Part shown: positions 1-56,408 of the stretch, piece by piece | How positions within the stretch are numbered: position 1 is the first letter of the stretch | Layout of the letters: each line of letters opens with the position of its first letter | The notes under the pieces: generated by a model | Told to the model about the DNA's origin: nothing | Database searches by the model: none | Seen by the model: only the letters and a program-made list of their open reading frames with translations | Sequence record: SRR2962707_5284 | Length of the DNA stretch: 56,408 nt | Strand: one strand, 5' to 3' | Made by a program: the position numbers and the translations under genes

Positions 1-29
1 TGGAAGTTCGAGTCTTCTCGACCGCACCA
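1..29 (+). tRNA. 3' end of a tRNA, probably tRNA-Leu(GAG), truncated by the window edge
   Basis: GGAAG-TTCGAGT-CTTCT T-arm, then acceptor strand CGACCGC, discriminator A and CCA (27-29). Resembles alphaproteobacterial tRNA-Leu(GAG) ends from memory; the anticodon is outside the window. Confidence 0.85.
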
Positions 30-712
30 ACGAAATTTCCCGAAATATTAAATTTTTTCGACGCGCCGAAATGCGTGGGAAAACTGCGCACGGGTCTGTT
101 GGGGCTTCCTCTATTTGCTGACTATTGAGCCATTTTGGGAAAAGCTGTTACGTCAGATTTTCGAACGGACGTAACAATGGAATGGTGTACGAAAGTCAAA
201 AGAAGTGGAGCGCCGATGTTGCATGCAAAGATGTGTGCAGGGCAAAGACTTTGATAATGCGGCTGGGCAAAAATTGTTGGACTTCTGATCCTAAAATCAT
301 CCTCAAGACTTTTCCAAAATTTACATCACATATCGCAAGCTGAAGAAATGCACTTTCGCCCAGCTCGGGCAACAAAGAAATTTTAAGCCAAAAGCGCTGA
401 TACCTTTGTGTGTTGCATCATTTGTTTGGACGTTGTGTTTGCAACGATAGGAGGTCGGACGTCCGCTTTTGGAGCGAATTCGATCTCTTTCCTGTGGATG
501 TATTAAAATAACTGGGGCTTGGAGCGCCTCCACAACGGTTGGGTTGTGGTTCTTGAGGCCATACATGGTGCCAGAGCGCCCGCGTTTCGCCGAAGTTGCT
601 CGCCTGAATGGGGCGCGAAGCCTGTCTTTTTGCTTAGTGGTGTCCAACCCTGGCGACACAGAATATACAGGTCTCAATCCGGTGTTACCGCTTTCAAAAA
701 TAGGAAATAGAG

Positions 713-1042
713 ATGATCAAGCCGACTTCTTCGTTCAAGGAAAATTTGCAACTTTTGCCCTCGGTTCAAGGTGTTACGCGTATCGAAATTCTTAACGAGG
801 CGGGTACTGTTGTTGATGCTATCGAAAATGCACTTGGCAAGCAGGGCTCACTTGCTGTTTATCGATATCTTGAACAGTGTTTTGGTTCTCTCGATTCAAA
901 TGCGGCAGTTCATGGTCTCGCTGTTTTTGCCGAGCACACTGTAGATGCAAAGAACCGTCCTGGAGCGCATCCGAATATTGACCGCTTGCTGGAAATCGTC
1001 GAGGGCGGCGCTGTATTGAACGTCCGAGTTTTTGAAGCCTGA
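713..1042 (+). CDS. DUF2322 family protein
   Basis: 109 aa; FKENLQLLP...GKQGSLAVY...HPNIDRLL pattern typical of DUF2322; AGGA-like RBS upstream. Confidence 0.8.
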   Translation: MIKPTSSFKENLQLLPSVQGVTRIEILNEAGTVVDAIENALGKQGSLAVYRYLEQCFGSLDSNAAVHGLAVFAEHTVDAKNRPGAHPNIDRLLEIVEGGAVLNVRVFEA

Positions 1043-1247
1043 GAAAGCGGGGCAGGTTGGCGCGGGTTTTGTCGGTCCCTTCATAGGCTTCCTTCGGTCG
1101 ACTGCGCTGATTGTAAAGGAAATAACAAGTCAGCGCTTGGTGGCTGACATGGAGATGCGAGGAAAGGCTGAAGTTGGGCTATCGACGAATTCATGTGCGC
1201 TGCCGTAGCTCAGGCTCTTGGCGATCTGGGCCAAATTGACCCCATGT

Positions 1248-2153
1248 CTATTTGGTGATTAGCCCCTTTTTCAATTCTTGGTTCACCATACCTAAAAACG
1301 CCTCACCAAGACTGGAGAGAGGTTTGTGTGTCGGCAGAAGGACACGGTAGCGGTAGGATATTTCCGGTTCAAAAGGCCGTAGATGAATCAAACCTCGGTC
1401 ACGTAGATCGCAGGCCGTAATATGATCAATAATGGAAATTCCGGCACCGTCTGCAACCATGTTACCCAGTGCCATAGACAACTGTGTTTCGATCTGAATT
1501 TTGCGCGTGACTTTATTGGCAATGAAGATGGCATCGATCCGTTCGCGGCGGGTGTAATCGCGAGTGAAGGACACGAAATTTCGCCCTTCGAAATCTTGCG
1601 GGGTCAGTATTTCGCGCTCAAGCAGTTCATGGCCGTGAGGGAGAATGGCAACCATGGGCGCGTCATGAAGTATCTGGGTGGTGACGGCCGGGTGATTGGT
1701 TCCAATTTCCGCAAAGCCGAAATCAAACTGTTGCGATGCAACGCATTGGACCACGCGCTGCGATCCTTCAATCTGCATGCTGATCGAAATGTCCGGGCGG
1801 TCCTGACAAAATTTCGCAATCATGCGCGGTAAGAATTCCAGCGCCATGGCTGGCAGGCTGACCAAATGTAAGGACCCACGTCTGAAATTGCCAATATCCC
1901 GGGCAGCTTCTGCGATCGTTTCAATGCCAATGAAGGATCGATTGACTTCTTCAAATAGGGCCAGCGCAGCAGGTGTGGGGTAAAGCCGCTTTTTCTCACG
2001 CAAAAATAACGAGTAGCCGACGCTTAGTTCCAAATCCGAAATCAACCGACTTACAGCAGGTTGTGTCACGTTTATGCGTTTGCCCGCCTCAGTGACGCTG
2101 CCTGTTTCAACCAACGCGTGAAACGCTTCCAGCTGGCGATGATGTAACTTCAT
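1248..2153 (-). CDS. LysR family regulator, OccR/NocR-like
   Basis: RQLEAFHAL...GSVTEAG...VTQPAVSRLISDLE HTH; divergent from the ABC/opine dehydrogenase operon. Confidence 0.92.
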   Translation of the reverse strand: MKLHHRQLEAFHALVETGSVTEAGKRINVTQPAVSRLISDLELSVGYSLFLREKKRLYPTPAALALFEEVNRSFIGIETIAEAARDIGNFRRGSLHLVSLPAMALEFLPRMIAKFCQDRPDISISMQIEGSQRVVQCVASQQFDFGFAEIGTNHPAVTTQILHDAPMVAILPHGHELLEREILTPQDFEGRNFVSFTRDYTRRERIDAIFIANKVTRKIQIETQLSMALGNMVADGAGISIIDHITACDLRDRGLIHLRPFEPEISYRYRVLLPTHKPLSSLGEAFLGMVNQELKKGLITK

Positions 2154-2181
2154 GGTGGTAACTACCTTGATTTCGAAAAAT

Positions 2182-2228
2182 CATAACATTTAGGCATGTT
2201 AATGGCAATAAAGTGAATTTGACTTATG
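2182..2228. promoter_or_regulatory. Putative LysR (OccR-type) operator in the divergent promoter
   Basis: CATAACATTTAGGCATG is an imperfect ATAA-N7-TTAT/T-N11-A site; a second AT-rich half ends in TTATG. Confidence 0.45.
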
Positions 2229-2321
2229 TTGTTTAGGTGGCGCTACTGTTGCTCGTAATAATAAGCGGGTCCGCTCAAATGGAATCCGTATTTACACTGT
2301 CCACAACACGGAGTTCAGAAA

Positions 2322-3350
2322 ATGCACAAAAAAATAGTCGCGGCCAGCTTGATCACAATCTGCTCGACAGCTGCCTACGCCGAAGGCGAAACGCTTTATC
2401 TTGGCGCATACGGCGGTTCGACAGAGACACTTTTCAACGAAACAATTATTCCCCTGTGGGAAGCAAAAACCGGTGCGAAAGTCGTCTACGTGCCTGGAAA
2501 GTCCACCGACACACTTGCGAAACTTCGTGCTCAAGAAGGCGCGCAAGAACTTGATGTTGTCTTTATCGATGACGGCCCCATGACCCAAGCCATTGGCTTT
2601 GGCTATTGCGAAACCGTGAATGAGACCACTTTTGACGGTCTGTATGCGGCGGCCCGGATGCCCGAAAGCAAAGCTGTTGGCGTCGGCATCATCGCAACCG
2701 GCCTCGCGTACAACGCCGACGTTTTTGCTGAAAAGGGTTGGGATGCACCGACATCATGGACCGATTTGGCAGATGCAAAATACAAGGACATGCTGTCCAT
2801 TCCACCGATCACTAACGGCTATGGTCTTCATGCTCTGATCGCTACAGCCATGATGAATGGGGGCGGTGTCAACGACATCGAGCCTGGTTTTAAAGCGTTT
2901 GAAGACACCATTGCGGACAACGTCAAAGTTTTCGAGCCGTCTTCTGGCAAAATGTCCGAACTATTTCAAACCGGTGAAATCGCTCTTTCCGTTTGGGGCA
3001 GCGGCCGTTTGAAAGCTCTCGCCGATTCCGGTTTCCCGGGTGCGTTTGCCTATCCAAAAGAAGGTGGCATTAAGCTACTTGTCACAACTTGCCCAGTCGT
3101 CGGGTCAGATGTGCCTGAACTGGCGCAAGATTTCATTCAGTTCGTGACCTCCGCAGAAGCCCAAAAATCGATCGCAACGACGCTGGCTTGGGCACCGGTC
3201 AACAAAAGTGTTGAACTGACAGCCGAAGAAAGCTCTGCACTGCCTGTCGGCCCTGAAATCGTCGATAACCTGATTGAGATCGATTACTCGGTCGTAAATT
3301 CGGCCCGTGGCGAGTGGACAAAATCTTGGACACGCCGCATCGAGCGGTAA
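2322..3350 (+). CDS. ABC transporter substrate-binding protein (PotD/PotF-like, SBP family 6/8)
   Basis: Signal peptide MHKKIVAASLITICSTAAYA; YGGS, PTSWTDL and YPKEG motifs; GGAG RBS. Confidence 0.92.
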   Translation: MHKKIVAASLITICSTAAYAEGETLYLGAYGGSTETLFNETIIPLWEAKTGAKVVYVPGKSTDTLAKLRAQEGAQELDVVFIDDGPMTQAIGFGYCETVNETTFDGLYAAARMPESKAVGVGIIATGLAYNADVFAEKGWDAPTSWTDLADAKYKDMLSIPPITNGYGLHALIATAMMNGGGVNDIEPGFKAFEDTIADNVKVFEPSSGKMSELFQTGEIALSVWGSGRLKALADSGFPGAFAYPKEGGIKLLVTTCPVVGSDVPELAQDFIQFVTSAEAQKSIATTLAWAPVNKSVELTAEESSALPVGPEIVDNLIEIDYSVVNSARGEWTKSWTRRIER

Positions 3351-3372
3351 GTCTTTTCTGTCTTTAAAAAGT

Positions 3373-3401
3373 CAGGCGCGCTTAACACGCGTGCGCGCCT
3401 G
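3373..3401 (+). other. Intergenic stem-loop after the SBP gene (mRNA stabiliser/attenuator)
   Basis: CAGGCGCGC-N11-GCGCGCCTG perfect 9-bp inverted repeat. Confidence 0.5.
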
Positions 3402-3427
3402 TGATCTCTCATACTCAGGGCCGTTGC

Positions 3428-4474
3428 ATGTCTTTTCTACAATTTGATTCACTCCGCAAAGAATTCGGGGACTTTGTTGCAGTTCACGATATGAGCCTCA
3501 GCGTTGAGCGTGGTGAATTCATTTCACTGCTTGGCCCATCTGGCTGTGGCAAAACCACGACCTTGCAAATGGTTGCTGGTCTTTTGTCGCCGACCTCCGG
3601 AAAAGTTATTCTGGATGGCAAAGACATTACCAATACGCCGCCGAATAAACGTGGCCTTGGGATCGTATTTCAAAGCTACGCGCTGTTCCCGCATATGTCT
3701 GCGACGGACAATGTTGCTTTTGGTCTGGAAATGCGCGGAATTGGCAAGGAAGAACGGTTGGAGCGTGCAAAGAACGCGCTAAATCAAGTGAAACTGGGCC
3801 AGTTCGCTGACCGGTTTCCAAAGGATATGTCAGGTGGGCAACGTCAACGGGTCGCTTTGGCCCGTGCCTTAGTAATCGAACCGCCCGTGCTTTTGCTTGA
3901 TGAGCCTTTGTCAAATTTGGACGCGAAACTGCGCGAAGAAATGCGCATCGAATTACGTCTGTTGCAACAGGACCTTGGCGTCACAACCATTCTTGTTACC
4001 CACGATCAAGAAGAAGCGCTGTCGATGAGTGACCGCATTGTTGTTATGCAGCAAGGTGATGTGTCGCAAGTCGCGGCTCCCCTTGATCTATATGAACGCC
4101 CAAAGAACACTTTTGTGTCTGATTTTGTTGGTAAAACAAACATCCTATCGGGCCAGATTACCGACCGGAACACCGTCTCGGTCAAAGGAACGCAGTTCCG
4201 TGTTAACACGGATCAGCATGAGATTGGCGCAGATGTGAAGCTGTGCATTCGACCCGAGAAATTCACCATGTCGGCAGACAACGCAGGACTTCAAGTGCGC
4301 GTGAAAGCGTCGATTTTTATGGGTGCGAGTTGGCTTTACAGCGTTGAAAGCGACATGGGTGAACTGTTCGTCACGCAGCCCAACACTGGAACCGCTGGGT
4401 TTGGCCGTGGCGATGTTGCCTACCTTTCGTGGGAAGAGGGCGCGCTTACCGTGTTTGGCGGAGCACAGGCATGA
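3428..4474 (+). CDS. ABC transporter ATP-binding protein (PotA-like)
   Basis: Walker A GPSGCGKT, MSGGQRQRVALARA, LLLDEP, VTHDQEEA, C-terminal TOBE; ATG 3428 preferred to GTG 3401. Confidence 0.95.
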   Translation: MSFLQFDSLRKEFGDFVAVHDMSLSVERGEFISLLGPSGCGKTTTLQMVAGLLSPTSGKVILDGKDITNTPPNKRGLGIVFQSYALFPHMSATDNVAFGLEMRGIGKEERLERAKNALNQVKLGQFADRFPKDMSGGQRQRVALARALVIEPPVLLLDEPLSNLDAKLREEMRIELRLLQQDLGVTTILVTHDQEEALSMSDRIVVMQQGDVSQVAAPLDLYERPKNTFVSDFVGKTNILSGQITDRNTVSVKGTQFRVNTDQHEIGADVKLCIRPEKFTMSADNAGLQVRVKASIFMGASWLYSVESDMGELFVTQPNTGTAGFGRGDVAYLSWEEGALTVFGGAQA

Positions 4475-5334
4475 GTACCGAAAAGACCTCAAACACCCCG
4501 TATCTGCTTACGGCACCGGGCGTTCTTTTTTTCGCCGCGCTTTTGGGCGCGCCGATGATCATGACGCTGCTGTTAAGTTTGCATTCCTATGACTTTAACT
4601 TAGGCGTTCAAGCTGACTGGACCCTGGGCAACTACGCCGAAGTGATCGGTGATGAGTATTTTCAGAAAATCTTTGGCCGCACTTTCGGTTTGGCGCTTTG
4701 GGTAACCATTATCTGCGTCGTGATTGGTGTGCCAGAAGCCTATGTGCTGTCACGTCTGAGCCCGCGCTGGCGGTCCATTTTCCTACTCATTGTGCTGGGT
4801 CCATTGTTGATCTCAGTGGTTGTCCGCACACTCGGCTGGGCGCTGTTCTTCGGGGGCAGCGGCATTCTGACCATGATCGCGCAATCCTTGGGGTTTAGCG
4901 ATAAACCCGTCAGTTTGATGTTCACCTTTACAGGGATGACGATTGCATTGGTGCATGTCTTGGTACCCTTCATGGTGATATCTGTCTGGGCGTCATTGCA
5001 GAAAATTGACCCTCAAAGCGAAGATGCTGCCTATAGCCTTGGCGCATCTAAACTGACGGTTTTGCGCCGCATCACCTTACCGCAGGCCATGCCCGGCATT
5101 TTGTCTGGTAGCATCATTGTTTTTGCGCTGACTGCCAGTGCCTTTGCGACCCCTGCGATCATCGGAGGACGGCGTCTCAAAGTTGTGGCAACCGCGGCCT
5201 ACGATGAATATCTCAGCACGCTCAACTGGCCGCTTGGCGCGGCGATTGCCATCCTTCTTCTCGTTGCAAATATCGTGATCATCGTCAGCTACAACAAGCT
5301 GATTGAACGCCGCTTTGCCAAAGTATTCGAATAG
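4471..5334 (+). CDS. ABC transporter permease (PotB-like)
   Basis: Multiple TM segments, EAA loop EDAAYSLGAS; ATGA overlap with the upstream stop. Confidence 0.93.
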   Translation: MSTEKTSNTPYLLTAPGVLFFAALLGAPMIMTLLLSLHSYDFNLGVQADWTLGNYAEVIGDEYFQKIFGRTFGLALWVTIICVVIGVPEAYVLSRLSPRWRSIFLLIVLGPLLISVVVRTLGWALFFGGSGILTMIAQSLGFSDKPVSLMFTFTGMTIALVHVLVPFMVISVWASLQKIDPQSEDAAYSLGASKLTVLRRITLPQAMPGILSGSIIVFALTASAFATPAIIGGRRLKVVATAAYDEYLSTLNWPLGAAIAILLLVANIVIIVSYNKLIERRFAKVFE

Positions 5335-5343
5335 GAACTTGTC

Positions 5344-6138
5344 ATGAGAAAACTTGGACCTATTGCCCTTATTTTTCACGCGATATTTGTGGCCTTCATC
5401 TTGGCGCCGCTGTTGATGGTGATCGCGGTGTCCTTCACCGACAAGGGCTATTTATCCCTTCCAACGGACGGGCTGTCTTTGCGTTGGTTCAAAGCCATCT
5501 TGGACAATCCGGACTTTATCGAAGCCTTTGGTATGTCCGTCTGGCTGGCGCTGTTTTCGGCCACGGTTGCTGTCATCATCTCTGTACCCGCAGCGCTTGC
5601 TCTGGCGCGGCACAAATTTCCGGGGCGTGAATTGATCTCGGCCTTTTTGCTGTCACCGCTCATGATCCCGCATCTTGTTTTGGGCGTCGCCTTTTTGCAG
5701 TTCTATTCCAAAATCGGACTGGGTGGATCGTTCTTTGGTCTGGCCGCTGCGCATATCATTTTGGTCACCCCTTATGCGTTGCGTTTGGCCTTGGCCTCGG
5801 CCACGGGCATGTCGACAGAGGCAGAGCAAGCCGCGATGACACTTGGGGCGTCCAAGTTTACGGTATTCCGCCGCATCACCATTCCGCTAATCTTGCCCGG
5901 CATTGCAGGTGGTTGGATTTTGTCATTCATCACCAGCTTTGATGAACTAACGATGAGCGTGTTTGTCGCGTCGCCATCGACGCAAACACTGCCTGTTAAG
6001 ATGTACAATCACATCACCCAGACGATTGACCCGCTGATTGCCTCTGTTTCAACCGTTCTTATCGTTTTGACCTTTTTGTTGATGCTGGTTCTGGATCGGT
6101 TCTACGGGCTTGATAAGATCTTCATTGGGAAAGGGTAA
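5344..6138 (+). CDS. ABC transporter permease (PotC-like)
   Basis: GLSLRWF, EQAAMTLGAS, FITSFDE, TLPV motifs. Confidence 0.93.
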   Translation: MRKLGPIALIFHAIFVAFILAPLLMVIAVSFTDKGYLSLPTDGLSLRWFKAILDNPDFIEAFGMSVWLALFSATVAVIISVPAALALARHKFPGRELISAFLLSPLMIPHLVLGVAFLQFYSKIGLGGSFFGLAAAHIILVTPYALRLALASATGMSTEAEQAAMTLGASKFTVFRRITIPLILPGIAGGWILSFITSFDELTMSVFVASPSTQTLPVKMYNHITQTIDPLIASVSTVLIVLTFLLMLVLDRFYGLDKIFIGKG

Positions 6139-6141
6139 CGG

Positions 6142-7236
6142 ATGTCCGTTGTCATTGTGGGCGGTGGTGTTGTCGGCCTGTCCATCGCTTACGGCCTATT
6201 GAAGACCGGCCAATCCGTCATCGTTCTAGACGGGGCCGAAGATGATTTTCGGGCTTCGCGTGGCAACTTTGGCCTGATCTGGGTCCAAGGAAAAGGTGCG
6301 ACGGCCCCTGCGTATGCGGCGTGGTCACGTCGATCTGCCGCGCTTTGGCAGGATTATGCCCATGATCTGCTTGAAGAAACGGGCGTTGACGTCTCGCTGA
6401 GCCAAACAGGCGGCATCGAGTATTTTACCGATGCCGCAGAGCTTGAGGCCTATGTCGCGGGACTAACGCAGCTGCGCGAGGCTTTGGAAGACGATTACCC
6501 GTTCGATGTTTTGGACAGAGCTGCGATGAAAAAACACGTGCCCGAAATCGGAGACAAGGTGATCGGGGGTGTTTTCTCAATCATGGATGGCCATGTGAAT
6601 CCTCTCGATTTGCTGCGCGCTCTTACTATTGCTGTGCGCAAAGCCGGTGGCAAAATCGTTACCGGCGCCGAGGTCGTAGATATTGAACCTGATGACGACG
6701 GATTTGCAGCTGTGCTGAAAAATGGCTCCAAAGTCGAAGGGGAGCGATTGATCTTGGCGGCCGGGCTTGGGGCTTTACAGCTGGGCCATAAGCTTGGGTT
6801 TTCCACGCCTATTCGCCCCCAGCAAGGGCAGGTTTTGATCACCGAAAGGCTGCCGCATTTCCTGCGCTACCCATCGGGGACAATTCGGCAGGTCAATGAA
6901 GGCGGCGTGCAAATTGGTGCGAGCAAAGCCGAGGTTGGAATGAACGATGGCATCGACATTCCAACCATCGCCGAACTGGCCAAACACGCCACGGACATCT
7001 TCCCCCATTTAGGTCAGGTGAAACTTGTGCGCAGTTGGGCCGCGTTGCGCGTCATGTCAGAAGATGGCCTGCCGATTTATCAACGTTCCGCCAAATTTCC
7101 ACGCGCGTCCTTCGTGACCTGCCACAGCGGTATAACGCTGTCTGCGGTTCATGCGCGTCTTCTTCCCGATTGGATACTAGAGCGTAATACCGCGCCCGAT
7201 CTGTCCCACTTTAGCGAAAGTCGTTTCAATGTTTAA
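6142..7236 (+). CDS. FAD-dependent oxidoreductase, opine dehydrogenase beta (OoxB/OdhB, HcnC-like)
   Basis: GGGVVG, ASRGNFGLIWVQGKG, CHSGITL. Confidence 0.88.
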   Translation: MSVVIVGGGVVGLSIAYGLLKTGQSVIVLDGAEDDFRASRGNFGLIWVQGKGATAPAYAAWSRRSAALWQDYAHDLLEETGVDVSLSQTGGIEYFTDAAELEAYVAGLTQLREALEDDYPFDVLDRAAMKKHVPEIGDKVIGGVFSIMDGHVNPLDLLRALTIAVRKAGGKIVTGAEVVDIEPDDDGFAAVLKNGSKVEGERLILAAGLGALQLGHKLGFSTPIRPQQGQVLITERLPHFLRYPSGTIRQVNEGGVQIGASKAEVGMNDGIDIPTIAELAKHATDIFPHLGQVKLVRSWAALRVMSEDGLPIYQRSAKFPRASFVTCHSGITLSAVHARLLPDWILERNTAPDLSHFSESRFNV

Positions 7237-7525
7237 ACCGCTTGCGACCCCAAGCACCGAGGATCAAGTGTCCTTTACATTCGATGGCCAACCCGTTGCA
7301 GCTCAGCGTGGCATGAGCGTCGCGGGTGCCTTGTTCCAAAGTGGCACCAATGCTGTTCGCACCACTCCCGTCAGCGGATCGGCCCGCGGGCCGTTTTGTA
7401 TGATGGGGGCCTGTTATGACTGTTTGGTGCAGATCAACGGGGTGACTGTTCAAGCCTGCCAAATTCCGGTGGCCGATGGGCTTGTTGTGGCTCGGGTTCC
7501 CAATACGCATAAAGGGGCACGGTGA
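7229..7525 (+). CDS. [2Fe-2S] subunit (OdhC/HcnA-like)
   Basis: RGPFCMMGACYDCLV...QACQ four-Cys motif. Confidence 0.88.
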   Translation: MFKPLATPSTEDQVSFTFDGQPVAAQRGMSVAGALFQSGTNAVRTTPVSGSARGPFCMMGACYDCLVQINGVTVQACQIPVADGLVVARVPNTHKGAR

Positions 7526-8925
7526 TGCACAGCCATTTTGATATCGTGGTCGTCGGGGCCGGGCCTGCGGGCATGTCCGCCGCAATCCAAGCGGCCAAAC
7601 ACGGAGCAGCTGTGTGTCTGCTAGATGAGCAGCTGCGTGCAGGTGGCCAGATCTACCGCAATGTTTCGAACACCAAGCCGACGCAGGCGAAGATACTGGG
7701 TAAGGATTACCTTGCAGGCCGCAAGCTTGTGCAAGAGCTGGAGCAAGCCTCGGTTGATCATCGCGCCGGTGTCACTGTCTGGAATGTTGGCGAAGACGGG
7801 GCTGTTACGTACAGTCGTAATGAGCAAGCACAACAAGTGCAGGGGCGACACGTTATTTTGGCCACTGGTGCCATTGAACGCCCGGTTCCCATTCCGGGCT
7901 GGACGCTTCCGGGTGTGATCACTGCCGGGGCCGCGCAGATCATGATGAAAAGCGAAGGGCTCGTGGCCCAGAATGCCGTTCTCGTGGGCTCAGGACCTTT
8001 GCTTTACTTGGTGGCCACGCAACTTTTGGCGGCAGGTGCGCCTCCGAAAGCCTTGGTTGAGACGCAAACGCGGCAAAACCTGATGTCAGCGATGCCACAT
8101 TTTTGGGGTGCCGTGAAAGACTGGAAACAGCTTGCCAAGGGCATGCGTTTTCTTTGGGCGCTTAAGCGTGCGAAAGTACCGCGTTTCACCGCCGCCACGG
8201 ATATCGCAGTTGAAGGCACCGATCATGCGCAAGCCGTGACATTCCGTGCGGGTGGCACAGAACATCGGATCGAAGCCGATATGGTTCTTTTGCACCAAGG
8301 CGTTGTTCCTAATACGCAAATCAGCCGATCTTTGCGGCTCGATCATCGCTTTGATGGCATTCAAAGGTGCTTCCATCCGGTCACAGATACGTTGGGCCAA
8401 ACCTCACATCCGATGTTTTCCATCGCAGGGGATGGGGCTGGGATTGGTGGCGCAAAAGTTGCGGCCATTTTGGGGCGGCTCTCTGCCCTGAACGCCTTAG
8501 CCCGTGTTGGCAAGATTGAGGATACATTGAGAGACAAAAAGGCCATTGACCTGATCAAGGCCCGCCAGTCTGAATTGTCCATTCGACCGTTCTTGGATGT
8601 GCTTTATTCGCCGCCAGAGTCGATCTTTTTGCCCGAGGATGACACGATCATTTGCCGCTGTGAAGAAGTGCGGGCGGGCGACATCCGGAAATTCGCGGCG
8701 ATGGGATGCGAAGGTCCCAACCGCACCAAGGTTTTTGGCCGCTGTGGTATGGGGCCATGCCAAGGGCGTAACTGTGGCCTGACCGTCACTGAAATCTTAG
8801 CCGCAGAACACAAGCACACACAGGATGAGGTTGGGGCCTTCCGTATTCGCGCGCCTCTCAAACCTGTCACCTTGTCAGAGCTTGCAGCGCTGACAGACAC
8901 AAAGTCTAAGGAAACCACTCAATGA
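7522..8925 (+). CDS. Opine dehydrogenase alpha subunit (OoxA/OdhA, HcnB-like), NAD(P)/FAD oxidoreductase with BFD-like Fe-S tail
   Basis: GAGPAG, GGQIYR, ATGAIER, ICRCEEV, RCGMGPCQGRNC, RAPLKPV. Confidence 0.9.
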   Translation: MMHSHFDIVVVGAGPAGMSAAIQAAKHGAAVCLLDEQLRAGGQIYRNVSNTKPTQAKILGKDYLAGRKLVQELEQASVDHRAGVTVWNVGEDGAVTYSRNEQAQQVQGRHVILATGAIERPVPIPGWTLPGVITAGAAQIMMKSEGLVAQNAVLVGSGPLLYLVATQLLAAGAPPKALVETQTRQNLMSAMPHFWGAVKDWKQLAKGMRFLWALKRAKVPRFTAATDIAVEGTDHAQAVTFRAGGTEHRIEADMVLLHQGVVPNTQISRSLRLDHRFDGIQRCFHPVTDTLGQTSHPMFSIAGDGAGIGGAKVAAILGRLSALNALARVGKIEDTLRDKKAIDLIKARQSELSIRPFLDVLYSPPESIFLPEDDTIICRCEEVRAGDIRKFAAMGCEGPNRTKVFGRCGMGPCQGRNCGLTVTEILAAEHKHTQDEVGAFRIRAPLKPVTLSELAALTDTKSKETTQ

Positions 8926-9266
8926 TCGAGCGCCTCCATACAGCAACTAAGATGAGTAAAATCGTCAAACACAACGGTGTCGCCTATCTGTGTGGCCAGG
9001 TGGGTGAGGGCGCAACCGTAACCGATCAAACGATCGAAACCTTATCGCGGGTCGATGCCCTACTGGCCGAGGCCGGGTCCTCGCGCAAGCACATTTTGCA
9101 AGCGATAATCTGGCTGGCAGATATGAAGGACGTCGCAGAAATGAACGCCGTTTGGAACGAGTGGATGCCAGAAGGGTTTGCGCCGGCCCGGGCCTGCGGC
9201 GAAGCAAAACTTGGACGCCCAGAATTGAAAGTCGAAGTCATCATTACAGCCGCTTACGAAGACTAA
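8922..9266 (+). CDS. RidA/YjgF/UK114 family protein
   Basis: YLCGQV, MNAVWNEW, APARAC, VEVII. Confidence 0.9.
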   Translation: MIERLHTATKMSKIVKHNGVAYLCGQVGEGATVTDQTIETLSRVDALLAEAGSSRKHILQAIIWLADMKDVAEMNAVWNEWMPEGFAPARACGEAKLGRPELKVEVIITAAYED

Positions 9267-9314
9267 AAGACAAGATGATCGCTTCAAACGATCATCCCTA
9301 TTGCGAGGCAACAC

Positions 9315-10439
9315 ATGAAATCGGGTACCAATTCGGTTACGGCCGAAACAATTGTGATTGGCGGCGGGTTGCATGGCTGCTCTACCGCTTTGCATCTTGC
9401 GCTGCGTGGTATGAAGGTCATCGTCCTTGAAAAGGATCGGGTGGGGCGTCATGCGTCAAGTGCGAATGCCGGCGGCGTGCGCCGTTTGGGCCGTGCATTG
9501 CCAGAGGTTCCGTTATCCTCGGCCTCTGCTGCGATTTGGCAAAATATCGAAGAGCTGGTGGATGACGATTGCGGGTTTGTTTCTTCCTATCAGGTCAAAC
9601 TGGCTGACACGGATGAGCAGCTTGATCAGCTTCGCGCCCGCGCGGCTCAGGTGCGTGACATGGGGTTCGAGCACGAAGAAATCATTGACCAACAAACTTT
9701 GCGCAGTTTGGTGCCAGCGGTTTCACCGGATTGTATCGGGGCCATGGCCGTTAAGGGCGATGGGTTTGCGAACCCTTTTCAATCGACAAAGGCGTTTCAC
9801 CAGAAATGCAAAAGGCTCGGCGTTGAGTTTTATGAGGGCAGCGGTGTTGAGCGTATTGAGCGTGTTGGCGCAGATTGGTCTGTGCAGACCAAGGACGGAA
9901 GCTATGTCGCGCAAAACATCGTGAATTGCGCCGGCGCGTGGGGCGGTAAAATTGCGGCGATGCTGGGCGATGATTTGCCTGTTGAAGCCCGCGCACCAAT
10001 GCTGATCATTACGGAAAAAATGCCCCCGTTTATTGAATGTGTTGCCGGGGCCCAAGGAACGCCTTTTTCGTTCAAGCAGTTCCCGAATGGCACGGTTTTG
10101 ATCGGCGGTGGCCATGTTGGTACGGCACATCCTGAGATCAATAAAACCGAGTTGGATTTCGCAGGTCTGGCCACCTATGCCATCACGGCCCAGCGATATT
10201 TCCCGATCATGAGAAATGCAAAGATTGTACGATGTTGGGCGGGGATCGAAGGGTTTATGCCGGACGGAATACCTGTCATCGGACCGGGGAAGGCTGACAA
10301 CGTTTTCCACAGTTTTGGGTACTCGGCACATGGCTATCAAATGGGGCCGATATGCGGAAAGATCCTTAGTGAACTGGTGCTGGATCGCGCGTCCACACTG
10401 CCCATTGACCCATTTAGCCCGAGCCGTTTCGCGGCCTGA
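9315..10439 (+). CDS. Second FAD-dependent oxidoreductase (OdhB2/sarcosine oxidase beta-like)
   Basis: GGGLHG, HASSANAGGVR, WAGIEG.MPDG.PVIG, GYSAHG. Confidence 0.88.
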   Translation: MKSGTNSVTAETIVIGGGLHGCSTALHLALRGMKVIVLEKDRVGRHASSANAGGVRRLGRALPEVPLSSASAAIWQNIEELVDDDCGFVSSYQVKLADTDEQLDQLRARAAQVRDMGFEHEEIIDQQTLRSLVPAVSPDCIGAMAVKGDGFANPFQSTKAFHQKCKRLGVEFYEGSGVERIERVGADWSVQTKDGSYVAQNIVNCAGAWGGKIAAMLGDDLPVEARAPMLIITEKMPPFIECVAGAQGTPFSFKQFPNGTVLIGGGHVGTAHPEINKTELDFAGLATYAITAQRYFPIMRNAKIVRCWAGIEGFMPDGIPVIGPGKADNVFHSFGYSAHGYQMGPICGKILSELVLDRASTLPIDPFSPSRFAA

Positions 10440-10818
10440 AGATCCAGTCTTGTTCACGATAGCGGGATTGAAAACCGAGCTCGGATCAGCCGCGCGAATT
10501 GGCCTCTGAAGTGGCTTTTCTGCCGTCGTCCTTAAACTGCGCGCCGTGATTAGGTTTGTATATAGGAATGAACCTTTGGATGGCGCCTGCACAGTGTTGA
10601 TACGACTGTTGAAGGGTCGATCTCAAAGAGCACTGCATTCCGAAATACCACCGAATGATAGGTGGCAGAACATGTTTCAAGAGGCGGTGTCGGTCCTGCA
10701 ATTGGGGCGTTTGGCTTTTCTGTTTTGTTATCAAGTAATTAGGATGATTTGGCTTTATATCCATTCGTTTCTAGTTGGATTCGTGATCCGCGTCGCAAAA
10801 CACAAGCGGTGACCCTGT

Positions 10819-11075
10819 CTGTTCTGGTTATCCAAAGCGTAGATGGAGCGACTGGTGGCTGACTTGCCCAATTCCTAACATTGGCCTTGCTTTGATGACG
10901 GCCCGTTTTCAAAAATAATTTTTGTCAATCGCAGCGGCTTGTATTGGCATGATGCGCCGAAGGAATATGGCCCTAACAAGGCCTTCTACACCCCCCAGAG
11001 CAGTAAGCGTAAGTGCGCGCGGATGCTGTCCCGTTTGGCCCTTGATCAAGGCGAAATGACGACGCATTCTTCGAC
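10819..11075 (+). pseudogene. Decayed IS5-family transposase fragment
   Basis: One frame reads LFWLSKA*MERLVADLPNS*HWPCFDDGPFSKIIFVNRSGLYWHDAPKEYGPNKAFY...ARMLSRLA, resembling the alphaproteobacterial IS5 N-terminus (LFWL..QM.RL...P...DD....IIF.NR.GL.W.DAP.EYGP.K.LY); stops at 10840 and 10876; end coordinate approximate. Confidence 0.8.
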
Positions 11076-11161
11076 CGACAACAAACCCAAAAGGCGGCCT
11101 GACACCAAACCGATTGAATCTTAGTTGAGCCGCAAGACTGTCCGAATATGTTGAACCACCT

Positions 11162-12106
11162 CTATGTGCTTTTGGATGGACGTCCTAACATCGGTTCAGA
11201 CATGGTGGAGATGCATTGTTGAATGCTTTCCCGTAACCAGCTATGCGCCGCGTCGGGGGTGTTATGGCGATGCCACTGCATGCTGTTTTTGTGCAGCGGT
11301 GTTTCGAAAGGCAGTTCAAAAATCCTTAAAGGCATTGTCGCGGCATAGTGGTTTGCCAAGCGCCGCTGGACTGTTGCGATACGTTGGGTGTTCAAAAGGA
11401 ACTCTGGCGTATGGTCAAATGCGCCGACAACAATCTCTGCGCGGCGCGTGACGCCGACATCAGACACGAATATCTCGTCAATGGGGGTCATGCGATAGGC
11501 GCCCAATCGAACAACAACGTGGCCTAAGCGTTCATAGGTTTGAAGTGTCAGTTCTTCGCCAATTTGATCGTTTTCATCCCAAGAAATCGCAACGAAGTCT
11601 TCGGTGTACAACGGCACCTGAGGCAAGTGAGGCTGCAAATATTGTTCAAGCGAGATGATCAGATCGATTTCACCGGACACGAATTTGTCAATTGTACGGG
11701 TTCCGGTCAAAGGCCAAATATCCAACTGCATATTTGGGGCTTTTTGTTGTATCTGGGCTGCGACTTTGGCTAGGAAAACACGGATTGAATAGTCCGGCGC
11801 GGCGATACTAAAGGATCGTTCGCTCGTTCTTGGGTCGAAGGGTTCGCGCTGGATCACATCTGACTGTACGTCCGTCAAAATGCGCCGCACGGGTTCGGCC
11901 AATTCGAGCGCGAGCTGTGTTGGCTTCATCCGTCGACCAATCGCCACAAAAAGCTCGTCGTTGAAGAATTCTCGCAAGCGACGCAGCGCGGCACTCATCG
12001 CCGACTGGCTTAGATTGATTTTTGCGGCTGCATTGGACACGGATTCTTCCGTCAGAAGTGCATCCAATGCCACTAATAGGTTCAGATCTAGCTTGTTGAA
12101 ACGCAT
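11162..12106 (-). CDS. NodD/FdeR-like LysR regulator #1
   Basis: MRFNKLDLNLLVALDALLTE.SVS.AA..INLSQSAMSAALRRLREFFNDELF is the NodD-type N-terminus; true start ATG 12106. Confidence 0.92.
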   Translation of the reverse strand: MRFNKLDLNLLVALDALLTEESVSNAAAKINLSQSAMSAALRRLREFFNDELFVAIGRRMKPTQLALELAEPVRRILTDVQSDVIQREPFDPRTSERSFSIAAPDYSIRVFLAKVAAQIQQKAPNMQLDIWPLTGTRTIDKFVSGEIDLIISLEQYLQPHLPQVPLYTEDFVAISWDENDQIGEELTLQTYERLGHVVVRLGAYRMTPIDEIFVSDVGVTRRAEIVVGAFDHTPEFLLNTQRIATVQRRLANHYAATMPLRIFELPFETPLHKNSMQWHRHNTPDAAHSWLRESIQQCISTMSEPMLGRPSKST

Positions 12107-12141
12107 CCCAATTTTCCCCCAGACACCAAAGAATGAATGAA

Positions 12142-12178
12142 ATTCATACGTCGAATTAATTCTACCAACTTGATTAAT
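12142..12178 (+). promoter_or_regulatory. nod-box-like LysR site upstream of the FAH-monooxygenase-kinase-enolase operon
   Basis: ATT-catacgtcg-AAT-taattct-ACC-aacttgatt-AAT (9/7/9 spacing). Confidence 0.6.
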
Positions 12179-12220
12179 ACTTGGGCAGGAGTCAAGTTTT
12201 GGCATCGAAAGGGAAGAGAA

Positions 12221-13207
12221 ATGAATCAAAAATTTGGATTGGTTTCGGTCAGCAAAAGTGCTGAGCAAATTGGAGCCGCAATCAGCGTGAGCGATCGTAT
12301 TTTGCCGTGTGCAACGGTTCCTGGCCTAGAAGCTTTTACGACAATTAACGCGATCCTTTCGCAGTGGGATGACGTCTTTCCGCTGCTGCAATCCACCGCA
12401 AATAATATTGCTGCCGGTAAACATGACGCGGATCTTCTTAGTTCCGAAGACGTGACCTTTCATATGCCACATACGCCGCCTCAGGTGTTTTGCACGGGCG
12501 CGAATTACCACCGTCACGTTGTTGAAATCATCATGGACCGCTTTTCAGATCGCTTTCGCGAGGATGGAAAGAGCGACGAAGAAATTCGTGACCATGTCGA
12601 AAATATGATGACAGAGCGGGCCAAGAACGGAACGCCTTACATCTTTTCGCGCATTCAATCATCTTATGCCGGACCGTTTGACGACATTGAGTTGCCAACC
12701 CATTCGACCCAACCTGACTGGGAAGCAGAGCTGGCGCTTGTCTTCAAAAAGGGCGGTACCAAGATTTCGCGGGAAAACGCGATGGACCATGTTGCAGGCT
12801 ATCTTGTGGTCAACGACATCACCAACCGCGACCAGATTTTTACCGCTGATCCTAAGGATTTGGGTGCTGACTGGCTGCATGCCAAACATAGCCCCGGGTT
12901 CTTTCCAATGGGGCCGATGATCGTACCTGCACAGTTTGTCCCAGATCCGCACAATTTACAGATCACGCTCAAGTTGAACGGGAAAACCATGCAGAATGAG
13001 AAATCAAACGACATGATTTTCGATATTCCGCGTCAGATTGAGGTGCTTAGCTCATATGCGCGGATCATGACGGGTGACGTTCTGGCAACAGGGTCACCTG
13101 CTGGAAACGGCACACATTACAACAGATATCTGCAGCCCGGTGATATCGTAGAAGTCAGCGTCGAAGGGCTGGGAACGCAAAAAAATCGCTGTGTTGCAGC
13201 GGATTAA
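12221..13207 (+). CDS. Fumarylacetoacetate hydrolase (FAH) family protein #1
   Basis: CTGANY, PDWEAEL, VNDITNRD, GSPAGNG; start ATG 12221 after GGGAAGAG. Confidence 0.92.
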   Translation: MNQKFGLVSVSKSAEQIGAAISVSDRILPCATVPGLEAFTTINAILSQWDDVFPLLQSTANNIAAGKHDADLLSSEDVTFHMPHTPPQVFCTGANYHRHVVEIIMDRFSDRFREDGKSDEEIRDHVENMMTERAKNGTPYIFSRIQSSYAGPFDDIELPTHSTQPDWEAELALVFKKGGTKISRENAMDHVAGYLVVNDITNRDQIFTADPKDLGADWLHAKHSPGFFPMGPMIVPAQFVPDPHNLQITLKLNGKTMQNEKSNDMIFDIPRQIEVLSSYARIMTGDVLATGSPAGNGTHYNRYLQPGDIVEVSVEGLGTQKNRCVAAD

Positions 13208-13228
13208 CTCAGGTTTGGGAGGACCATT

Positions 13229-14357
13229 ATGGCTATTCAAAAAGCACTCGTAATTGGCGGCGGCATTGGCGGTCTTTGTTCTGCGATTGCCCTACGACAA
13301 AAAGGGATCGAAGTTGATCTGATCGAAAAGTCGGCAGCGAATTACGTTTGGGGCATTGGTATTATCCACCAAACCAACGCTGTGCGCTGAGGCGATGCTG
13401 GGTGTCGCGGATGAAGTGCTGAAGCAAGGCTGGGGGTTCTCTGGCGGTCGCATTCACAACAAAGCAGGTCATTTGATCCAAGAAATTGCGGCCCCACCTG
13501 CCAAAGAAGGTGCGATGCCTGGCGATATGGGCATCACACGTCCGCGTCTGGCAAAGATCTTGCAGAACAGGGCAGAAGCGCTTGGCACCAAGATTACTTT
13601 TTCGATGACCTGTAATGTCACAAAAAACGGCTCCGATGGTGCGGAAGTCACCTTCAGCAACGGTGAAGTCGCAGAGTATGACTTGGTTGTCGGTGCAGAC
13701 GGCATCTATTCCGATCTGCGTAACGAGCTTTGGGGTAAAGAATTTGCGCCGAAATTCGCTGGTCAAGGCGGATGGCGTTGCAACATTCCTCGCTTGCCTG
13801 AGGTCGATCAAGTTTGGTTGTTTCTGACAGATAAAGGCAACTGTGGCCTGATGCCTTTGGCTGACGATTTGATGTATATCTGGACCACCTCCAACGAACC
13901 GGATGCGAGCTGGAAAGAAGAATCTCAACTTCCCGCCGAAATGCACGGCATCGTGTCTGAGGTTGGCGGCATCTATGGCGAAATGCGGGACAAGTATTTG
14001 GTCGAAGGTGCAGACGTTATGTACCGGCCCTTTGAATATGTTGACCTGCCACGTCCGTGGCACAAGGGCTCGGTCGTATTGATCGGGGATGCCTCACACG
14101 CGTCAACTGCGCACCTCGCACAGGGGGCTGCAATGTCGATGGAAGATGCCATTGTGTTAGCGGAAGAGATTGAAAAAGCTAGCAACACACCGGATGCGCT
14201 GATCGAATGGGAAGAGCGCCGCTATGAGCGTTGTGACTGGATGGCAAAGACATCTCTGAAAATTTGCCAGCACGAACAGGGCCTTGTCGACGATCCCGGA
14301 TTCAACCTCATGGGCACTATGATTGAAGGTCGCAAAAAGGCGATGGCCCCTTTCTAG
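13229..14357 (+). pseudogene. FAD-dependent aromatic monooxygenase, frameshifted at ~13386
   Basis: GGGAGG RBS, ATG 13229: MAIQKALVIGGGIGG...HQTNAVR then TGA at 13388. The rest (AEAMLGV...GADGIYS...IGDASHA...AQGAAM) continues in another frame. Collinear with the paralog at 29185-30306. Confidence 0.85.
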
Positions 14358-14377
14358 GCTCCCGAAGGATATAACCA

Positions 14378-15397
14378 ATGGACCACAATAGATTCGACCC
14401 GGAAGGCGCCGATTACAAAAGGCTTGTGACATCGCTCCGTGGAATGGGGCTTGTGACAAGCGCTGAACCACGGATCGTTCCTCTGACAGGTGGCGTTTCG
14501 TCTTTGATCGTTTTGGTCGAAGATGGCGATACAAAATTCTGTGCAAAAAGTGCCTTGGCGAAACTGAAAGTCGCCGAAGACTGGCTGGCGCCGGTGCACC
14601 GCAACCAGTCAGAAGTTACATGGATGCGCACTGCTGGAAAAATCGTCCCCGACGCTGTCCCAGCAGTTTTGGGGGAGGACGCGGCACAAAACGTCTTTGC
14701 GATGCAATGGTTGGACCCCAAAGAACATCCGGTCTGGAAGCAGCAGATGATGGACGGCGATGTCTCGGTCGAATTGGCGCGTCAGATGGGATCGGCATTG
14801 GGCCGCATTCACGCAGACACCGCAGGCGACGCCTCAGTTGCGGCGCAGTTTGCAAATGACGCGGATTTTGATGCGCTGCGCCTTGATCCGTATTTGCGCA
14901 CCACAGCCAAGGTTCATCCGGACGTGGCCGAGCAATTGTTTGCCATTCTGGACAAGACGGCCAGCACGGGGCTTGCCTTGATCCATGGTGATGTCAGCCC
15001 CAAAAACATCCTTACAGGCCCGAAAGGCCCTATCTTGCTGGATGCGGAATGCGCCACCTATGGCGATCCGGCTTTTGATCTGGCGTTTTGCCTGAACCAC
15101 TTGATCTTAAAGGCGGTTCATCTGCCAGATTACAAAGAGGCCTTGGCGCAAAGCTACAGGGCGATGGTGGAAAGCTACCTATCCCAAGTGAATTGGGAAC
15201 CGGTCGCAGATCTGGAAGCCCGCACTGCGGTCTTGTTGCCGGCTTTGGCTCTGGCCCGCGTCGATGGCAAATCACCGGTCGAATACTTGAGTGAAGCCGC
15301 CCGCACACAGGTGCGCGGTATGACACTTTGCCTTGTCAAAACACCAGTCGATGGACTGGACATATTACTGAAAAATTGGATGGAGAACTTGTCGTGA
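14378..15397 (+). CDS. Aminoglycoside phosphotransferase/methylthioribose-kinase-like small-molecule kinase
   Basis: LTGGVSS P-loop, HGDVSPKNIL, LLDAEC..YGDPAFDLA. Confidence 0.88.
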   Translation: MDHNRFDPEGADYKRLVTSLRGMGLVTSAEPRIVPLTGGVSSLIVLVEDGDTKFCAKSALAKLKVAEDWLAPVHRNQSEVTWMRTAGKIVPDAVPAVLGEDAAQNVFAMQWLDPKEHPVWKQQMMDGDVSVELARQMGSALGRIHADTAGDASVAAQFANDADFDALRLDPYLRTTAKVHPDVAEQLFAILDKTASTGLALIHGDVSPKNILTGPKGPILLDAECATYGDPAFDLAFCLNHLILKAVHLPDYKEALAQSYRAMVESYLSQVNWEPVADLEARTAVLLPALALARVDGKSPVEYLSEAARTQVRGMTLCLVKTPVDGLDILLKNWMENLS

Positions 15398-16677
15398 GCA
15401 CGTTGATCGAAGACATCAGAGCCCGACGCATTTGGGATAGCCGTGGCCGTCCTACGGTTGAAGTTGACGTGCGTTTGCAGAATGGCAAACGCGGTCGCGG
15501 GGTTGCGCCTGCCGGTGCCTCACGTGGTGTAAACGAAGCCGTTGATTTGCGTGATGGTGGGGACCGTTTTGGTGGCATGGATGTGACCAACGCGCTGGCC
15601 AAAATCAAAACTGATGTGGCCCCTGCAATCATCGGGTTGGACGCAATGGACCAACGCGCCGTCGACAACGCGCTGATCGCGCTGGACGACTCGCCGAACA
15701 AAGCAAACATCGGCGGCAATACGACGGTTGCGACCTCGATGGCGGTTCTGCGTGCAGCGGCAACCTCGTCTGGGGGGGCGCTGTGGCGTTACCTCGCGGA
15801 TGGCAAAAACGTCCGCCTTCCATTGCCCGAAATCCAGATCTTCGGTGGCGGGGCCCATGCGGGACGTCGCGTTGATATTCAGGACTTCATGATCATGCCG
15901 TTGGGCGCTGAAAGCTTCAGCCATGCCATGGAAATGGTTTGCAACGTCTATGCCGCGGCGGGCGAGCTGATGTCGCAAAAAGCGCCATTAACCGGCGTGG
16001 CGGACGAGGGCGGTTACTGGCCAAACTTCGACAACAACGAAGAAGCTTTGGACATGCTGACCAAGTCGATCGAGCGGGCAGGGTACAACAACGACCAAGT
16101 GATGATCTCGCTGGATATTGCGGCCTCTGAATTCCATGACAATGGTCAGTACCGTTTGGGCCTCGAAGACCGCGCCTATGACACCGGCGAATGGATCGAC
16201 GTGTTGGGCCGCTGGATCGATACCTACCCGATCATCTCAATCGAAGATCCTGTGGACGAGCTGGACCACGACGGCATGGTCGAATTCACCAAACGTTTCG
16301 GCAGTCGTTTGCAAATCATTGGTGACGACTACCTCGTGACCTCGGCTGATCGCGTGAAACAAGCGCAAGAGATCGGGGCTTGTAACGCGGTTCTGATCAA
16401 AGCCAACCAGGTTGGCACGATCTCGGAAACCTTCGACACGCTGGAAGCGGCGCGCGCCAAAGATTGGGGTACGATTGTTTCGGCGCGTTCAGGTGAAACC
16501 GAAGACACCATCATTTCTGATCTGTCCACCGGTTGGGACGCGGGTCAGTTGAAGGTTGGATCTTTCACGCGCTCTGAGCGTCTGGCCAAATGGAACCAAG
16601 TGCTGCGCATGGAAGACATGCTGGGTGACAAGGCCGTCTATGCTGGCCGCAGCGCACTGCCGAAAGGTCTTCGCTGA
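15394..16677 (+). CDS. eno: Divergent enolase paralog
   Basis: DSRGRPTVEV, PAGASRG, GGAHA, DEGG, LDIAASEF, SIEDP, GDD, LIKANQ, SARSGETED, QLKVGS; GTG overlaps the kinase stop. Confidence 0.9.
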   Translation: MSTLIEDIRARRIWDSRGRPTVEVDVRLQNGKRGRGVAPAGASRGVNEAVDLRDGGDRFGGMDVTNALAKIKTDVAPAIIGLDAMDQRAVDNALIALDDSPNKANIGGNTTVATSMAVLRAAATSSGGALWRYLADGKNVRLPLPEIQIFGGGAHAGRRVDIQDFMIMPLGAESFSHAMEMVCNVYAAAGELMSQKAPLTGVADEGGYWPNFDNNEEALDMLTKSIERAGYNNDQVMISLDIAASEFHDNGQYRLGLEDRAYDTGEWIDVLGRWIDTYPIISIEDPVDELDHDGMVEFTKRFGSRLQIIGDDYLVTSADRVKQAQEIGACNAVLIKANQVGTISETFDTLEAARAKDWGTIVSARSGETEDTIISDLSTGWDAGQLKVGSFTRSERLAKWNQVLRMEDMLGDKAVYAGRSALPKGLR

Positions 16678-17633
16678 TGAAAGCCATCCTTCATTACCGC
16701 GCAGGTCCGATCCTGCGCCAAACCCTCGCGGATAATCCGCCAGCGGGCTGGGACGTTGTCGTTGTCGATGAAACCGACGTTGAAACGTTTGAGCGTGAGC
16801 TGGCAGATGCCGATGTGCTGTTGCACGTTTTGCAGCCAATTGGTCGCGATCAAATGGAAAAAGCGCCCAAGCTGAAGCTGATCCAAAAGATCGGCGTTGG
16901 GGTCGACACGATTGATCTTGTTGCGGCCGAGGAACTTGGCATCGGTGTGGCCAACATGCCGGGCACCAACTCTCAAGCCGTAGCTGAAATAGCGATTGGC
17001 CTGATGCTGTCTGTTCTGCGTCAGATCCCGATGTTCGATGCGTCGATGCGCAAAGGCACGGGCTGGTCGATGCCACCTGAACAGCTAGAACGGTCGGGCG
17101 AGATTTCGGGCCGCACCGTAGGCTTCATTGGCTTTGGTGAAGTGCCTCGTCGCATCGCGCCAATCCTGACAGGCTTCGGGGCCAAGATCATCTATCACGA
17201 TATGGTCGAACACGATGGGTTTGGTGCGACGAAGCGCAGCCAGGAAGACGTGATGACCGAGGCTGATATCGTCTCGCTTCACGTGCCCTTGGTCGACAGC
17301 ACCCGTGAATTGATCCGCGCTGAAAACATCGCGAAGATGAAAGATGGCGCAGTCCTGATCAACACGGCTCGTGGCGGTCTGGTCAACGAAGCCGATCTTT
17401 TTGAGGCGCTGCAAAGCGGCAAACTACTCGGAGCGGGGCTGGACGTTTTGAACCAGGAACCCGCACCCAAAGAGACCCCGCTACTGTCTCTGCCGAACGT
17501 CGTGGCGTTGCCGCATGTTGCCTGGCTCACGCCTGAGACCATCACGCGCAGTTTGGACGTCGCCTTCAAGAACGCTGAGCTGGCCGTGAAGGGCAGCGAT
17601 CTTATCAATCAAATCAAACCCGTGAAGCGCTAA
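16677..17633 (+). CDS. D-2-hydroxyacid dehydrogenase family protein
   Basis: GVGVDTID, GFIGFG, INTARGGLV, GLDV..QEP, LPHVA; TGATG coupling. Confidence 0.92.
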   Translation: MKAILHYRAGPILRQTLADNPPAGWDVVVVDETDVETFERELADADVLLHVLQPIGRDQMEKAPKLKLIQKIGVGVDTIDLVAAEELGIGVANMPGTNSQAVAEIAIGLMLSVLRQIPMFDASMRKGTGWSMPPEQLERSGEISGRTVGFIGFGEVPRRIAPILTGFGAKIIYHDMVEHDGFGATKRSQEDVMTEADIVSLHVPLVDSTRELIRAENIAKMKDGAVLINTARGGLVNEADLFEALQSGKLLGAGLDVLNQEPAPKETPLLSLPNVVALPHVAWLTPETITRSLDVAFKNAELAVKGSDLINQIKPVKR

Positions 17634-17674
17634 GGCGTTCCGGAATAGCCATAAAGCTATCTTAGGAGGATAAA

Positions 17675-18670
17675 ATGGCACGTAAGCTACTCTCAAAATT
17701 GACCCATCTGGTCCTGACGACCCCGAAACTCGAAGAGTCGTTCAAATTCTACCATGACGTTATCGGCCTTGAACTGTCAGGCAAGGAAAACGGATCCTAC
17801 TTTATGCGGGGTTGGGGTGAGCACTACATGCACTCCATCGAGCTGAAGGAAGGTCCCGTAGGTTCTGTCGAATGCATCGGCTGGCGCGCACAGGGTGAAG
17901 AAGAGCTCGAGCTGGCTGTCGCCGCTATCGAAGCTACCGGCCAAGGCATTGGTTGGGTTGAGCCAAACTTTGGCCGTGGTCGTGCTTACCGCTACATGGA
18001 CAAATCTGGTCACCAGCACGAAGTGTATTGGGATGTTGTTCGCTACAAGGCGCCAGCTGACGAAGCCCCAATTTTCCCCAACCGTGCGCAGCGCTACAAG
18101 CCACGGGGTTGTGCCGTGCGTGAGATCGACCACGTGACAATCAACAGCCCGGATATCGAAGGTGATATTAAGTGGTTTGGCGAAACTTTGGGTCACCAGT
18201 ACATGGAATTCATTGAAACACCTGACAACAAAAAGGTGTTTGCAATGACCACAACAGGAGAACGCGGTCACGACATGGCCATCGTGCCTGAGCTGCCCGG
18301 TCTGCGTGGTCGTGTAAACCACATCGCTTTCTGGTGTGACCAGCGTGTTGAAATGTACCGTGCAGCTGAAGTTCTGCTTGATGCGGGTGTCCACATTGAA
18401 TTTGGTCCAGGCCGTCACGGTTTGGGTGAGCAAGACTTCTTGTACATCCGTGAACCATCTGGTCTGCGCATCGAATTCAACGCAGGTGGTTACCGTTTGG
18501 CGCAGCCTGACTGGGAACCCGTTGGTTGGAAAGTCTCCGAAGGTGCGAACGATTGGTACAAAAACCAGACGCCTCCGCACTCCATGTTCGAAAGCTTCCC
18601 AGCTGAAGCAGAAGTTGAAGCTTCGGAAGAAGCGAAACAGTACTTCCGCGACACAACATTCTTCGAATAA
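17675..18670 (+). CDS. Extradiol ring-cleavage dioxygenase (catechol 2,3-dioxygenase-like, VOC)
   Basis: IDHVT, HDMAI, VNHIAF, GPGRHG, FLYIREPSGLRIE metal/catalytic motifs; strong TAGGAGGA RBS. Confidence 0.92.
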   Translation: MARKLLSKLTHLVLTTPKLEESFKFYHDVIGLELSGKENGSYFMRGWGEHYMHSIELKEGPVGSVECIGWRAQGEEELELAVAAIEATGQGIGWVEPNFGRGRAYRYMDKSGHQHEVYWDVVRYKAPADEAPIFPNRAQRYKPRGCAVREIDHVTINSPDIEGDIKWFGETLGHQYMEFIETPDNKKVFAMTTTGERGHDMAIVPELPGLRGRVNHIAFWCDQRVEMYRAAEVLLDAGVHIEFGPGRHGLGEQDFLYIREPSGLRIEFNAGGYRLAQPDWEPVGWKVSEGANDWYKNQTPPHSMFESFPAEAEVEASEEAKQYFRDTTFFE

Positions 18671-18687
18671 GTTCTTTTGAGCTAACC

Positions 18688-18733
18688 ACTGTCTCCAATT
18701 GAAGGCCTGGCTTTCGATTGGGGACAGTTTTTA
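18688..18733 (+). terminator. Rho-independent terminator after the dioxygenase
   Basis: ACTGTCTCCAATTGAA...TTCGATTGGGGACAGT stem followed by a T run. Confidence 0.75.
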
Positions 18734-18750
18734 TTAGTTTAAAAGCGAGC

Positions 18751-19782
18751 TTACAAGCCGAGCAGAGCAGCGGCAGTGCCGCCCATGACGGCCTCGCGCG
18801 TTGCCTTGTCCGCCAATGATTTCGCAAGGCGATCAACGTCATAATCTCCCATGTCAAAGGCGTAGTCTGTGCCAAACGCCACGCGATCTGCACCGACATT
18901 CTCGATCAAATACCCAAGATAGGTGTCGTCAAACAGCACCGTATCAAACCAAATTTTCCTTAGGTAACTTGAGGGCGGATTGGCGCAGTTCTGAATTTCC
19001 GGGCGCACGGACCAAGCGTGATCAGACCGACCAATATAATGGGGTAGGTAGCCGCCGCCATGGGCCGCCAACACTTTTAGATTTGGGTAGCGGTCAAAAA
19101 CACCAGAAAAAATCATGTGGGACAGGGCAATTGTCGTCTCGGCAGGTTGCCCGATCGTGTTCGATAGGTAATCCCGGTTCAAACGTTTCCCCAGCGATGT
19201 CCCGAGCGGGTGGATAAACACCACGGCCCCGGTTTCTTCTGCCGTCTGCCAAACCAAATCAAGACTTGCATCAGACAATTCAAGTGGACCAACGGCTGTA
19301 GAGATTTCAAATCCCTTCAGCCCTGCCGCCATAAGGTCTTTTATCTGCTGGGCGGCCAGTTCCGGATGCTGCAAAGAGACGATACCAAGTGCAGCGATAC
19401 GACCGTCCCCCTGAGCGACAATGTCCTGCATTGCCTCATTGGCCAATCCAACAAGGTCTGTCGCAAAGGCGTCATCCGCCCAATAGCTGTAGATATGTGG
19501 AGAAGGGCACACGACCTGAAGGTCAATTCCCATGTTGTCCAGGTCGGTCATCCGCGCATCGAGTGACGCAAAGCGAGCGCCTGCCTGTGGCAACATCACG
19601 GTGCCATTGTGCTTCATTGATGCTTCGCCAATGCCCTCGGCCATCATTTTCATACCAGCCGCAAATTCTGGTCGATGTGAGATCAGCGCATCGACCTTTG
19701 GGGCACCGGCATGACCGTGAATATCGATTACACGAACATCCTGGCGCGGTGCAGCAGTGCTGGGTACATATTTATCAGTCAC
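18751..19782 (-). CDS. Amidohydrolase_2 family protein (ACMSD-like decarboxylase/hydratase)
   Basis: IDIHGH, FIHP, AHGGG, FGTDY; start uncertain (GTG 19782 preferred; ORF open to 19839). Confidence 0.88.
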   Translation of the reverse strand: MTDKYVPSTAAPRQDVRVIDIHGHAGAPKVDALISHRPEFAAGMKMMAEGIGEASMKHNGTVMLPQAGARFASLDARMTDLDNMGIDLQVVCPSPHIYSYWADDAFATDLVGLANEAMQDIVAQGDGRIAALGIVSLQHPELAAQQIKDLMAAGLKGFEISTAVGPLELSDASLDLVWQTAEETGAVVFIHPLGTSLGKRLNRDYLSNTIGQPAETTIALSHMIFSGVFDRYPNLKVLAAHGGGYLPHYIGRSDHAWSVRPEIQNCANPPSSYLRKIWFDTVLFDDTYLGYLIENVGADRVAFGTDYAFDMGDYDVDRLAKSLADKATREAVMGGTAAALLGL

Positions 19783-19845
19783 AATAGGGGTCTTTCTCGA
19801 CAGAGATTGGGCGGCAGTTGCAAGAGGCCGATCCAGCAATAGCCA

Positions 19846-20769
19846 TTAATTGACATAGTCATTTGTGGGTAGGTTTGAGGCTGCTTCCTGTATCACGTCG
19901 CGCAACCAGACGATGCCGGGGTCATGGGCTCTGTATTCGTGCCATTGCACCATTTGTCGAACGGGCGGCATATGAAATGGCATCGGATAGGTCACAAGGT
20001 TGGCCATCGGCGCGATGGTTTGCGCGAGCCGTTTATGCACCGTCGCAATTCTATCCGTTTGAGAAATCAAATGGGGCAACGTAGAGAACGAGAAGGTCTC
20101 GATCTCAATCCGGCGGGTGATGCCCGCCTTCTTCAATAGGAAGGATTCTCCGGTCAACGTTCCGTTCTGCATCTTCATGGAAGCGTGGGGGGCGGACTCG
20201 TAGGTAATTCGATCCATTGTGCAATCGCCGTACTTACCATCGCCCCATGCAGCCACGACGTAGCGATCTTCGAACAGAAGTTCAGCCGGGTGACCGGGAG
20301 ACAGGAAGATTTCAGGCGTTACCAGCAAATCAATCTCGCCGCGCTCCAACAAGATCTGTGGTGAGTCCGTGGGGGGGCGCATGTTGATGCCAACTGTTGC
20401 ATTCTGTTTGCCCAGAATCTTGAAAACCTCTGGCATCAAAACACGGATTGTGTAGTCCGACAGCAAAATGTTGAACGTGCGAATTGAGGCATCCGGATGG
20501 AATTGTGGTTGAGAGTCTATGGTCGCTTCGATCCTAACCAGAATGTCACGAATGGCCGGGCGCATGGCCTCTGCGCGGGGCGTGATTTCCATCCGCCGTC
20601 CGACCTGCACGAGCAACGGGTCATCAAAATAAGTGCGCAACCGTCGCAATGCATTAGACATTGCCGATTGGCTCATGAACATTTTGTCCGCAGCGGCTGA
20701 CACCGATCGAAGTTCGATCATGTGATCGAGAGCTGTCAGTAGATTTAGATCAAGTTTCTTGAATCTCAT
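19846..20769 (-). CDS. NodD/FdeR-like LysR regulator #2
   Basis: MRFKKLDLNLLTALDHMIELRSVSAAADKMFMSQSAMSNAL; N-terminus nearly identical to #3. Confidence 0.92.
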   Translation of the reverse strand: MRFKKLDLNLLTALDHMIELRSVSAAADKMFMSQSAMSNALRRLRTYFDDPLLVQVGRRMEITPRAEAMRPAIRDILVRIEATIDSQPQFHPDASIRTFNILLSDYTIRVLMPEVFKILGKQNATVGINMRPPTDSPQILLERGEIDLLVTPEIFLSPGHPAELLFEDRYVVAAWGDGKYGDCTMDRITYESAPHASMKMQNGTLTGESFLLKKAGITRRIEIETFSFSTLPHLISQTDRIATVHKRLAQTIAPMANLVTYPMPFHMPPVRQMVQWHEYRAHDPGIVWLRDVIQEAASNLPTNDYVN

Positions 20770-20832
20770 CTTCTTTTTTCCGGCTCTTTGCTAACTGATG
20801 TGTCACATTAACGCCTCAGCAGCCATTTCTAC

Positions 20833-20870
20833 ATTGAATTGATTGGATACCAACTATTTGCATTCTCAAT
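20833..20870 (-). promoter_or_regulatory. nod-box-like site upstream of LysR#2-amidohydrolase
   Basis: Minus strand ATT-gagaatgca-AAT-agttggt-ATC-caatcaattc-AAT (9/7/10). Confidence 0.5.
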
Positions 20871-21059
20871 GATTGAAGGTCGAAAAGCCAGGGTGCATCC
20901 TATAGGGAATGGCGCGATCTGAGATGCTTCGCACCTGAAGGAAGCCATTAACTATTTGAATCCTAGTGAAGATATTGCCGCTGGTTTTCCACTTTCCTCG
21001 GCTGGTTGAAGTTAACGTTTTTGGTTCCCTTCGACATAAATTGTCTATTTGGTGCGGCT

Positions 21060-21096
21060 ATCCGTTTCCCGCATGCCTCCCATTCACATTTAAAAT
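21060..21096 (+). promoter_or_regulatory. nod-box-like site upstream of the porin
   Basis: tATC-cgtttcccg-CAT-gcctccc-ATT-cacatttaa-AAT (9/7/9). Confidence 0.6.
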
Positions 21097-21156
21097 TCAA
21101 CTTATCCAGTGGCCTAGTGGATAAAAAGCCATCAAATTTCGAGGAGGAATAACGGG

Positions 21157-22221
21157 ATGAAGAAACTTTGCAGCGCGATAACGTGCGGTGTCATGCTGAT
21201 GCCGGGGTTGGCATATGCTAACCCGAATTTCGGGGGGCAATTGGTAGTTGGCTACGGCGAAGTGGACGGAGTTGGAGACTCCTATGGGATCCTAAGCTTG
21301 AATGCCGAAGAGACTTACACATTTCAGTCTGGCACTAAACTGACTTGGAAAGTTCAGGCCCGCGGGCGGACAGATCAAGATGATATTGGTCTACTTGATA
21401 GCGACAACCTGGATGCGTCTCTGGAGCTTGACCTAGGCAGCGGCGGTAAGCTGGGTATTTCGACTTTCAGTGAGCCTGTACATCAATTCCCTTGGGCCGA
21501 CGGCGAATTGTTCAACCGAGGATCTGTAGGCGTGATGCCGGTGATCCGTAAACGTTATGACGGTGTCGCAGACAGCCAGTTTGACCCAGCCCGCAATAAG
21601 GTCGATCCGGATCTTATCCTGACCTATTCAAACCGGTTCGGTAAGGTCGGATTTGATTTGGTTGCGAACCCGCTGGGCACATGGAATGGTAACGACGAAG
21701 ATGATTTGTTCGGCTCGCCAGATGTTCCAATGGTTGAGGCAAAGTTCACTCTGCCAACTGAAAATGGTATTTACAGCGTTGCGGTCAACGATTTGAAAGA
21801 TGCCGAATTTCAATTGGTCTATCCGATGCGTGATATTGGTCTGACCTTGATTGCACGTCACTCAATCAACGAAGGCGATTGGGATGACAGCCGTACAAAC
21901 TTGATTGCGATGTATCGCGCAAAGAACATGGGTGTCTTTAAGGGCGCTATGTTGGCCCACGCGAGGGACGATAGTGCGACCCGTACAATGCTCAGCCTGA
22001 ATTTCGGTTATGAAGACTTTAGCGTCAAAGTCGCAGGCGACACGGACGGTGATATGGCCATCGAAGGCAGCTATGCCTTTAATGAAAAGACCTCACTGAT
22101 GTTTGGTTGGGATAATGGTCACGACTTTAGGGAGGGCTTCGATGACGCAGCATTCCCGGCACCTGTGTTTGCTCCGGCGCGTGGAAGTGCTTTCGAAGTG
22201 GCGCTTGTCCACAATTTCTAA
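21157..22221 (+). CDS. Outer-membrane porin-like beta-barrel protein
   Basis: Signal peptide ending AYA, amphipathic beta strands, Asp/Gly-rich loops, terminal FEVALVHNF; GAGGAGG RBS. Confidence 0.75.
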   Translation: MKKLCSAITCGVMLMPGLAYANPNFGGQLVVGYGEVDGVGDSYGILSLNAEETYTFQSGTKLTWKVQARGRTDQDDIGLLDSDNLDASLELDLGSGGKLGISTFSEPVHQFPWADGELFNRGSVGVMPVIRKRYDGVADSQFDPARNKVDPDLILTYSNRFGKVGFDLVANPLGTWNGNDEDDLFGSPDVPMVEAKFTLPTENGIYSVAVNDLKDAEFQLVYPMRDIGLTLIARHSINEGDWDDSRTNLIAMYRAKNMGVFKGAMLAHARDDSATRTMLSLNFGYEDFSVKVAGDTDGDMAIEGSYAFNEKTSLMFGWDNGHDFREGFDDAAFPAPVFAPARGSAFEVALVHNF

Positions 22222-22242
22222 AAGCTAGCTGTGACCATATGG

Positions 22243-22286
22243 AAAGCCCCCTGCATCGTTTCCCGTGCGAGGGGGCTTTTTATTTT
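22243..22286. terminator. Bidirectional intrinsic terminator
   Basis: AAAGCCCCCTGCA...TGCGAGGGGGCTTTTTATTTT between convergent genes. Confidence 0.8.
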
Positions 22287-22299
22287 GGAGTGCATGGTT

Positions 22300-23058
22300 C
22301 TAGGTGTCAAAGCCCGGGAACTGACGACGCGCTTTGCGAAGCTGCGCCTGCCACGTGCCCATATTGAACATATGTTTGTCGCTCCAGGTGCCTTCGGCTT
22401 CATTCGCTGCGCGGTCCACGATGGATTGATCGATCTCGTAGGCCTCTATACCACCAGGGCCGATGCCGCTGGCGATCTGTACGGAACAGGCGCGGTTCAG
22501 CATATAGGCGAGGAAATACGCCTCTTTCACTGAGTGCCCCCAGACGATCATACCGTGGCCGCGCAGAAGCGTGACTTGGCTTTCGCTGAAGCATTTCACC
22601 AGTTTCTCGGCTTCCGTGGGGCCGGTCAGGAAGCCTTCATATTCGTGATAAGCGACGTCGCCGATCCAGATGGCCCACTGGTTGTTGCGCACAAGCCCTT
22701 GCTTTTGCATTGACACGCCGATGGTGCTGAAGGAATGGGCGTGGATCACGCATTTTGCCTCGGGGATCGCGTCATAAACGCTTTTATGCATCGGGTAGGA
22801 AAAGCCGTGGGTGCGAGCTTCGGAATTGTAGACTTCCTTGCCCTGAGCATCGAGTAAGTGCAGCGATGAAGCGGTGATCTCCTCAAACATCTCGGCTGGA
22901 TCGTTCATAAGAACCTGCGAGGGGTTGTCAGGCGAACGGGCGGTAAAGTGTTCAAAACACAGATCGGCGCCCCATTCGGCTTCGCCTAAGCGTATGGCGG
23001 CAGCCAAATCAACGCGGGTGTTCCATTCTGCCTCTGAGACGTGCGCTCTCTTTGTCAT
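22300..23058 (-). CDS. Class II aldolase/adducin family protein (possible decarboxylase)
   Basis: EWNTRVDLAAA, FEEITASSL, IHAHS, LLRGHG; start ATG 23058 after GAGGAGG. Confidence 0.88.
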   Translation of the reverse strand: MTKRAHVSEAEWNTRVDLAAAIRLGEAEWGADLCFEHFTARSPDNPSQVLMNDPAEMFEEITASSLHLLDAQGKEVYNSEARTHGFSYPMHKSVYDAIPEAKCVIHAHSFSTIGVSMQKQGLVRNNQWAIWIGDVAYHEYEGFLTGPTEAEKLVKCFSESQVTLLRGHGMIVWGHSVKEAYFLAYMLNRACSVQIASGIGPGGIEAYEIDQSIVDRAANEAEGTWSDKHMFNMGTWQAQLRKARRQFPGFDT

Positions 23059-23161
23059 GTTTCCTCCTCTAATGCCGTGCGCCTGACGGGGCGGGCGGCC
23101 AATTTGATGTGATTTGGGCCGACAGGTATAACGCCCGTCGACCCAGTTCAGATTTGAAACT

Positions 23162-24193
23162 TTAGTCCTTTGGCTCTGGCCAGAGGCCAAAGGCAAGTGG
23201 GCGATCTGGTGTGGGTTCTTGGCGGCAGATGTTGGTTTGCTTGCCAAGCCCCGTGACCGCGCCAACGATCACGTCGCCATCCTGCAAGAAGCGCCCGTGG
23301 TGCTTGCCGTTTCCGGGAGGTGAACCAGACAAGATCATGTCACCGGGCGTCAGGTTGATACGCTCAGACAAATAAGAAACCATTTGCTGATGGCTAAATA
23401 TCATGTCGTTGCACGGCCAATCCTGCATGACCTTGTCATTAACGCTCAGAGTGATGCGGGCGGTGTCCACATCATACATCTGGCGTGGAACGATGAAGGG
23501 GCCTGCGATTTTGAACGTCGGCTGGTGTTTGGAAATCCAATCGAATTGGAAGTGAATATCGGTACGGCGGAAGATGTCTACCGTGCCGATGTCATTGACC
23601 GCACAATAGCCCGCAATCAGGCCATCGGCCTCTTCCACTGAGGCATAGCGAGCAGACTTTCCGATCACACAGGCCAGTTCCATTTCCCAATCGGGTTCGT
23701 CGCCAAGAACGGGTAACACTAGATCATTATTCGCACCAACAAGCGACGAGTGCAGACCAGTCCATAGGAAAGGCGTGCCGGTGCGCTGGCGTTCTTCCAT
23801 GGCTTCATAGTTGCGCTGGTAGAACTCTTCATCCGTTTCACCCGGTTTGCGATTGTGCTGGTTGAACTTGTTCTTGGTCAGCATTTCCGCGACGTGTTGT
23901 TTGTAGTTCGATCCTGCACAAAGAAGGTTAGGGTGGGCAACCGGCTTGAGCGGTTCAACCTCGGAAAACTCGAAGTCCACGCGCTCTGTTGCGGCAAGAT
24001 CGACCAAGACGTCAAAGTTGCGGTCCCAATCGTCAAAAATGTGGTGCGTGTCATAGAATTTGTCAGAAAGATCGATGGACTGGCCATCGGCCCGGACAAG
24101 CCCGGGGACAGGTTTGCCGTCGCGCGAAAATGTTCCGACACCGAATGTCCCGTCAAACAGGCCCGTCGCGGGATTGATGGTTTTGTTCGTCAT
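23162..24193 (-). CDS. FAH family protein #2 (paralog of #1)
   Basis: CAGSNY, PDWEMEL, VNDIG, GSPPGNG; start ATG 24193 after GGGAGG. Confidence 0.9.
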   Translation of the reverse strand: MTNKTINPATGLFDGTFGVGTFSRDGKPVPGLVRADGQSIDLSDKFYDTHHIFDDWDRNFDVLVDLAATERVDFEFSEVEPLKPVAHPNLLCAGSNYKQHVAEMLTKNKFNQHNRKPGETDEEFYQRNYEAMEERQRTGTPFLWTGLHSSLVGANNDLVLPVLGDEPDWEMELACVIGKSARYASVEEADGLIAGYCAVNDIGTVDIFRRTDIHFQFDWISKHQPTFKIAGPFIVPRQMYDVDTARITLSVNDKVMQDWPCNDMIFSHQQMVSYLSERINLTPGDMILSGSPPGNGKHHGRFLQDGDVIVGAVTGLGKQTNICRQEPTPDRPLAFGLWPEPKD

Positions 24194-24265
24194 GTTGAGG
24201 ACTTCCTCCCAAGTGTAATTCCGCGCTATAATACTAGGGTACATAACAGTCAGCTATTCGCATTC

Positions 24266-24892
24266 ATGTCAGAGCCGAATCCACCGCTAACCCCCCGAAA
24301 ACGCCCAACTCAAGCGCGTTCCAAGCAATTGGTTGATACCATTCTGCAAGGGGCTATTCGCGTTTTGGAAGACCAGGGGCGGGCCAATTTTTCCACGACA
24401 GAGATCGCCGAAACAGCCGGGGTTTCTATTGGGTCTCTGTACCAATATTTCGGGTCCAACGATGCCATCATGGCCGAACTTGTTTTGCGGGAACATGAAA
24501 GGCTTTTGGCCCGTACGAATGAAGCTGCAGAAACGACAGAAGGCCTAGAGGTCGAAGATGCGGTACGCATCTTGATCCATGCCCTTTCGCGGGACAAACC
24601 CACGAGACGGATAGCGCGTATTCTGGAAGAGGAAGAAGAGCGGCTCCCACGCACACCCGATTTGATCGAGGTGGAAGCCGCCATTCGCGCAAACTCGGAC
24701 GCCTTTTTTCAACGTCTCCTTGCTGGGTATATGCCCGATGAAAGGATCGCGATTGTGACGCTGGACGTCTTTAAGATTGCGCGCGGTATGTTTGATGGTC
24801 CGCAGCCCGCCGTAGATCCCGAAGGACCCGACGCGCTGCCGGAACGTATTGTGCGGGTGATCTTGGGCTATTTCGACCGAATGATGCCTTAG
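24266..24892 (+). CDS. TetR/AcrR family regulator
   Basis: PRKRPTQARSKQLVDTIL...FSTTEIAETAGVSIGSLYQYF; start ATG 24266. Confidence 0.9.
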   Translation: MSEPNPPLTPRKRPTQARSKQLVDTILQGAIRVLEDQGRANFSTTEIAETAGVSIGSLYQYFGSNDAIMAELVLREHERLLARTNEAAETTEGLEVEDAVRILIHALSRDKPTRRIARILEEEEERLPRTPDLIEVEAAIRANSDAFFQRLLAGYMPDERIAIVTLDVFKIARGMFDGPQPAVDPEGPDALPERIVRVILGYFDRMMP

Positions 24893-25851
24893 CCTGCGAC
24901 AACTTTCTGGTCGATTGGACCAAAGATAGGTTGCCCATCGCGGGTTTTGCATTCCATGCGGATATGGTCTCCAAAGCTCATGTAGGGAGTCTTTGGAGCG
25001 CCTTCATCCAACAGCTCAATGCCCCGGCGTTCTGCAAGGCAGGATGACCCGATTTCGCGGAAATTCTCATTGGACACGGTACCAGAGCCAAGAACCGTTC
25101 CGGCGCATAGCGTGCGAGAGTACGCAGCATGCGCCAGTAACTCATCAAAACCATAGGTCATATGGTACCCTTCGGCATTGCCGAAACGGTCGCCATTCAG
25201 ATCGACGGTCAGGGGCAAATCTACGCGCGCATCACGCCATGCATCGCCTAGTTCATCCGGAGTTACTGCAACCGGGGCCACAGAACAGGCTGGCTTAGCG
25301 TGGATCCAGCCGAACCCGGTTTTCATTTCAACCGGGGCCAAAGAGCGTAATGACCAGTCATTGATCTGCAAGAGCAGGCGTATATGACTACGTGCATCCG
25401 CAGCGCTGGTTCCCATCGGGACTTCGTCGCAAATCAGTCCGAACTCGCCCTCGAAATCAATGCCGTCTGCTTCCGATGGAAAGGGGGCATCGCTGGTAGA
25501 TGGCAGGAATTGATGCGACATGCCTTGATACATCAATGGGCGGCCTTTTGGGTTTGGCTCCAGCTTGAAAACAGTCTGCATCAGGTCGCCGTGACTGTCA
25601 TAGGCAGAGCCATCCAGCCATTGCCAAGCCCGCGGCAACGGTGCCAACGCGATTGCTGGATCAAAGGAGGCGCCATTGCCAGCGTTCAAGTCGGCATATT
25701 GAATTTCAAGCGTGGGCGTTAGCGCGTCCCAATTTTCCATCAAAGCCTGAAGGGTTTCCACGTTCTTTGCAGGTTCAGACCGTTTCAAATCGCGGCTGAC
25801 AACATGCAGACGTCCATCTGGGGTGCCGTTGGGAAGTGTTGCGAATTTCAT
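24889..25851 (-). CDS. FAH family protein #3 (FdeI-like)
   Basis: MKFATL...DGRL.VVSRDL, PLPRAWQWLDGSAY, IDFEGE, NDWSLR, GSGTVSN. Confidence 0.9.
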   Translation of the reverse strand: MKFATLPNGTPDGRLHVVSRDLKRSEPAKNVETLQALMENWDALTPTLEIQYADLNAGNGASFDPAIALAPLPRAWQWLDGSAYDSHGDLMQTVFKLEPNPKGRPLMYQGMSHQFLPSTSDAPFPSEADGIDFEGEFGLICDEVPMGTSAADARSHIRLLLQINDWSLRSLAPVEMKTGFGWIHAKPACSVAPVAVTPDELGDAWRDARVDLPLTVDLNGDRFGNAEGYHMTYGFDELLAHAAYSRTLCAGTVLGSGTVSNENFREIGSSCLAERRGIELLDEGAPKTPYMSFGDHIRMECKTRDGQPIFGPIDQKVVAG

Positions 25852-26747
25852 GTTAGGTCTCCGTGTTTCAGGGCATTTTCAATAAGACTGGACAGCGCAG
25901 TATCCGGGGCAAAACCGGCCTTTACACTGTCGTCAACGTCAACGGTCTGCGCTTGGCCAAACAAGCGCATGGTGTCGGGATCTGGTGCGTAGATTATGTT
26001 CGAGGAGCTTTCAGGAAAGGCTGCGCGCAATGCCTGTTCTAGATCGGTAAAGCGCACCGCCGTCATCGGCAATGTCAAACTTCGATTAGGGCCAAGGTCC
26101 GGCGACAGGGCCGCGTGCATAAAGTTGGCCGCGACATTGCCGACCGATGAGAGTAGCGTTTCGCCTTCCTCAGACACTGGCAGAGTGATGTCATATCCAT
26201 CCCTGAGGGCGATAAACACTTCGGACAGGAACGAGGACTTCAGCGCAGCGCCAGTTCCGGCGCGTGCCACAATCCCACCGGGGCGTAGGGAAATTCCATC
26301 AACTTCACCGCGGCGGGTCGCTGTTTCCAAGGCAATCTCGATCATCGCTTTGTGGCTTCCATAAATCATCGTAGGCGCGCGTTCTGACGTTGTCTCACCC
26401 AGCACAGCGAGAGAGGAGGCAAATACAAAACGAGTTTCCGGGCTGCAGGTTTCGATCAATGCTAATGTCGCATCAAGGTTTACGGCCCTTGCGGCTGCCG
26501 GGTCTGTTTCGGCAGCGCCCCCAAGGATCGCGGCAAGATGAATAACTGCGTCGGCCATCCCAATGGCCTGCCGCAAAACCGGATCCGTTAAATCGCATGT
26601 CAGGGATGTTATCTTTGGATGGGTTACCTCAATAGGAACGAGGTCGCAGGCAACAACATGGCCGATGGCTTCATCGTCCAGTGCGGCCTGTAACACCGCG
26701 CGTCCCAAGAACCCGGCCGCCCCTGTGATTACGACATGTGTGCTCAT
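25848..26747 (-). CDS. NAD-dependent epimerase/dehydratase (FdeJ-like)
   Basis: ITGAAGFLG, HLAA, FASSLAV, YGSHK; start 26747 overlaps the cupin stop. Confidence 0.88.
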   Translation of the reverse strand: MSTHVVITGAAGFLGRAVLQAALDDEAIGHVVACDLVPIEVTHPKITSLTCDLTDPVLRQAIGMADAVIHLAAILGGAAETDPAAARAVNLDATLALIETCSPETRFVFASSLAVLGETTSERAPTMIYGSHKAMIEIALETATRRGEVDGISLRPGGIVARAGTGAALKSSFLSEVFIALRDGYDITLPVSEEGETLLSSVGNVAANFMHAALSPDLGPNRSLTLPMTAVRFTDLEQALRAAFPESSSNIIYAPDPDTMRLFGQAQTVDVDDSVKAGFAPDTALSSLIENALKHGDLT

Positions 26748-27355
26748 CTGTCTGAGGCAATCCGCGCATCTTGCTTTGCCTGAGCGGCTTGCAGTGCCGA
26801 ACAAAAAGTCCCGTCAGTGAGGACAAAAAGCATCCGGCAAACGGCGTCGGATCTGTTGGCCCATGCATGAATTGTACCTCGTTGAACCACGACATCACCA
26901 GGGCGTAAAACCACTTCATCCTCGTCCAATAGCAAAACGATTTCGCCAGCGATCACCACGCCGTAATCCACGCTTTCAGTGCGATGCATCAATGGATGAC
27001 GTCCCGCCTTGGTGTGTCTTGCATTCTCGGCAAGACCAACGGCTTCAAAAAGGGCGCGCGCTTGGTCCTTGTCGAATTCAGGACCATCCTTGCCTTCTGG
27101 TGGGATGTCTACAAAACGAATGATGGTGCCATTTGAGGGGGGCGCAGTGTCACGATACACATCGGTTGGGTCCGGTTCAGTAAAATCAACCGGCATCGGC
27201 GTTTGATTCGTTGACCAAACTTCGTGAAAAGCCAAGCCCGGTTGCCCGGGCGGTCGTGTGACATGGGGCAGGGGGCCGTTTTGGGAAACGACGGCCTTGC
27301 CATCTTTGTCATGAGCCGTGACTACGCGACGAATATCCGGAAGATTTACTTCCAC
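26744..27355 (-). CDS. Cupin domain protein (FdeH-like)
   Basis: IRRVVTAHD..GKAV, MHRTESVDYG, GDVVVQRGTIHAWAN; GTG start after GAAGGA. Confidence 0.88.
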   Translation of the reverse strand: MEVNLPDIRRVVTAHDKDGKAVVSQNGPLPHVTRPPGQPGLAFHEVWSTNQTPMPVDFTEPDPTDVYRDTAPPSNGTIIRFVDIPPEGKDGPEFDKDQARALFEAVGLAENARHTKAGRHPLMHRTESVDYGVVIAGEIVLLLDEDEVVLRPGDVVVQRGTIHAWANRSDAVCRMLFVLTDGTFCSALQAAQAKQDARIASDR

Positions 27356-27360
27356 GGTGT

Positions 27361-28002
27361 CTATCCTTCTTGCTGCGCAAAAAGCTCTGCTTCTTTTTTC
27401 AGTGCACGTTGGACAGCCGGACGTTGCTCCATCCGTTCCGCATGTGCGGCCCAATTGGGCAATACACTGACGTCATAATCGACGCTGAGCAGGCGGTACC
27501 AGATCCAATAAATATAGGCGTCCTGGATGGACCATTCATTGCCATACCACCAAGGGCCTTTTGCCAAAGTGTCCTCGACGATTTTGGCCATCATCACCAT
27601 GCCGGCATGGCCCTTGTCGCTGACGGATTTCTGGGCATCCTCGCCGTCGACAATAAACATAGGCATCCGCATGCGTGTGACCAACGGATGCAGAGTGTCG
27701 GCACAAAACGCGAGGTTCGCTGTAATCTTGGCATCTGCAAATGGGTCGGACGTCTGTGGTAACAAAGTTGGGAATTTCGTACCCAGATATCGGGCAATTG
27801 CCACGTTCTGGGTAAGAGGGCCATCCGGTGTGACCAGAAGCGGGACTTTACCGGCGGGGTTCATGGCCAAATAGTCTGGTCGCTTGTGTTCGCCTTTCAT
27901 AAGGCGCACTAGCTTGGTGTCAAAGTTAGCGCCGGCTTCTTCCAGCGCTATAAGGGGAACCCGGGCACAAGTGCCCGGCGCAATATAAAGAGTATAGCTC
28001 AA
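27361..28002 (-). CDS. Glutathione S-transferase (beta-class-like)
   Basis: LYIAPGTCA, MNPAGKVPLL, LTQNVAIARY, RPAVQRAL; TTG start overlapping the hydrolase stop. Confidence 0.88.
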   Translation of the reverse strand: MSYTLYIAPGTCARVPLIALEEAGANFDTKLVRLMKGEHKRPDYLAMNPAGKVPLLVTPDGPLTQNVAIARYLGTKFPTLLPQTSDPFADAKITANLAFCADTLHPLVTRMRMPMFIVDGEDAQKSVSDKGHAGMVMMAKIVEDTLAKGPWWYGNEWSIQDAYIYWIWYRLLSVDYDVSVLPNWAAHAERMEQRPAVQRALKKEAELFAQQEG

Positions 28003-29159
28003 GCCAGTCGGCCCCCAAGAGTTTCCGCAAACCAATCCGCGATAAAGCTACGTCCAAAACTCATATTGTCGGCGCCGACATGTTCCACGCCTCCCTCACG
28101 GTCTGTGAAAATACGTAGCTCGCGACGCGGTGAATTGGTCAACTGGTCGTAGCTTTGCTGAGCGTAATCGACGCTGATCTGACGATCGTTTGCGCCATGG
28201 GTCACAAGAAACGGTACTTTGATCTTTTCCATCTGACCGTTCAGATGCATGCCCTTGGATTTTTCCAGAAAATCTTCCTGGTCCTCGGCCCCAAACACCC
28301 AGTGGACGTGCTTCCAATAATGCGGCACCGGGTTTTCACCCTCGCGCTTCATGCGTTTTTGCTGCACTTCGGCCCAATTGTGGTTGGCCCCCCACACAGC
28401 GCCAGATGCAAAGCGCGGTTCATTTGCGCAAACACGGGGCGCGTAATAACCGCCAAGGGAAATGCCTGTTACGCCAATGCGATCTGCATCCACATCGTCT
28501 CGTGCGGCCAGCCATTCATAGACCGGTGTGCCCCATTTCTCGGACTCCACTTCGACCGGCATGTTCTGCAAGCGCAAGCTTTCACCGGTTCCCGGCTGAT
28601 CGACGCACAATGTGGAAATGCCACGTTTCGCCAGTTCCTGAGGAAGCCGCGACCAATACAGCAGCTCTTTGTTGCTATCGAGGCCATTGAGGTAAACCAC
28701 CGCTGGGGCGGGCCCATCTACGCCAATCGCCCGGGTGTAAATCACCGGAATCGTCTTGTCCCCGTACGGGATTTCGAAACGGGTTGCGTCCTCGCCTGAT
28801 TGTTGGGTTCCCAAAAGGAAGTTCTCGAGACCCTTCTTAAAAGTCGACATGCGGTTTTCGCTGCCATGAGCCTGCATGCGTTCTGCTGTGAGGTAATATA
28901 GCGCCGCGCGTTGACGCTTTGGCCCGGCAGACAAGAACCGACCTTTGGCTTCGTCTTCTTCGGCGAGCCCGACAAGCTTATCGGCAACCTTCATCCATTC
29001 TTGCATGAACTCTACAGTGCCGGCGTCTTCACCAGATTCTGCCTTGGCCAGCAAAGGCTGGCACATGTCCATGATTTCGCCAAGCTCAGCGCCGCTGGCC
29101 ATCGCAATTGATACTGAAAGATTCCAAACATAGTTTGGAAAATAGTCGAACATAGCCAT
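27999..29159 (-). CDS. Alpha/beta hydrolase, 2,6-dihydroxypseudooxynicotine-hydrolase/FdeB-like (possible C-C hydrolase)
   Basis: MFDYFPNYVWNLS, NGLDSNKE, DQPGTGE, GISLGGYY nucleophile elbow, EGGVEHV. Confidence 0.88.
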   Translation of the reverse strand: MAMFDYFPNYVWNLSVSIAMASGAELGEIMDMCQPLLAKAESGEDAGTVEFMQEWMKVADKLVGLAEEDEAKGRFLSAGPKRQRAALYYLTAERMQAHGSENRMSTFKKGLENFLLGTQQSGEDATRFEIPYGDKTIPVIYTRAIGVDGPAPAVVYLNGLDSNKELLYWSRLPQELAKRGISTLCVDQPGTGESLRLQNMPVEVESEKWGTPVYEWLAARDDVDADRIGVTGISLGGYYAPRVCANEPRFASGAVWGANHNWAEVQQKRMKREGENPVPHYWKHVHWVFGAEDQEDFLEKSKGMHLNGQMEKIKVPFLVTHGANDRQISVDYAQQSYDQLTNSPRRELRIFTDREGGVEHVGADNMSFGRSFIADWFAETLGGRLA

Positions 29160-29184
29160 GAGAGTTGGCCCCTTGATAATTAGA

Positions 29185-30306
29185 TTAGATTGGTTCGCAC
29201 ATCATGCCGATGGTTTGCCCATTCAGCGCACCGATATCGAAAGGTGGGATCTTGCCCATCTGCATTTCGCCAATGCGAATTGAGCTTTTTGCAACATGTG
29301 AGACGCGCGGCATCCGGCGTGTGCGATAAGCTTCGAATGCCTCTTCCGGTGCGGCTTTGGAGAGCTCCTCGGCCAACACAACCGCGTCCTCGATTGCCAT
29401 TCCAGCCCCCTGGGCCAGATGCGGCGTGGACGCATGAACCGCGTCACCAAGCAATACGACGCGGCCTTTATGCCAATCGCCTTCGAGCAGAATGGTTTCC
29501 ATCGGGCGCGCAACGACACCTTCGTCATCAGTTATCTGATCAATCAATGCCGCGATCTGGGGAGGGGGCATTTTGCGGGCTCGATCGCGCAAAGCTGCGG
29601 CAGCGCCTTCAACCGGCAAGGGTGTTTTGTCGGGCTCTTGTGATACAAGGAACATGTACATCAGGTCGGTTGTCATCGGGACAAGGCCTGCGTTCAACGG
29701 ACCTGCAAACACATGAATGCCATCCAGATCTGCCGGGCGTGGGAAGTTATACCGCCAAACCCATTGCCCTGTATATTCAGGGGCAGGTGCCTCTGGCATA
29801 ATTGTCTGGCGTGTCTGCGAGAAGATCCCGTCCGCGCCAATGACGATGTCATAACGCCCTGTAGTGGCGTCCGAGAAAGTGACGTCTACTCCTTCACCAT
29901 CATCGTTCATCTCAGTAACCGTGGTGCCAAGGCGTACTTCAGCACCAGCCTTTTTGACACCTTCCGCAAGAACCAGCTGAAGATCCGGGCGGCGAATTCC
30001 TGCATTCGAAGGATACTCAGGCCCCGCCAGGCGTGGTGTTTCAAATTTTGCTTCCTGGACGCCCCCTGGGCCCACAAACAATGTCGTGCTGTCAAAACCA
30101 AAGGAATGAGACAGGTAGTTGTCCAGAATTCCCAACTGGTTCATCACCCGGACAACATTCATCTGCTGAATGATGCCCACGCCATAGACGCTCCAGTCGT
30201 TGGAACGTTCAATGATGTCGACCTGAATTCCCTTTTGGCGCAGCGCGATACCCGCTGTAAGTCCGCCAATTCCCCCGCCGATGATGAGTGCTGTTTTAGC
30301 TTGCAT
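29185..30306 (-). CDS. FAD-dependent aromatic monooxygenase (FdeE-like)
   Basis: IIGGGIGG, VYGVGIIQ, GADGIFS, LLGDAVHA, LAQGAGMAIED; start ATG 30306 after GGGAGG. Confidence 0.92.
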   Translation of the reverse strand: MQAKTALIIGGGIGGLTAGIALRQKGIQVDIIERSNDWSVYGVGIIQQMNVVRVMNQLGILDNYLSHSFGFDSTTLFVGPGGVQEAKFETPRLAGPEYPSNAGIRRPDLQLVLAEGVKKAGAEVRLGTTVTEMNDDGEGVDVTFSDATTGRYDIVIGADGIFSQTRQTIMPEAPAPEYTGQWVWRYNFPRPADLDGIHVFAGPLNAGLVPMTTDLMYMFLVSQEPDKTPLPVEGAAAALRDRARKMPPPQIAALIDQITDDEGVVARPMETILLEGDWHKGRVVLLGDAVHASTPHLAQGAGMAIEDAVVLAEELSKAAPEEAFEAYRTRRMPRVSHVAKSSIRIGEMQMGKIPPFDIGALNGQTIGMMCEPI

Positions 30307-30360
30307 GTAGAGACCTCCCATGTTTGTCGCTAAGCTAAAACTCAATTGAGTATTTTAAAA

Positions 30361-30397
30361 ATTGAAAGGCACAATTGAACGTATCGGTTTCGTGGAT
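30361..30397 (-). promoter_or_regulatory. nod-box-like site upstream of the monooxygenase operon
   Basis: Minus strand tATC-cacgaaacc-GAT-acgttca-ATT-gtgcctttc-AAT-tttta; very close to the rhizobial nod-box architecture. Confidence 0.75.
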
Positions 30398-30399
30398 AC

Positions 30400-31305
30400 C
30401 TACCTGAATTCTTTGGTTGCCTCCAAAAATACGTTCCGTAGCCATGCGATCCCAGGGTCATTGTCACGATAGGCATGGCTTTGCAGCATTTGGCTCAGCT
30501 TGGGCATTTCAACGGGAAGGGGATAAATCGACAACTCGCCTTGAGGAGCAACAAGTTCGGCCAGTCTTTTGTGTACCGTTGCGATCCGATTCGTCCCAAT
30601 CACAAGATGTGGCAACGTGGAAAACGAAAACGTGCGCACGTCAACATTTCGCTTAACGCCAGAGTTTGCCAAGATTGTTGTCTCAACCGATTTTTCCGAA
30701 TTCGGCGGGACCATCACGGCGTGAGGCGCGGAACAATAAATGGCTTCGGTCATTTTGACATTACCATATTTCCCGTTTTTCCACGCAACGACGACGTATT
30801 CATCCTCAAACAATTGGGTGGCAGGGTGTTCTTTAGACAAGAATATGTCTGGAGAAATCAGAAAGTCGATCTCGCCACGTTCCAGCAATGCATGAGGCAA
30901 GTCCGTCTGAGGGCGTAAATTCAATCGGATGGTGGCGTTTTGTTCGTTCAGGAAACGCAACACGTTCGGCAGGATGACCCGCAACGAATAATCTGACAAA
31001 AGGATGTTGAAGACCCGGGTCGAGACGTCGGGACGGAATTCAGGTTGCGACTCAATGGTGGCTTCGATCCGCACAAGAATGTCGCGAATGGCTGGGCGCA
31101 TCGATTCTGCGAGCGGTGTGATCTCCATGCGGCGGCCAACCTGCACCAAGAGCGGGTCGTCAAAGTATTCACGCAACCGTGTCAGCGCGTTGGACATTGC
31201 GGATTGGCTCATGAACATTTTGTCGGCTGCAGCCGACACCGACCGAAGTTCAATCATGTGGTCAAGAGCCACCAAAAGGTTGAGATCGAGTTTTTTGAAA
31301 CGCAT
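30400..31305 (-). CDS. NodD/FdeR-like LysR regulator #3
   Basis: MRFKKLDLNLLVALDHMIELRSVSAAADKMFMSQSAMSNALTRLREYFDDPLL; divergent from the VOC operon. Confidence 0.92.
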   Translation of the reverse strand: MRFKKLDLNLLVALDHMIELRSVSAAADKMFMSQSAMSNALTRLREYFDDPLLVQVGRRMEITPLAESMRPAIRDILVRIEATIESQPEFRPDVSTRVFNILLSDYSLRVILPNVLRFLNEQNATIRLNLRPQTDLPHALLERGEIDFLISPDIFLSKEHPATQLFEDEYVVVAWKNGKYGNVKMTEAIYCSAPHAVMVPPNSEKSVETTILANSGVKRNVDVRTFSFSTLPHLVIGTNRIATVHKRLAELVAPQGELSIYPLPVEMPKLSQMLQSHAYRDNDPGIAWLRNVFLEATKEFR

Positions 31306-31332
31306 ACGAGCATGCTAGCTCAAGCCACTGCC

Positions 31333-31369
31333 ATTTGTCCAATCAATGCATGGCATTTAATCTTACAAT
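31333..31369 (+). promoter_or_regulatory. nod-box-like site upstream of the VOC-Rieske-cyclase-TRAP operon
   Basis: cATT-tgtccaatc-AAT-gcatggc-ATT-taatcttac-AAT-tttt (9/7/9). Confidence 0.7.
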
Positions 31370-31424
31370 TTTTCGATAGGTTACCAATCGTTAAACATAG
31401 GCTGCAAACAGGGAGTGATTGCAT

Positions 31425-32357
31425 ATGCGAATTATTGGGCCAGACGAATTGGTATTCGGCGTTGACAGCATTGACGACTGCGCCAAATACCTGTCAGATT
31501 TCGGTTTGACGGATGTTGGGGACGGCCGGTTTGAAGCGTTGGATAAGACTTCGCTAACTATTCGTTCAATTGATGATCCTTCTCTTCCAGCGCCTCTGAA
31601 GACAGCCACAAAGCTCCGTTTGACTATTTGGGGCGTCGAAGATCAGGCCGCTCTGGATGAAATTGAAGCTGAGCTATCCAAAGACAGAGACGTGCGAAAA
31701 GATGAAGCCGGGACGCTTTATACCCGCGATGACACCGGTTTCGAAATTGCCTTTCGCGTCACGCAGCGCATCGAGCTGGATATGCCTGCCGAAATGATCA
31801 ACTCGCCAGGGGCCAAGCCGGGCCGCCCGACGAATCAGGTTGGGTCAAACCAGGACGCCGAAGCAAAACCGCGCACACTAAGCCACATCGTGTATTTTGT
31901 TCCTGACATGGAAGTTATGGCGAACTTCTACATTGAGCGCCTGGGATTTGTGATCACTGATAAGTTTAAAAACACTGGTCCATTCTTGCGTCCGCAAGCC
32001 AACAAAGACCACCACGTCTTGTTCATGCTGCAAACGCCTGACTACATGCAGGGCCTCGAACACTTGGCCTTTCACATGCAGGGACCGACCGAGCTGATGC
32101 TGGCAGGTTCACGCATGGTTCAAAAGGGATATGAAAGCTTCTGGGGACCAGGTCGGCATAAGTTCGGATCGAACTGGTTCTGGTATTTCAACTCTCCCTT
32201 GGGCGCCCACATGGAATACGATGCTGACATGGATCATCATGACGGCGATTGGGTCGAACGCGAAGAAGTCATGAGCAAAGAGGCTGCTCAGCTGTTCTTG
32301 TTTGAGAATGTCGAAAGATGGGCACCGGGTGGTGGTCCTCCTCCCGGTAAGAAGTAG
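31425..32357 (+). CDS. VOC family extradiol dioxygenase (FdeC-like)
   Basis: LSHIVYF, DHHVLF, LEHLAFH, WGPGRHKFGSNWFWYF, EYDADMD. Confidence 0.9.
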   Translation: MRIIGPDELVFGVDSIDDCAKYLSDFGLTDVGDGRFEALDKTSLTIRSIDDPSLPAPLKTATKLRLTIWGVEDQAALDEIEAELSKDRDVRKDEAGTLYTRDDTGFEIAFRVTQRIELDMPAEMINSPGAKPGRPTNQVGSNQDAEAKPRTLSHIVYFVPDMEVMANFYIERLGFVITDKFKNTGPFLRPQANKDHHVLFMLQTPDYMQGLEHLAFHMQGPTELMLAGSRMVQKGYESFWGPGRHKFGSNWFWYFNSPLGAHMEYDADMDHHDGDWVEREEVMSKEAAQLFLFENVERWAPGGGPPPGKK

Positions 32358-32366
32358 CGCGATCTT

Positions 32367-32702
32367 GTGAGCACATTTCTATGCGCATTAGAGGACGTCC
32401 CGGATGGAGGAAGCAAAGGCATCCTACCAAATGAACGAGGACGTGATCAGGGATTCCTTGTTCGCAAGGGGTCCCAGGTATTTGCCTATGTGAACAACTG
32501 TCCGCACTATGATCGGGCACCTCTTGGCTGGAAAAAGGACGCGTTCCTAAACGGTTCCGGACAAAAAATTATGTGCTCCTCTCACGGCGCACTCTTCCGG
32601 ATTGAAGATGGTGTTTGTGAAATTGGACCCTGCATTGGGCAATCACTGGAACCAATCGAAGTAAAAGTGATCGATGGGCAAATTATGCGTGTCGAAAAAT
32701 AG
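32367..32702 (+). CDS. Rieske (2Fe-2S) ferredoxin (FdeD-like)
   Basis: NNCPH...IMCSSHGALF...GPC. Confidence 0.9.
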   Translation: MSTFLCALEDVPDGGSKGILPNERGRDQGFLVRKGSQVFAYVNNCPHYDRAPLGWKKDAFLNGSGQKIMCSSHGALFRIEDGVCEIGPCIGQSLEPIEVKVIDGQIMRVEK

Positions 32703-32758
32703 GAGCCCATTTGGGCCCCCAAAAATAGAAGAATGTCAAAAGACGGAGAATAGAAAGC

Positions 32759-33532
32759 ATGGCCAGACAAATTATCGACCTTGCGGTATGCTTGACCGAT
32801 CAGATTGCGTCTGATCCTCCCGGATTGGGGCCGTCGATCACCTATCTTGATCACGCAGCTGGTGCGGAAGAGTTTTCCCAAATGTTCGGCGTGCCTCCCA
32901 GTGAATTTCGCGATTCGGCAGGGGCAGCGGTAGAGCGTATGACGCTTTCCACACACAACGGTACTCATATGGATGCGCCTTGGCATTACCACCCAACAAT
33001 GGATGGCGGTGCTCGAGCCATAACCATTGATGAGGTGCCGCTCGAGTGGTGCATGGGACCAGGCGTCAAGCTGGATTTCCGTGATCGTCCGAACGGACAC
33101 ACGATTTCTGCGGCAGAGATCGAGGCTGAATTGGCGCGGATCAATCACACGTTGCAGGAAGGCGATATCGTTCTTGTGAATACGGCTGCCGGCGCACGTT
33201 ATGGCGAAGATGATTATGTCGCCTCCGGGTGCGGGATTGGCCGTGAGGCAACATTGTATCTAACCGAACGCGGTATGAAAGTCTGCGGCACAGACGCATG
33301 GAGCTGGGATGCTCCGCTCATGGTGCAGGCCAACACCGCGCGCGAAACCGGCGATTGGTCGATTTTCTGGGAAGGCCATAAGGCCGGAGCAGACACGGTT
33401 TACTGCCACATGGAAAAATTGGGAAACTTGGACAAGCTGCCTTCAACTGGGTTCGAAGTTATTGCTCTACCTGTCAAAGTTGAAAAAGGATCTGCCGGAT
33501 GGTGCAGACCCGTGGCCATCATAAACAGCTGA
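32759..33532 (+). CDS. Cyclase family (kynurenine formamidase-like) metal hydrolase (FdeG-like)
   Basis: THNGTHMDAPWH, GTDAWSWD, WEGHKAG, HMEKL. Confidence 0.9.
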   Translation: MARQIIDLAVCLTDQIASDPPGLGPSITYLDHAAGAEEFSQMFGVPPSEFRDSAGAAVERMTLSTHNGTHMDAPWHYHPTMDGGARAITIDEVPLEWCMGPGVKLDFRDRPNGHTISAAEIEAELARINHTLQEGDIVLVNTAAGARYGEDDYVASGCGIGREATLYLTERGMKVCGTDAWSWDAPLMVQANTARETGDWSIFWEGHKAGADTVYCHMEKLGNLDKLPSTGFEVIALPVKVEKGSAGWCRPVAIINS

Positions 33533-33559
33533 TTAGCTGGCAACTCGGGAGGAGTTGAA

Positions 33560-35485
33560 ATGGAAAGTACTCAAACAAGCGCGCCTGTGCGATTTGGGTG
33601 GATTAAGAGCATTACAGGGGTGATTTCGATCATCTCTATTTCTGCTGCTTTGCTCGGCGCACTGGCCATTGTTTTGGATGTATTGGGTCGCTGGCTTTTT
33701 GGCGTATCCGTCTTTGCGTTGAACGAAATCATGTCGACAATTTTTGCCGTGGCCATTGCACTGACTTTGCCGGCGGGCGCAGCATCGCGGGTCAATCTTA
33801 AGGTAGATTTATTGTCGCATCTTACAGGTCCAAGGTTGTCGGCTTGGTTAAAGGTGGTCGGGGCGGTAATGCTCGGTGTGTTCTTTTCGATCCTGGCCTG
33901 GAGATTGTGGGGATTGGCGGTACGATATGACTCGCAGGGTCGTGCGTCTGCGCTTTTGCAGCTGCCTCTTGCGTCTACGTATTACGCCATCTCAATTGCC
34001 ATTGGCGCAGCGGCTGTCGTGCAGGTTTTCAACTTCATTGAGGATTTCAGCGACGCGCTACGCGAAAAACAGGAAGAAAAGACGCATCCGATTGTTTGGG
34101 GCATTGTGGCGGCCTTCTTAGCGGTGGTTCTCGGTGTTGCTACTTGGGTATTTACCGATTTTGACAGCTATTCCGAATTCATCTTCGTTAATCCCGGTAC
34201 AGCAGCCATCGTTGGTTTCATTCTTCTTTGGCTCGGCGTGCTATTGCAGCTGCCCTTGGCCACTGTGACCGCGATGATTGGTGTCTGCGGCTCCATTGCC
34301 TTCATCGGTGGTAGCGCGTCTATGAACACCTTTGCCGGTGACGCCGCCGCCTTTTTACGGAACGAACAGGTCGCGACCTTGCCGATGTTCCTTATCATGG
34401 GCGCATTTGCTGTTGTTGCGGGCGTGTCGGACGATCTCTTCCGTCTGGGACAAGCCTTGTTGGGCCGGTTCCGGGGCGGTTTGTCCTATGCGACTATTGC
34501 TGGCTGCGCTGGCTTTGGGGCGGTCTCTGGCAACTCTATCGCGACCTCGGCAACGTTCGGTCGGATGGCGCTACCTGCGATGAAGAAGGCCGGATATGCG
34601 TCGACGCTCTCTACCGCGAGTGTTGCCGCTGGCGGGACTTTGGGGGCCTTGGTGCCACCGTCCGGGGTTATCATCTTGTTCGCTTTGCTGACAGAAACCT
34701 CGATTGGCGACCTGTTTGTTGCGGCGATGATCCCAGCACTCTTGGCTGTGTTACTGTACTTCGGAACCGTATTCTGCATTGTCCGCCTGAACCCTGACGC
34801 GGTCCCCCCTGCCGAAAGCGGGAGCATGTCTGACTTGATTCCTGCGCTGCGTGGATCATTCCCCGTGGTTCTGATGTTTGCTGTCGTGATTGGTGGTCTG
34901 TATGGCGGTCTGTTTACGGCAACGGAAAGTGCGGCGGTTGGCGCGATTAGTGCTGTGGTACTTGCGTTCATGCGGGGCCGTCTGAACCGTTCGTCTATTT
35001 TGCAGGTCTTTGCGGAAACCACAGCAACCACCGCCATGATCTATGCTTTGATTTTCGGCGGCCTTGTCTTCGCCTTCTTTATCAACCTTGGTGGCGCACC
35101 AGATTTGGTTAGCGCTTGGATTGCCAGCATTGATGCGCGCCCCTTGTTCATTCTAATCCTGCTCATTGTGATCTACCTGCTTTTGGGCTCGATCATGGAC
35201 AGCTTTGGCGTCATGATCATCACTCTGCCGGTTGTCACACCGATCATTCTCGATTTGGGCTATGATATGTTGTTCTGGGGCATTCTGATGCTTGTGGTGG
35301 TTGAAATTGGTATGATCACACCTCCGTTTGGCATGAACCTGTTCATTATCAAAAGCATCGATCCCAACGTGCGTCTTGGCACAGTGATGAAGGGTGTTGT
35401 GCCCTTTATCATCGCGGACTTCATTAAGATCGTTGCTCTTGTCGCTTTTCCCGCGTTGGCTCTCTGGCTTCCGTCGACGATGTAG
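33560..35485 (+). CDS. Fused TRAP small+large permease (DctQ-DctM)
   Basis: N-terminal four-TM DctQ-like part (DVLGRWLF...VDLL) followed by DctM motifs AGGTLGALVPPS, FTATESA, GMITPPFGMNLF. Confidence 0.9.
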   Translation: MESTQTSAPVRFGWIKSITGVISIISISAALLGALAIVLDVLGRWLFGVSVFALNEIMSTIFAVAIALTLPAGAASRVNLKVDLLSHLTGPRLSAWLKVVGAVMLGVFFSILAWRLWGLAVRYDSQGRASALLQLPLASTYYAISIAIGAAAVVQVFNFIEDFSDALREKQEEKTHPIVWGIVAAFLAVVLGVATWVFTDFDSYSEFIFVNPGTAAIVGFILLWLGVLLQLPLATVTAMIGVCGSIAFIGGSASMNTFAGDAAAFLRNEQVATLPMFLIMGAFAVVAGVSDDLFRLGQALLGRFRGGLSYATIAGCAGFGAVSGNSIATSATFGRMALPAMKKAGYASTLSTASVAAGGTLGALVPPSGVIILFALLTETSIGDLFVAAMIPALLAVLLYFGTVFCIVRLNPDAVPPAESGSMSDLIPALRGSFPVVLMFAVVIGGLYGGLFTATESAAVGAISAVVLAFMRGRLNRSSILQVFAETTATTAMIYALIFGGLVFAFFINLGGAPDLVSAWIASIDARPLFILILLIVIYLLLGSIMDSFGVMIITLPVVTPIILDLGYDMLFWGILMLVVVEIGMITPPFGMNLFIIKSIDPNVRLGTVMKGVVPFIIADFIKIVALVAFPALALWLPSTM

Positions 35486-35516
35486 ACGGGGCATGACATA
35501 AGGCCCGATAATAATT

Positions 35517-35553
35517 GGCCGACCAGAGAGATCTGGTCGGCCTTCTTGTTTTG
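35517..35553 (+). terminator. Intrinsic terminator after dctQM
   Basis: GGCCGACCAGA-gaga-TCTGGTCGGCC followed by TTCTTGTTTT. Confidence 0.75.
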
Positions 35554-35949
35554 TGATGGACGTTTGGCGCGTTTTGTAAGTGAGTTGCCGCGCTCAGCAT
35601 CCGCCGCTGTGGTTACCCTGTGACGAAGGTATGCCATTATGCTACTGCCGACAAAGACCTCGCTTAGGACAAGTCCCTGAGGCTTTGTCTGGCCTCAATT
35701 CTGTCAGGGGGCTAGCGCTGAATGATTAGAGTGACGGGAGGGCTCCGGGCGGCTTTCCTAATTCGTAAAACTCGGTTCAGCTTATCCGCTCATAGATAGT
35801 GGTGCCACCTACTGGTCCAGGCATGGAATTTTGAAGAACGGGCCTGTTCGAATTGTTGGTACCGTCTTCCTCTAGTCGTGTCCTTATGGCCTTTTCGGGG
35901 CTCAGGCATTCCTTCGACGAACGAAGAGGATAAGCGCCTATCATTGAAC

Positions 35950-35984
35950 AAAAAAGGCCGACCAGAGCGTTCCGGTCGGCCTTC
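35950..35984 (-). terminator. Intrinsic terminator after dctP
   Basis: AAAAAAGGCCGACC...GGTCGGCCTT hairpin with U-tract on the minus strand. Confidence 0.75.
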
Positions 35985-36008
35985 CAAAAATGTATTTTTT
36001 AGTCTGGC

Positions 36009-37025
36009 TTATTCGCCTGTCATTTTGCGGGCCTCTGCCATGGCCGCTTCCCATTGTTCGATCAATTCAGCACCATTTGGGACACGCTTGTCAAAACTAG
36101 CTTTGAGCTGTGGACCAAGGGCTTCTTTCATGGCGTTCAGCTCTTCTGGGTCAATTTCATTGATCGTGTGACCGTCTGTTGCCTTTACAAAGGCTTCGCC
36201 GTCGGCTTCCCACTGATCGACGATTGCGCCCATCTGGCGTGTCGTGTCACAGCCTGAATTGGCATCGAGCACGGCACGCGCTTCGTCTGACAGAGCTTCG
36301 TAGCGTTCGCGCAGCATAAAGACCATACCAGTGGCGCCGCCTAACGGAACGTTCATGTGGTCGGTTGTAACTTCTTGCAAGTTAAACGCCGGGAACGCGG
36401 TGAAAGTCATAAAACTACCGTCCGCCGTGCCACGCTGCAAAGCTTGATAATGCTCTGGTACAACAATCGACAGCGGTGTGCCGCCATAGGCCGAAACGAT
36501 TTGCGATGCGGTTGGGCTGCCCACCATGATCTTCTTACCTTCAAGCGCTGTCATATCTGTGACAGGGCTATCCTTTAGGTGAACAGATGATTGCGGGAAG
36601 GGCACAAAGAACAAAGGCATATAGTCGCTAAGCTCTTCATCAAACGCGCCACTTTCATAAAGCGTACAGAACGCAATCGCGTTAGCTTCTGCAGAACCGG
36701 AGACGAAGGGAACGGTTGAAATCAAGGACCGTGGGAAACGACCGGGGTTAAAAACAAGCATTCCCCAGGCAATTTGGACGATATCGTCGGTCACGCGGTC
36801 AACATAGTTGCTTGAATTCACCAACATTTGTCCGTGACGCACAGCGATCGTCAGCTCATCACCGCCTTCGGCGTTAACCTTGTCTGCCCACGGAATAAAG
36901 ACACGTTTGTTGATCGGGTGAATGATCACGTTTCCCGTCCCAAAGGTGAGCCGTTCTGCTGCAGCGGCTATTGGCGAAAGTGCGGTCGCACCAGCCAACA
37001 ATAAAGCCGTTAGTTTTTTACGCAT
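36009..37025 (-). CDS. dctP: TRAP transporter substrate-binding protein
   Basis: Signal peptide; HPINKRVFIPWA, GRFPRS, YQALQRGTADG, YEALSDEARAVLD; GGGAGG RBS. Confidence 0.88.
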   Translation of the reverse strand: MRKKLTALLLAGATALSPIAAAAERLTFGTGNVIIHPINKRVFIPWADKVNAEGGDELTIAVRHGQMLVNSSNYVDRVTDDIVQIAWGMLVFNPGRFPRSLISTVPFVSGSAEANAIAFCTLYESGAFDEELSDYMPLFFVPFPQSSVHLKDSPVTDMTALEGKKIMVGSPTASQIVSAYGGTPLSIVVPEHYQALQRGTADGSFMTFTAFPAFNLQEVTTDHMNVPLGGATGMVFMLRERYEALSDEARAVLDANSGCDTTRQMGAIVDQWEADGEAFVKATDGHTINEIDPEELNAMKEALGPQLKASFDKRVPNGAELIEQWEAAMAEARKMTGE

Positions 37026-37103
37026 GAGTTCCTCCCAAGAAATACATTAGAGACCACAGCTGGCCGATGAGCTTTAACATACTCTGAAGAGTGGTGTTTC
37101 GGA

Positions 37104-37141
37104 ATTGAATTGATTTAATGCACGATATCGATCCGATGAAT
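37104..37141 (-). promoter_or_regulatory. nod-box-like site upstream of dctP
   Basis: Minus strand cATT-catcggatc-GAT-atcgtgc-ATT-aaatcaattc-AAT (9/7/10). Confidence 0.65.
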
Positions 37142-37162
37142 GACTAAGGTTGAGGCTCAACT

Positions 37163-37199
37163 GTTCATATTATCAATGATTGGTATTCGATTATTTCGT
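37163..37199 (+). promoter_or_regulatory. Degenerate nod-box-like site upstream of the secreted protein
   Basis: GTT-catattatc-AAT-gattggt-ATT-cgattattt-CGT-tttt. Confidence 0.4.
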
Positions 37200-37303
37200 T
37201 TTTGGAATAGTATGACCAACCGTATGATTGTCTCACGAAAAGGGAAGGGCGGTCTCGGTCACCGACACGACATTGTCCAGATCCCGTTGTGGAGGAGAAA
37301 AGA

Positions 37304-37828
37304 ATGAAGACTGTATTTGCAGCCGCAGCTATTGCCATGCTGGGCGCAGTTCCTGCAATGGCTCAGGACTATAACATCACCGTAACAAACAACTCGAACA
37401 GCACTATTGCACCGCTGATCGCTTTGGACGCACTGCGCGCTTCTGAGCTCATGTTCAACGCAGACGGTACAATTTCTGACATATTTAGAACGACAATCCT
37501 TGAAGGTGATCCGCGTCCGATGAATGGCAAGATGCCAGAGGCGGTTGCTGGTCCTGTACTGGGGAAATCAGGCCCTCCCGGTGTTATGATTGCGAAAGGC
37601 GAAACAGCGTCTGCTGATATGTTCCTCATCGGAACAAACACGTTGCGTTTCTACGCAAAGGGCAGCTACGGCCCCGGCGCTGATACTGTAATTTCAGGCG
37701 TTTACGATATTTCGATGGGCGGCGGTACTTTTGCACTGAACCATTATGACATCGGGGCTTCTGAAGGCACGAACAAGATCACATTGCTTGAAGAAGGTGT
37801 TGTGACGGTAACAATCAAAGAGAACTAA
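37304..37828 (+). CDS. Secreted protein, possibly Spondin_N-like
   Basis: Signal peptide ending AMA; YNITVTN...AP, LEGD, GVMIAKGETAS and YDIGASE recall bacterial spondin domains (YDAGTE); GGAGGAG RBS. Confidence 0.7.
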   Translation: MKTVFAAAAIAMLGAVPAMAQDYNITVTNNSNSTIAPLIALDALRASELMFNADGTISDIFRTTILEGDPRPMNGKMPEAVAGPVLGKSGPPGVMIAKGETASADMFLIGTNTLRFYAKGSYGPGADTVISGVYDISMGGGTFALNHYDIGASEGTNKITLLEEGVVTVTIKEN

Positions 37829-37847
37829 GTCTTTTTGAATACACAAG

Positions 37848-37882
37848 AAAAGGGCCCTCGCAAGCAATTGTGGGGGTCTTTT
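37848..37882. terminator. Intrinsic terminator
   Basis: AAAAGGGCCCTCGCAA-gcaa-TTGTGGGGGTCTTTT. Confidence 0.75.
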
Positions 37883-38521
37883 GCGTTGTGCAGTATGGCG
37901 ATGTGACACAACGATATCACGCGACTTTCTTGGTGGGTTTTTGTGTTGGTAAGGATGTCCGTTCTGTTTGACCGAGCAAGCCATGTATCTGGCTCGACGC
38001 TTCAGCGCGAGTCCTGCCCAGACGCACCTGCCTTGTCAGGAATTGTCGTAGACATCATACACCCTTGAACAAAGTGGGCTTGATCCGGGTGGTTGCGGGT
38101 CTGTTTGCGCGGAAGAATTCTGCATTGCGTATGCCAGTTCTGGCCCGGCCTGAAGGTCCGTCTCAAATACCTAACAAGCATTTACAGCGGTCAAAAGCTG
38201 CGCTCCGCGCAACCAAGCCGTGCCAGATCGCGGTGCGCAAACGAGTACGCGACACGCTTTCTATGTCTTGCAAAAAGATTATTGGGGAGAATGGCTGGCG
38301 CAGCAGACTCTTTAACGATGCCCATGGTCTTGTTCAGACCTTGATCGGCATCGTCCAAAAAGCATCGGGCCCATTGAGAGCGAGAATCGGCCTTTTGTTG
38401 CAGGAGACCCTGCAGTCGCCGCCTTGGTTGATTACTTGACGTCCAAGCATCCCGCAGCGGCGATACTCCGGGCAAAAACATAAGGTCGACTTTAGGCCAA
38501 CCCCATGTTTCCGTCTAAAAG

Positions 38522-39418
38522 TTAGTAGATAGCCAGGTCTTGACCGATCGAAAACTTCCCGTCGTACAGGGCCGCAACGCGTTTAATATACCCATCCGCT
38601 GTGTCGGTATCCGCAATGCCCGGAGGGAAGTGGGTCGCGACAACCTCTTTCGCCTCTGCGGCAATCGCCAGGGCAGCCAAGTCTTCTGCCTCAATGTGGT
38701 GGTGGGACAGGTGGTTTTTAATGAACTGAAGCTTTTCTTCCGGCATGTTCGGATTCATGCGGCGAATTTTGCCCATCGCAATCTCAAGATCCATCAATTC
38801 ACCTACGATGAGATCAGCCCCCTTGGCGAGCGCTTCCAGCGCTTTGCAAGGTCCGGTGTCCCCGGTGAAAACAACCACACGGTCTGGCAGATCAAAGCGG
38901 AACGACAAGGACAAGAAGCCTTCCTCGCCGAATTTATCTTCGGTGCGGTAGTGTGTATTCTCACAGCACGTCATCTTCAGGTCGTCGATTACAATTTCAC
39001 TGCCGGGCACGATTTCCGTTACCTTAACAAAATCGCGCGGATGCGGCAGGTTTTGCCCAGGAACGCCAAAGCCAATCTCATTCGGAACGTTGCAAGCCAT
39101 GACCAAGCCATCGACGATAGATTGTGTGCCGGGGGGGCCATAAATTGTCAGCGGCACTCGGCGCTGTGTCATCATGTTCAGACCGAAACAAGCGAATAGA
39201 CTGCCGATGTGATCAAAATGGTGGTGGGTCAAAAAAATGTGATGTACGTCACGAAACTCGATATTGGCGCGTCGCAGCTGACCCATTGCCCCTTCGCCGC
39301 AATCGATCAAGATTGGCGCTTCCCCATTCATCAGCACAAAAGACGGCTGAGCGCGGTTTGGATTCTGCACTGGGCCACCGGCGGTGCCTAAAGTGATAAC
39401 AGATGATGGGTTTGGCAT
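38522..39418 (-). CDS. MBL-fold metallo-hydrolase, RNase Z/AtsA (arylsulfatase)-like
   Basis: TLGTAGGP, IDCGEG, THHHFDH, FTGDTG, HH, ATHF. Confidence 0.88.
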   Translation of the reverse strand: MPNPSSVITLGTAGGPVQNPNRAQPSFVLMNGEAPILIDCGEGAMGQLRRANIEFRDVHHIFLTHHHFDHIGSLFACFGLNMMTQRRVPLTIYGPPGTQSIVDGLVMACNVPNEIGFGVPGQNLPHPRDFVKVTEIVPGSEIVIDDLKMTCCENTHYRTEDKFGEEGFLSLSFRFDLPDRVVVFTGDTGPCKALEALAKGADLIVGELMDLEIAMGKIRRMNPNMPEEKLQFIKNHLSHHHIEAEDLAALAIAAEAKEVVATHFPPGIADTDTADGYIKRVAALYDGKFSIGQDLAIY

Positions 39419-39490
39419 GGATTATCCTTTTTTGATCGGCGCTTTTACGGATTCTTTGGCAATTATAGAGGGCGTCGAAGCATCATGGAA

Positions 39491-39527
39491 ATTGAATTGA
39501 ACAATGAGATTTATCGATCTAATGGAT
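39491..39527 (-). promoter_or_regulatory. nod-box-like site upstream of the MBL hydrolase
   Basis: Minus strand cATC-cattagatc-GAT-aaatctc-ATT-gttcaattc-AAT-ttcc (9/7/9). Confidence 0.75.
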
Positions 39528-39583
39528 GAGTCTGTTCAGTCTTGTGAAAAGTTTCCAAACCTGCTTTTGAAGAGGGGAATGGT

Positions 39584-40381
39584 ATGAACCGGGGTGATCC
39601 GATGAATAAGCGTGTGCCAAAAATCCTTACAGTCAACGCCGTCTGGGCGCTGACGCCACATATGATCCGCGTCACTTTAAGCGCGCCAGAAATTGCCGAC
39701 ATGAACCCGGATTGTGCTGGGGCCAACTGTAAACTGTTCCTCCCAAATGCAGGTCAAAGCCTGGATGCGTTTGTCGAGCAGCTGGCCTCTGGGCCACGTC
39801 CGACCGTGCGGACCTACACAGTTCGCAACATCAGACTAGATGCCTGCGAAATCGATATCGATTTCGTTGACCATGGGGATGGCGGCCCGGCTTCTGCCTG
39901 GGCGCGGCAAGCACAAAAAGGGGCTTTCCTGGGCTTTGCCGGACCTGGTTCGGTGAAAGTGCAATCCTACTACGCAGACAGCTATCTGGTGGTCGCGGAC
40001 ATGTCTGCGCTCCCCCTTGCTGCCGCAACTTTGGAAGTCATGCCGGAGGATGCCAAGGGTACAGCGATTTTTGAGATTATGTCGCCGGAAGACAAACAGG
40101 ATTTCCGTATTCCTCCGGGCATCGACACCCATTGGATTGTGAACGCTGATCCACATGTCTCAAGCCCGGTGATCCCGAATATGATCACTGAGATGGATTG
40201 GCCTGAGGGTGTCATTCAAACCTGCATTGCGGGGGAAAGCGGTATGATCAAAGGTCTCCGTCAGAAATTATTGGTGGAAAAGGCGCTGCCAAAGCAGGAT
40301 TGCTACATATCCGGGTATTGGAAAATCGGCTTGATTGAGGACGAACATCAACAGCTTAAACGCAATGAGGCGGCGGGCTAG
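39584..40381 (+). CDS. Siderophore-interacting protein (ViuB/YqjH-like flavin reductase)
   Basis: LTPHMIRVT, RTYTVR, IDFVDHG..GPASAWA, AGES, ISGYWK; alternative start 39602. Confidence 0.9.
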   Translation: MNRGDPMNKRVPKILTVNAVWALTPHMIRVTLSAPEIADMNPDCAGANCKLFLPNAGQSLDAFVEQLASGPRPTVRTYTVRNIRLDACEIDIDFVDHGDGGPASAWARQAQKGAFLGFAGPGSVKVQSYYADSYLVVADMSALPLAAATLEVMPEDAKGTAIFEIMSPEDKQDFRIPPGIDTHWIVNADPHVSSPVIPNMITEMDWPEGVIQTCIAGESGMIKGLRQKLLVEKALPKQDCYISGYWKIGLIEDEHQQLKRNEAAG

Positions 40382-40919
40382 TCTCGGGCCGTCATCTGCA
40401 AAGAAGGCGGCCTATCGTGAATTGATACAGGTGGTTTCGTCGCGACATTGCATGATCTGCTTTGATAGCGGTGCACCGTGCAAATTGCTGTGTCTATGGT
40501 TAGGACTTCGTGGTTTTACCAAGGCTATTTGCATAGCACGTGGCCAAGTACAAGGCGGCTCCTTCGGTAAGCGCCAACCTTGCCAATAAAAGAGTCACAG
40601 AGAGCGGCTCGACCTCTGCATGACCTTCAAAATGCTGACTTTTCTTTAGTCAAATCGTTTCGCCAAAGTCTCTGACTGGCGCGCAATTCAAGCCGAAGCA
40701 TCCATCTTTGATCGTCATTACTCGGCTTTTCCAGACGCAATTTTTTGATGACATCTGATCGATGTCGGAATGCCGGGGAAAACGGACCGTCAGCTTCCAG
40801 CATGTGACGAAGCTATTCAGTATGACATGTTCCGTCCGAGAGACAGGGCGACTGAGCTTTTCAGCGGATCAATCGCCAACTATATTGCTGCGAACAGGTT
40901 TCATCGGAGTTCAAAAAAT

Positions 40920-43748
40920 ATGAACGAATTTGTCTTTCCAACGGGTTCCGACGTCGCCTTGGTCGCGAAAAATTGGAGCGCGAGTTTTGATGAACTGCAT
41001 GACCTAAAAAACCTTGTCGCGCAGACTTTTTTGCAATCTGCAGAAATGCGCCCCAAAAGGGTTTTGGGGTGTCTGAAAGACGATGAAACCGCGCTACTGG
41101 CATTGTTGGTCGTTACAGAATTAACCGACTATATGCCAATCAATCCGAACCTGAGTGACCTAGAAATCACCGCGATCGCAACGAATTCTGGTGCCGATTA
41201 TGTCATTCTTTCCTCTGACTATTTCCGGGACAAGCAGCATCTGTTTCACGGCATTGCGCGACCGATCCTGAATTGGTCGGATGTCGTTGCGACGTCGCGT
41301 GAAAGCTTAGGATCCTCTTCCCCCGTAGATGCGGTTGTAGAGAAACCGCCTCAGACCGCCCGCGAAGGTCGGCTTATCCTACACACGTCCGGATCGACGG
41401 GAGAGCCTAAGCGCGTGCCCATCGGTATTGAAGCGATCAATGCGTCTGCAAGGAATATTGCACTTGGTCATCAGTTGACCAAAACAGATCTTGCTCTCAA
41501 TGCGTTGCCAACTTTCCATATCGGCGCGTTGGTTGATGTCTTGCTGGCCCCCTTAAGCGTTGGGGGAGCCGTCTGCATCACGGACCAAAGAGCACCGGAA
41601 GGGCTTGTCGCTGCGTTGATCGAAAAACGCCCGACATGGGTGCAGATTGTACCGACGATTTTGCGGCAATTGGTTGAAGACATCTCTCCTGAGCGTTTGG
41701 AGGACGCCGGCCGGTCTTTGACTTTCGTGCGCAGCGTTTCCGCACCGGTTCCGCCAGAGCTTAAGCAGAAAGCAGAGGCGTTGTTGGGCTGCCCGATTGT
41801 GGAAATGTATGGGATGACGGAAACAGCCGGTCAAATTGCGACGAACGCCCGCGAGCATCAGGAAAACCGTGTCGGCAGTGTTGGCAAATCTGGCGCCATC
41901 CCCGTCGCTGTGTTTGATGCCTTCGGTAACCTTGTCGAGCCCGGAAAAACCGGAGAGATTTGCGTGAGTGGGCCAACGGTATTTCAAGGCTATGAAGGTA
42001 TCCCAAAGGGCGACGTCTTTTTCGAAGATTGGTTCAGAACGGGCGATCTGGGATGCATCGATGACGATGGCTATCTGTACCTGCGGGGCCGCCTGAAAGA
42101 GATGATAAATGTTGGCGGTGAAAAGGTCTCTCCGTTTGAGATCGAAACAGCAGCGTTGCTCCTGCCTGAGGTTCTTGAAGCTGCAGCCTATTCCATGCCG
42201 CATACGTCATTGGGGGAGCAGGTCGGCTTGACCATTGCCTGTAAGCCAGACACGGATCTTGCTGAGGTTATGGCGCATCTGCGGACGCACCTAGCACCTT
42301 TCAAATGCCCAAATAAGATTTCGCCGGTTCCGCAATTGCCGCGTCTAGCAAATGCAAAAGTCGACCGAGTATTGCTCAAACGTGAGGCCGCGCAGGCGTT
42401 GCAGCAGCGCCTGGTAGGACAAGAGAAGACGCAAGGATCACCTGTCGCCCATTCAGATCCCACGGCTGCGAAGGTCGCGGGCATTTGGACGGATATTTTG
42501 AAATGCCGCAGCCCGGAAGGCGACGATGATTTCTTTGATATGGGAGGCGACAGTCTGAGTGCGACACAGTTCCTGCTGCGCTTGCAGACTGCCTTGGGGC
42601 GTGAGATCTCGCCGAGCCAACTTTTTGAAAGCCCGAGGTTCGATCAGCTGGTCGCTGCAGTTTCAAAACCGGCAATTGGCGCCGAAACCGGGGGCCGGGA
42701 CCATCGGGCGCTATTGTTCATCAAGCAACGTGTTGCGGGTTGGCCGGGAAAAGCGCCTCTGGGGTCAGAGCTCTTTCGTGCCATTGGCACTGTTCATGAA
42801 ACGGACCCTGTTTTCTGGTCCAGTCAAAGCACAGAGGAATCCCGTATCATCGGGGATGCTCTTGCAACCGCGCGCCCTTACTATTGCACAAGTTCGCTTT
42901 TCCAATACCCGGATCGGTCAGAAGATGACTTTGAGGTTCTGGCAGAGCATCTCGCTCAGGATATCAATAAGTTGCAACCCACCGGAGACATAACTCTGGG
43001 CGGGTTTTGTGGTGGAGCATGGGTGATGCAATTTACCGCCGAACGGCTGATCGAAATGGGGCGCAAAATCAATGTGTTCTTTAGCTTTGATCATTGGCCC
43101 GAACGCAAAATGCCTTTTCCTGTTGTTCACGGTATGACGAATTCAAAAAAGCACTCAGTCCGCATGCAATACTCTCAATGCGAAAAGGCGGCGAAGATGT
43201 TGCACCCCAAGGGCGTCCATATCATTAGGATTGACGGTCCACATAATTTTACTGCTGCAGATTTGGCCCCTCACATTAATACATTGAATCGGTTTATTGA
43301 TGCCCCGCCAATACCCGAAGAAAATAGCACATCTGTTAAGGATCAGGAGCGCGATTGGTGCCTGAAACAGCGTTTCACCCCACCTTCAGCGGTTCTTAAA
43401 GTGCAAAAGGCACCGCGGCTTTTTGCGAAGGACCAGACTGCGCATTTTCAGGTTGCCGTCAGAAATGCCTCTGAGATGGCATGGGCGCCAACCGCACAAA
43501 GCGGGCTTTCCCTGGAGGTGGATCTGTTAAATCTGGATAATTTCGCCCGTGTCCAATCGGCTGGGTACGCTGAATTCGATGAAGAGGTTGCGCCGGGTCA
43601 AGAGATCGTTCTTGATTTCGACGTCCAGATGCCCACCACGTCGATGCCGCTTTGGGCCCGCTTTATCCTCGTCAATCAGGGGATTAAGCGATTTTCTGAA
43701 AAATTGTCCGGTCCAACTAAACGCCTGATCCTGCCCAAACTCCTATGA
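40920..43748 (+). CDS. NRPS-like stand-alone protein: acyl-adenylation domain + carrier domain + thioesterase-like + C-terminal Ig-like domain
   Basis: HTSGSTGEPK, YGMTE, FRTGDLG, GRLKEMINVGGEK, LPRLANAKVDR; DFFDMGGDSL; LGGFCGG; FQVAVRNAS..W. ATG 40920 preferred; ORF open from 40770. Confidence 0.85.
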   Translation: MNEFVFPTGSDVALVAKNWSASFDELHDLKNLVAQTFLQSAEMRPKRVLGCLKDDETALLALLVVTELTDYMPINPNLSDLEITAIATNSGADYVILSSDYFRDKQHLFHGIARPILNWSDVVATSRESLGSSSPVDAVVEKPPQTAREGRLILHTSGSTGEPKRVPIGIEAINASARNIALGHQLTKTDLALNALPTFHIGALVDVLLAPLSVGGAVCITDQRAPEGLVAALIEKRPTWVQIVPTILRQLVEDISPERLEDAGRSLTFVRSVSAPVPPELKQKAEALLGCPIVEMYGMTETAGQIATNAREHQENRVGSVGKSGAIPVAVFDAFGNLVEPGKTGEICVSGPTVFQGYEGIPKGDVFFEDWFRTGDLGCIDDDGYLYLRGRLKEMINVGGEKVSPFEIETAALLLPEVLEAAAYSMPHTSLGEQVGLTIACKPDTDLAEVMAHLRTHLAPFKCPNKISPVPQLPRLANAKVDRVLLKREAAQALQQRLVGQEKTQGSPVAHSDPTAAKVAGIWTDILKCRSPEGDDDFFDMGGDSLSATQFLLRLQTALGREISPSQLFESPRFDQLVAAVSKPAIGAETGGRDHRALLFIKQRVAGWPGKAPLGSELFRAIGTVHETDPVFWSSQSTEESRIIGDALATARPYYCTSSLFQYPDRSEDDFEVLAEHLAQDINKLQPTGDITLGGFCGGAWVMQFTAERLIEMGRKINVFFSFDHWPERKMPFPVVHGMTNSKKHSVRMQYSQCEKAAKMLHPKGVHIIRIDGPHNFTAADLAPHINTLNRFIDAPPIPEENSTSVKDQERDWCLKQRFTPPSAVLKVQKAPRLFAKDQTAHFQVAVRNASEMAWAPTAQSGLSLEVDLLNLDNFARVQSAGYAEFDEEVAPGQEIVLDFDVQMPTTSMPLWARFILVNQGIKRFSEKLSGPTKRLILPKLL

Positions 43749-43764
43749 AGGGCCAAAACAGCGT

Positions 43765-44985
43765 TTAGGCGTTGGTCCTTATTTTCATACCTCTCGGCCA
43801 TTTGTGGCCAAACATTGGAGCATAATGAAGCTCTGAGACATCAAGGTCAGGTTGAAACCGGATTATCCCGTCGCAGAACGTGGAAATCATCGCGATAGCG
43901 AGCTGTTCGCCGATACATTTGTGACGGCCGATTCCAAAGCTAAAGTCTTCTTGCGTTCCGTTCCCGGCGTTCGCGCTGGCAAGGGACAGAAAAACCGGCG
44001 TTCCTGAATGTACAGTTTCCCCGCCAACCTCCAAGGGTTCAGACGCAATTCGCGCTATTGTCTGACCCGGAGTGTCTACGCGAATTACTTCGCGTACGAA
44101 TTGCGGAGTGATGTCCGCAGGACGCGGAACTTGCGTGTACCAGCGGGCAATGACTTGTCCAATTGCGGCTTCGACATTTTCGACCCCGTCGGCCAGAACA
44201 AGCAAGGCGTTGTCGGCAATCATCCTGTCACGTGCGTCACCTTGGGGCAGTGGGCAGTCGCCTTGATCTAAGCGCGTCAAGAGGCAGGCTTTGCCGTCCG
44301 TGCGCCGTTCTTGTAACGCGCGCGTAAGCATGGTTCGCGCTTTCTTCAGACCTTCATTCGTCGTTTCAAACGTCTGTGCATCTTTGGCCGGGGCAAAGAG
44401 ACGGAACAACGAACTGGTGTACTCTTTCATTTGCGCGGCGGAAAGCTCGACACCTACGAATTGAGCAACGACATCCACAACATAGTTCCGCGCCACATCT
44501 TCTATCAAGAGATAGCTCATTCCGGGTTTCAATTGTCTTAGATGACTTTCGGATATCGTTGTGATATGGAGGTTGAACTCTCTGAAATGGTTGAAAAAAG
44601 CTTTGCTGAGCCAGCGCCTGACCGTCACGTGTTCAGGTGCATCCAAAAAGGGAGGGATATTGGCTGCGACAGACGCAGCAACGTATTTGTCCTTGTTTTT
44701 GGGAGCCAGAGCTGAAAACCGCGAAGGCCGGTTCGAAAGAGATTTGTTTGAAAAAGCCGACTTCACTTCGGTCGGGTCAAGCAAGAGATAGCCACCAGAT
44801 GTGACGGGACAGGCAGCCGCGTTTTGCCGCAGCTGCTTTGCGATTTCGTCAAAAGATGCAATGGTTGCCGGATCGGTTAGATCGAGAGGCTTCGACAAAG
44901 CGGGTTCTGAGCGGGGGCCAAGTTTAGGTCGCGCAGGTTCAGCTTGGGCTTTGCCACCTTTCCATAGTTTTGGCCATTTCAACAT
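43765..44985 (-). CDS. Cytochrome P450 (atypical)
   Basis: LDAPEH..VR, EVIR (ExxR), FSFGIGRHKCIG heme motif; start uncertain and overlaps the upstream gene. Confidence 0.85.
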   Translation of the reverse strand: MLKWPKLWKGGKAQAEPARPKLGPRSEPALSKPLDLTDPATIASFDEIAKQLRQNAAACPVTSGGYLLLDPTEVKSAFSNKSLSNRPSRFSALAPKNKDKYVAASVAANIPPFLDAPEHVTVRRWLSKAFFNHFREFNLHITTISESHLRQLKPGMSYLLIEDVARNYVVDVVAQFVGVELSAAQMKEYTSSLFRLFAPAKDAQTFETTNEGLKKARTMLTRALQERRTDGKACLLTRLDQGDCPLPQGDARDRMIADNALLVLADGVENVEAAIGQVIARWYTQVPRPADITPQFVREVIRVDTPGQTIARIASEPLEVGGETVHSGTPVFLSLASANAGNGTQEDFSFGIGRHKCIGEQLAIAMISTFCDGIIRFQPDLDVSELHYAPMFGHKWPRGMKIRTNA

Positions 44986-46048
44986 TATTTGCCTCAATAT
45001 GTTGTTTCAAAAAATCTACTTCTGACGCATTCAGCGGAACACCACAGGCAAGCTTCGCCAGAATATTCACATCATAAAAACGCAGAGCCGCAGAAAGAAG
45101 AAATACTTCATCCGTCAAATCAGCCGATGTTGAGGGCGACAGCATGTCAGCGATATTATCGCTGCCCATACGTACAGGTACGCCTGCAGCACATAATTCA
45201 AGAACCCGCACAATAGAGTTGCCGATCGGGGACAGGACACCTCTGATTTGACGCATGCCTATGGCGGCCGAAGGACAACAAATCACGCCCATATTTGCCG
45301 CGCGCAGACGGGAAACAAGCTCGGACCAACGCCCTTCGTCATATTGGCTCGGTGAAATCATGTGGACCGCCCAAATCATCGGGGCATCGCGGCTCCCCAA
45401 CACGACTTTTTCGGCGTCGATGATATCCAAGAGCCGTTCAGTCCCGTTTTCATTGGGGTGATTGACTTGATCGGTATGGATTTGCACTTCTTTTTGGTGC
45501 CGGACGGCAAGCTCCAACACGCGACGACAGCTTTCCTGGTATCCAATGTGCTCAGGATAATCCGTTTGGTCGTCACGTTCCGGAAGGCTGCCGATCAAGT
45601 GAGCCAGGGTCGCACCTTGCTCGATTAACCGCCACCGGTTTGGTTCATCATCTCGAAACCCAAGAGGCGAATACACCGCGGTGCGAAAATCGATCTCATG
45701 CGACCGTTCATGCGAAATCTCAAGCGCTGTTTCCAAAGCGCGCAGGCCCAGCCCATCGTCGGTGACATCAATAACGCTGTCTGCGCGACGTGTGTTACAG
45801 GCAACCATCGTATCAAGGCTTTGATTGATCCTCGATCTAAGACAGTCTTGCTCATAAAGTTGACTGTGATGGATTTCCGGTATGAGTGCGTGTTTTTGTT
45901 GAAGAGCCACGTGGGACGATGTCGGCCCCTTTGCATCTGTGGCGTTGCTCAGAGTGTGGGATCTATCGATATGCAAATGCGCATTATGAAAGCCGCCAAG
46001 CTCTTTCACGCGATCGGCCAACTTTTCAAAAAAGCAGGTCTGTGCCAA
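44939..46048 (-). CDS. Cytosine-deaminase-like amidohydrolase
   Basis: HNAHLHIDR, IHTDQ, AVH, GSDNIAD; TTG start after GAGG. Confidence 0.8.
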   Translation of the reverse strand: MAQTCFFEKLADRVKELGGFHNAHLHIDRSHTLSNATDAKGPTSSHVALQQKHALIPEIHHSQLYEQDCLRSRINQSLDTMVACNTRRADSVIDVTDDGLGLRALETALEISHERSHEIDFRTAVYSPLGFRDDEPNRWRLIEQGATLAHLIGSLPERDDQTDYPEHIGYQESCRRVLELAVRHQKEVQIHTDQVNHPNENGTERLLDIIDAEKVVLGSRDAPMIWAVHMISPSQYDEGRWSELVSRLRAANMGVICCPSAAIGMRQIRGVLSPIGNSIVRVLELCAAGVPVRMGSDNIADMLSPSTSADLTDEVFLLSAALRFYDVNILAKLACGVPLNASEVDFLKQHIEANNVEMAKTMERWQSPS

Positions 46049-46466
46049 AAATGTGTTACCTCAAAAATATTGGCAGGTTGATACCGAAGTAAGTGCGCTG
46101 TGTCAAAATCTACCGGCGAATTTCTTATGGGACCAACGACGCAATTGGTGTGTTTCCGTCGATGCGGAGGGACTTAACTTCGCATTGTTGGTGCTTTTCA
46201 CAATACTGACCTAATCCACCAGCGTCGCCGGTCATTCTTGGGCTAAATACGAAGAACTTGTCACGTTGCGACTGGCAACCTTTGATCAACGTGAGCAAAG
46301 GCGCGTGGCCAAATGCAAGGTGCAGTGATGCTATTGGCCACGTCGAATTTTGACCGCTTTCTGGTCTTGCCACCACAAAAGGGCGGTATCCAGTACAGAA
46401 ATTGGTTCTGAAAACATCCCACCAGTTTTTATGGTTTGGCACAGAACCTGTCTGGAGCCCAGATGT

Positions 46467-47657
46467 TTATCCGCCGTGGCGGGCAAGGATCCGTCTGAGA
46501 TGATCCGTCGAATGCCAGATTTGATGCGCACAGAAAATCCCAGCACAGCCCTTAAGGCTAAGCTGATGTTTAGCAGGGCGCTCGATGGTTCCACGGTATG
46601 TCCGTCCGGTCTCTGGGTCGCGCAGCGCTCCTTGCCAGGCGGTCCCATTGAATGCCAGATCCCTGAGGATCAAATCGCCAACTTGCGCATAAGGCGTGTC
46701 TTTCTCGTTCCAACTCCAGAGGAGACGAGCGCATTTTGACCCATCATTGGATGCGCAATCCTCGAAACTGACGATCACACCTAGGCCGGGGGATGCATAA
46801 GGACCATCAAGCTCAAACGCGTCACTTCGGCTGGCCAACATTGCCGCGACAACGGCAATCGCCAACATGGCTGCTTTGGCATTCAGGCTGGGGCGTTTGG
46901 GGGCCACGCGGCGATACTCTGTCAGGTATTCCGGGTGTTCCGTCTTCATAAGACGATCCCACCATGTGAAATACAGCCCCAGATTATAGCCCGCATGAGC
47001 ATGGTGAAGATCGTGATGGGTGACGCTGGTAAGCCAACCGAAAAGAGGCTTGTCGTTCCTGCCAGCGGGGAAAATTTCGATGCCACAATGGCCAACCGCG
47101 TTTCGCACCATCATGTGGGTCACAAAAATGAACAGTGCAATGGGGTGGGCGGATAGGATGACCAACACCAAAGGCAAGTAGATTGCGTTCACGACGGCCT
47201 CACCCACGTCAAAACTATATGAAGTGAACGGTGTAGGTTGATGGGATTTGTGGTGCAGGCGATGGAACCGGCGAAAAATCGGTGGATAGTGAAGCGCGCG
47301 GTGTGTCCAATAAAACCACGCGTCGTGCAGGACGATCAGCGTTGCGGTGCTGAACGCGAAATAGGCCAAACCAAATTCCGAGATGTCTTGGTAGATTGTC
47401 AGAACACCCGCCCTGGCACCCAGGACAATTGTTGTGCCTGAGGCCGTGAAGATGAGTACAGTGCGCAGGCTGGCCAGAATTTCCCGCCGAATTTGCCCTT
47501 TTGGCAGTGTCGATGACCTGATGGTTTGTGACACTAAACGCCGTGCCAGTAAAATATTGATCACAAGATAGGTTCCCCCAGCGCCCAGAATATAGCGCAA
47601 AAGGTCTTTGCCTAGGACGTCCGTGTAGATGGATAGGAGTGTATTGAATGAAGTCAT
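46467..47657 (-). CDS. Sterol desaturase/fatty acid hydroxylase fused to a DUF2147-like domain
   Basis: His boxes HDAWFYWTHRALH, FHRLHHKS, HHDLHH; C-terminal GALRDPETGRTY...LSLKGCAGIFC..QIW typical of DUF2147. Confidence 0.85.
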   Translation of the reverse strand: MTSFNTLLSIYTDVLGKDLLRYILGAGGTYLVINILLARRLVSQTIRSSTLPKGQIRREILASLRTVLIFTASGTTIVLGARAGVLTIYQDISEFGLAYFAFSTATLIVLHDAWFYWTHRALHYPPIFRRFHRLHHKSHQPTPFTSYSFDVGEAVVNAIYLPLVLVILSAHPIALFIFVTHMMVRNAVGHCGIEIFPAGRNDKPLFGWLTSVTHHDLHHAHAGYNLGLYFTWWDRLMKTEHPEYLTEYRRVAPKRPSLNAKAAMLAIAVVAAMLASRSDAFELDGPYASPGLGVIVSFEDCASNDGSKCARLLWSWNEKDTPYAQVGDLILRDLAFNGTAWQGALRDPETGRTYRGTIERPAKHQLSLKGCAGIFCAHQIWHSTDHLRRILARHGG

Positions 47658-47826
47658 TGTTTGCTCCGAATGGGATTTCACATGTCGGAAACTGTGATCT
47701 TCTCGTTGGGCCCGCTCTCGTCGTAATCAAATCTTGGCCGTCATATTTCCAATTCGGCTAGTATTTTTCACTTTCGGCGAGGGCAACTCGTTGACGGGTG
47801 ACCGAAATTTAACTTCATTTGAGCTT

Positions 47827-48843
47827 ATGACATCAGAATTGGATATTTTTTTGCGAGGTTGCGCTGTTGGGGTGCTTTGTCTGAGCGCCACCGTCTTTCT
47901 GACAAGCGGTGCTCTGAACCGTAAGCGCTTTGCGGTTGTTTCCCTTTGTCTGGGTCTTTGTGCCTACGTGATCGTGTCTTCCCAGACCATTGATCTGGGC
48001 AATGTATTGTTAGAAGGCACACTGGTGGTGATCGCGGGGGTGGTCCCGGTTCTGCTTTACTGGGCCTCGATTGAATTATTTCAGGATGAGGTCGAGTTCA
48101 AAACCTGGCAGCTTGTCGTTGGGGCTTTGATTGTCGGGTTGGCGTGGCTCTCCCAATGGCAGATTCAGTTGGGGGCCGTGCGCGGTGTCTGTGTGTTGAT
48201 CTTCTTTATTCATTTGTTGAAGATCATTATCTTGGGCGAACCCGGAGATCTGATCGCAGCCCGCCGTCAATTTCGGCGCTGGTTTTTGGTCTGGATTCTC
48301 AGCTTGGGCATTATAATCACCGGATTGGAAATCACCCATTTGGATAGCGGGCTTCCAACGGGGGCCTACACATTCCAAGCGATGGTTGTCTTCCTGTCTG
48401 CGGGTGCGTTCCTTGTTTGGTCGGTGCGGGTAGCCCCCGATGTCTGGGTGATGTCCCCCCCAAGGCGCGAAACGCCAACCAATCCCGCCCAAACGGCGCT
48501 GATCAAACGTATCAAGGCCGCGATGGCTGAGGGCCTATGGCGTCAGGAAGGGCTGACCGTTGCCGAGATGTCGGCACACTTGCAGACCCAAGAGCATCGT
48601 ATGAGATCTGCGATCAATCAAGCCATGGGCTATCGAAACTTTGCTAGTTTTATCAATGCATTCCGCATCGCAGAGGCGCAAAAAATGTTGATGTCTGATG
48701 AATTTGCCGATCGGACCGTGCTGAGCATTGCCTATGATGTTGGATTTTCATCTTTGGGACCGTTTAACCGGGCATTCCGGGCGCAAACCGGAACAACGCC
48801 GACAGAGTTTCGAAAGGCCAACCATCGCGAAGCGCAGCTGTAA
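47827..48843 (+). CDS. Membrane-anchored AraC family regulator
   Basis: About six TM segments, then INQAMGYRNFASFIN.FRI, IAYDVGFSSLGPFNRAFR..TG.TPTEFR. Confidence 0.9.
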   Translation: MTSELDIFLRGCAVGVLCLSATVFLTSGALNRKRFAVVSLCLGLCAYVIVSSQTIDLGNVLLEGTLVVIAGVVPVLLYWASIELFQDEVEFKTWQLVVGALIVGLAWLSQWQIQLGAVRGVCVLIFFIHLLKIIILGEPGDLIAARRQFRRWFLVWILSLGIIITGLEITHLDSGLPTGAYTFQAMVVFLSAGAFLVWSVRVAPDVWVMSPPRRETPTNPAQTALIKRIKAAMAEGLWRQEGLTVAEMSAHLQTQEHRMRSAINQAMGYRNFASFINAFRIAEAQKMLMSDEFADRTVLSIAYDVGFSSLGPFNRAFRAQTGTTPTEFRKANHREAQL

Positions 48844-49338
48844 GGCTAAGGTTGCGAGTCTTGTATCGATGGGAAGCTCAGTAACTTTCACAGCGGGGTA
48901 GATCGTTGAAGAGATGGCGTGCGGCATTTCACAAGGCCGGCGATCGTCCGAAGCTTTACCATTCATCGCGCGCAGATGTTTTAACGTCGCGGAGCCTGCA
49001 GACGCTATTTCCTGGTTACCACGCGATCAATTAAGATCATTTTGACCTAAAGACGCGAATGCCCTTTGAATGATCGGCCCTTAATCCATCCGTAACTGCG
49101 AGTACCTCGCTCACTGGCATTAAAGAGCATACAGGAGGATTTGGGTCTCATCGAAGTCTGCTGGGCGTGTTGTCCGAATGATCTTGGTCGCCTCTTGATC
49201 GGGAGCGGAAATACGACTGATTGTAAGACAATTGGGGGCACGCAAGAAAATGCGTGCCCCTTCTGTGACTGTTCCAAAAGATCTGTACAGTTTTTCAAAA
49301 CCAATCCCAACGTTTCCGCAAGGGCTGGGGCAAGAGCC

Positions 49339-50496
49339 CTAGGACGCGACGGCGACGATTTCAGTATGAGGATAATCTGCTTGCCGGTTCTGAAACGACA
49401 GAACCGAAGGTTTCACAACAACACCGGAGTCGACGTTTATCGCCCGCCGAATGGTCTCATTCTCTTGCCAAGCGGCGCGCCCATCAACCATTGTTGGGAG
49501 GTGCACAACAAGTGCGGCGGAAATCGACCGTGACGCGCTTTCCCAAAGATAATTTGGTGTGTGATCCACTGCGTAATAGTCCGTTTTTTCAACCTTAAAC
49601 ATTGGCTTCTTAAAGGTTGTTGGCTTGGCAAAGTAAAAGCCCATACCTTCATCACAGCTGACATCCACGATCAGGCTGCCGGGTTTGATAAAGGATTTTT
49701 CTTCTTCGACAATAAAGTCGATGGGGTGATCAGTGTCTTGGTAGGTGCCGTTTACGATGATGTCGGATTCTGAAATCAACTCGGTCAGGGGTCTTTCGCT
49801 GCCATCATGTTCCACGACTATCATACGCGCCTCGCCCTCTGCGCCTTCGCGAATCCGGACATAATCGCAATCCAGAACCTCTTCGCGGACTTCGTGATCC
49901 GGGCGCTGAATGCAAATTGTGATGTCCCGGAAGCCATGGGCTTTCAGGGCGTAGATGGCACCCCGGCTGACCGCGCCGAAGCTAAAGATGATGGTCTTGC
50001 GTTGATTGCCGTAGTGGCCATCAATCCCCTTAAGCCGTAAGGCATGCAAAATCGCGCAATACCCGGCCATTTCATTGTTTTTGTAGAAGGTGTGACGTCC
50101 GACTTGGCCCGAAGGGGACCAGACAAACATGTCTTCAAAAGCAACAAGCGTGAGCTTGCGGTCGATCGCGGCCTGCGTGATTTCCCGTTGTTGCGCACAA
50201 TGCGGATACCCCCACAGAATACCGTCGCTCTTTAATTCCTGAAGATCCGTCAATGTCGGTTTCGCAACAATGACGTTGCCAAGCTCACTCAAAAGCGTGG
50301 ACCGGGGCGCTACACCGCCGGATTGTTCGGCAATTTCGCTGTCGCTGAGTCCGAATGGCTCCCCGTAACCTTCTTCGAAAATGAGCTTTTCCCGATAAGC
50401 CTTTGGCAGTCTGGGCAGGTGGTCTGGGTGAAGTGGGACGCGCTTTTCATCTTCCTTCTTGGAGGTTCCAATGACTCCAAAGGTTAGCTTACTCAT
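49339..50496 (-). CDS. ceo: N(5)-(carboxyethyl)ornithine synthase family (AlaDh/PNT fold)
   Basis: TSKKEDEKRVPLHP, FEEGYG, WGYPHC, FYKNNEMAGY, DVSCD, YYAVDHTP. Confidence 0.8.
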   Translation of the reverse strand: MSKLTFGVIGTSKKEDEKRVPLHPDHLPRLPKAYREKLIFEEGYGEPFGLSDSEIAEQSGGVAPRSTLLSELGNVIVAKPTLTDLQELKSDGILWGYPHCAQQREITQAAIDRKLTLVAFEDMFVWSPSGQVGRHTFYKNNEMAGYCAILHALRLKGIDGHYGNQRKTIIFSFGAVSRGAIYALKAHGFRDITICIQRPDHEVREEVLDCDYVRIREGAEGEARMIVVEHDGSERPLTELISESDIIVNGTYQDTDHPIDFIVEEEKSFIKPGSLIVDVSCDEGMGFYFAKPTTFKKPMFKVEKTDYYAVDHTPNYLWESASRSISAALVVHLPTMVDGRAAWQENETIRRAINVDSGVVVKPSVLSFQNRQADYPHTEIVAVAS

Positions 50497-51322
50497 GTTC
50501 GTTCCATTTCCGGGGGCTTCCCCCTAAGTCTGTCGACGAAAATTTCATCGCAGGTCGTGCCAACATCGGTATGGAATGTCCTTGGATCATCCATACAGCT
50601 AGACCCGGATTGGCATCGAAACATGCCACCAGTGGTCTGCGTGTCTTAGAAAGCGTTGGCTACAGGTTGAGAGCCGTATCTCATTGGACAAGGTTTATCC
50701 ATCTAATAGGGAGATTTTCGTGCCGAACTCAGGTCGGGCGACGGTGGGATATTGAGGCGCGCTGTAAATATACCGCCATCCAGCAGGAAAAACCTGCGCT
50801 TTTATCATGAGCATGGAAAGCTTGGCGCTGGGATCCCTGGAAAATTTTCAATGTTGGAGGGGTTTTGGGGCAGGGGTATCGGCGTTTGGCCTCAACCATC
50901 GGATTTGGTGGTCTGTCGTCCGGCAAATAGGGCGGAATTGAGCTTGAGACACTGAACTTTCAAAGCTTTGTTATGTGGATCTGACCGTCAATAAAGCATT
51001 GGCACCGCTTAGATTTATCCATGCCATGAGCAGGGGAGAAGCGTCGGCAAAAGCTGGCGCGGACGGAGAAAAGGTTGCATTCACCTGTTGGTTGAAAGTT
51101 AAAAACGTCCTGAAATTGCGGCAATCACAGGAGAAATGGCCTATAAGATGCGTTCAAATGAGTTCAAAGGGTTAGGCTAATCTCGAAATTAAGTGTAAGC
51201 TTTTTGTAAACTGCTATTATAACCGCGGAGCATGATAGCCGCCTGCAAAGTCGTGGGAGGCTTCATAGCCAAGGAGACACAAGTCTCCCAACTACGACTA
51301 ACTTCACAACAAGGAGTACAAA

Positions 51323-51760
51323 ATGACAGTCAAAATTGTCATTGGCCTGGACGGGACAGACACAGGGGAACGCGCACTTACTTTCGCGAAAGAGCTTGCC
51401 TCTCGGATCGACGATTGCGAATTGCTTGCCATATATGTCATCGAATGGTCGCCATTCACCTTCCAAACACCGGAAGAGAATGCCCAGCGTCACAAGCGGC
51501 GCGAAGAAGAAATCGAAACAGCGACAACACGTATTGTGACCCCCGCAGTCACAGCTTTGCGCGAGGCTGGATTCAAAGCCAGCGGTTTGGTTCGGCACGG
51601 TGACGTGGCCGAGACCATTAACGCGCTGACAGTTGAGAACGGCGGATCGCAGATTATTGTGGGTCGGTCTTCCTCAGCTGGATTGACCAATCGTATTTTC
51701 GGCAGTTCAACACAGAACTTGGTGATGCATGCTGACGTGCCTGTCACTGTTGTCGGGTAG
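51323..51760 (+). CDS. Universal stress protein
   Basis: KIVIGLDG, VRHGD, IIVGR, FGSSTQNLV..ADVPVTVV; AAGGAG RBS. Confidence 0.92.
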   Translation: MTVKIVIGLDGTDTGERALTFAKELASRIDDCELLAIYVIEWSPFTFQTPEENAQRHKRREEEIETATTRIVTPAVTALREAGFKASGLVRHGDVAETINALTVENGGSQIIVGRSSSAGLTNRIFGSSTQNLVMHADVPVTVVG

Positions 51761-51769
51761 GGGGTAAAC

Positions 51770-53323
51770 ATGAAAATCAATTCAAAATTCGCGCTGACCT
51801 CTGCGGTGGCAGCAATGATGTCCAGCCCGTTGGCGGCGCAAGAAGCCATGGGTATCGATGAAAAGGTCAATCAGGTCTTCGCTCAAGTGACTGGACCCTT
51901 TGTTAATTTTATCTTCATGTCCTTGCCCGGAACGAACTTCCCTTGGATCGTTCTGTGGCTTGTTGTTGCGGCAAGCATTTTCACTTTCTACTTTGGTTTT
52001 GTTCAGTTCCGGTTCTTCAAACATGCCATTCAATTGGTGAAAGGGGATTATTCGGATCCACATGACGCGGGTGAAGTGAGCCACTTTCAGGCGCTGGCAA
52101 CAGCCTTGTCAGGGACTGTTGGTCTTGGAAACATTGCCGGTGTTGCGGTTGCGGTTGGCATTGGTGGCCCGGGCGCGACGTTCTGGATGATCCTTGCCGG
52201 TCTTCTGGGGATGGCGTCCAAGTTCACGGAATGTACGCTGGGTGTGAAATATCGTAACGAATACAAGGACGGTACGGTTTCCGGTGGTCCGATGTATTAC
52301 ATCTCGAAGGGCTTTACCGAACTTGGCTTGCCAGGTGGTAAGATCCTCGCGGTTCTGTTTTCGATCTTCTGTATCCTGGGTGCTTTGGGCGGTGGGAACA
52401 TGTTCCAAGCCAACCAAGCGCATGCGCAGATTTCCGGCATTGTCGGCGATTATCCAGGTTGGATCACAGGTCTGATTTTTGCGGGTGTGGTTTTTGCCGT
52501 CATCGTCGGTGGTATCAAATCCATCGCGAATGTGACTGAAAAAGTCGTTCCGATTATGGGCATCCTCTATGTGGGCGCCGCTGCGATCATTCTGATTGTA
52601 AACTATGACATGATCGGCTGGGCCTTTGGTCAGATTTTCGCTGGGGCCTTTACCGGTCTGGGTGTTGCTGGCGGTATGGTCGGCGCGTTGATCCAAGGTT
52701 TCAAACGAGCGGCGTTTTCGAACGAAGCCGGGGTTGGCTCTGCGGCGATTGCGCACTCTGCGGTGAAAACCAAAGAACCGATCACAGAAGGCTTTGTGTC
52801 CCTGCTTGAGCCTCTGATTGATACTGTAGTGATCTGTACAATGACCGCTTTGGTTATCGTGATTTCACAGCAATTGATCATTGATCCTGCAACGGGCAAC
52901 TACATGCTCAACGAAGCAGGTTCGGCGATTGCGACGGTTGATGGCAATTCGGGTGTCGCTTTGACATCTGCAGCCTTTGCATCGGGTATCAGCTGGTTCC
53001 CATATGTCTTGGCGATCGCCGTGATCCTGTTCGCTTTCTCGACCATGATCTCTTGGTCATATTACGGTCTGAAAGCGTGGACCTACCTGTTCGGCGAAGG
53101 CAAGACCACTGAGCTGGTGTTCAAAGTGATCTTCTGCATCTTCATCGTGATCGGTGCAGCTGCCAGCCTTGGCCCGGTCATCGACTTCTCGGATGCAGCG
53201 ATCTTTGCAATGGCCGTGGTGAACATCTTCTGTCTCTACTTCTTGATGAAGTTGGTACGCAAAGAGCTGTCTTCTTATGCGTCACGTCTTGATAGTGGCG
53301 AAATCAAGAAATTCGCCAAATAA
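51770..53323 (+). CDS. Alanine/glycine:cation symporter (AGCS)
   Basis: GEVSHFQAL, GTVGLGNIAGVA, GGPMYY, FSNEAGVGSA, IDTVVICTMT. Confidence 0.95.
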   Translation: MKINSKFALTSAVAAMMSSPLAAQEAMGIDEKVNQVFAQVTGPFVNFIFMSLPGTNFPWIVLWLVVAASIFTFYFGFVQFRFFKHAIQLVKGDYSDPHDAGEVSHFQALATALSGTVGLGNIAGVAVAVGIGGPGATFWMILAGLLGMASKFTECTLGVKYRNEYKDGTVSGGPMYYISKGFTELGLPGGKILAVLFSIFCILGALGGGNMFQANQAHAQISGIVGDYPGWITGLIFAGVVFAVIVGGIKSIANVTEKVVPIMGILYVGAAAIILIVNYDMIGWAFGQIFAGAFTGLGVAGGMVGALIQGFKRAAFSNEAGVGSAAIAHSAVKTKEPITEGFVSLLEPLIDTVVICTMTALVIVISQQLIIDPATGNYMLNEAGSAIATVDGNSGVALTSAAFASGISWFPYVLAIAVILFAFSTMISWSYYGLKAWTYLFGEGKTTELVFKVIFCIFIVIGAAASLGPVIDFSDAAIFAMAVVNIFCLYFLMKLVRKELSSYASRLDSGEIKKFAK

Positions 53324-53459
53324 GAAAATCTCCGGTGCATGTTTATGCGCCGGACCCTTTCCGGACCAAGGTCATTGGGACAGGGACGGAGCAGTCAAAC
53401 GACTCTGGAATTCGCTTGATCGAGAACAGGTCTTTGACGACAGGTCTATTGTCGGCAGG

Positions 53460-54596
53460 TCAGTCTCTCTTGAGGACATGGGCCAAGGCAATAATCAGTA
53501 GCGCGAGACAGGCTAAGAGAAAGAACGCTGTTCGCAGGCCAAGCGCTTCGCTGACAAAACCAATCACAACCGGGCCCAACAGCAGTCCGCCATATCCCAA
53601 TGTCGCGACGCTCGCGATCGCTCGACCGGGCGGGACATTGTCGTCATTGGCAGCCCTCGAGAATGCCAAGGGCACCATCACGGCATACCCAAATCCCAAG
53701 AGCGTGAAACCAATTAACGAGGGAATGAATCCTGGCCATGCGACGGCCAATCCAGCACCCATCACCGCGCTTGCGCCGCTTAAACGGGCCGAGTTGACCG
53801 GGCCAAGCCAAAAGATCAGCCTGTCCCCCAACACTCGAATGGTGACCATGGCGATTGAAAATACCGTATAACCCAACGCCGCGTTCTGTGGCGACACTTT
53901 GGAGATATCGATCAGATAGATCGCGCTCCAATCAGCCATTGCGCCTTCTCCAATCGACGCGCAGGCCGCCAGAACGCCAACGAGGGCCAGAACACCGGTT
54001 GGGAAAGCAAACAAAGAGGCCTTTTTCGGGGACGAGGAAACCGAGGATGTCCAACGGATCGACGCAAAGAAAACGGTTCCAATGGCGAAAAGCGTACCGA
54101 AAATCGCAAAATGCTGAGCGACACTCAGGCCGAACGAGACTGCTGCAAAACCCGAGGCGGCCCCAACCCCTGCGCCGATACTGAACATGGCATGGAAGGA
54201 TGACATAATTGGTCGCCCTGCGGCCCGTTCGACTTCTGCGGCCCAAGCATTCATTGTGACATCCATCGCACCGTGAAAAGCGCCAAAGGCAAAAAGGGCG
54301 AAGGCAAGGCTCCAAAATCCGCCAGCAAAGGGGATGGCGGCCAAGGAGATTGTGTAAAACGCGGCGACCAGTCGCGAAACCAATGCAGCCCCCACCTGAT
54401 CAGAGAAGCGTCCGGCAATCGGAAAGGAGCAGATCGCGCCACCTGCCATAAAAAGCAGGGCAATTCCCAAAGCCGCGTGATCAAGACCCAGGGCTTCTTT
54501 GACGGCCGGCACACGGGATGCCCACATGCCGTATAGCGCCCCGTTTAAAATGAAAATGGCGGAAACTGCGACGCGAGGCGTTCGAAAGCTAGACAT
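53460..54596 (-). CDS. MFS transporter (YbjJ-like)
   Basis: WASRVP, DVTMNA, MSSFHAMFSIG, EGAMADWS; start ATG 54596 overlaps the DeoR end. Confidence 0.9.
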   Translation of the reverse strand: MSSFRTPRVAVSAIFILNGALYGMWASRVPAVKEALGLDHAALGIALLFMAGGAICSFPIAGRFSDQVGAALVSRLVAAFYTISLAAIPFAGGFWSLAFALFAFGAFHGAMDVTMNAWAAEVERAAGRPIMSSFHAMFSIGAGVGAASGFAAVSFGLSVAQHFAIFGTLFAIGTVFFASIRWTSSVSSSPKKASLFAFPTGVLALVGVLAACASIGEGAMADWSAIYLIDISKVSPQNAALGYTVFSIAMVTIRVLGDRLIFWLGPVNSARLSGASAVMGAGLAVAWPGFIPSLIGFTLLGFGYAVMVPLAFSRAANDDNVPPGRAIASVATLGYGGLLLGPVVIGFVSEALGLRTAFFLLACLALLIIALAHVLKRD

Positions 54597-55350
54597 GTGT
54601 GATTTCGATCCCATGAGTTTGAAAACCGTCCAGACCAACAGGATCGGCATCGGTGATGATGTGATCAATTTGGTCTGGAGAAAGGGTATGATACGGCGCA
54701 CGCAACCCAATTTTGGAAGCCGGGGCAAGAATGGCACAGCTTTGACTGTTCAGGGCCGCCTGTCGTTTGAGTTGAGATTCAGGTAGCTCGTCCGAGCTTA
54801 ACCCTGTTTGGGCATCTAAGCCGCAGGCGCCAAGGACCGCTAGGTCGAGATTAAGGCGTTGTAAGTCTCGGTCTGCTTCGGGACCAACCGCGATGCCGCC
54901 GGAAATGCTGATATGTCCGCCAATCAAATGCACGGCGTCACCACGTTCGGCACAGGCGGTTGCAACCCAAGGGGAGGGCGTCACCACAAGGCGGTTTGCA
55001 TGTTTCGGTAAGGCCTTTGCTAAGGCTAAAACGGTTGATCCCCCGTCGAGGAACAGTGTTTTTACGTTGCTGGCCATGGGAATCGCGGCTTCGGTCAATC
55101 GCGCCGGGGGCTGCGTCCTGTGTTCGAGTTTTCCAAGCATCGACAGCGATGGCGGGCGAACAGGCAATGCACCGCCACGCACCCGACGGACCCGTCCTGC
55201 GCTTTCCAAAGCAATCAGATCGCGTCGGATGGTGTCCAGAGATACGTTGAATTCGCGCGCAATATCCGCGGCGATCAAGGGCTGATTGTCGGCTAACCGG
55301 GCGATAAGCGCCTGCTGGCGAATATCCGGAATATTGAGATCCATAACCAT
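54589..55350 (-). CDS. DeoR/GlpR family regulator
   Basis: FNVSLDTIRRDL..LE..G...RVRGGA, LFLDGGST, IITDA. Confidence 0.92.
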   Translation of the reverse strand: MVMDLNIPDIRQQALIARLADNQPLIAADIAREFNVSLDTIRRDLIALESAGRVRRVRGGALPVRPPSLSMLGKLEHRTQPPARLTEAAIPMASNVKTLFLDGGSTVLALAKALPKHANRLVVTPSPWVATACAERGDAVHLIGGHISISGGIAVGPEADRDLQRLNLDLAVLGACGLDAQTGLSSDELPESQLKRQAALNSQSCAILAPASKIGLRAPYHTLSPDQIDHIITDADPVGLDGFQTHGIEITHV

Positions 55351-55426
55351 TCCTGCAAGTTACTGCAGGACCATGCATAAGCTTGCAATTTAGGTTTGCC
55401 AAGTGAAAATCGTCAGTAGATACAAT

Positions 55427-56356
55427 CTAGGGGAGCAAGGTCAGCCAGCCTAGAATCGTGAAAGTGCTAAGCGCTGTTGCAATCAACACAGACGATGCGG
55501 CGACCCGTCGGGCCCGACCATACATATTCGCAAAAATATAACCATTGATGCCGGGCGCCATGGAGGCGGTTGTGACCACCGAGCGAAAGGCGGAGTTTTG
55601 AAGGTCGAGTAAGCTGCCCATCGTCCAGACTATGGCTGGCTGAATAAGCAGGGACACAAAGCACACCATGGCGATGACCCGCATGTCGCCGGCTGGGCGG
55701 TAGCGAAACAACACGCCGCCCATGCCAAAAAGCACCGCGGGAAGGGCCGCACGGATCATCATATCAAGTGCACTTGTCACGGTCTCGGGCAAGCCGATAC
55801 CCAAGATATTAAAACTTAAGCCCAGCGTAATTCCAAGGATCAGCGCATTTCGGAACATCGCGCGCAAAACCGTCATAGGTAGCTTTTTGAGGCTGTTTCC
55901 TTTGGCTCTGGCGATTTCCATAGCTGTGATCCCGATGCCGTAACAGAGCGGGGAATGCAGCGCGATGACCGCGTAATTGGCCTCGAGCGCATCTGCGCCA
56001 AAGGCGCGTTCAGTGATCGGCAGGCCCAGCATCAGTGAATTGGCAAAAAGCGTGCAAAACCCAATGGCCACCGCATCTTCCCAATCCCGCTTAAAAATAT
56101 AACGGGCCGCTAATAGGCCGAGAAAGAAACAGGTTATCGACCCGGTGTAAAAGCTTACCAGCACCGGGGCATTGAAGGATTGCTCCAAGTCCAATGTCCA
56201 AAGAGCGCGGAACAACAGGCAGGGCATGGCAAAGGATTGGGCAAATTTCATCAACCCATCAACGCCGCTGTCGGAAAACCATCCGCGCCAAACCGCGCCA
56301 TAGCCTGCAGCGATCACCAGAAAAACCGGTAGGATGACGTTCAACAAGGCTTGCAT
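55427..56356 (-). CDS. AEC (auxin efflux carrier) family transporter
   Basis: VILPVFLVIAAGY, FANSLMLGLPI, MAPGINGYIFA. Confidence 0.92.
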   Translation of the reverse strand: MQALLNVILPVFLVIAAGYGAVWRGWFSDSGVDGLMKFAQSFAMPCLLFRALWTLDLEQSFNAPVLVSFYTGSITCFFLGLLAARYIFKRDWEDAVAIGFCTLFANSLMLGLPITERAFGADALEANYAVIALHSPLCYGIGITAMEIARAKGNSLKKLPMTVLRAMFRNALILGITLGLSFNILGIGLPETVTSALDMMIRAALPAVLFGMGGVLFRYRPAGDMRVIAMVCFVSLLIQPAIVWTMGSLLDLQNSAFRSVVTTASMAPGINGYIFANMYGRARRVAASSVLIATALSTFTILGWLTLLP

Positions 56357-56408
56357 AGCGACGATCCTGATTTCAATGGCGGATTTTGCGTATTTAAAAA
56401 GAGAAGAT

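Follow-up and report, generated by a model that had tools for sequence, protein, structure and literature searches.

The window analyzed in this study is the whole stretch of 56,408 nt from sequence record SRR2962707_5284, in which eight candidate regulatory boxes lie within positions 11162-39527. The genes of this region are arranged as follows.

11162..12106, minus strand: lysR1, encoding a NodD-subfamily LysR in a clade of its own, 36% identical to LysR2 and LysR3
12221..18670, plus strand: LysR1 module (FAH-family protein, FAD monooxygenase, APH-family kinase, enolase, D-2-hydroxyacid dehydrogenase, catechol 2,3-dioxygenase-like protein)
19846..20769, minus strand: lysR2, FdeR-type, 67% identical to LysR3; an amidohydrolase-2 gene is next (unit 18751..20769)
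21157..22221, plus strand: Gram-negative porin-like protein (score 0.97; no Pfam match)
22300..24892: class II aldolase and FAH-family genes (minus strand) and a divergent tetR (24266-24892, plus strand), with no box
24889..30306, minus strand: monooxygenase operon, comprising FAD monooxygenase (fdeE-like, 29185-30306), alpha/beta hydrolase (fdeB-like), GST, cupin (fdeH-like), epimerase (fdeJ-like) and FAH-family (fdeI-like) genes
30400..31305, minus strand: lysR3, FdeR-type, orthologous to the single regulator of relatives
31425..35485, plus strand: dioxygenase operon, comprising VOC dioxygenase (fdeC-like), Rieske ferredoxin (fdeD-like), cyclase (fdeG-like) and fused TRAP DctQM genes
36009..37025, minus strand: TRAP DctP of the aromatic-binding type, conserved Arg replaced (KIMV)
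37304..37828, plus strand: secreted protein with an F-spondin (C2-like) fold (3d34, Z 10.3, rmsd 3.0, 141 aligned)
38522..39418, minus strand: MBL-fold hydrolase, S4 arylsulfatase-like, without signal peptide

The sequence-only reading had placed the boxes 43-105 bp upstream of eight transcription units; its box coordinates, the two copies it quoted and these distances were all correct. The boxes are listed here in their three-dyad register, with scores from the matrix described below.

12133..12178, plus strand: LysR1-type three-dyad box ahead of the FAH-family operon; 14.9 bits (minus) or 10.1 bits (plus)
20825..20870, minus strand: FdeR-type box ahead of lysR2; 15.1 bits; TANNNT at offset 60
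21060..21105, plus strand: weak porin box; 2.3 bits
30352..30397, minus strand: FdeR-type box, the strongest; 39.5 bits; TANNNT at offset 60
31333..31378, plus strand: FdeR-type box between lysR3 and the dioxygenase operon; 38.6 bits
37096..37141, minus strand: FdeR-type box ahead of dctP; 22.7 bits; TANNNT at offset 60
37163..37208, plus strand: degenerate, conserved box ahead of the spondin-fold gene; 15.5 bits; TANNNT at offset 60
39482..39527, minus strand: FdeR-type box ahead of the sulfatase-like gene; 29.7 bits; TATAAT at offset 60

The pattern ATY-N9-RAT-N7-ATY-N9/10-AAT has five exact matches in the whole window, at 20833(-), 30361(-), 31333 (both strands), 37104(-) and 39491(-), and each of them is intergenic. 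The sites 12142(+) and 21060(+) have one mismatch each, and 37163(+), rightly called degenerate, has three, yet still reaches 15.5 bits. Since one-mismatch matches were also found within coding DNA (12836, 13003, 21522, 38753 and 44497), a lone match of this kind carries little weight. Exact matches occur in 5 of 23 intergenic regions; 1000 dinucleotide shuffles gave 0.023 on average and never more than 1. This test is partly circular because the pattern was derived from these same sites. For the matrix, 99 sites lying ahead of orthologues of the monooxygenase and dioxygenase genes were taken from other genomes; no window sequence was used, and these training sites were chosen with the same consensus as the tested pattern. 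Seven of the eight boxes are the seven highest-scoring sites of the window, and 200 shuffled intergenic sets reached 13.2 bits at most (95th percentile, 6.7). Thus, five of the eight proposed boxes stand as exact matches and seven as top matrix sites, but the porin box is weak, its score being inside the shuffled range.

The element is composed of three dyads at offsets 0, 22 and 31, the geometry of the three-dyad nod box, and both the 99-site consensus and the strong window sites have the spacing ATC-N9-GAT-N7-ATC-N9-GAT-N6-AAT with ATY/RAT variants. The proposed N9/N10 spacer variant was rejected, as the 'N10' copies share the same register and the feature is a third dyad at offset 31. The 12142 register was 9 bp off; the one that this box has in common with its orthologue begins at 12133. 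Real rhizobial nod boxes score 24-31 bits with the FdeR-type matrix, and the claimed nod-box architecture holds for the geometry; however, the consensus given for it had two dyads, and the published form (ATC-N9-GAT-N7-ATC-N6-ATCGAT-N6-AAT) contains an ATCGAT core ahead of the last element that is found in none of the eight window sites, which mostly carry TTCAAT, TACAAT or ATTCAA. The pattern is nearly palindromic, so that the strand is not readable from it, and the claim that each box lies on the strand of its downstream gene is fixed for five of the eight by the -10 element at offset 60. The TANNNT motif is absent at this offset from the porin site 21060 and from 12133.

Examination of related genomes, whose loci are not independent samples, revealed that a box with no more than one mismatch precedes orthologues of the monooxygenase (45/45), dctP (26/27), MBL hydrolase (11/14), spondin-fold protein (8/10), porin (2/2) and dioxygenase (54/79) genes. 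Among the 25 dioxygenase orthologues without a box, 24 have a same-strand cluster gene immediately upstream. Operon-internal genes have no upstream box (0/66, 0/77 and 0/30; shuffles 0-8%). The porin site at 21060, with only 2.3 bits, rests on position, as in both orthologues an exact match lies at the identical distance of 60 bp from the start. TANNNT begins exactly 60 bp past the first dyad at 110 of 146 sites. Within 80 loci, 184 of 208 sites of at least 15 bits fall 60-260 bp ahead of a homologue of a window gene and none falls inside one, while the reversed matrix yields 0. In five whole relative genomes, 11 of 15 strict matches are inside the cluster (control 0), so the enrichment over background expected by the sequence-only reading is present there as well as in the window; a genome-wide regulon was rejected. 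Where dctP and the MBL gene are on a different contig from the core (L131), boxes still accompany both. The single family genome that has the MBL gene without a dioxygenase match (L117) has no box there. It is extremely improbable that the boxes arose as random matches within AT-rich promoter DNA: one-mismatch matches in coding DNA and the null-range score of 21060 would fit such an origin, but the enrichment, the fixed -10 spacing and the conservation across genera refute it for seven of the eight sites. Judged from sequence, the boxes are real.

The closest relatives of the window are of roseobacter type, in agreement with the suggested non-rhizobial, probably marine host, and non-marine genera are also among the relatives. 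The fde core was found in nine family genomes. In relatives, dctP, the spondin-fold gene, the MBL hydrolase gene and the porin gene are syntenic with this core, which does not fit the earlier picture of scattered operons with hidden recruits. The box-less genes at 22300..24892 are probably outside the regulon.

Phylogenetic analysis placed LysR2 and LysR3 in a clade (support 99) with the regulators of two fde operons, L083 and L094, which stood in for the Herbaspirillum seropedicae fde proteins in our comparisons. The NodD sequences form their own clade (99), and LysR1 belongs to a separate one (100). A tree joining LysR2/3 to NodD was rejected (AU p 1.5e-6; group of LysR2, LysR3, four marine orthologues and six NodD rows, with LysR1 left out). 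Thus, the description of the LysRs as NodD-like is right for the subfamily, but they are not NodD orthologues, LysR1 being in its own clade and LysR2/3 being closest to FdeR/fde. The DNA-binding domains of LysR2/3 are 67-73% identical to those of the L083/L094 regulators versus 55-58% to NodD, and 48 of 66 residues of this region are identical to H. seropedicae FdeR as printed (counted by hand). The effector domains, by comparison, are 36-42% identical to FdeR-type regulators and 28-37% to NodD, and such low identities tell little about the ligand. PDB entries 9IIB and 9X6W resemble NodD effector domains by sequence; a literature search found no paper on a NodD-flavonoid structure. A fourth LysR (1248-2153) was rejected as part of the regulon since it belongs to another subfamily.

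These results bear on the claim that one regulon is run by three LysRs, in which all eight units would share an inducer through any of three cross-binding regulators. The recognition helices are alike in all three (SQSAMS[N/A]AL), and the FdeR-type matrix gives the LysR1 site 10-15 bits. Moreover, homologues of the first FAH gene of the LysR1 module and of the amidohydrolase lie within fde-like clusters of three alphaproteobacterial genomes (L124-L126), and the LysR1-module and fde enzymes may therefore serve one pathway. On the other hand, LysR1 is only 36% identical to LysR2/3, one LysR of this type serves five or six boxes in close relatives, and the whole LysR1 module recurs alone in L095 (59-75% identity) with two copies of a different box flavour and no TRAP, sulfatase or fdeC-like gene within 10 kb. 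The first gene of the module was not found in 301 family genomes, a search without positive control, versus nine with the fde core. We regard a single regulon as quite unlikely; from sequence comparison, the window probably holds two, with LysR1 running a separate module. The FAD monooxygenase gene of this module (13229-14357) has a frameshift near 13388. A match to its catechol dioxygenase (53-55%) occurs in 4 of 400 rhizobial-family genomes; metagenome scans confirmed nothing with the catechol dioxygenase and gave one locus with the LysR1 alignment.

A NodD-like catabolic switch outside rhizobia has already been published, namely FdeR/fde of H. seropedicae SmR1, where a NodD-like LysR activates naringenin degradation in a non-rhizobium. 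Its operator, read by eye from Table S2 of PMC12809279 as ATT-N9-CAT-N7-ATC-N9-CAT-N6-AAT, has the same three-dyad spacing as the window boxes. Homologues of fdeB-E and fdeG-J all lie within 24889-33532 and are 33-56% identical to the L083 operon, which has the fde order; the proposed catabolic role is supported. Unlike fde, with one known promoter, the window has six or seven; in place of fdeA and fdeF homologues, which it lacks, it has a porin and a TRAP system; an S4-type sulfatase, a GST and a spondin-fold protein are further additions, and the host is marine. The ifc cluster for isoflavone catabolism of Variovorax sp. V35 is about as distant from fde as the window cluster is, and shares with the window the monooxygenase, glyoxalase-type dioxygenase, Rieske protein, cupin and hydrolase, the co-occurrence of which, with FAH-family genes, marks the window as an fde/ifc-type cluster. 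The window differs from ifc in its cyclase and epimerase homologues; the accessible part of the ifc report describes no nod-box regulation and states that IfcA did not accept 7-substituted substrates. As in rhizobia, several boxes drive separate units, but the regulators are not NodD, the output is catabolism, and no nod genes were detected among the 54 ORFs scanned.

Therefore, on the gene content, boxes and regulator phylogeny, we consider it likely that the locus is an fde/ifc-type island for the breakdown of flavonoid-like polyphenols, whose several promoters would be activated by one FdeR-type LysR. It would be a new, multi-promoter version of fde, common in fde-bearing roseobacters, to which a porin, an Arg-less TRAP binding protein, a spondin-fold protein and an MBL hydrolase have been added. 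Naringenin-type specificity should not be assumed, because the monooxygenase is only 35-40% identical to fdeE-position enzymes and falls in a separate clade (quick tree with long branches). A non-flavonoid substrate, such as a hydroxycoumarin, chromone, naphthopyrone or algal phloroglucinol derivative, possibly sulfated, would go with this placement, with the best solved relatives of the alpha/beta hydrolase (a polyketide-shortening Ayg1-like enzyme and dihydroxypseudooxynicotine hydrolase), with the non-marine genera among the relatives, and with AtsA, the S4 founder, having been defined on 4-methylumbelliferyl sulfate, a coumarin sulfate. We nevertheless find it doubtful: (iso)flavonoids are the substrates of fde and ifc, the two characterized clusters of this gene content, IfcA is itself 36% identical to FdeE, the same distance as that of the window enzyme from fdeE-position enzymes, and FdeE was active only on flavonoids among the substrates tested. 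The regulatory wiring would be largely shared by both readings.

With regard to the genes added to the fde core, the porin and spondin-like labels were borne out by the prediction score and the structural match listed above. The conserved Arg of the KIR motif of DctP proteins binds carboxylate. This Arg is absent from the window DctP, which accordingly falls outside the carboxylate-binding class, and from 33 of 34 rows of the DctP alignment, the sole exception being a 29% paralogue; the solved relative 5IGA retains it.

The MBL hydrolase had been regarded as not obviously catabolic. It matches arylsulfatase PDB 8GYG over the full length (E 3.6e-65; best RNase Z 2e-12), with about 39% identity over about 289 residues by our own count on the alignment. 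The S4 criterion is at least 30% identity to AtsA (P28607) of Pseudoalteromonas carrageenovora, and the identity here was measured to 8GYG, which we take to be a close AtsA relative. The protein shares the MBL fold with S4 enzymes, and their zinc motif HxHxDH is present as HHHFDH, a pattern invariant in 21 of 21 aligned rows. It differs from them in that the roseobacter-clade proteins lack a signal peptide and the window gene belongs to a cluster for aromatic catabolism and has a nod-type box ahead of it. SulfAtlas names Maritimibacter among S4 holders, and in M. alkaliphilus HTCC2654 the cluster gene (58%) is the sole match. The orthologue in Flavimaricola marinus shows 79% identity. As an alternative, the protein could be a phosphodiesterase or another RNase Z-clan hydrolase acting on a ring-cleavage product. 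NCBIfam RNase Z and GntH matches (E about 1e-29, below cut-off) point this way, S4 had one characterized member in SulfAtlas 2016, assayed on an artificial substrate, of the 43 loci that have a monooxygenase of this type only 15 were found to have the gene within 10 kb, and a DctP without the anion-binding Arg suits a neutral ligand. However, the E-values favor 8GYG, and sphingomonad relatives have signal-peptide-like N-termini and follow a TonB receptor gene, which suggests an incoming substrate rather than a cytoplasmic intermediate; the L116 cluster also contains GH2 and GH3 glycosidases. We consider this alternative rather unlikely, and the MBL hydrolase is probably a catabolic, S4-type arylsulfatase. 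It might desulfate flavone 7-sulfates, as on eelgrass, freeing the 7-OH for C8 hydroxylation. The accessible parts of the literature consulted on S4 gave no natural small-molecule substrate, and PMC12060045 and PMC8201498 yielded no information on either 8GYG or such substrates. No relevant paper turned up on an fde regulon in marine bacteria, on catabolic use of nod boxes outside rhizobia or on desulfation of flavonoid sulfates by bacteria, in searches that did not reach most subscription journals.

Boxes, spacing, conservation, gene homologies and tree placement come from the sequence, and sliding-dimer activation and fde chemistry are carried over from known systems. For the preferred fde/ifc-type island, LysR3, perhaps with its paralogue LysR2, would occupy the three-dyad operator, whose first dyad would be centred about 65 bp ahead of the transcription start while the second and third overlap the -35 region. 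By analogy, ligand binding would move the tetramer between the two proximal dyads and let RNA polymerase enter. Seven boxes, six of them well supported, would couple uptake by the porin and TRAP system to deconjugation by the S4-type sulfatase, hydroxylation of the ring by the FAD monooxygenase, meta-cleavage involving the VOC dioxygenase, Rieske protein and cupin, and downstream steps, and the eighth would serve the separate LysR1 module for a related aromatic. In this scheme we infer the inducer, the pairing of each LysR with its box and the sulfatase activity on flavonoid sulfates.

Marine bacterial use of seagrass and algal polyphenols is poorly known, and the box offers a handle that singles out the transport and deconjugation genes of the pathway. 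The locus also provides new sensors of FdeR type, together with several natural operators that range in strength. We tentatively propose that a minority of roseobacters sense seagrass-type flavones through this nod-box regulon and may eat their 7-O-sulfates by porin and Arg-less TRAP uptake, cytoplasmic S4 desulfation, C8 hydroxylation and A-ring cleavage. The idea is directly testable, since the cultured relatives Flavimaricola marinus, Pacificibacter maritimus and Maritimibacter alkaliphilus share the same layout. If true, S4 sulfatases would gain a class of natural substrates, bacteria would be seen to have a route for disarming the antifouling flavonoids of eelgrass, and the nod-box circuit would belong to a catabolic lineage spanning sea and soil.

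All eight nod-box-like sites of the sequence-only reading, with the sequences quoted for them, are present in the window, at 12142(+), 20833(-), 21060(+), 30361(-), 31333(+), 37104(-), 37163(+) and 39491(-). The pattern ascribed to them, ATY-N9-RAT-N7-ATY-N9/10-AAT, is exact in five of the eight, all intergenic; one mismatch each is seen at 12142 and 21060 and three at 37163, and the 12142 box has a better register starting at 12133. Exact matches occur in 5/23 intergenic regions, whereas 1000 shuffles gave 0.023 on average. The pattern had been drawn from these same sites, so evidence was sought from outside the window. The genes concerned are as follows.

11162-12106 (-), LysR1
12221-18670 (+), LysR1 module
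19846-20769 (-), LysR2
21157-22221 (+), porin
29185-30306 (-), monooxygenase
30400-31305 (-), LysR3
31425 (+), dioxygenase
36009-37025 (-), DctP
37304-37828 (+), spondin
38522-39418 (-), MBL hydrolase

Scanning species genomes with the dioxygenase confirmed 238 relatives, and the best 80 of the 238 loci, mainly from Paracoccaceae and Roseobacteraceae, were kept. In the closest of these 80 (L001-L004, L008 and L017), the order is fdeI-like gene, lysR3, dioxygenase, Rieske, cyclase, dctQM, dctP, spondin and MBL hydrolase, some loci lacking an internal gene; the porin is also present in L001 and L002. Boxes, with at most one mismatch allowed, were then looked for in front of orthologues that passed fixed identity thresholds and had 200 bp of DNA upstream. 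Boxes precede 45/45 monooxygenase, 26/27 dctP, 11/14 MBL, 8/10 spondin, 2/2 porin and 54/79 dioxygenase orthologues, compared with 0/66, 0/77, 0/30, 2/61, 2/28 and 1/17 for operon-internal genes and 0-8% for shuffles; these counts come from related genomes and are not independent trials. In L001 and L002 the porin gene comes after the fdeI-like gene and in the same orientation. In the window (21157-24892) its orientation is reversed, and the two are separated by a box-less unit of tetR, FAH and aldolase genes.

With a matrix trained on 99 monooxygenase and dioxygenase promoters from other genomes, seven of the eight window sites outscore everything else in the 56 kb (39.5 to 14.9 bits); the site before the porin, at 21060, reaches 2.3 bits, within the null range. 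Among held-out promoter types, 26/27 dctP, 10/10 spondin, 11/14 MBL and 2/2 porin promoters reach at least 10 bits. Of the 208 strong sites in 1.5 Mb of loci, 184 stand 60-260 bp ahead of a gene homologous to one in the window; no strong site falls inside such a gene, and 27/80 loci have four or more sites. Since 11 of the 15 strict-pattern matches in five whole genomes fall in the cluster (control, 0), the regulon is local.

The boxes are a real, well-conserved operator family, with three dyads at offsets 0, 22 and 31. The published nod box, ATC-N9-GAT-N7-ATC-N6-ATCGAT-N6-AAT (PMC4990936), has the same three-dyad geometry, whereas its ATCGAT core is absent here. The matrix also finds nod-box-like sites next to rhizobial nodD genes (24-31 bits; L082, L102 and L103). 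A TANNNT hexamer begins 60 bp after the first dyad in 110/146 orthologous sites and 5/8 window sites, which places the first dyad near -65. LysR recognition sites usually lie near -65. The second and third dyads would then cover the -35 region, in line with the sliding-dimer model (PMC11495319).

Identity is 67% between LysR2 and LysR3, and 36% between either of them and LysR1. In quick trees (102 and 32 proteins) both group with regulators of fde-order operons (loci L083 and L094), apart from NodD, and a tree forcing them together with NodD was rejected. FdeR of H. seropedicae, a flavonoid-dependent activator of naringenin catabolism (PMC10799723) termed NodD-like in the title of a 2017 paper cited there, shares 48/66 N-terminal residues with LysR3, counted by hand (PMC12809279), and its operator has the same three-dyad spacing as the boxes (PMC12809279, supplement Table S2). 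One regulator suffices in close relatives: four of five have a single LysR of this type, the fifth adding a weak second match, and these five have four to six boxes. The second copy is absent from close relatives. In the window, lysR2 and the box preceding it occupy 19846-20870; the box has a -10 element at activated spacing, so lysR2 may be an inducible second-tier regulator. LysR1 forms a small clade of its own, and its complete operon is found again in the related locus L095, where a box of a distinct flavour occurs twice. The arrangement that fits best is two adjoining regulons, rather than the single regulon proposed under three LysRs.

Within the LysR1 module, the FAD monooxygenase (13229-14357) has a frameshift near 13388, either a pseudogene or an assembly error; its L095 homologue is intact (about 378 aa). 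The kinase, enolase and 2-hydroxyacid dehydrogenase trio (14378-17633), retained in L095 (59-72%), possibly sends a C3 ring fragment to PEP; on plasmids of Cupriavidus and Rhodococcus, too, matches to the kinase and to the FAH gene are found close together. In L095 (15226-19323), the module is flanked by a LigB dioxygenase gene and by two genes of the folate-dependent aminomethyltransferase family that may encode O-demethylases, a hint that it acts on methoxylated aromatics.

The window at 24889-33532 carries homologues of fdeB, C, D, E, G, H, I and J (33-56% identity to L083), assigned via the gene table of PMC11069340; the monooxygenase groups with sphingomonad enzymes, separate from fdeE-position enzymes. 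For the further genes, the labels porin and spondin are upheld. DctP is similar to TRAP proteins that bind aromatics. The conserved Arg is missing in 33/34 aligned rows, which makes a carboxylate an unlikely ligand but gives a sulfate ester no preference over an aglycone.

Arylsulfatase 8GYG aligns with the MBL hydrolase along the whole length of the latter (E 3.6e-65, about 39% identity counted by hand on the alignment), a far better match than RNase Z. The hydrolase also has the HxHxDH motif and would fit family S4, whose founder hydrolyses a coumarin sulfate (PMC5066984). Of 301 family genomes, nine have the dioxygenase, six the hydrolase and five both, adjacent; leaving out three earlier-chosen genomes, the link is 2/3 (Fisher p 0.001). 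Ten plasmid records have a match, seven within about 15 kb of fde-like genes, one near weak ring-cleavage matches and two near neither. In 401 genomes sampled at class level, fde-like clusters contain the three top matches outside the centre and do not contain four weaker ones. Two observations count against a fixed role: the hydrolase lies within 10 kb in only 15/43 loci with this monooxygenase type, and some of the genera that carry it are from soil or fresh water.

The main phenolics on the surface of eelgrass include apigenin-, luteolin- and diosmetin-7-sulfate (PMC6389981), and FdeE takes apigenin and diosmetin (PMC11303751). Because the activity of FdeE goes with the presence of free hydroxyl groups at C5 and C7 (PMC11303751) and IfcA, of the Variovorax isoflavone cluster, refuses 7-methoxy and glycosylated substrates (PMC11069340), we infer that 7-sulfate removal would have to precede hydroxylation. 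A siderophore-interacting protein gene (39584-40381), divergent from the sulfatase-like gene, shares the intergenic region at 39527 with it; in L117 its homologue directly follows the MBL gene. The protein may handle iron chelated by catecholic flavonoids. In Croceicoccus marinus (L116, 12356-36885), genes for GH2 and GH3 glycosidases and for the breakdown of glucuronate are scattered among the fde-like genes and the MBL hydrolase; such a set might serve to use glycosides, glucuronides and sulfates of flavonoids.

Elsewhere in the window, 40770-47681 (adenylation-carrier-thioesterase protein, P450-like, deaminase-like and fatty-acid-hydroxylase genes) is a small, biosynthetic-looking cluster without a box, and 1248-10439 (LysR, ABC transporter and opine/sarcosine-oxidase-like genes) has no relation to the boxes.

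The circuit is of a known kind (FdeR/fde) in a new, multi-promoter marine form, a variant not found in the literature searched, which excludes most subscription journals. This form gives a testable lead on S4 sulfatases.

Follow-up and report, generated by a model that had tools for sequence, protein, structure and literature searches.

A kinase tied to a clade of variant enolases, found in a ring-cleavage operon: a candidate module for the conversion of dihydroxy acids to enol phosphates

A small-molecule kinase of the APH fold and a variant enolase form a gene pair that recurs in hundreds of microbes, and the linkage between the two is near-obligate and often takes the form of a fusion. We considered this pair in a DNA stretch of 56,408 nucleotides (SRR2962707_5284, referred to below as the window), where it is followed by a gene for a D-isomer-specific 2-hydroxyacid dehydrogenase. 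We propose, with a probability of about 0.55, that the module converts a D-2,3-dihydroxy acid, through its 2-phosphate, to phosphoenolpyruvate (PEP) or a PEP-like enol phosphate, and that in the window the acid is made from a 2-oxo acid.

The six-gene unit that carries the module encodes, in this order, a FAH hydrolase, a frameshifted flavin monooxygenase, the kinase, the enolase, the dehydrogenase and an extradiol dioxygenase (Table 1). The genes for kinase, enolase and dehydrogenase are real and translationally coupled, as a first-pass annotation of this DNA had claimed: the stop of each overlaps the start of the next (GTGA between kinase and enolase, TGATG between enolase and dehydrogenase), and there are spacers of 20 nt 5' of the kinase and 41 nt 5' of the dioxygenase. 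The enolase start was placed at GTG 15394 and not at TTG 15328, the head of the ORF, because the resulting N-terminus, MSTLIED, matches that of 427-aa homologues. The FAH hydrolase, the score of which is under every NCBIfam equivalog cut-off, likely starts at Met29 (12221), and the true start of the LysR gene is probably about 60 codons inside its ORF, in which HTH_1 begins at residue 62.

Table 1. Coordinates of the module and of the adjoining features in the window
Feature	Position	Strand	Basis
LysR-family regulator, divergent from the operon	11162-12268	-	HTH_1 and LysR_substrate domains
FAH-family hydrolase with N-terminal extension	12137-13207	+	PF01557, 202 bits
FAD monooxygenase, PRK06847-like, split over two frames	13229-14357	+	Sequence reading; NCBIfam NF005313
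Small-molecule kinase, APH-fold, MtnK-like fold, partner of the variant enolase	14378-15397	+	PF01636, AlphaFold model, adjacency to variant enolase
Variant enolase, 427 aa	15394-16677	+	Signature PAGASRG, FGGGAHA, IQDFM, ADEGGYWP, SARSGE, GQLKVG
D-isomer-specific 2-hydroxyacid dehydrogenase	16677-17633	+	PF02826 and PF00389
Two-domain VOC-type extradiol dioxygenase	17675-18670	+	PF00903; solved relatives
Terminator-like hairpin, 19-pair stem then T-run, 3' end of the six-gene unit	18688-18728	+	Search for terminator-like sites against shuffles

The trio had been placed between FAH and monooxygenase genes on one side and a catechol 2,3-dioxygenase gene on the other; the position is right, and both outer assignments need amendment. 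The monooxygenase is frameshifted near 13385-13390: a first part, which includes the N-terminal GGGIGG, opens at ATG 13229 and stops at TGA 13388-13390, the remainder is the ORF 13356-14357, and NF005313 matches only from profile position 50 onward. Either the local pathway may be interrupted in its upstream part, or there may be an error in the sequence. The dioxygenase, the solved relatives of which are catechol and homoprotocatechuate dioxygenases, reaches 217.7 bits on the catechol 2,3-dioxygenase model TIGR03211, below the cut-off of 320.2, and is therefore called here an extradiol dioxygenase. The hairpin closing the unit has by far the longest stem of the terminator-like sites, the total number of which equals the expectation from shuffles.

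The enolase has both Enolase_N and Enolase_C domains (PF03952 and PF00113) and, with 481.2 bits, passes the TIGR01060 cut-off of 300. Aligned with solved enolases, it contains the motifs LDIAASE, SIEDP, GDD, IKANQ, ADEGG, GAS, GGAHA, ARSGE and GQLKVG, and the Mg-ligand, catalytic Lys/Glu acid-base, and phosphate- and carboxylate-binding motifs are all kept. The metal and acid/base residues are thus retained, as first read, and we take them to be, in yeast numbering, S39, H159, E211, D246, E295, D320, K345, R374 and K396. The three substitutions reported at the outset, E168D, H373A and N155G, are correct in both residue and coordinate: where solved bacterial enolases have DIQEFMIMP, VSHRSGETED and NGGxHA, the window enolase has DIQDFMIMP, VSARSGETED and FGGGAHAG, and D164 and A364, numbered from the start at 15394, are encoded by codons 15883 and 16483. 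Glu168 and His373 (yeast numbering), which lie at the C3-OH site of canonical enolases, are Asp and Ala in this protein.

Both SARSGE and an FGGGAHA-type motif are present in all 121 members of the clade (the window enolase and its 120 closest homologues). The residue at position 373 is Ala in 121/121 of these and His in 26/26 canonical enolases, while position 168 is Asp in 120/121 and Glu in 26/26, which bears out the suggestion that the altered SARSG and QDFM residues are conserved together across genomes. Altogether 22 positions, each at least 90% conserved within the 121 variant and the 26 canonical enolases, differ between the two groups, 19 of them further to E168D, H373A and N155G. Further gains of the clade, in or near active-site motifs, are bulky Trp (ADEGGWWP) and Arg (R19, R158 and often the R of GASRG); the original description of the pocket as enlarged was drawn from side-chain sizes and, given these gains, is not upheld. 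In a quick tree, the canonical sequences are parted from the variant and fused ones by a branch with an SH-aLRT of 100. Judged from their sequences, the variant enolases are a coherent clade and not a case of local decay. They are also an extra copy, since an intact canonical enolase (641-697 bits, as against 427-497 bits for the variant) is encoded beside the variant in 26 of 27 carrier genomes (5/5 and 21/22 in two sets). Enolase is among the most conserved enzymes known, the subgroup is to our knowledge regarded as isofunctional, and every close homologue of the variant is annotated as glycolytic.

Using an alignment of the kinase, we searched species-representative genomes and obtained at least 592 confirmed relatives among the 600 matched stretches listed, from which 80 loci were kept; a metagenome scan with the window kinase gave 3 loci only, at 56-57% identity. 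The kinase family comprises at least 858 cluster representatives at 50% identity. Neighbouring genes were called with a GC3-weighted choice of ORFs and then as module-anchored neighbours. Among the matches listed (83 loci), the variant enolase adjoins the kinase in 76 of the 77 loci with room for it; the single exception is L030, in which it was not found, and the six other loci end within 178 nt of the kinase. In addition, kinase and enolase are fused in 95 of 120 long kinase homologues, and adjacency and fusion together indicate that the two enzymes are functionally tied. The closest genome locus among the matches listed, L001 from a Granulosicoccaceae MAG (kinase 62%, enolase 75% identity), has the pair without the other operon genes of the window. 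Full-text searches of the literature outside subscription journals found neither a description of the pair nor an assayed enzyme of the variant clade. Two candidate descriptions, bioRxiv 10.64898/2026.05.18.725363 (on CpgD) and PMC12994016 (on L-threonate 3-dehydrogenase), proved unrelated; the former shows that both 2-phosphoglycerate enantiomers can be purchased.

The dehydrogenase is adjacent to the pair in only 15 of 76 loci among the matches listed, so that the conserved unit is the pair and not the trio; again among the matches listed, an adjacent reductase is absent from about 70% of loci. Both the NAD-binding and the catalytic domain of the enzyme were found (PF02826, 184 bits; PF00389, 85 bits). 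Among solved structures, an archaeal phosphoglycerate dehydrogenase is its best relative, ahead of glycerate dehydrogenase/glyoxylate reductases. The enzyme is under all equivalog cut-offs (199 vs 454 for PGDH, 189 vs 455 for glyoxylate reductase and 156 vs 492 for GhrB). Fusions in which the kinase follows an ApbA/PanE 2-oxoacid reductase occur elsewhere, as do others that join it to UxuA-type aldonate dehydratases or a lactonase.

The kinase scores 72 bits on PF01636 (APH), its other significant Pfam matches being weak and of APH type (EcKL, TCAD9), and the Pfam search found in it neither of the classical glycerate kinase domains (PF02595 Gly_kinase and PF05161 MOFRL). The best solved folds for its AlphaFold model (pLDDT 91.6) are those of 5-methylthioribose kinases (MtnK; PDB 2pyw and 2olc), with a TM of about 0.8, and MtnK is the sole solved family clearly detected by profile search. 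The identity is however 15-17%, the score on the MtnK model TIGR01767 is 58.8 bits with a cut-off of 275, and the kinase was never seen here with methionine-salvage genes. A variant methionine-salvage pathway built on an MtnK-like kinase, an "enolase" and a cupin was rejected on the last two counts. An ESM Atlas look-up returned only generic "phosphotransferase" clusters. Many Arg and Lys are invariant in the family alignment, which would fit an anionic substrate. Prediction of a kinase-enolase complex gave a score of 0.00, a value that, with no folded controls beside it, carries no weight on binding either way.

The pair sits mostly in clusters for the oxidation of sugars or sugar acids, or in unrelated contexts. 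The genes directly beside it vary widely (137 Pfam families were counted for 142 neighbours in the matches listed) and no single conserved neighbour emerged, the commonest, an FGGY kinase with 9 cases, being ascribed to local synteny among related Burkholderiales. In Paracoccus, in Roseibium and on a Burkholderia plasmid, kinase and enolase lie beside genes for a FAH hydrolase, SDR, lactonase, UxuA and sugar ABC proteins, a layout of non-phosphorylative sugar oxidation that ends in pyruvate and a hydroxy acid. In Rhizobium panacihumi, GarR-like, HpcH-aldolase and MOFRL glycerate-kinase genes surround the pair. All of the 5 carrier genomes tested encode a classical glycerate kinase (PF02595 or MOFRL), once in the pair's own cluster. 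On a plasmid of Rhizobium CIAT894, ppc, dehydrogenase and kinase genes are consecutive on one strand behind a LysR gene, in a cluster that also carries VOC and cupin dioxygenase-type genes. As a general partner, ppc was discarded: it occurs in none of the 83 genome and metagenome loci among the matches listed, and near the pair only on this plasmid.

The supposed synteny of the trio with ring-cleavage genes proved exceptional, as FAH or dioxygenase partners recur in only few lineages. The module occurs with a FAH hydrolase of the window's subtype in Rhodococcus opacus PD630 (38% identity, with a cupin in the cluster) and in Paraburkholderia sediminicola (locus L038; 32% identity, with a VOC gene in the cluster). 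Among the matches listed, FAH is found in 7/83 loci and VOC in 1/83, the pair is without any FAH in 76/83, and a homologue of the window dioxygenase or monooxygenase is found in 0/80; with the rarity of the adjacent dehydrogenase, these counts speak against a general association.

In the reading that we prefer, the substrate of the MtnK-fold kinase would be a D-2,3-dihydroxy acid, in all likelihood D-glycerate or something very similar to it, which is phosphorylated at its 2-hydroxyl, and the dedicated enolase paralogue would then remove the C3 leaving group to give phosphoenolpyruvate or a PEP-like enol phosphate. In the window, this acid would come from the corresponding 2-oxo acid (from hydroxypyruvate, should the acid be glycerate), reduced by the dehydrogenase. 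The trio, possibly recruited as the tail of an oxygenolytic operon that also encodes FAH hydrolase, flavin monooxygenase and extradiol dioxygenase and is probably LysR-controlled, would feed a C3 oxo/hydroxy-acid fragment into central metabolism, with PEP as the point of entry. We infer in this scheme the phosphorylation site, the identity of the acid, the product and the link to the FAH product. The motifs, the reductase fusions, the ppc plasmid and the FAH and dioxygenase-type partners of a few lineages agree with the outline first drawn, from reductase through 2-hydroxyl kinase and enolase to a PEP-type product, the methoxy part of which is dropped.

Hydroxypyruvate reductase, glycerate 2-kinase and enolase constitute the lower branch of the serine cycle and of the non-phosphorylative Entner-Doudoroff and glucarate/tartrate pathways. 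The module resembles this branch in its proposed steps (2-oxo acid to D-2-hydroxy acid to 2-phospho acid to PEP), in the ppc linkage on one plasmid and in the sugar-acid clusters of the pair, but its kinase is of the APH/MtnK fold and not GlxK/GarK (PF02595) or MOFRL, and its enolase is a dedicated variant. With canonical enolase (EC 4.2.1.11) the variant shares the two-domain fold family and the catalytic and binding motifs, whereas it differs at the 22 positions, in its lower bits, in its status as an extra copy and in being nearly always coupled or fused to the kinase. A phosphorylate-then-eliminate logic like that proposed here is also that of the lanthipeptide dehydratase LxmK/LxmY, in which an APH-fold kinase is tightly coupled to an elimination enzyme. 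LxmK (PDB 9dk2) stands in the next rank of structural matches to the module kinase; in the module, unlike LxmK/LxmY, the phosphate is predicted to stay as an enol phosphate and the partner is enolase-fold.

With plain D-glycerate as substrate, the module would look redundant, because a classical glycerate kinase and, nearly always, a canonical enolase are encoded in the same genomes, and the clade-wide replacement of two residues invariant in canonical enolases points to an altered chemistry or substrate. We accordingly entertain, as a tentative and on balance doubtful proposition, that the SARSGE clade may not be a 2-phosphoglycerate enolase and that, with its private MtnK-fold kinase, it may perform an ATP-driven phosphorylation and elimination on a different acid, candidates being a C3-substituted or 3-O-substituted glycerate, L-glycerate, a longer aldonate or a bisphosphorylated acid losing phosphate. 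A related reading, in which the same logic serves a substrate other than D-glycerate and a reaction other than EC 4.2.1.11 (on a 2,3-dihydroxy acid whose C3 substituent or leaving group is bulkier or of another kind, such as a C4-C6 aldonate, 2,3-dihydroxybutanoate or 3-O-substituted glycerate, or else on L-glycerate or a bisphosphorylated acid losing phosphate), seems to us unlikely. The fixed E168D, H373A and N155G, the Trp and Arg gains, the coexisting enzymes and the fusions to UxuA-type dehydratases and a lactonase would all suit it, and the close coupling of the two genes, like their fusion, hints at an intermediate that is private to the pair; against it, all groups that bind and enolise the 2-phospho-carboxylate are kept, so that 2-phosphoglycerate is a possible substrate, and no context names a specific alternative acid. 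L-glycerate would be released by FAH-plus-SDR sugar routes acting on L-hexoses, of which those for L-fucose and L-rhamnose are known, but the reductases associated with the pair (D-2-hydroxyacid dehydrogenase, ApbA) make D-configured 2-hydroxy acids.

An ordinary pathway-specific isozyme, acting on normal 2-phosphoglycerate with changes that tune kinetics or regulation and with a kinase unrelated in function, would account for the score on TIGR01060 and for the intact catalytic Lys/Glu pair and Mg ligands, and such paralogues of glycolytic enzymes exist, for example the pyruvate kinase of the Agrobacterium tartrate operon. This is nonetheless improbable, as the adjacency among the matches listed (76/77) and the fusions (95/120) tie the two enzymes, canonical enolases show no variation at the residues replaced, and the branch between the clades is long and fully supported. 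The first-pass annotation had proposed, in its methoxy form, a route in which FAH yields 3-methoxypyruvate from a methoxylated aromatic ring, and dehydrogenase, kinase and enolase would take this in turn to 3-O-methylglycerate, to its 2-phosphate and to PEP and methanol. The changed residues are indeed at the C3 leaving-group site, and the trio shares its operon with FAH, monooxygenase and extradiol dioxygenase genes here and with FAH and VOC in L038; however, the dioxygenase and monooxygenase homologues are lacking from all 80 loci and FAH from 76 of 83 among the matches listed, contexts are mostly sugar-acid clusters or unrelated, and the window holds no pointer to methoxylated substrates. 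As nothing was found that bears on methoxy disposal, methanol release or a flavonoid or scopoletin origin, we give this route very little credence.

Returning to the module as a D-2,3-dihydroxy acid converter, we note that the clade is large, that two residues of its catalytic site are altered throughout and that it has a kinase of its own, to which it is often fused, so that routine annotation probably puts a wrong name on the reaction, or if not on that then on the role. With glycerate as substrate, the pair would add to the three recognised types of glycerate kinase a fourth that comes with its own enolase, relevant to pathway reconstruction in sugar-acid, C1/C2 and aromatic catabolism; if it is something else, this would be new enzymology within a textbook family. 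Should the SARSGE clade not be a 2-phosphoglycerate enolase, it would provide the first new reaction inside the enolase subgroup, and hundreds of "phosphopyruvate hydratase" annotations would be wrong. The window would offer an example of the module bolted onto a ring-cleavage operon, where a C3 fragment is proposed to be recovered as PEP.

The enolase paralogue of the window scores 481 bits on TIGR01060 (cut-off 300). In an alignment with solved bacterial enolases it retains the DEGG, LDxAASE, S[IV]EDP, GDD, KxNQ and GQxKxG motifs and has DIQDFMIMP for DIQEFMIMP, VSARSGETED for VSHRSGETED and FGGGAHAG for NGGxHA. Codon positions 15883 and 16483, which the first-pass annotation had given for the Glu-to-Asp and His-to-Ala changes, agree with our numbering. 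The SARSGE motif and the GGG[AV]HA loop are present in all 121 proteins of a set made of the best 120 homologues (62-94% identity) and the window protein, and Asp replaces Glu in 120 of them. Comparison of these 121 variant sequences with 26 canonical (ordinary glycolytic) enolases from pair-carrying genomes gave 22 alignment positions that are at least 90% conserved inside each group yet differ between the two; this signature includes the E-to-D, H-to-A and N-to-G changes, as well as PSGAS to PAGAS, GDEGGFAP to ADEGG[WYF]WP, GQIKTG to GQLKVG and Arg gained at positions 19 and 158 of the window enolase. A quick maximum-likelihood tree of 74 rows splits the 26 canonical enolases from 48 variant and fused ones with an SH-aLRT of 100. 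Judged by sequence, the variant enolases are a clade and not a decayed copy.

All five isolate genomes encode the variant (462-483 bits) alongside one or two canonical enolases (635-692 bits). The six canonical copies all have SHRSGE, GDEGGF and NGGxHA (NGGAHA in five, NGGKHA in one); five of them also have QE[FL]M, GDEGGFAP and GQIKTG, and the sixth (locus L086) has GDEGGFVP and GQIKSG and gave no match to the QE pattern. Of 22 other genomes, 21 likewise encode a canonical enolase (641-697 bits) in addition to the variant (427-497 bits). The one exception is a Bryobacterales MAG (G027), whose canonical enolase occurs only as stop-interrupted fragments (contig C9, 67267-68546), probably an assembly error. 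Classical glycerate kinases are encoded in all five isolate genomes, PF02595 in two and MOFRL in four.

AlphaFold models the kinase with confidence (pLDDT 91.6), and the closest solved folds are 5-methylthioribose kinases (TM about 0.8, 15-17% identity), followed by PsiK and LxmK; on the MtnK model the protein scores 58.8 bits vs 275. Its family comprises 858 representatives (50%-identity clusters) at an E of 1e-30 or better. Using an alignment of 25 kinase homologues as query against species-representative genomes, we obtained at least 600 matched stretches, among which at least 592 kinase relatives were confirmed. In the 83 loci studied (80 kept from these genomes and 3 from metagenomes), the variant enolase directly adjoins the kinase in 76, the contig ends within 178 nt of the kinase in six, and one, L030, has space beyond the kinase, yet the enolase was not found there. 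The ORF at 7429-8790 of L030 is Arg-rich and looks spurious. The dehydrogenase adjoins the pair in 15 of the 76 loci (42-53% identity), and a member of its family lies within 6 kb in 21; the synteny looked for in the trio therefore holds for kinase and enolase, and for the dehydrogenase only in a minority of loci. No description of the kinase-enolase pair was found by full-text searching of the main text of openly accessible papers.

A listing of 120 kinase homologues above 594 residues in length contained 95 kinase-enolase fusions. The order is kinase-enolase in 93, with SARSGE in 82, SRRSGE in one and the pattern unmatched in 10; of the other two, one has an enolase match broken into two segments and one is in enolase-kinase order. 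Eighteen of the 25 listed long homologues without an enolase carry the kinase before or after another recognisable domain, namely a UxuA-type aldonate dehydratase (10), a GRDB-like domain (4, weak matches), an ApbA/PanE 2-oxoacid reductase (2), an SMP-30 lactonase (1) or an FGGY kinase (1). Close relatives of the kinase, at 42-50% identity, are fused behind UxuA-type mannonate dehydratases (P0305, P0319, P0323 and others), ApbA/PanE (P0341, P0343) and the SMP-30 lactonase (P0337). Four kinase forms of 603-604 aa have an extra N-terminal domain of about 270 residues, which was unmatched in Pfam for the two scanned, P0348 and P0358.

The features of the window are collected in the table. The first-pass annotation had described kinase, enolase and dehydrogenase as translationally coupled, and the coupling is real: the enolase GTG overlaps the kinase stop (GTGA) and the dehydrogenase ATG overlaps the enolase stop (TGATG). 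The spacers before the kinase (20 nt) and before the dioxygenase (41 nt) both contain, as judged by eye, a purine-rich, Shine-Dalgarno-like stretch 5' of the ATG, and the sole long terminator-like hairpin lies just past the dioxygenase. The trio is probably part of a six-gene transcription unit. The GGGIGG N-terminus of the monooxygenase runs from ATG 13229 into TGA 13388-13390 and the rest is found in a different frame (ORF 13356-14357); this apparently single-base frameshift, near 13385-13390, reflects either a pseudogene or a sequencing error.

Features of the operon and of the neighbouring clusters in the window
Feature	Coordinates	Strand	Remark
Polyamine/opine-type ABC transporter and three FAD oxidoreductases	2322-10439		upstream; SBP_bac_8, ATPase, two permeases
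LysR gene	11162-12268	minus	divergent; 5' border of six-gene unit
FAH-family hydrolase	12137-13207	plus	likely start Met29 at 12221
FAD monooxygenase	13229-14357	plus	PRK06847-like; split
APH-fold kinase	14378-15397	plus	
Enolase paralogue	start GTG 15394	plus	
D-2-hydroxyacid dehydrogenase	16677-17633	plus	
VOC extradiol dioxygenase	17675-18670	plus	two-domain
Terminator-like hairpin	18688-18728		19 pairs, then T-run
Amidohydrolase gene	18751-19839	minus	convergent; Amidohydro_2, decarboxylase/hydrolase type
Region past operon terminator	18751-20769		convergent Amidohydro_2 gene and second LysR regulator
Second catabolic cluster	22300-31305	minus	
FAH in second cluster	23210-23797		
Cupin in second cluster	26819-27334		

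Beyond the pair, immediate neighbours are heterogeneous (142 neighbours, 137 Pfam families). No homologues of the window dioxygenase or monooxygenase were found in the first 80 loci; a FAH gene occurs anywhere in the locus in 7 of 83, and a VOC gene in one. On a Rhodococcus opacus PD630 plasmid, FAH, dehydrogenase, enolase and kinase genes overlap, with a second FAH 28 nt on and a cupin upstream, and the Rhizobium sp. CIAT894 plasmid carries LysR followed by ppc-dehydrogenase-kinase, with cupin-enolase-VOC a few genes off. Paraburkholderia sediminicola (L038) has, on one strand, LacI, kinase, enolase, dehydrogenase, MFS, oxygenase-reductase, a small ORF, two FAH, VOC and Zn-ADH genes. The window FAH aligns almost end to end with the R. 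opacus partner (38% identity) and with that of L038 (32%); the window dioxygenase shares 28% identity with the VOC protein of CIAT894 and matches that of L038 weakly (23% over 141 residues). Plasmids of Paracoccus seriniphilus and Roseibium aggregatum encode LacI, then kinase-enolase-FAH-SDR with a sugar ABC transporter, and a Burkholderia plasmid encodes SDR, UxuA, GntR, UxuA, SDR, lactonase, FAH, kinase and enolase, then a sugar ABC transporter. The pair lies amid sugar-acid dehydratases and a CtBP-type dehydrogenase on a haloarchaeal plasmid, stands alone on a Methylobacterium nodulans plasmid, and in Rhizobium panacihumi (L023:6733-16572) is accompanied by the dehydrogenase, a FAH-family protein, a GarR-like reductase, a MOFRL glycerate kinase, two HpcH aldolases and an MFS gene. 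This sugar-acid locus thus holds two kinases and two reductases in a single cluster.

One of the three FAD oxidoreductases upstream of the operon has a sarcosine-oxidase-alpha A3 / BFD-like [2Fe-2S] domain, and the layout of that region resembles an opine- or amine-oxidase system. The second catabolic cluster contains two FAH, a class II aldolase/adducin-type protein, an epimerase-fold reductase, a cupin, a GST, an alpha/beta hydrolase, a FAD monooxygenase and LysR. Because its cupin is 38% identical to the one adjoining the variant enolase in CIAT894 and its FAH (23210-23797) shares 41% identity with the FAH partner of R. opacus, this cluster may be functionally tied to the kinase-enolase module.

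Because the 2-phospho-carboxylate machinery is retained, the variant enolase probably acts on a 2-phospho acid. Reductases making D-2-hydroxy acids are found upstream of the kinase, as neighbours or as fusions, in many contexts of the pair the route would finish at pyruvate and a hydroxy acid, and ppc is linked in one; together with the retained machinery, these support a route in which a 2-oxo acid would be reduced to a D-2,3-dihydroxy acid, phosphorylated to the 2-phosphate and converted to an enol phosphate. The simplest candidate for the acid is glycerate, and for the product PEP. The true substrate may nevertheless be other than plain D-glycerate/2-PG, since the clade has fixed changes where the C3 leaving group sits, the pair coexists with canonical enolase and with classical glycerate kinases (once within a single operon), and the coupling or fusion of kinase and enolase is near-obligate.

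For the window, the first-pass annotation had proposed disposal of methoxy groups from flavonoid or scopoletin-type rings, with elimination of methanol; we found support neither for the methoxy/methanol elimination nor for these ring substrates. Salvage of a C3 fragment, the other part of that proposal, is plausible and finds some support from synteny in three further lineages. The conversion of a 2-oxo acid to an enol phosphate by the module would here probably salvage a C3 fragment that the oxygenolytic genes of the operon release, and in a minority of clusters the FAH subtype and dioxygenase-type genes recur with the pair.

Follow-up and report, generated by a model that had tools for sequence, protein, structure and literature searches.

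Which compound is served by a gene set that resembles the fde cluster for flavonoid degradation, and how far does that set extend? The question arises from record SRR2962707_5284 (56,408 nt; the whole stretch is called the window here), in which a sequence-only reading had noted ten genes at 24889..33532, ascribed them to flavonoid A-ring degradation and placed them in a probable marine roseobacter. All ten belong to the families named; their open reading frames (with starts picked from the junction sequences) are open and intact, and by Pfam and motif inspection their catalytic motifs are preserved. As the same core is present in 20 related loci, the grouping is not due to chance. From its relatives in sequence the host does look like a roseobacter: the nearest named ones are Flavimaricola, Pacificibacter, Loktanella, Pelagimonas, and Pseudoprimorskyibacter, and one gene beyond the cluster has a match in 119 of the 121 genomes of the family of genome G002 (best identity 70–71%, in a search confined to that family). 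For eight window proteins there is no identical copy in the protein collection searched.

The proposed kinship with fde was borne out. Nine window proteins match an fde-ordered plasmid cluster of Burkholderia anthina (L058) at 33–56% identity, that is, LysR 46% (to the LysR in fdeR position), hydrolase 53%, VOC dioxygenase 56%, Rieske protein 47%, monooxygenase 39%, cyclase 56%, cupin 56%, fumarylacetoacetate-hydrolase (FAH) family enzyme 55% (to the gene in fdeI position), and epimerase 33%; L058 and P0240, a protein labelled FdeE by its source, stand as proxies for the Fde proteins of Herbaspirillum seropedicae. The same range is spanned by the ifc proteins against those of fde (35–66%). On the strength of these identities, fde-like chemistry (ortho-hydroxylation, extradiol cleavage, and C–C hydrolysis) can be predicted with high confidence. 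The window shares with the fde cluster of H. seropedicae SmR1 (fdeR, fdeA-J) counterparts of FdeR, B, C, D, E, G, H, I, and J, as well as the adjacency of VOC and Rieske genes with a divergent FdeR-type LysR; however, the single fdeABCDEFGHIJ order is replaced by a different one, split over several promoters, and a GST, a spondin-like gene, and an S4-type arylsulfatase are extra. FdeA and the MFS transporter FdeF give way to a TRAP system and a different porin; the “transporter” and the MFS protein of L058 are unmatched by window proteins, and no MFS protein is found among the cluster ORFs. The ifc cluster of Variovorax sp. V35, likened here by its description, has the same enzyme families but lacks a match for the cyclase and the epimerase (PMC11069340, Fig. 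S5), both of which the window has.

The FdeE/IfcA-like enzyme (29185..30306, minus strand), which we infer to be an ortho-hydroxylase of a phenolic ring, is a group A flavin (FAD) monooxygenase with intact GxGxxG, DG, and GD motifs, above the cut-off for NCBIfam PRK06847 and 40% identical to P0240. In a quick tree, with FdeE represented by proxies, it falls into a clade apart from the FdeE-labelled one (support 99/97 vs. 98); this clade is marine and sister to sphingomonad and gammaproteobacterial enzymes, and the literature search found no characterized member of it. The earlier claim of flavonoid degradation stands as regards fde kinship; because the monooxygenase lies outside the FdeE-labelled clade, a flavonoid as the substrate is something we infer and do not regard as established. 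IfcA is about as far from FdeE as the window enzyme is, and yet its substrate range differs (PMC11069340).

The remaining catalytic machinery is likewise intact. The FdeC/IfcB-like extradiol dioxygenase of VOC fold (31425..32357, plus strand; Pfam Glyoxalase) retains its metal ligands H156, H215, and E266, which are invariant (44/44). It is followed by a stand-alone, FdeD-like Rieske ferredoxin (32367..32702, plus) with intact CxH..CxxH; a Rieske gene lies directly 3′ of the fdeC-type VOC gene in 40 of 45 loci, three of those having no monooxygenase in the locus, and is missing from all 13 clusters with another VOC type, which suggests that the ferredoxin is a partner or reactivator of the dioxygenase. 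The FdeG-like metal hydrolase of the cyclase family (32759..33532, plus; Pfam Cyclase) is akin to isatin hydrolase and kynurenine formamidase by its PDB matches and has an intact HxGTHxDxPxH. On the minus strand, the FdeB-like alpha/beta hydrolase (27999..29159), kin of the C–C-cleaving DHPON-hydrolase, Ayg1p, and AntI (PDB 8QD7 and 2JBW at E ~1e-19), carries the motif G-x-S232+2-x-G with D and H (these three residues invariant, 54/54). The FdeI-like enzyme (24889..25851, minus; Pfam FAA_hydrolase; 18/20 relatives) probably hydrolyses a late 1,3-dicarbonyl acid, the FdeJ-like NAD-dependent epimerase/dehydrogenase (25848..26747, minus; Pfam Epimerase; 8/20 relatives) is accessory, and the FdeH/IfcD-like cupin (26744..27355, minus; Pfam Cupin_2) occurs in 9/20 relatives; IfcD has a 2-hydroxypyran-4-one intermediate as its substrate (PMC11069340).

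The glutathione transferase (27361..28002, minus; Pfam GST_N, PDB matches to bacterial GSTs) is beta-class-like, and its PGxC motif is preserved in 13 GST copies from such clusters; its start overlaps the stop of the alpha/beta hydrolase gene. It had been taken for an addition, and a strain-specific one is ruled out by its occurrence in 8 of the 20 relatives, where it nearly alternates with the cupin (GST only in seven, cupin only in eight, both in one, neither in four; Fisher p 0.028). By this distribution the GST counts as a recurring accessory module that mostly alternates with the cupin.

The FdeR-type LysR (30400..31305, minus; Pfam HTH_1 and LysR_substrate) has its best plasmid matches in the LysRs of fde-type clusters, beside fdeC-type VOC genes; it had been called NodD-like, and of its 20 plasmid matches at E<=1e-60, to which the comparison was confined, none is labelled nodD. 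Of the two divergent operons described around this gene, that of the VOC dioxygenase is indeed divergent, but the operon of the monooxygenase is co-directional with the LysR gene, follows it downstream, and is preceded by a separate box. Between LysR and VOC, a predicted operator (31332..31380, plus) of the form CATT-N9-AATG ... CAT ... CAATTT ... ATG is aligned in the 20 relatives and is the window's top match to a weight matrix trained solely on the LysR–VOC boxes of 19 relatives. Against 300 shuffles this matrix predicts further boxes, each at 0/300, 5′ of the monooxygenase operon (30350..30398, minus; 10/10 relatives tested), the TRAP solute-binding gene (37094-37142, minus; 9/9 relatives), the spondin-like gene (37162-37210, plus; 4/4 relatives), and the arylsulfatase gene (39480-39528, minus), the last overlapping a sigma70-like −35 hexamer. 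Genes internal to the operons have no box by the matrix; sigma70 and terminator scans gave sites no more numerous than in shuffles. The sulfatase box recurs in nine of ten relatives and in the tenth the gene lies inside the monooxygenase operon, a pattern by which the arylsulfatase would very probably be co-regulated with the ring-cleavage cluster.

The unit does not end at 33532, as had been supposed, but extends to 39418 via TRAP, spondin-like, and arylsulfatase-like genes. The fused TRAP membrane subunit (DctQM; 33560..35485, plus; Pfam DctQ and DctM; 19/20 relatives) starts 27 nt after the cyclase gene, in the place of the fde MFS gene. A hairpin between the convergent TRAP genes (35517..35542) is terminator-like on both strands by pattern match only. 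In the solute-binding protein (36009..37025, minus; best PDB matches 5IGA, 5I5P, and 7NRR), the usual carboxylate-binding Arg is replaced, M standing opposite R in the alignment, and the Arg is missing from 11 close copies as well; this argues against a carboxylate ligand, yet is no pointer to sulfate. The secreted protein at 37304..37828 (plus; 7/20 relatives) resembles Spondin_N by a feature match (0.83), which is no more than a lead. An outer-membrane porin-like protein (21157..22221, plus) without a Pfam match probably belongs to the unit and may be a stand-in for fdeA; its gene has a weak box (2/300 shuffles), and in L007 and L009 homologues of 55–58% identity come directly after the gene of the FAH-family enzyme.

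The gene at 38522..39418 (minus) encodes a metallo-beta-lactamase-fold (MBL) protein without a signal peptide, which matches the Pseudoalteromonas atlantica arylsulfatase (PDB 8GYG) at E 3.6e-65 versus 2e-12 for RNase Z; its structure model superimposes on 8GYG with a TM score of 0.94 and an rmsd of 1.7 Å, as against at most 0.81 for RNase Z. The motif HxHxDH begins at residue 65, and H65, H67, and D69 are invariant (60/60). Assignment as RNase Z or GntH was rejected, the NCBIfam scores being far below cut-off and the structure closer to 8GYG; sequence and model thus make a sulfatase likely. MBL folds are promiscuous. With family S4 (AtsA of Pseudoalteromonas carrageenovora and the P. atlantica enzyme) the protein shares the ElaC-like MBL fold and HxHxDH; it differs in its length of 298 aa (relatives mostly 315–350 aa), in lacking a signal peptide, and in being located in an aromatic ring-cleavage regulon. 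The SulfAtlas criterion for S4 is at least 30% identity to AtsA (P28607), whereas the 36% identity of the window protein is to 8GYG; activity of AtsA and S4 is described there from a synthetic aryl sulfate (PMC5066984), and a coumarin 7-sulfate is the compound on which the reference enzyme was defined.

The family of G002, sampled with 401 genomes, includes 13 with the fdeC-type VOC gene and eight with this MBL gene; seven have both, always at most 6 kb apart (Fisher p 4e-11, related clusters being treated as independent). The eighth, cluster-free MBL copy has an S1 sulfatase, an S3 alkylsulfatase, and TRAP transporters around it. Since the MBL finds no match in 6 of the 13 genomes with the VOC gene, desulfation would be optional. 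Linkage of an MBL gene to fde-type clusters recurs, with separate MBL clades, in Alloyangia, Paracoccus, Gammaproteobacteria, and Novosphingobium; as the last of these include soil and rhizosphere strains, the sulfatase link is not marine-only and is no marine signature. For the cluster of Novosphingobium HR1a, the literature search found no account.

Read through homology and gene context, the genes, their linkage, and the operator-like motif common to them suggest that one FdeR-type LysR governs a regulon by which a sulfated 7-hydroxy-benzopyranone polyphenol is taken up, freed of its sulfate, and cleaved oxidatively at the ring, with a flavone or flavonol sulfate as the likeliest compound; we give this reading somewhat better than even weight. 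The intact aryl sulfate would be imported by the TRAP system and the phenol freed by the cytoplasmic S4 arylsulfatase; the flavin monooxygenase would then add an ortho hydroxyl group (at C8 in flavonoids), and the resulting catechol would be opened by the VOC dioxygenase, kept active by the Rieske ferredoxin. The alpha/beta hydrolase would cut a C–C bond of the cleavage product, and cupin and/or GST, cyclase, epimerase, and FAH-family enzyme would open the pyranone to small acids and an aromatic from the B ring; the latter may be broken down by neighbouring genes. IfcA is inactive on 7-O-methyl or glycosylated isoflavones (PMC11069340); a 7-O-substituent would therefore have to come off first. 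Apigenin, luteolin, and diosmetin are hydroxylated by FdeE, and their 7-sulfates rank among the major phenolics on the leaf surface of Zostera marina. That the substrate is a flavonoid proper has only slightly better than an even chance; seagrass flavone 7-sulfates in particular are the prime candidate, a tentative one, and the titles of the named relatives hold no pointer to seagrass. The gene set as a whole suggests that sulfated polyphenols of plants or algae, for example those on eelgrass leaves, serve the host as food.

The same chemistry could instead act on a non-flavonoid aryl sulfate of resorcinol or phloroglucinol type (a hydroxycoumarin, chromone, xanthone, hydroxybenzophenone, or small algal phlorotannin), which we hold to be rather unlikely. 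Brown algae produce sulfated phlorotannins, and the related loci come from varied marine records, none labelled seagrass. The separate clade of the window monooxygenase fits such a substrate, given that a distance of 36% already parts FdeE from the isoflavone-specific IfcA, as does the coumarin 7-sulfate by which the reference S4 enzyme is defined; on the other hand, both characterized members of the monooxygenase family act on flavonoids, FdeE in a panel of 49 compounds only on these, and the set of hydrolase, cupin, cyclase, and FAH-family enzyme that handles the pyranone is retained.

It is distinctly improbable that the cluster is a plain fde-type pathway for flavonoid aglycones, with the MBL protein as some other co-regulated hydrolase (a lactonase or phosphoesterase) or a bystander. 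The six MBL-free cluster genomes would suit it, as would terrestrial fde-ordered clusters without MBL within the stretches compared, 401 Burkholderiales genomes with an MBL match in none and the VOC gene in three, and the confinement of NCBIfam matches to RNase Z and GntH, below cut-off; however, the MBL protein is far nearer to 8GYG than to any other structure, its gene carries the regulon box, and its sole cluster-free relative in the sample keeps company with other sulfatases. Catabolism of an N-heterocycle of pyridine or nicotine type, the alkaloid or pyridine alternative raised in the sequence-only reading, is very improbable, for the best solved-structure matches (6-hydroxynicotinate 3-monooxygenase, DHPON hydrolase, and isatin hydrolase) are far weaker (E 1e-27 to 1e-9) than those of nine genes to fde-type proteins, and the Ifc hydrolase has an equally weak likeness to DHPON hydrolase.

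Returning to the sulfated polyphenol, fde-type chemistry is known, and what is new here is a relative of it with a TRAP importer and an S4 arylsulfatase apparently under a common regulator; were the sulfatase link to fail, the locus would simply show fde in a further habitat, which would be nothing out of the ordinary. Eelgrass has sulfated phenolics as its main chemical defence at the surface (PMC6389981), and a literature search with most subscription journals outside its scope found no bacterial route for their degradation. For testing, the regulon supplies named enzymes, an operator prediction, and carriers in culture; it also offers a possible natural role for S4 arylsulfatases, which the SulfAtlas paper (PMC5066984) describes from a synthetic substrate, and adds a new clade to the monooxygenases available for regioselective hydroxylation. 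More speculatively, and rather doubtful as a whole, the locus may represent an undescribed marine pathway for the seagrass 7-sulfates of luteolin, apigenin, and diosmetin, with polyphenol sulfates as the natural S4 substrate and S4 enzymes recruited several times by fde-type clusters: in roseobacters a cytoplasmic enzyme coupled to TRAP import of the intact ester, elsewhere one with a signal peptide along with TonB receptors or MFS transporters.

Beyond the arylsulfatase gene, a siderophore-interacting protein (39605-40381) was considered for the regulon but finds no support as a member, as it has no box (35/300 shuffles) and occurs in 0/20 relatives within the stretches compared. Genes for such a protein adjoin MBL genes in L027, L030, and L082.

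The ten genes that a sequence-only reading had assigned to an fde-type set for flavonoid A-ring degradation (24889-33532) all lie there, intact and with conserved catalytic motifs. Of the two divergent operons it saw around the LysR gene (30400-31305, minus strand), one holds: LysR and VOC-Rieske-cyclase-TRAP QM (31425-35485, plus; TRAP QM, a fused DctQM membrane subunit, at 33560-35485) diverge, whereas the genes for monooxygenase, hydrolase, GST, cupin, epimerase and FAH (30306 down to 24889, minus) lie in that order downstream of LysR on its own strand. In G+C content (50-55%) the cluster resembles the remainder of the window; a hydrolase query returned 51 loci out of 165 candidate stretches, the nearest relatives by this search being marine Rhodobacterales (77-90% identity). 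One window gene outside the cluster, searched for within the family of genome G002 only, is present in 119 of 121 genomes, a distribution that fits a roseobacter host.

The fde list, as given in Fig. S5 of PMC11069340, comprises an unassigned meta-pathway protein (A), hydrolase (B), glyoxalase (C), 2Fe-2S protein (D), monooxygenase (E), MFS transporter (F), cyclase (G), cupin (H), FAH (I) and epimerase (J); that figure also puts the Ifc proteins of the Variovorax isoflavone cluster at 35-66% to their Fde counterparts. Two proxies stood in for the Herbaspirillum seropedicae sequences: L058, a cluster on a Burkholderia anthina plasmid that keeps the complete fde order and adds an EthD gene, and P0240, a protein labelled FdeE by its source. 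Identities to L058 are 46% for LysR, 53% for hydrolase, 56% for VOC, 47% for Rieske, 39% for monooxygenase, 56% for cyclase, 56% for cupin, 55% for FAH and 33% for epimerase; P0240 is 40% identical to the window monooxygenase. Pyridine or alkaloid catabolism, named beforehand as the alternative, is very unlikely, because solved structures of pyridine catabolism match the window proteins far more weakly than these proxies do (33-56% to L058). The cluster is a real fde-family set that very probably works like fde; it differs in monooxygenase clade, gene order and transport, and hence is not a strict member. New relative to fde are a putative, probably co-regulated S4-type arylsulfatase and a TRAP importer; a literature search, thin in subscription journals, found no paper on an fde-type cluster in roseobacters or on a sulfatase linked to one.

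The gene block as first read was borne out, but an arylsulfatase-like gene beyond it had been missed. This metallo-beta-lactamase-fold candidate (MBL; 38522-39418, minus) matches the Pseudoalteromonas atlantica arylsulfatase (PDB 8GYG) over its full length (E 3.6e-65; runner-up RNase Z, 2e-12), and its predicted structure (pLDDT 94) superposes on 8GYG with TM 0.94 at 36% identity. It starts right at the catalytic domain, without a signal peptide; more distant cluster-linked copies have one.

A predicted LysR box probably ties these genes together. A motif in the LysR-VOC spacer is conserved across relatives, and a matrix trained on 19 of 20 of them (L074 was left out, its anchor not being found, and the window was excluded) ranks window sites in the order 31332 (VOC), 39480 (MBL), 37162 (spondin-like gene, 37304-37828, plus), then 30350 (monooxygenase), 37094 (the solute-binding protein TRAP-P) and 20823/20824 (second LysR). 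With 300 dinucleotide shuffles for each of the window's 31 upstream regions, against an AT-rich background, six regions were equalled by none: VOC, MBL, TRAP-P, monooxygenase, spondin-like and the paralogous LysR. Among relatives, the box lies upstream of MBL in 9/10 (L002, with the gene at the locus edge, left out), of TRAP-P in 9/9, of the spondin-like gene in 4/4 and of the monooxygenase in 10/10; the internal hydrolase, cyclase and TRAP QM genes have it in 0/8, 0/9 and 0/9. The MBL exception, L071, carries that gene within the monooxygenase operon. The best sigma70-like match of the region overlaps the MBL box, such matches being no commoner than chance.

Among 401 genomes of G002's family, 13 have a VOC match, 8 an MBL match and 7 both, 2.9-5.5 kb apart (Fisher p 4e-11, or 1e-9 leaving out the centre genome, inherited blocks not being independent); in 401 Burkholderiales genomes there were 3 VOC matches and no MBL match. 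The eighth MBL lies in a sulfatase island (L082, G602:C1:1174000-1193999) of TAXI-type TRAP, S1 sulfatase, signal-less S4-type MBL, siderophore-interacting-type flavoprotein (SIP), S3 alkylsulfatase, TRAP and GST genes. The best seven loci of an MBL-led metagenome search (at least 37%) comprise three fde-type clusters, one short contig with a cluster-type GST, one other aromatic cluster and two with nothing of the kind; 73 weaker loci contained no cluster, and an adjacent FAH in two. Eight of ten plasmid matches were examined: three lie in full clusters, two in partial ones and three elsewhere. Since one full cluster belongs to the soil bacterium Novosphingobium resinovorum HR1a, the link extends beyond the sea. 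A SIP gene adjoins S4-type MBL genes at four places (window 39605-40381, where it has no LysR box, L027, L030 and L082). On a Croceicoccus marinus plasmid (L164), LysR-TonB-MBL-GST-cupin-FAH is flanked by GH3, GH2 and uronate-catabolism genes, a context suggesting that both glycosides or glucuronides and sulfates may be handled. In L027, a gammaproteobacterial cluster that contains two MBL genes has as neighbours a vanillate O-demethylase-type Rieske oxygenase and an FAD hydroxylase (13195-15417), a pair compatible with methoxylated flavones, for example diosmetin.

In a quick IQ-TREE analysis of 60 rows, the window monooxygenase falls in a Rhodobacterales-dominated clade (support 99), whose sister group consists of enzymes from sphingomonads, Brevundimonas and Gammaproteobacteria (97); L058 and P0240 lie apart in a separate clade (98). 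Judged by these two proxies, the window enzyme is not FdeE proper. FdeE-clade enzymes do occur in other marine Rhodobacterales (L020, L022, L025); clusters with such an enzyme are found at L020, L022, L025, L081 and L170, four of the five with a signal-peptide S4-type MBL, and these are better candidates than the window for true marine flavonoid degraders. Distance from FdeE does not fix the substrate, because IfcA, 36% identical to FdeE, accepts only isoflavone aglycones (PMC11069340).

For every step we infer a route: a sulfated polyphenol would be brought in by TRAP, its phenol freed by the cytoplasmic sulfatase, a catechol made by the monooxygenase, the ring opened by the dioxygenase, and the remainder dismantled by hydrolase, cupin/GST, cyclase and FAH. 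TRAP-P (36009-37025, minus) resembles 5IGA, 5I5P and 7NRR, which bind aromatic acids; the usual carboxylate-binding arginine is missing from it and from 11 close copies, which argues for a non-carboxylate ligand. Desulfation before hydroxylation would have a reason, because IfcA refuses 7-O-methyl or glycosylated substrates (PMC11069340). The best named candidates are apigenin-, luteolin- and diosmetin-7-sulfate, since these count among the main phenolics at the surface of Zostera marina (PMC6389981); the host itself has no observed tie to seagrass. FdeE alone hydroxylates 17 of 49 compounds, every one a flavonoid, with apigenin, luteolin and diosmetin among them (PMC11303751). A coumarin, chromone or algal phenolic sulfate may be the substrate instead.

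Twenty loci with a monooxygenase at least 58% identical to the window's were compared. VOC is present in 20, Rieske, cyclase and TRAP QM in 19 each, hydrolase and FAH in 18 each, TRAP-P in 12, MBL in 11 (several loci stop short of where it would be expected), cupin in 9, epimerase and GST in 8 each, the spondin-like gene in 7 and porin in 2. The GST had been taken for an addition; it recurs in these 8 and in 14 of 55 clusters overall, including gammaproteobacterial and Novosphingobium ones, and nearly alternates with the cupin (GST only 7, cupin only 8, both 1, neither 4; p 0.028, relatedness ignored). Its PGxC motif is beta-class-like. In parallel with the cupin it may carry out a glutathione-dependent isomerisation or ring opening; alternatively, it would quench reactive catechol oxidation products. 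In 40 of 45 loci the gene right after the fdeC-type VOC is the Rieske gene (three of the 40 have no monooxygenase in the locus); it is absent from 13/13 clusters using a different VOC. Because it tracks this VOC, and purified FdeE is active in vitro, its partner is probably the dioxygenase, a pairing that we would liken to XylT.

A second aromatic block (11162-24892) flanks the cluster, with LysR, FAH, a broken monooxygenase, a kinase-like gene, enolase, 2-hydroxyacid dehydrogenase, a catechol 2,3-dioxygenase-like VOC (17675-18670), amidohydrolase, a LysR (19846-20769) 67% identical to the cluster LysR and with a similar box, and finally porin, class II aldolase, FAH and TetR; it could serve a B-ring product or a related substrate. 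Its FdeE-like monooxygenase (13229-14357, plus; 34% identical to the cluster's own) is interrupted by a frameshift near 13385-13390: 53 N-terminal codons, which include the FAD motif, run into a stop, and the remainder continues in a different frame. This is either a pseudogene or an assembly error. Parts of the block's gene order recur elsewhere, FAH-TetR-FAH in L024 and amidohydrolase-FAH-VOC in L035. The window further contains a gene for a stand-alone protein of adenylation, carrier and thioesterase domains, facing a convergent cytochrome P450 gene (40770-44997), and LysR, ABC transporter and D-amino-acid/opine-oxidase-like genes (1248-10439).
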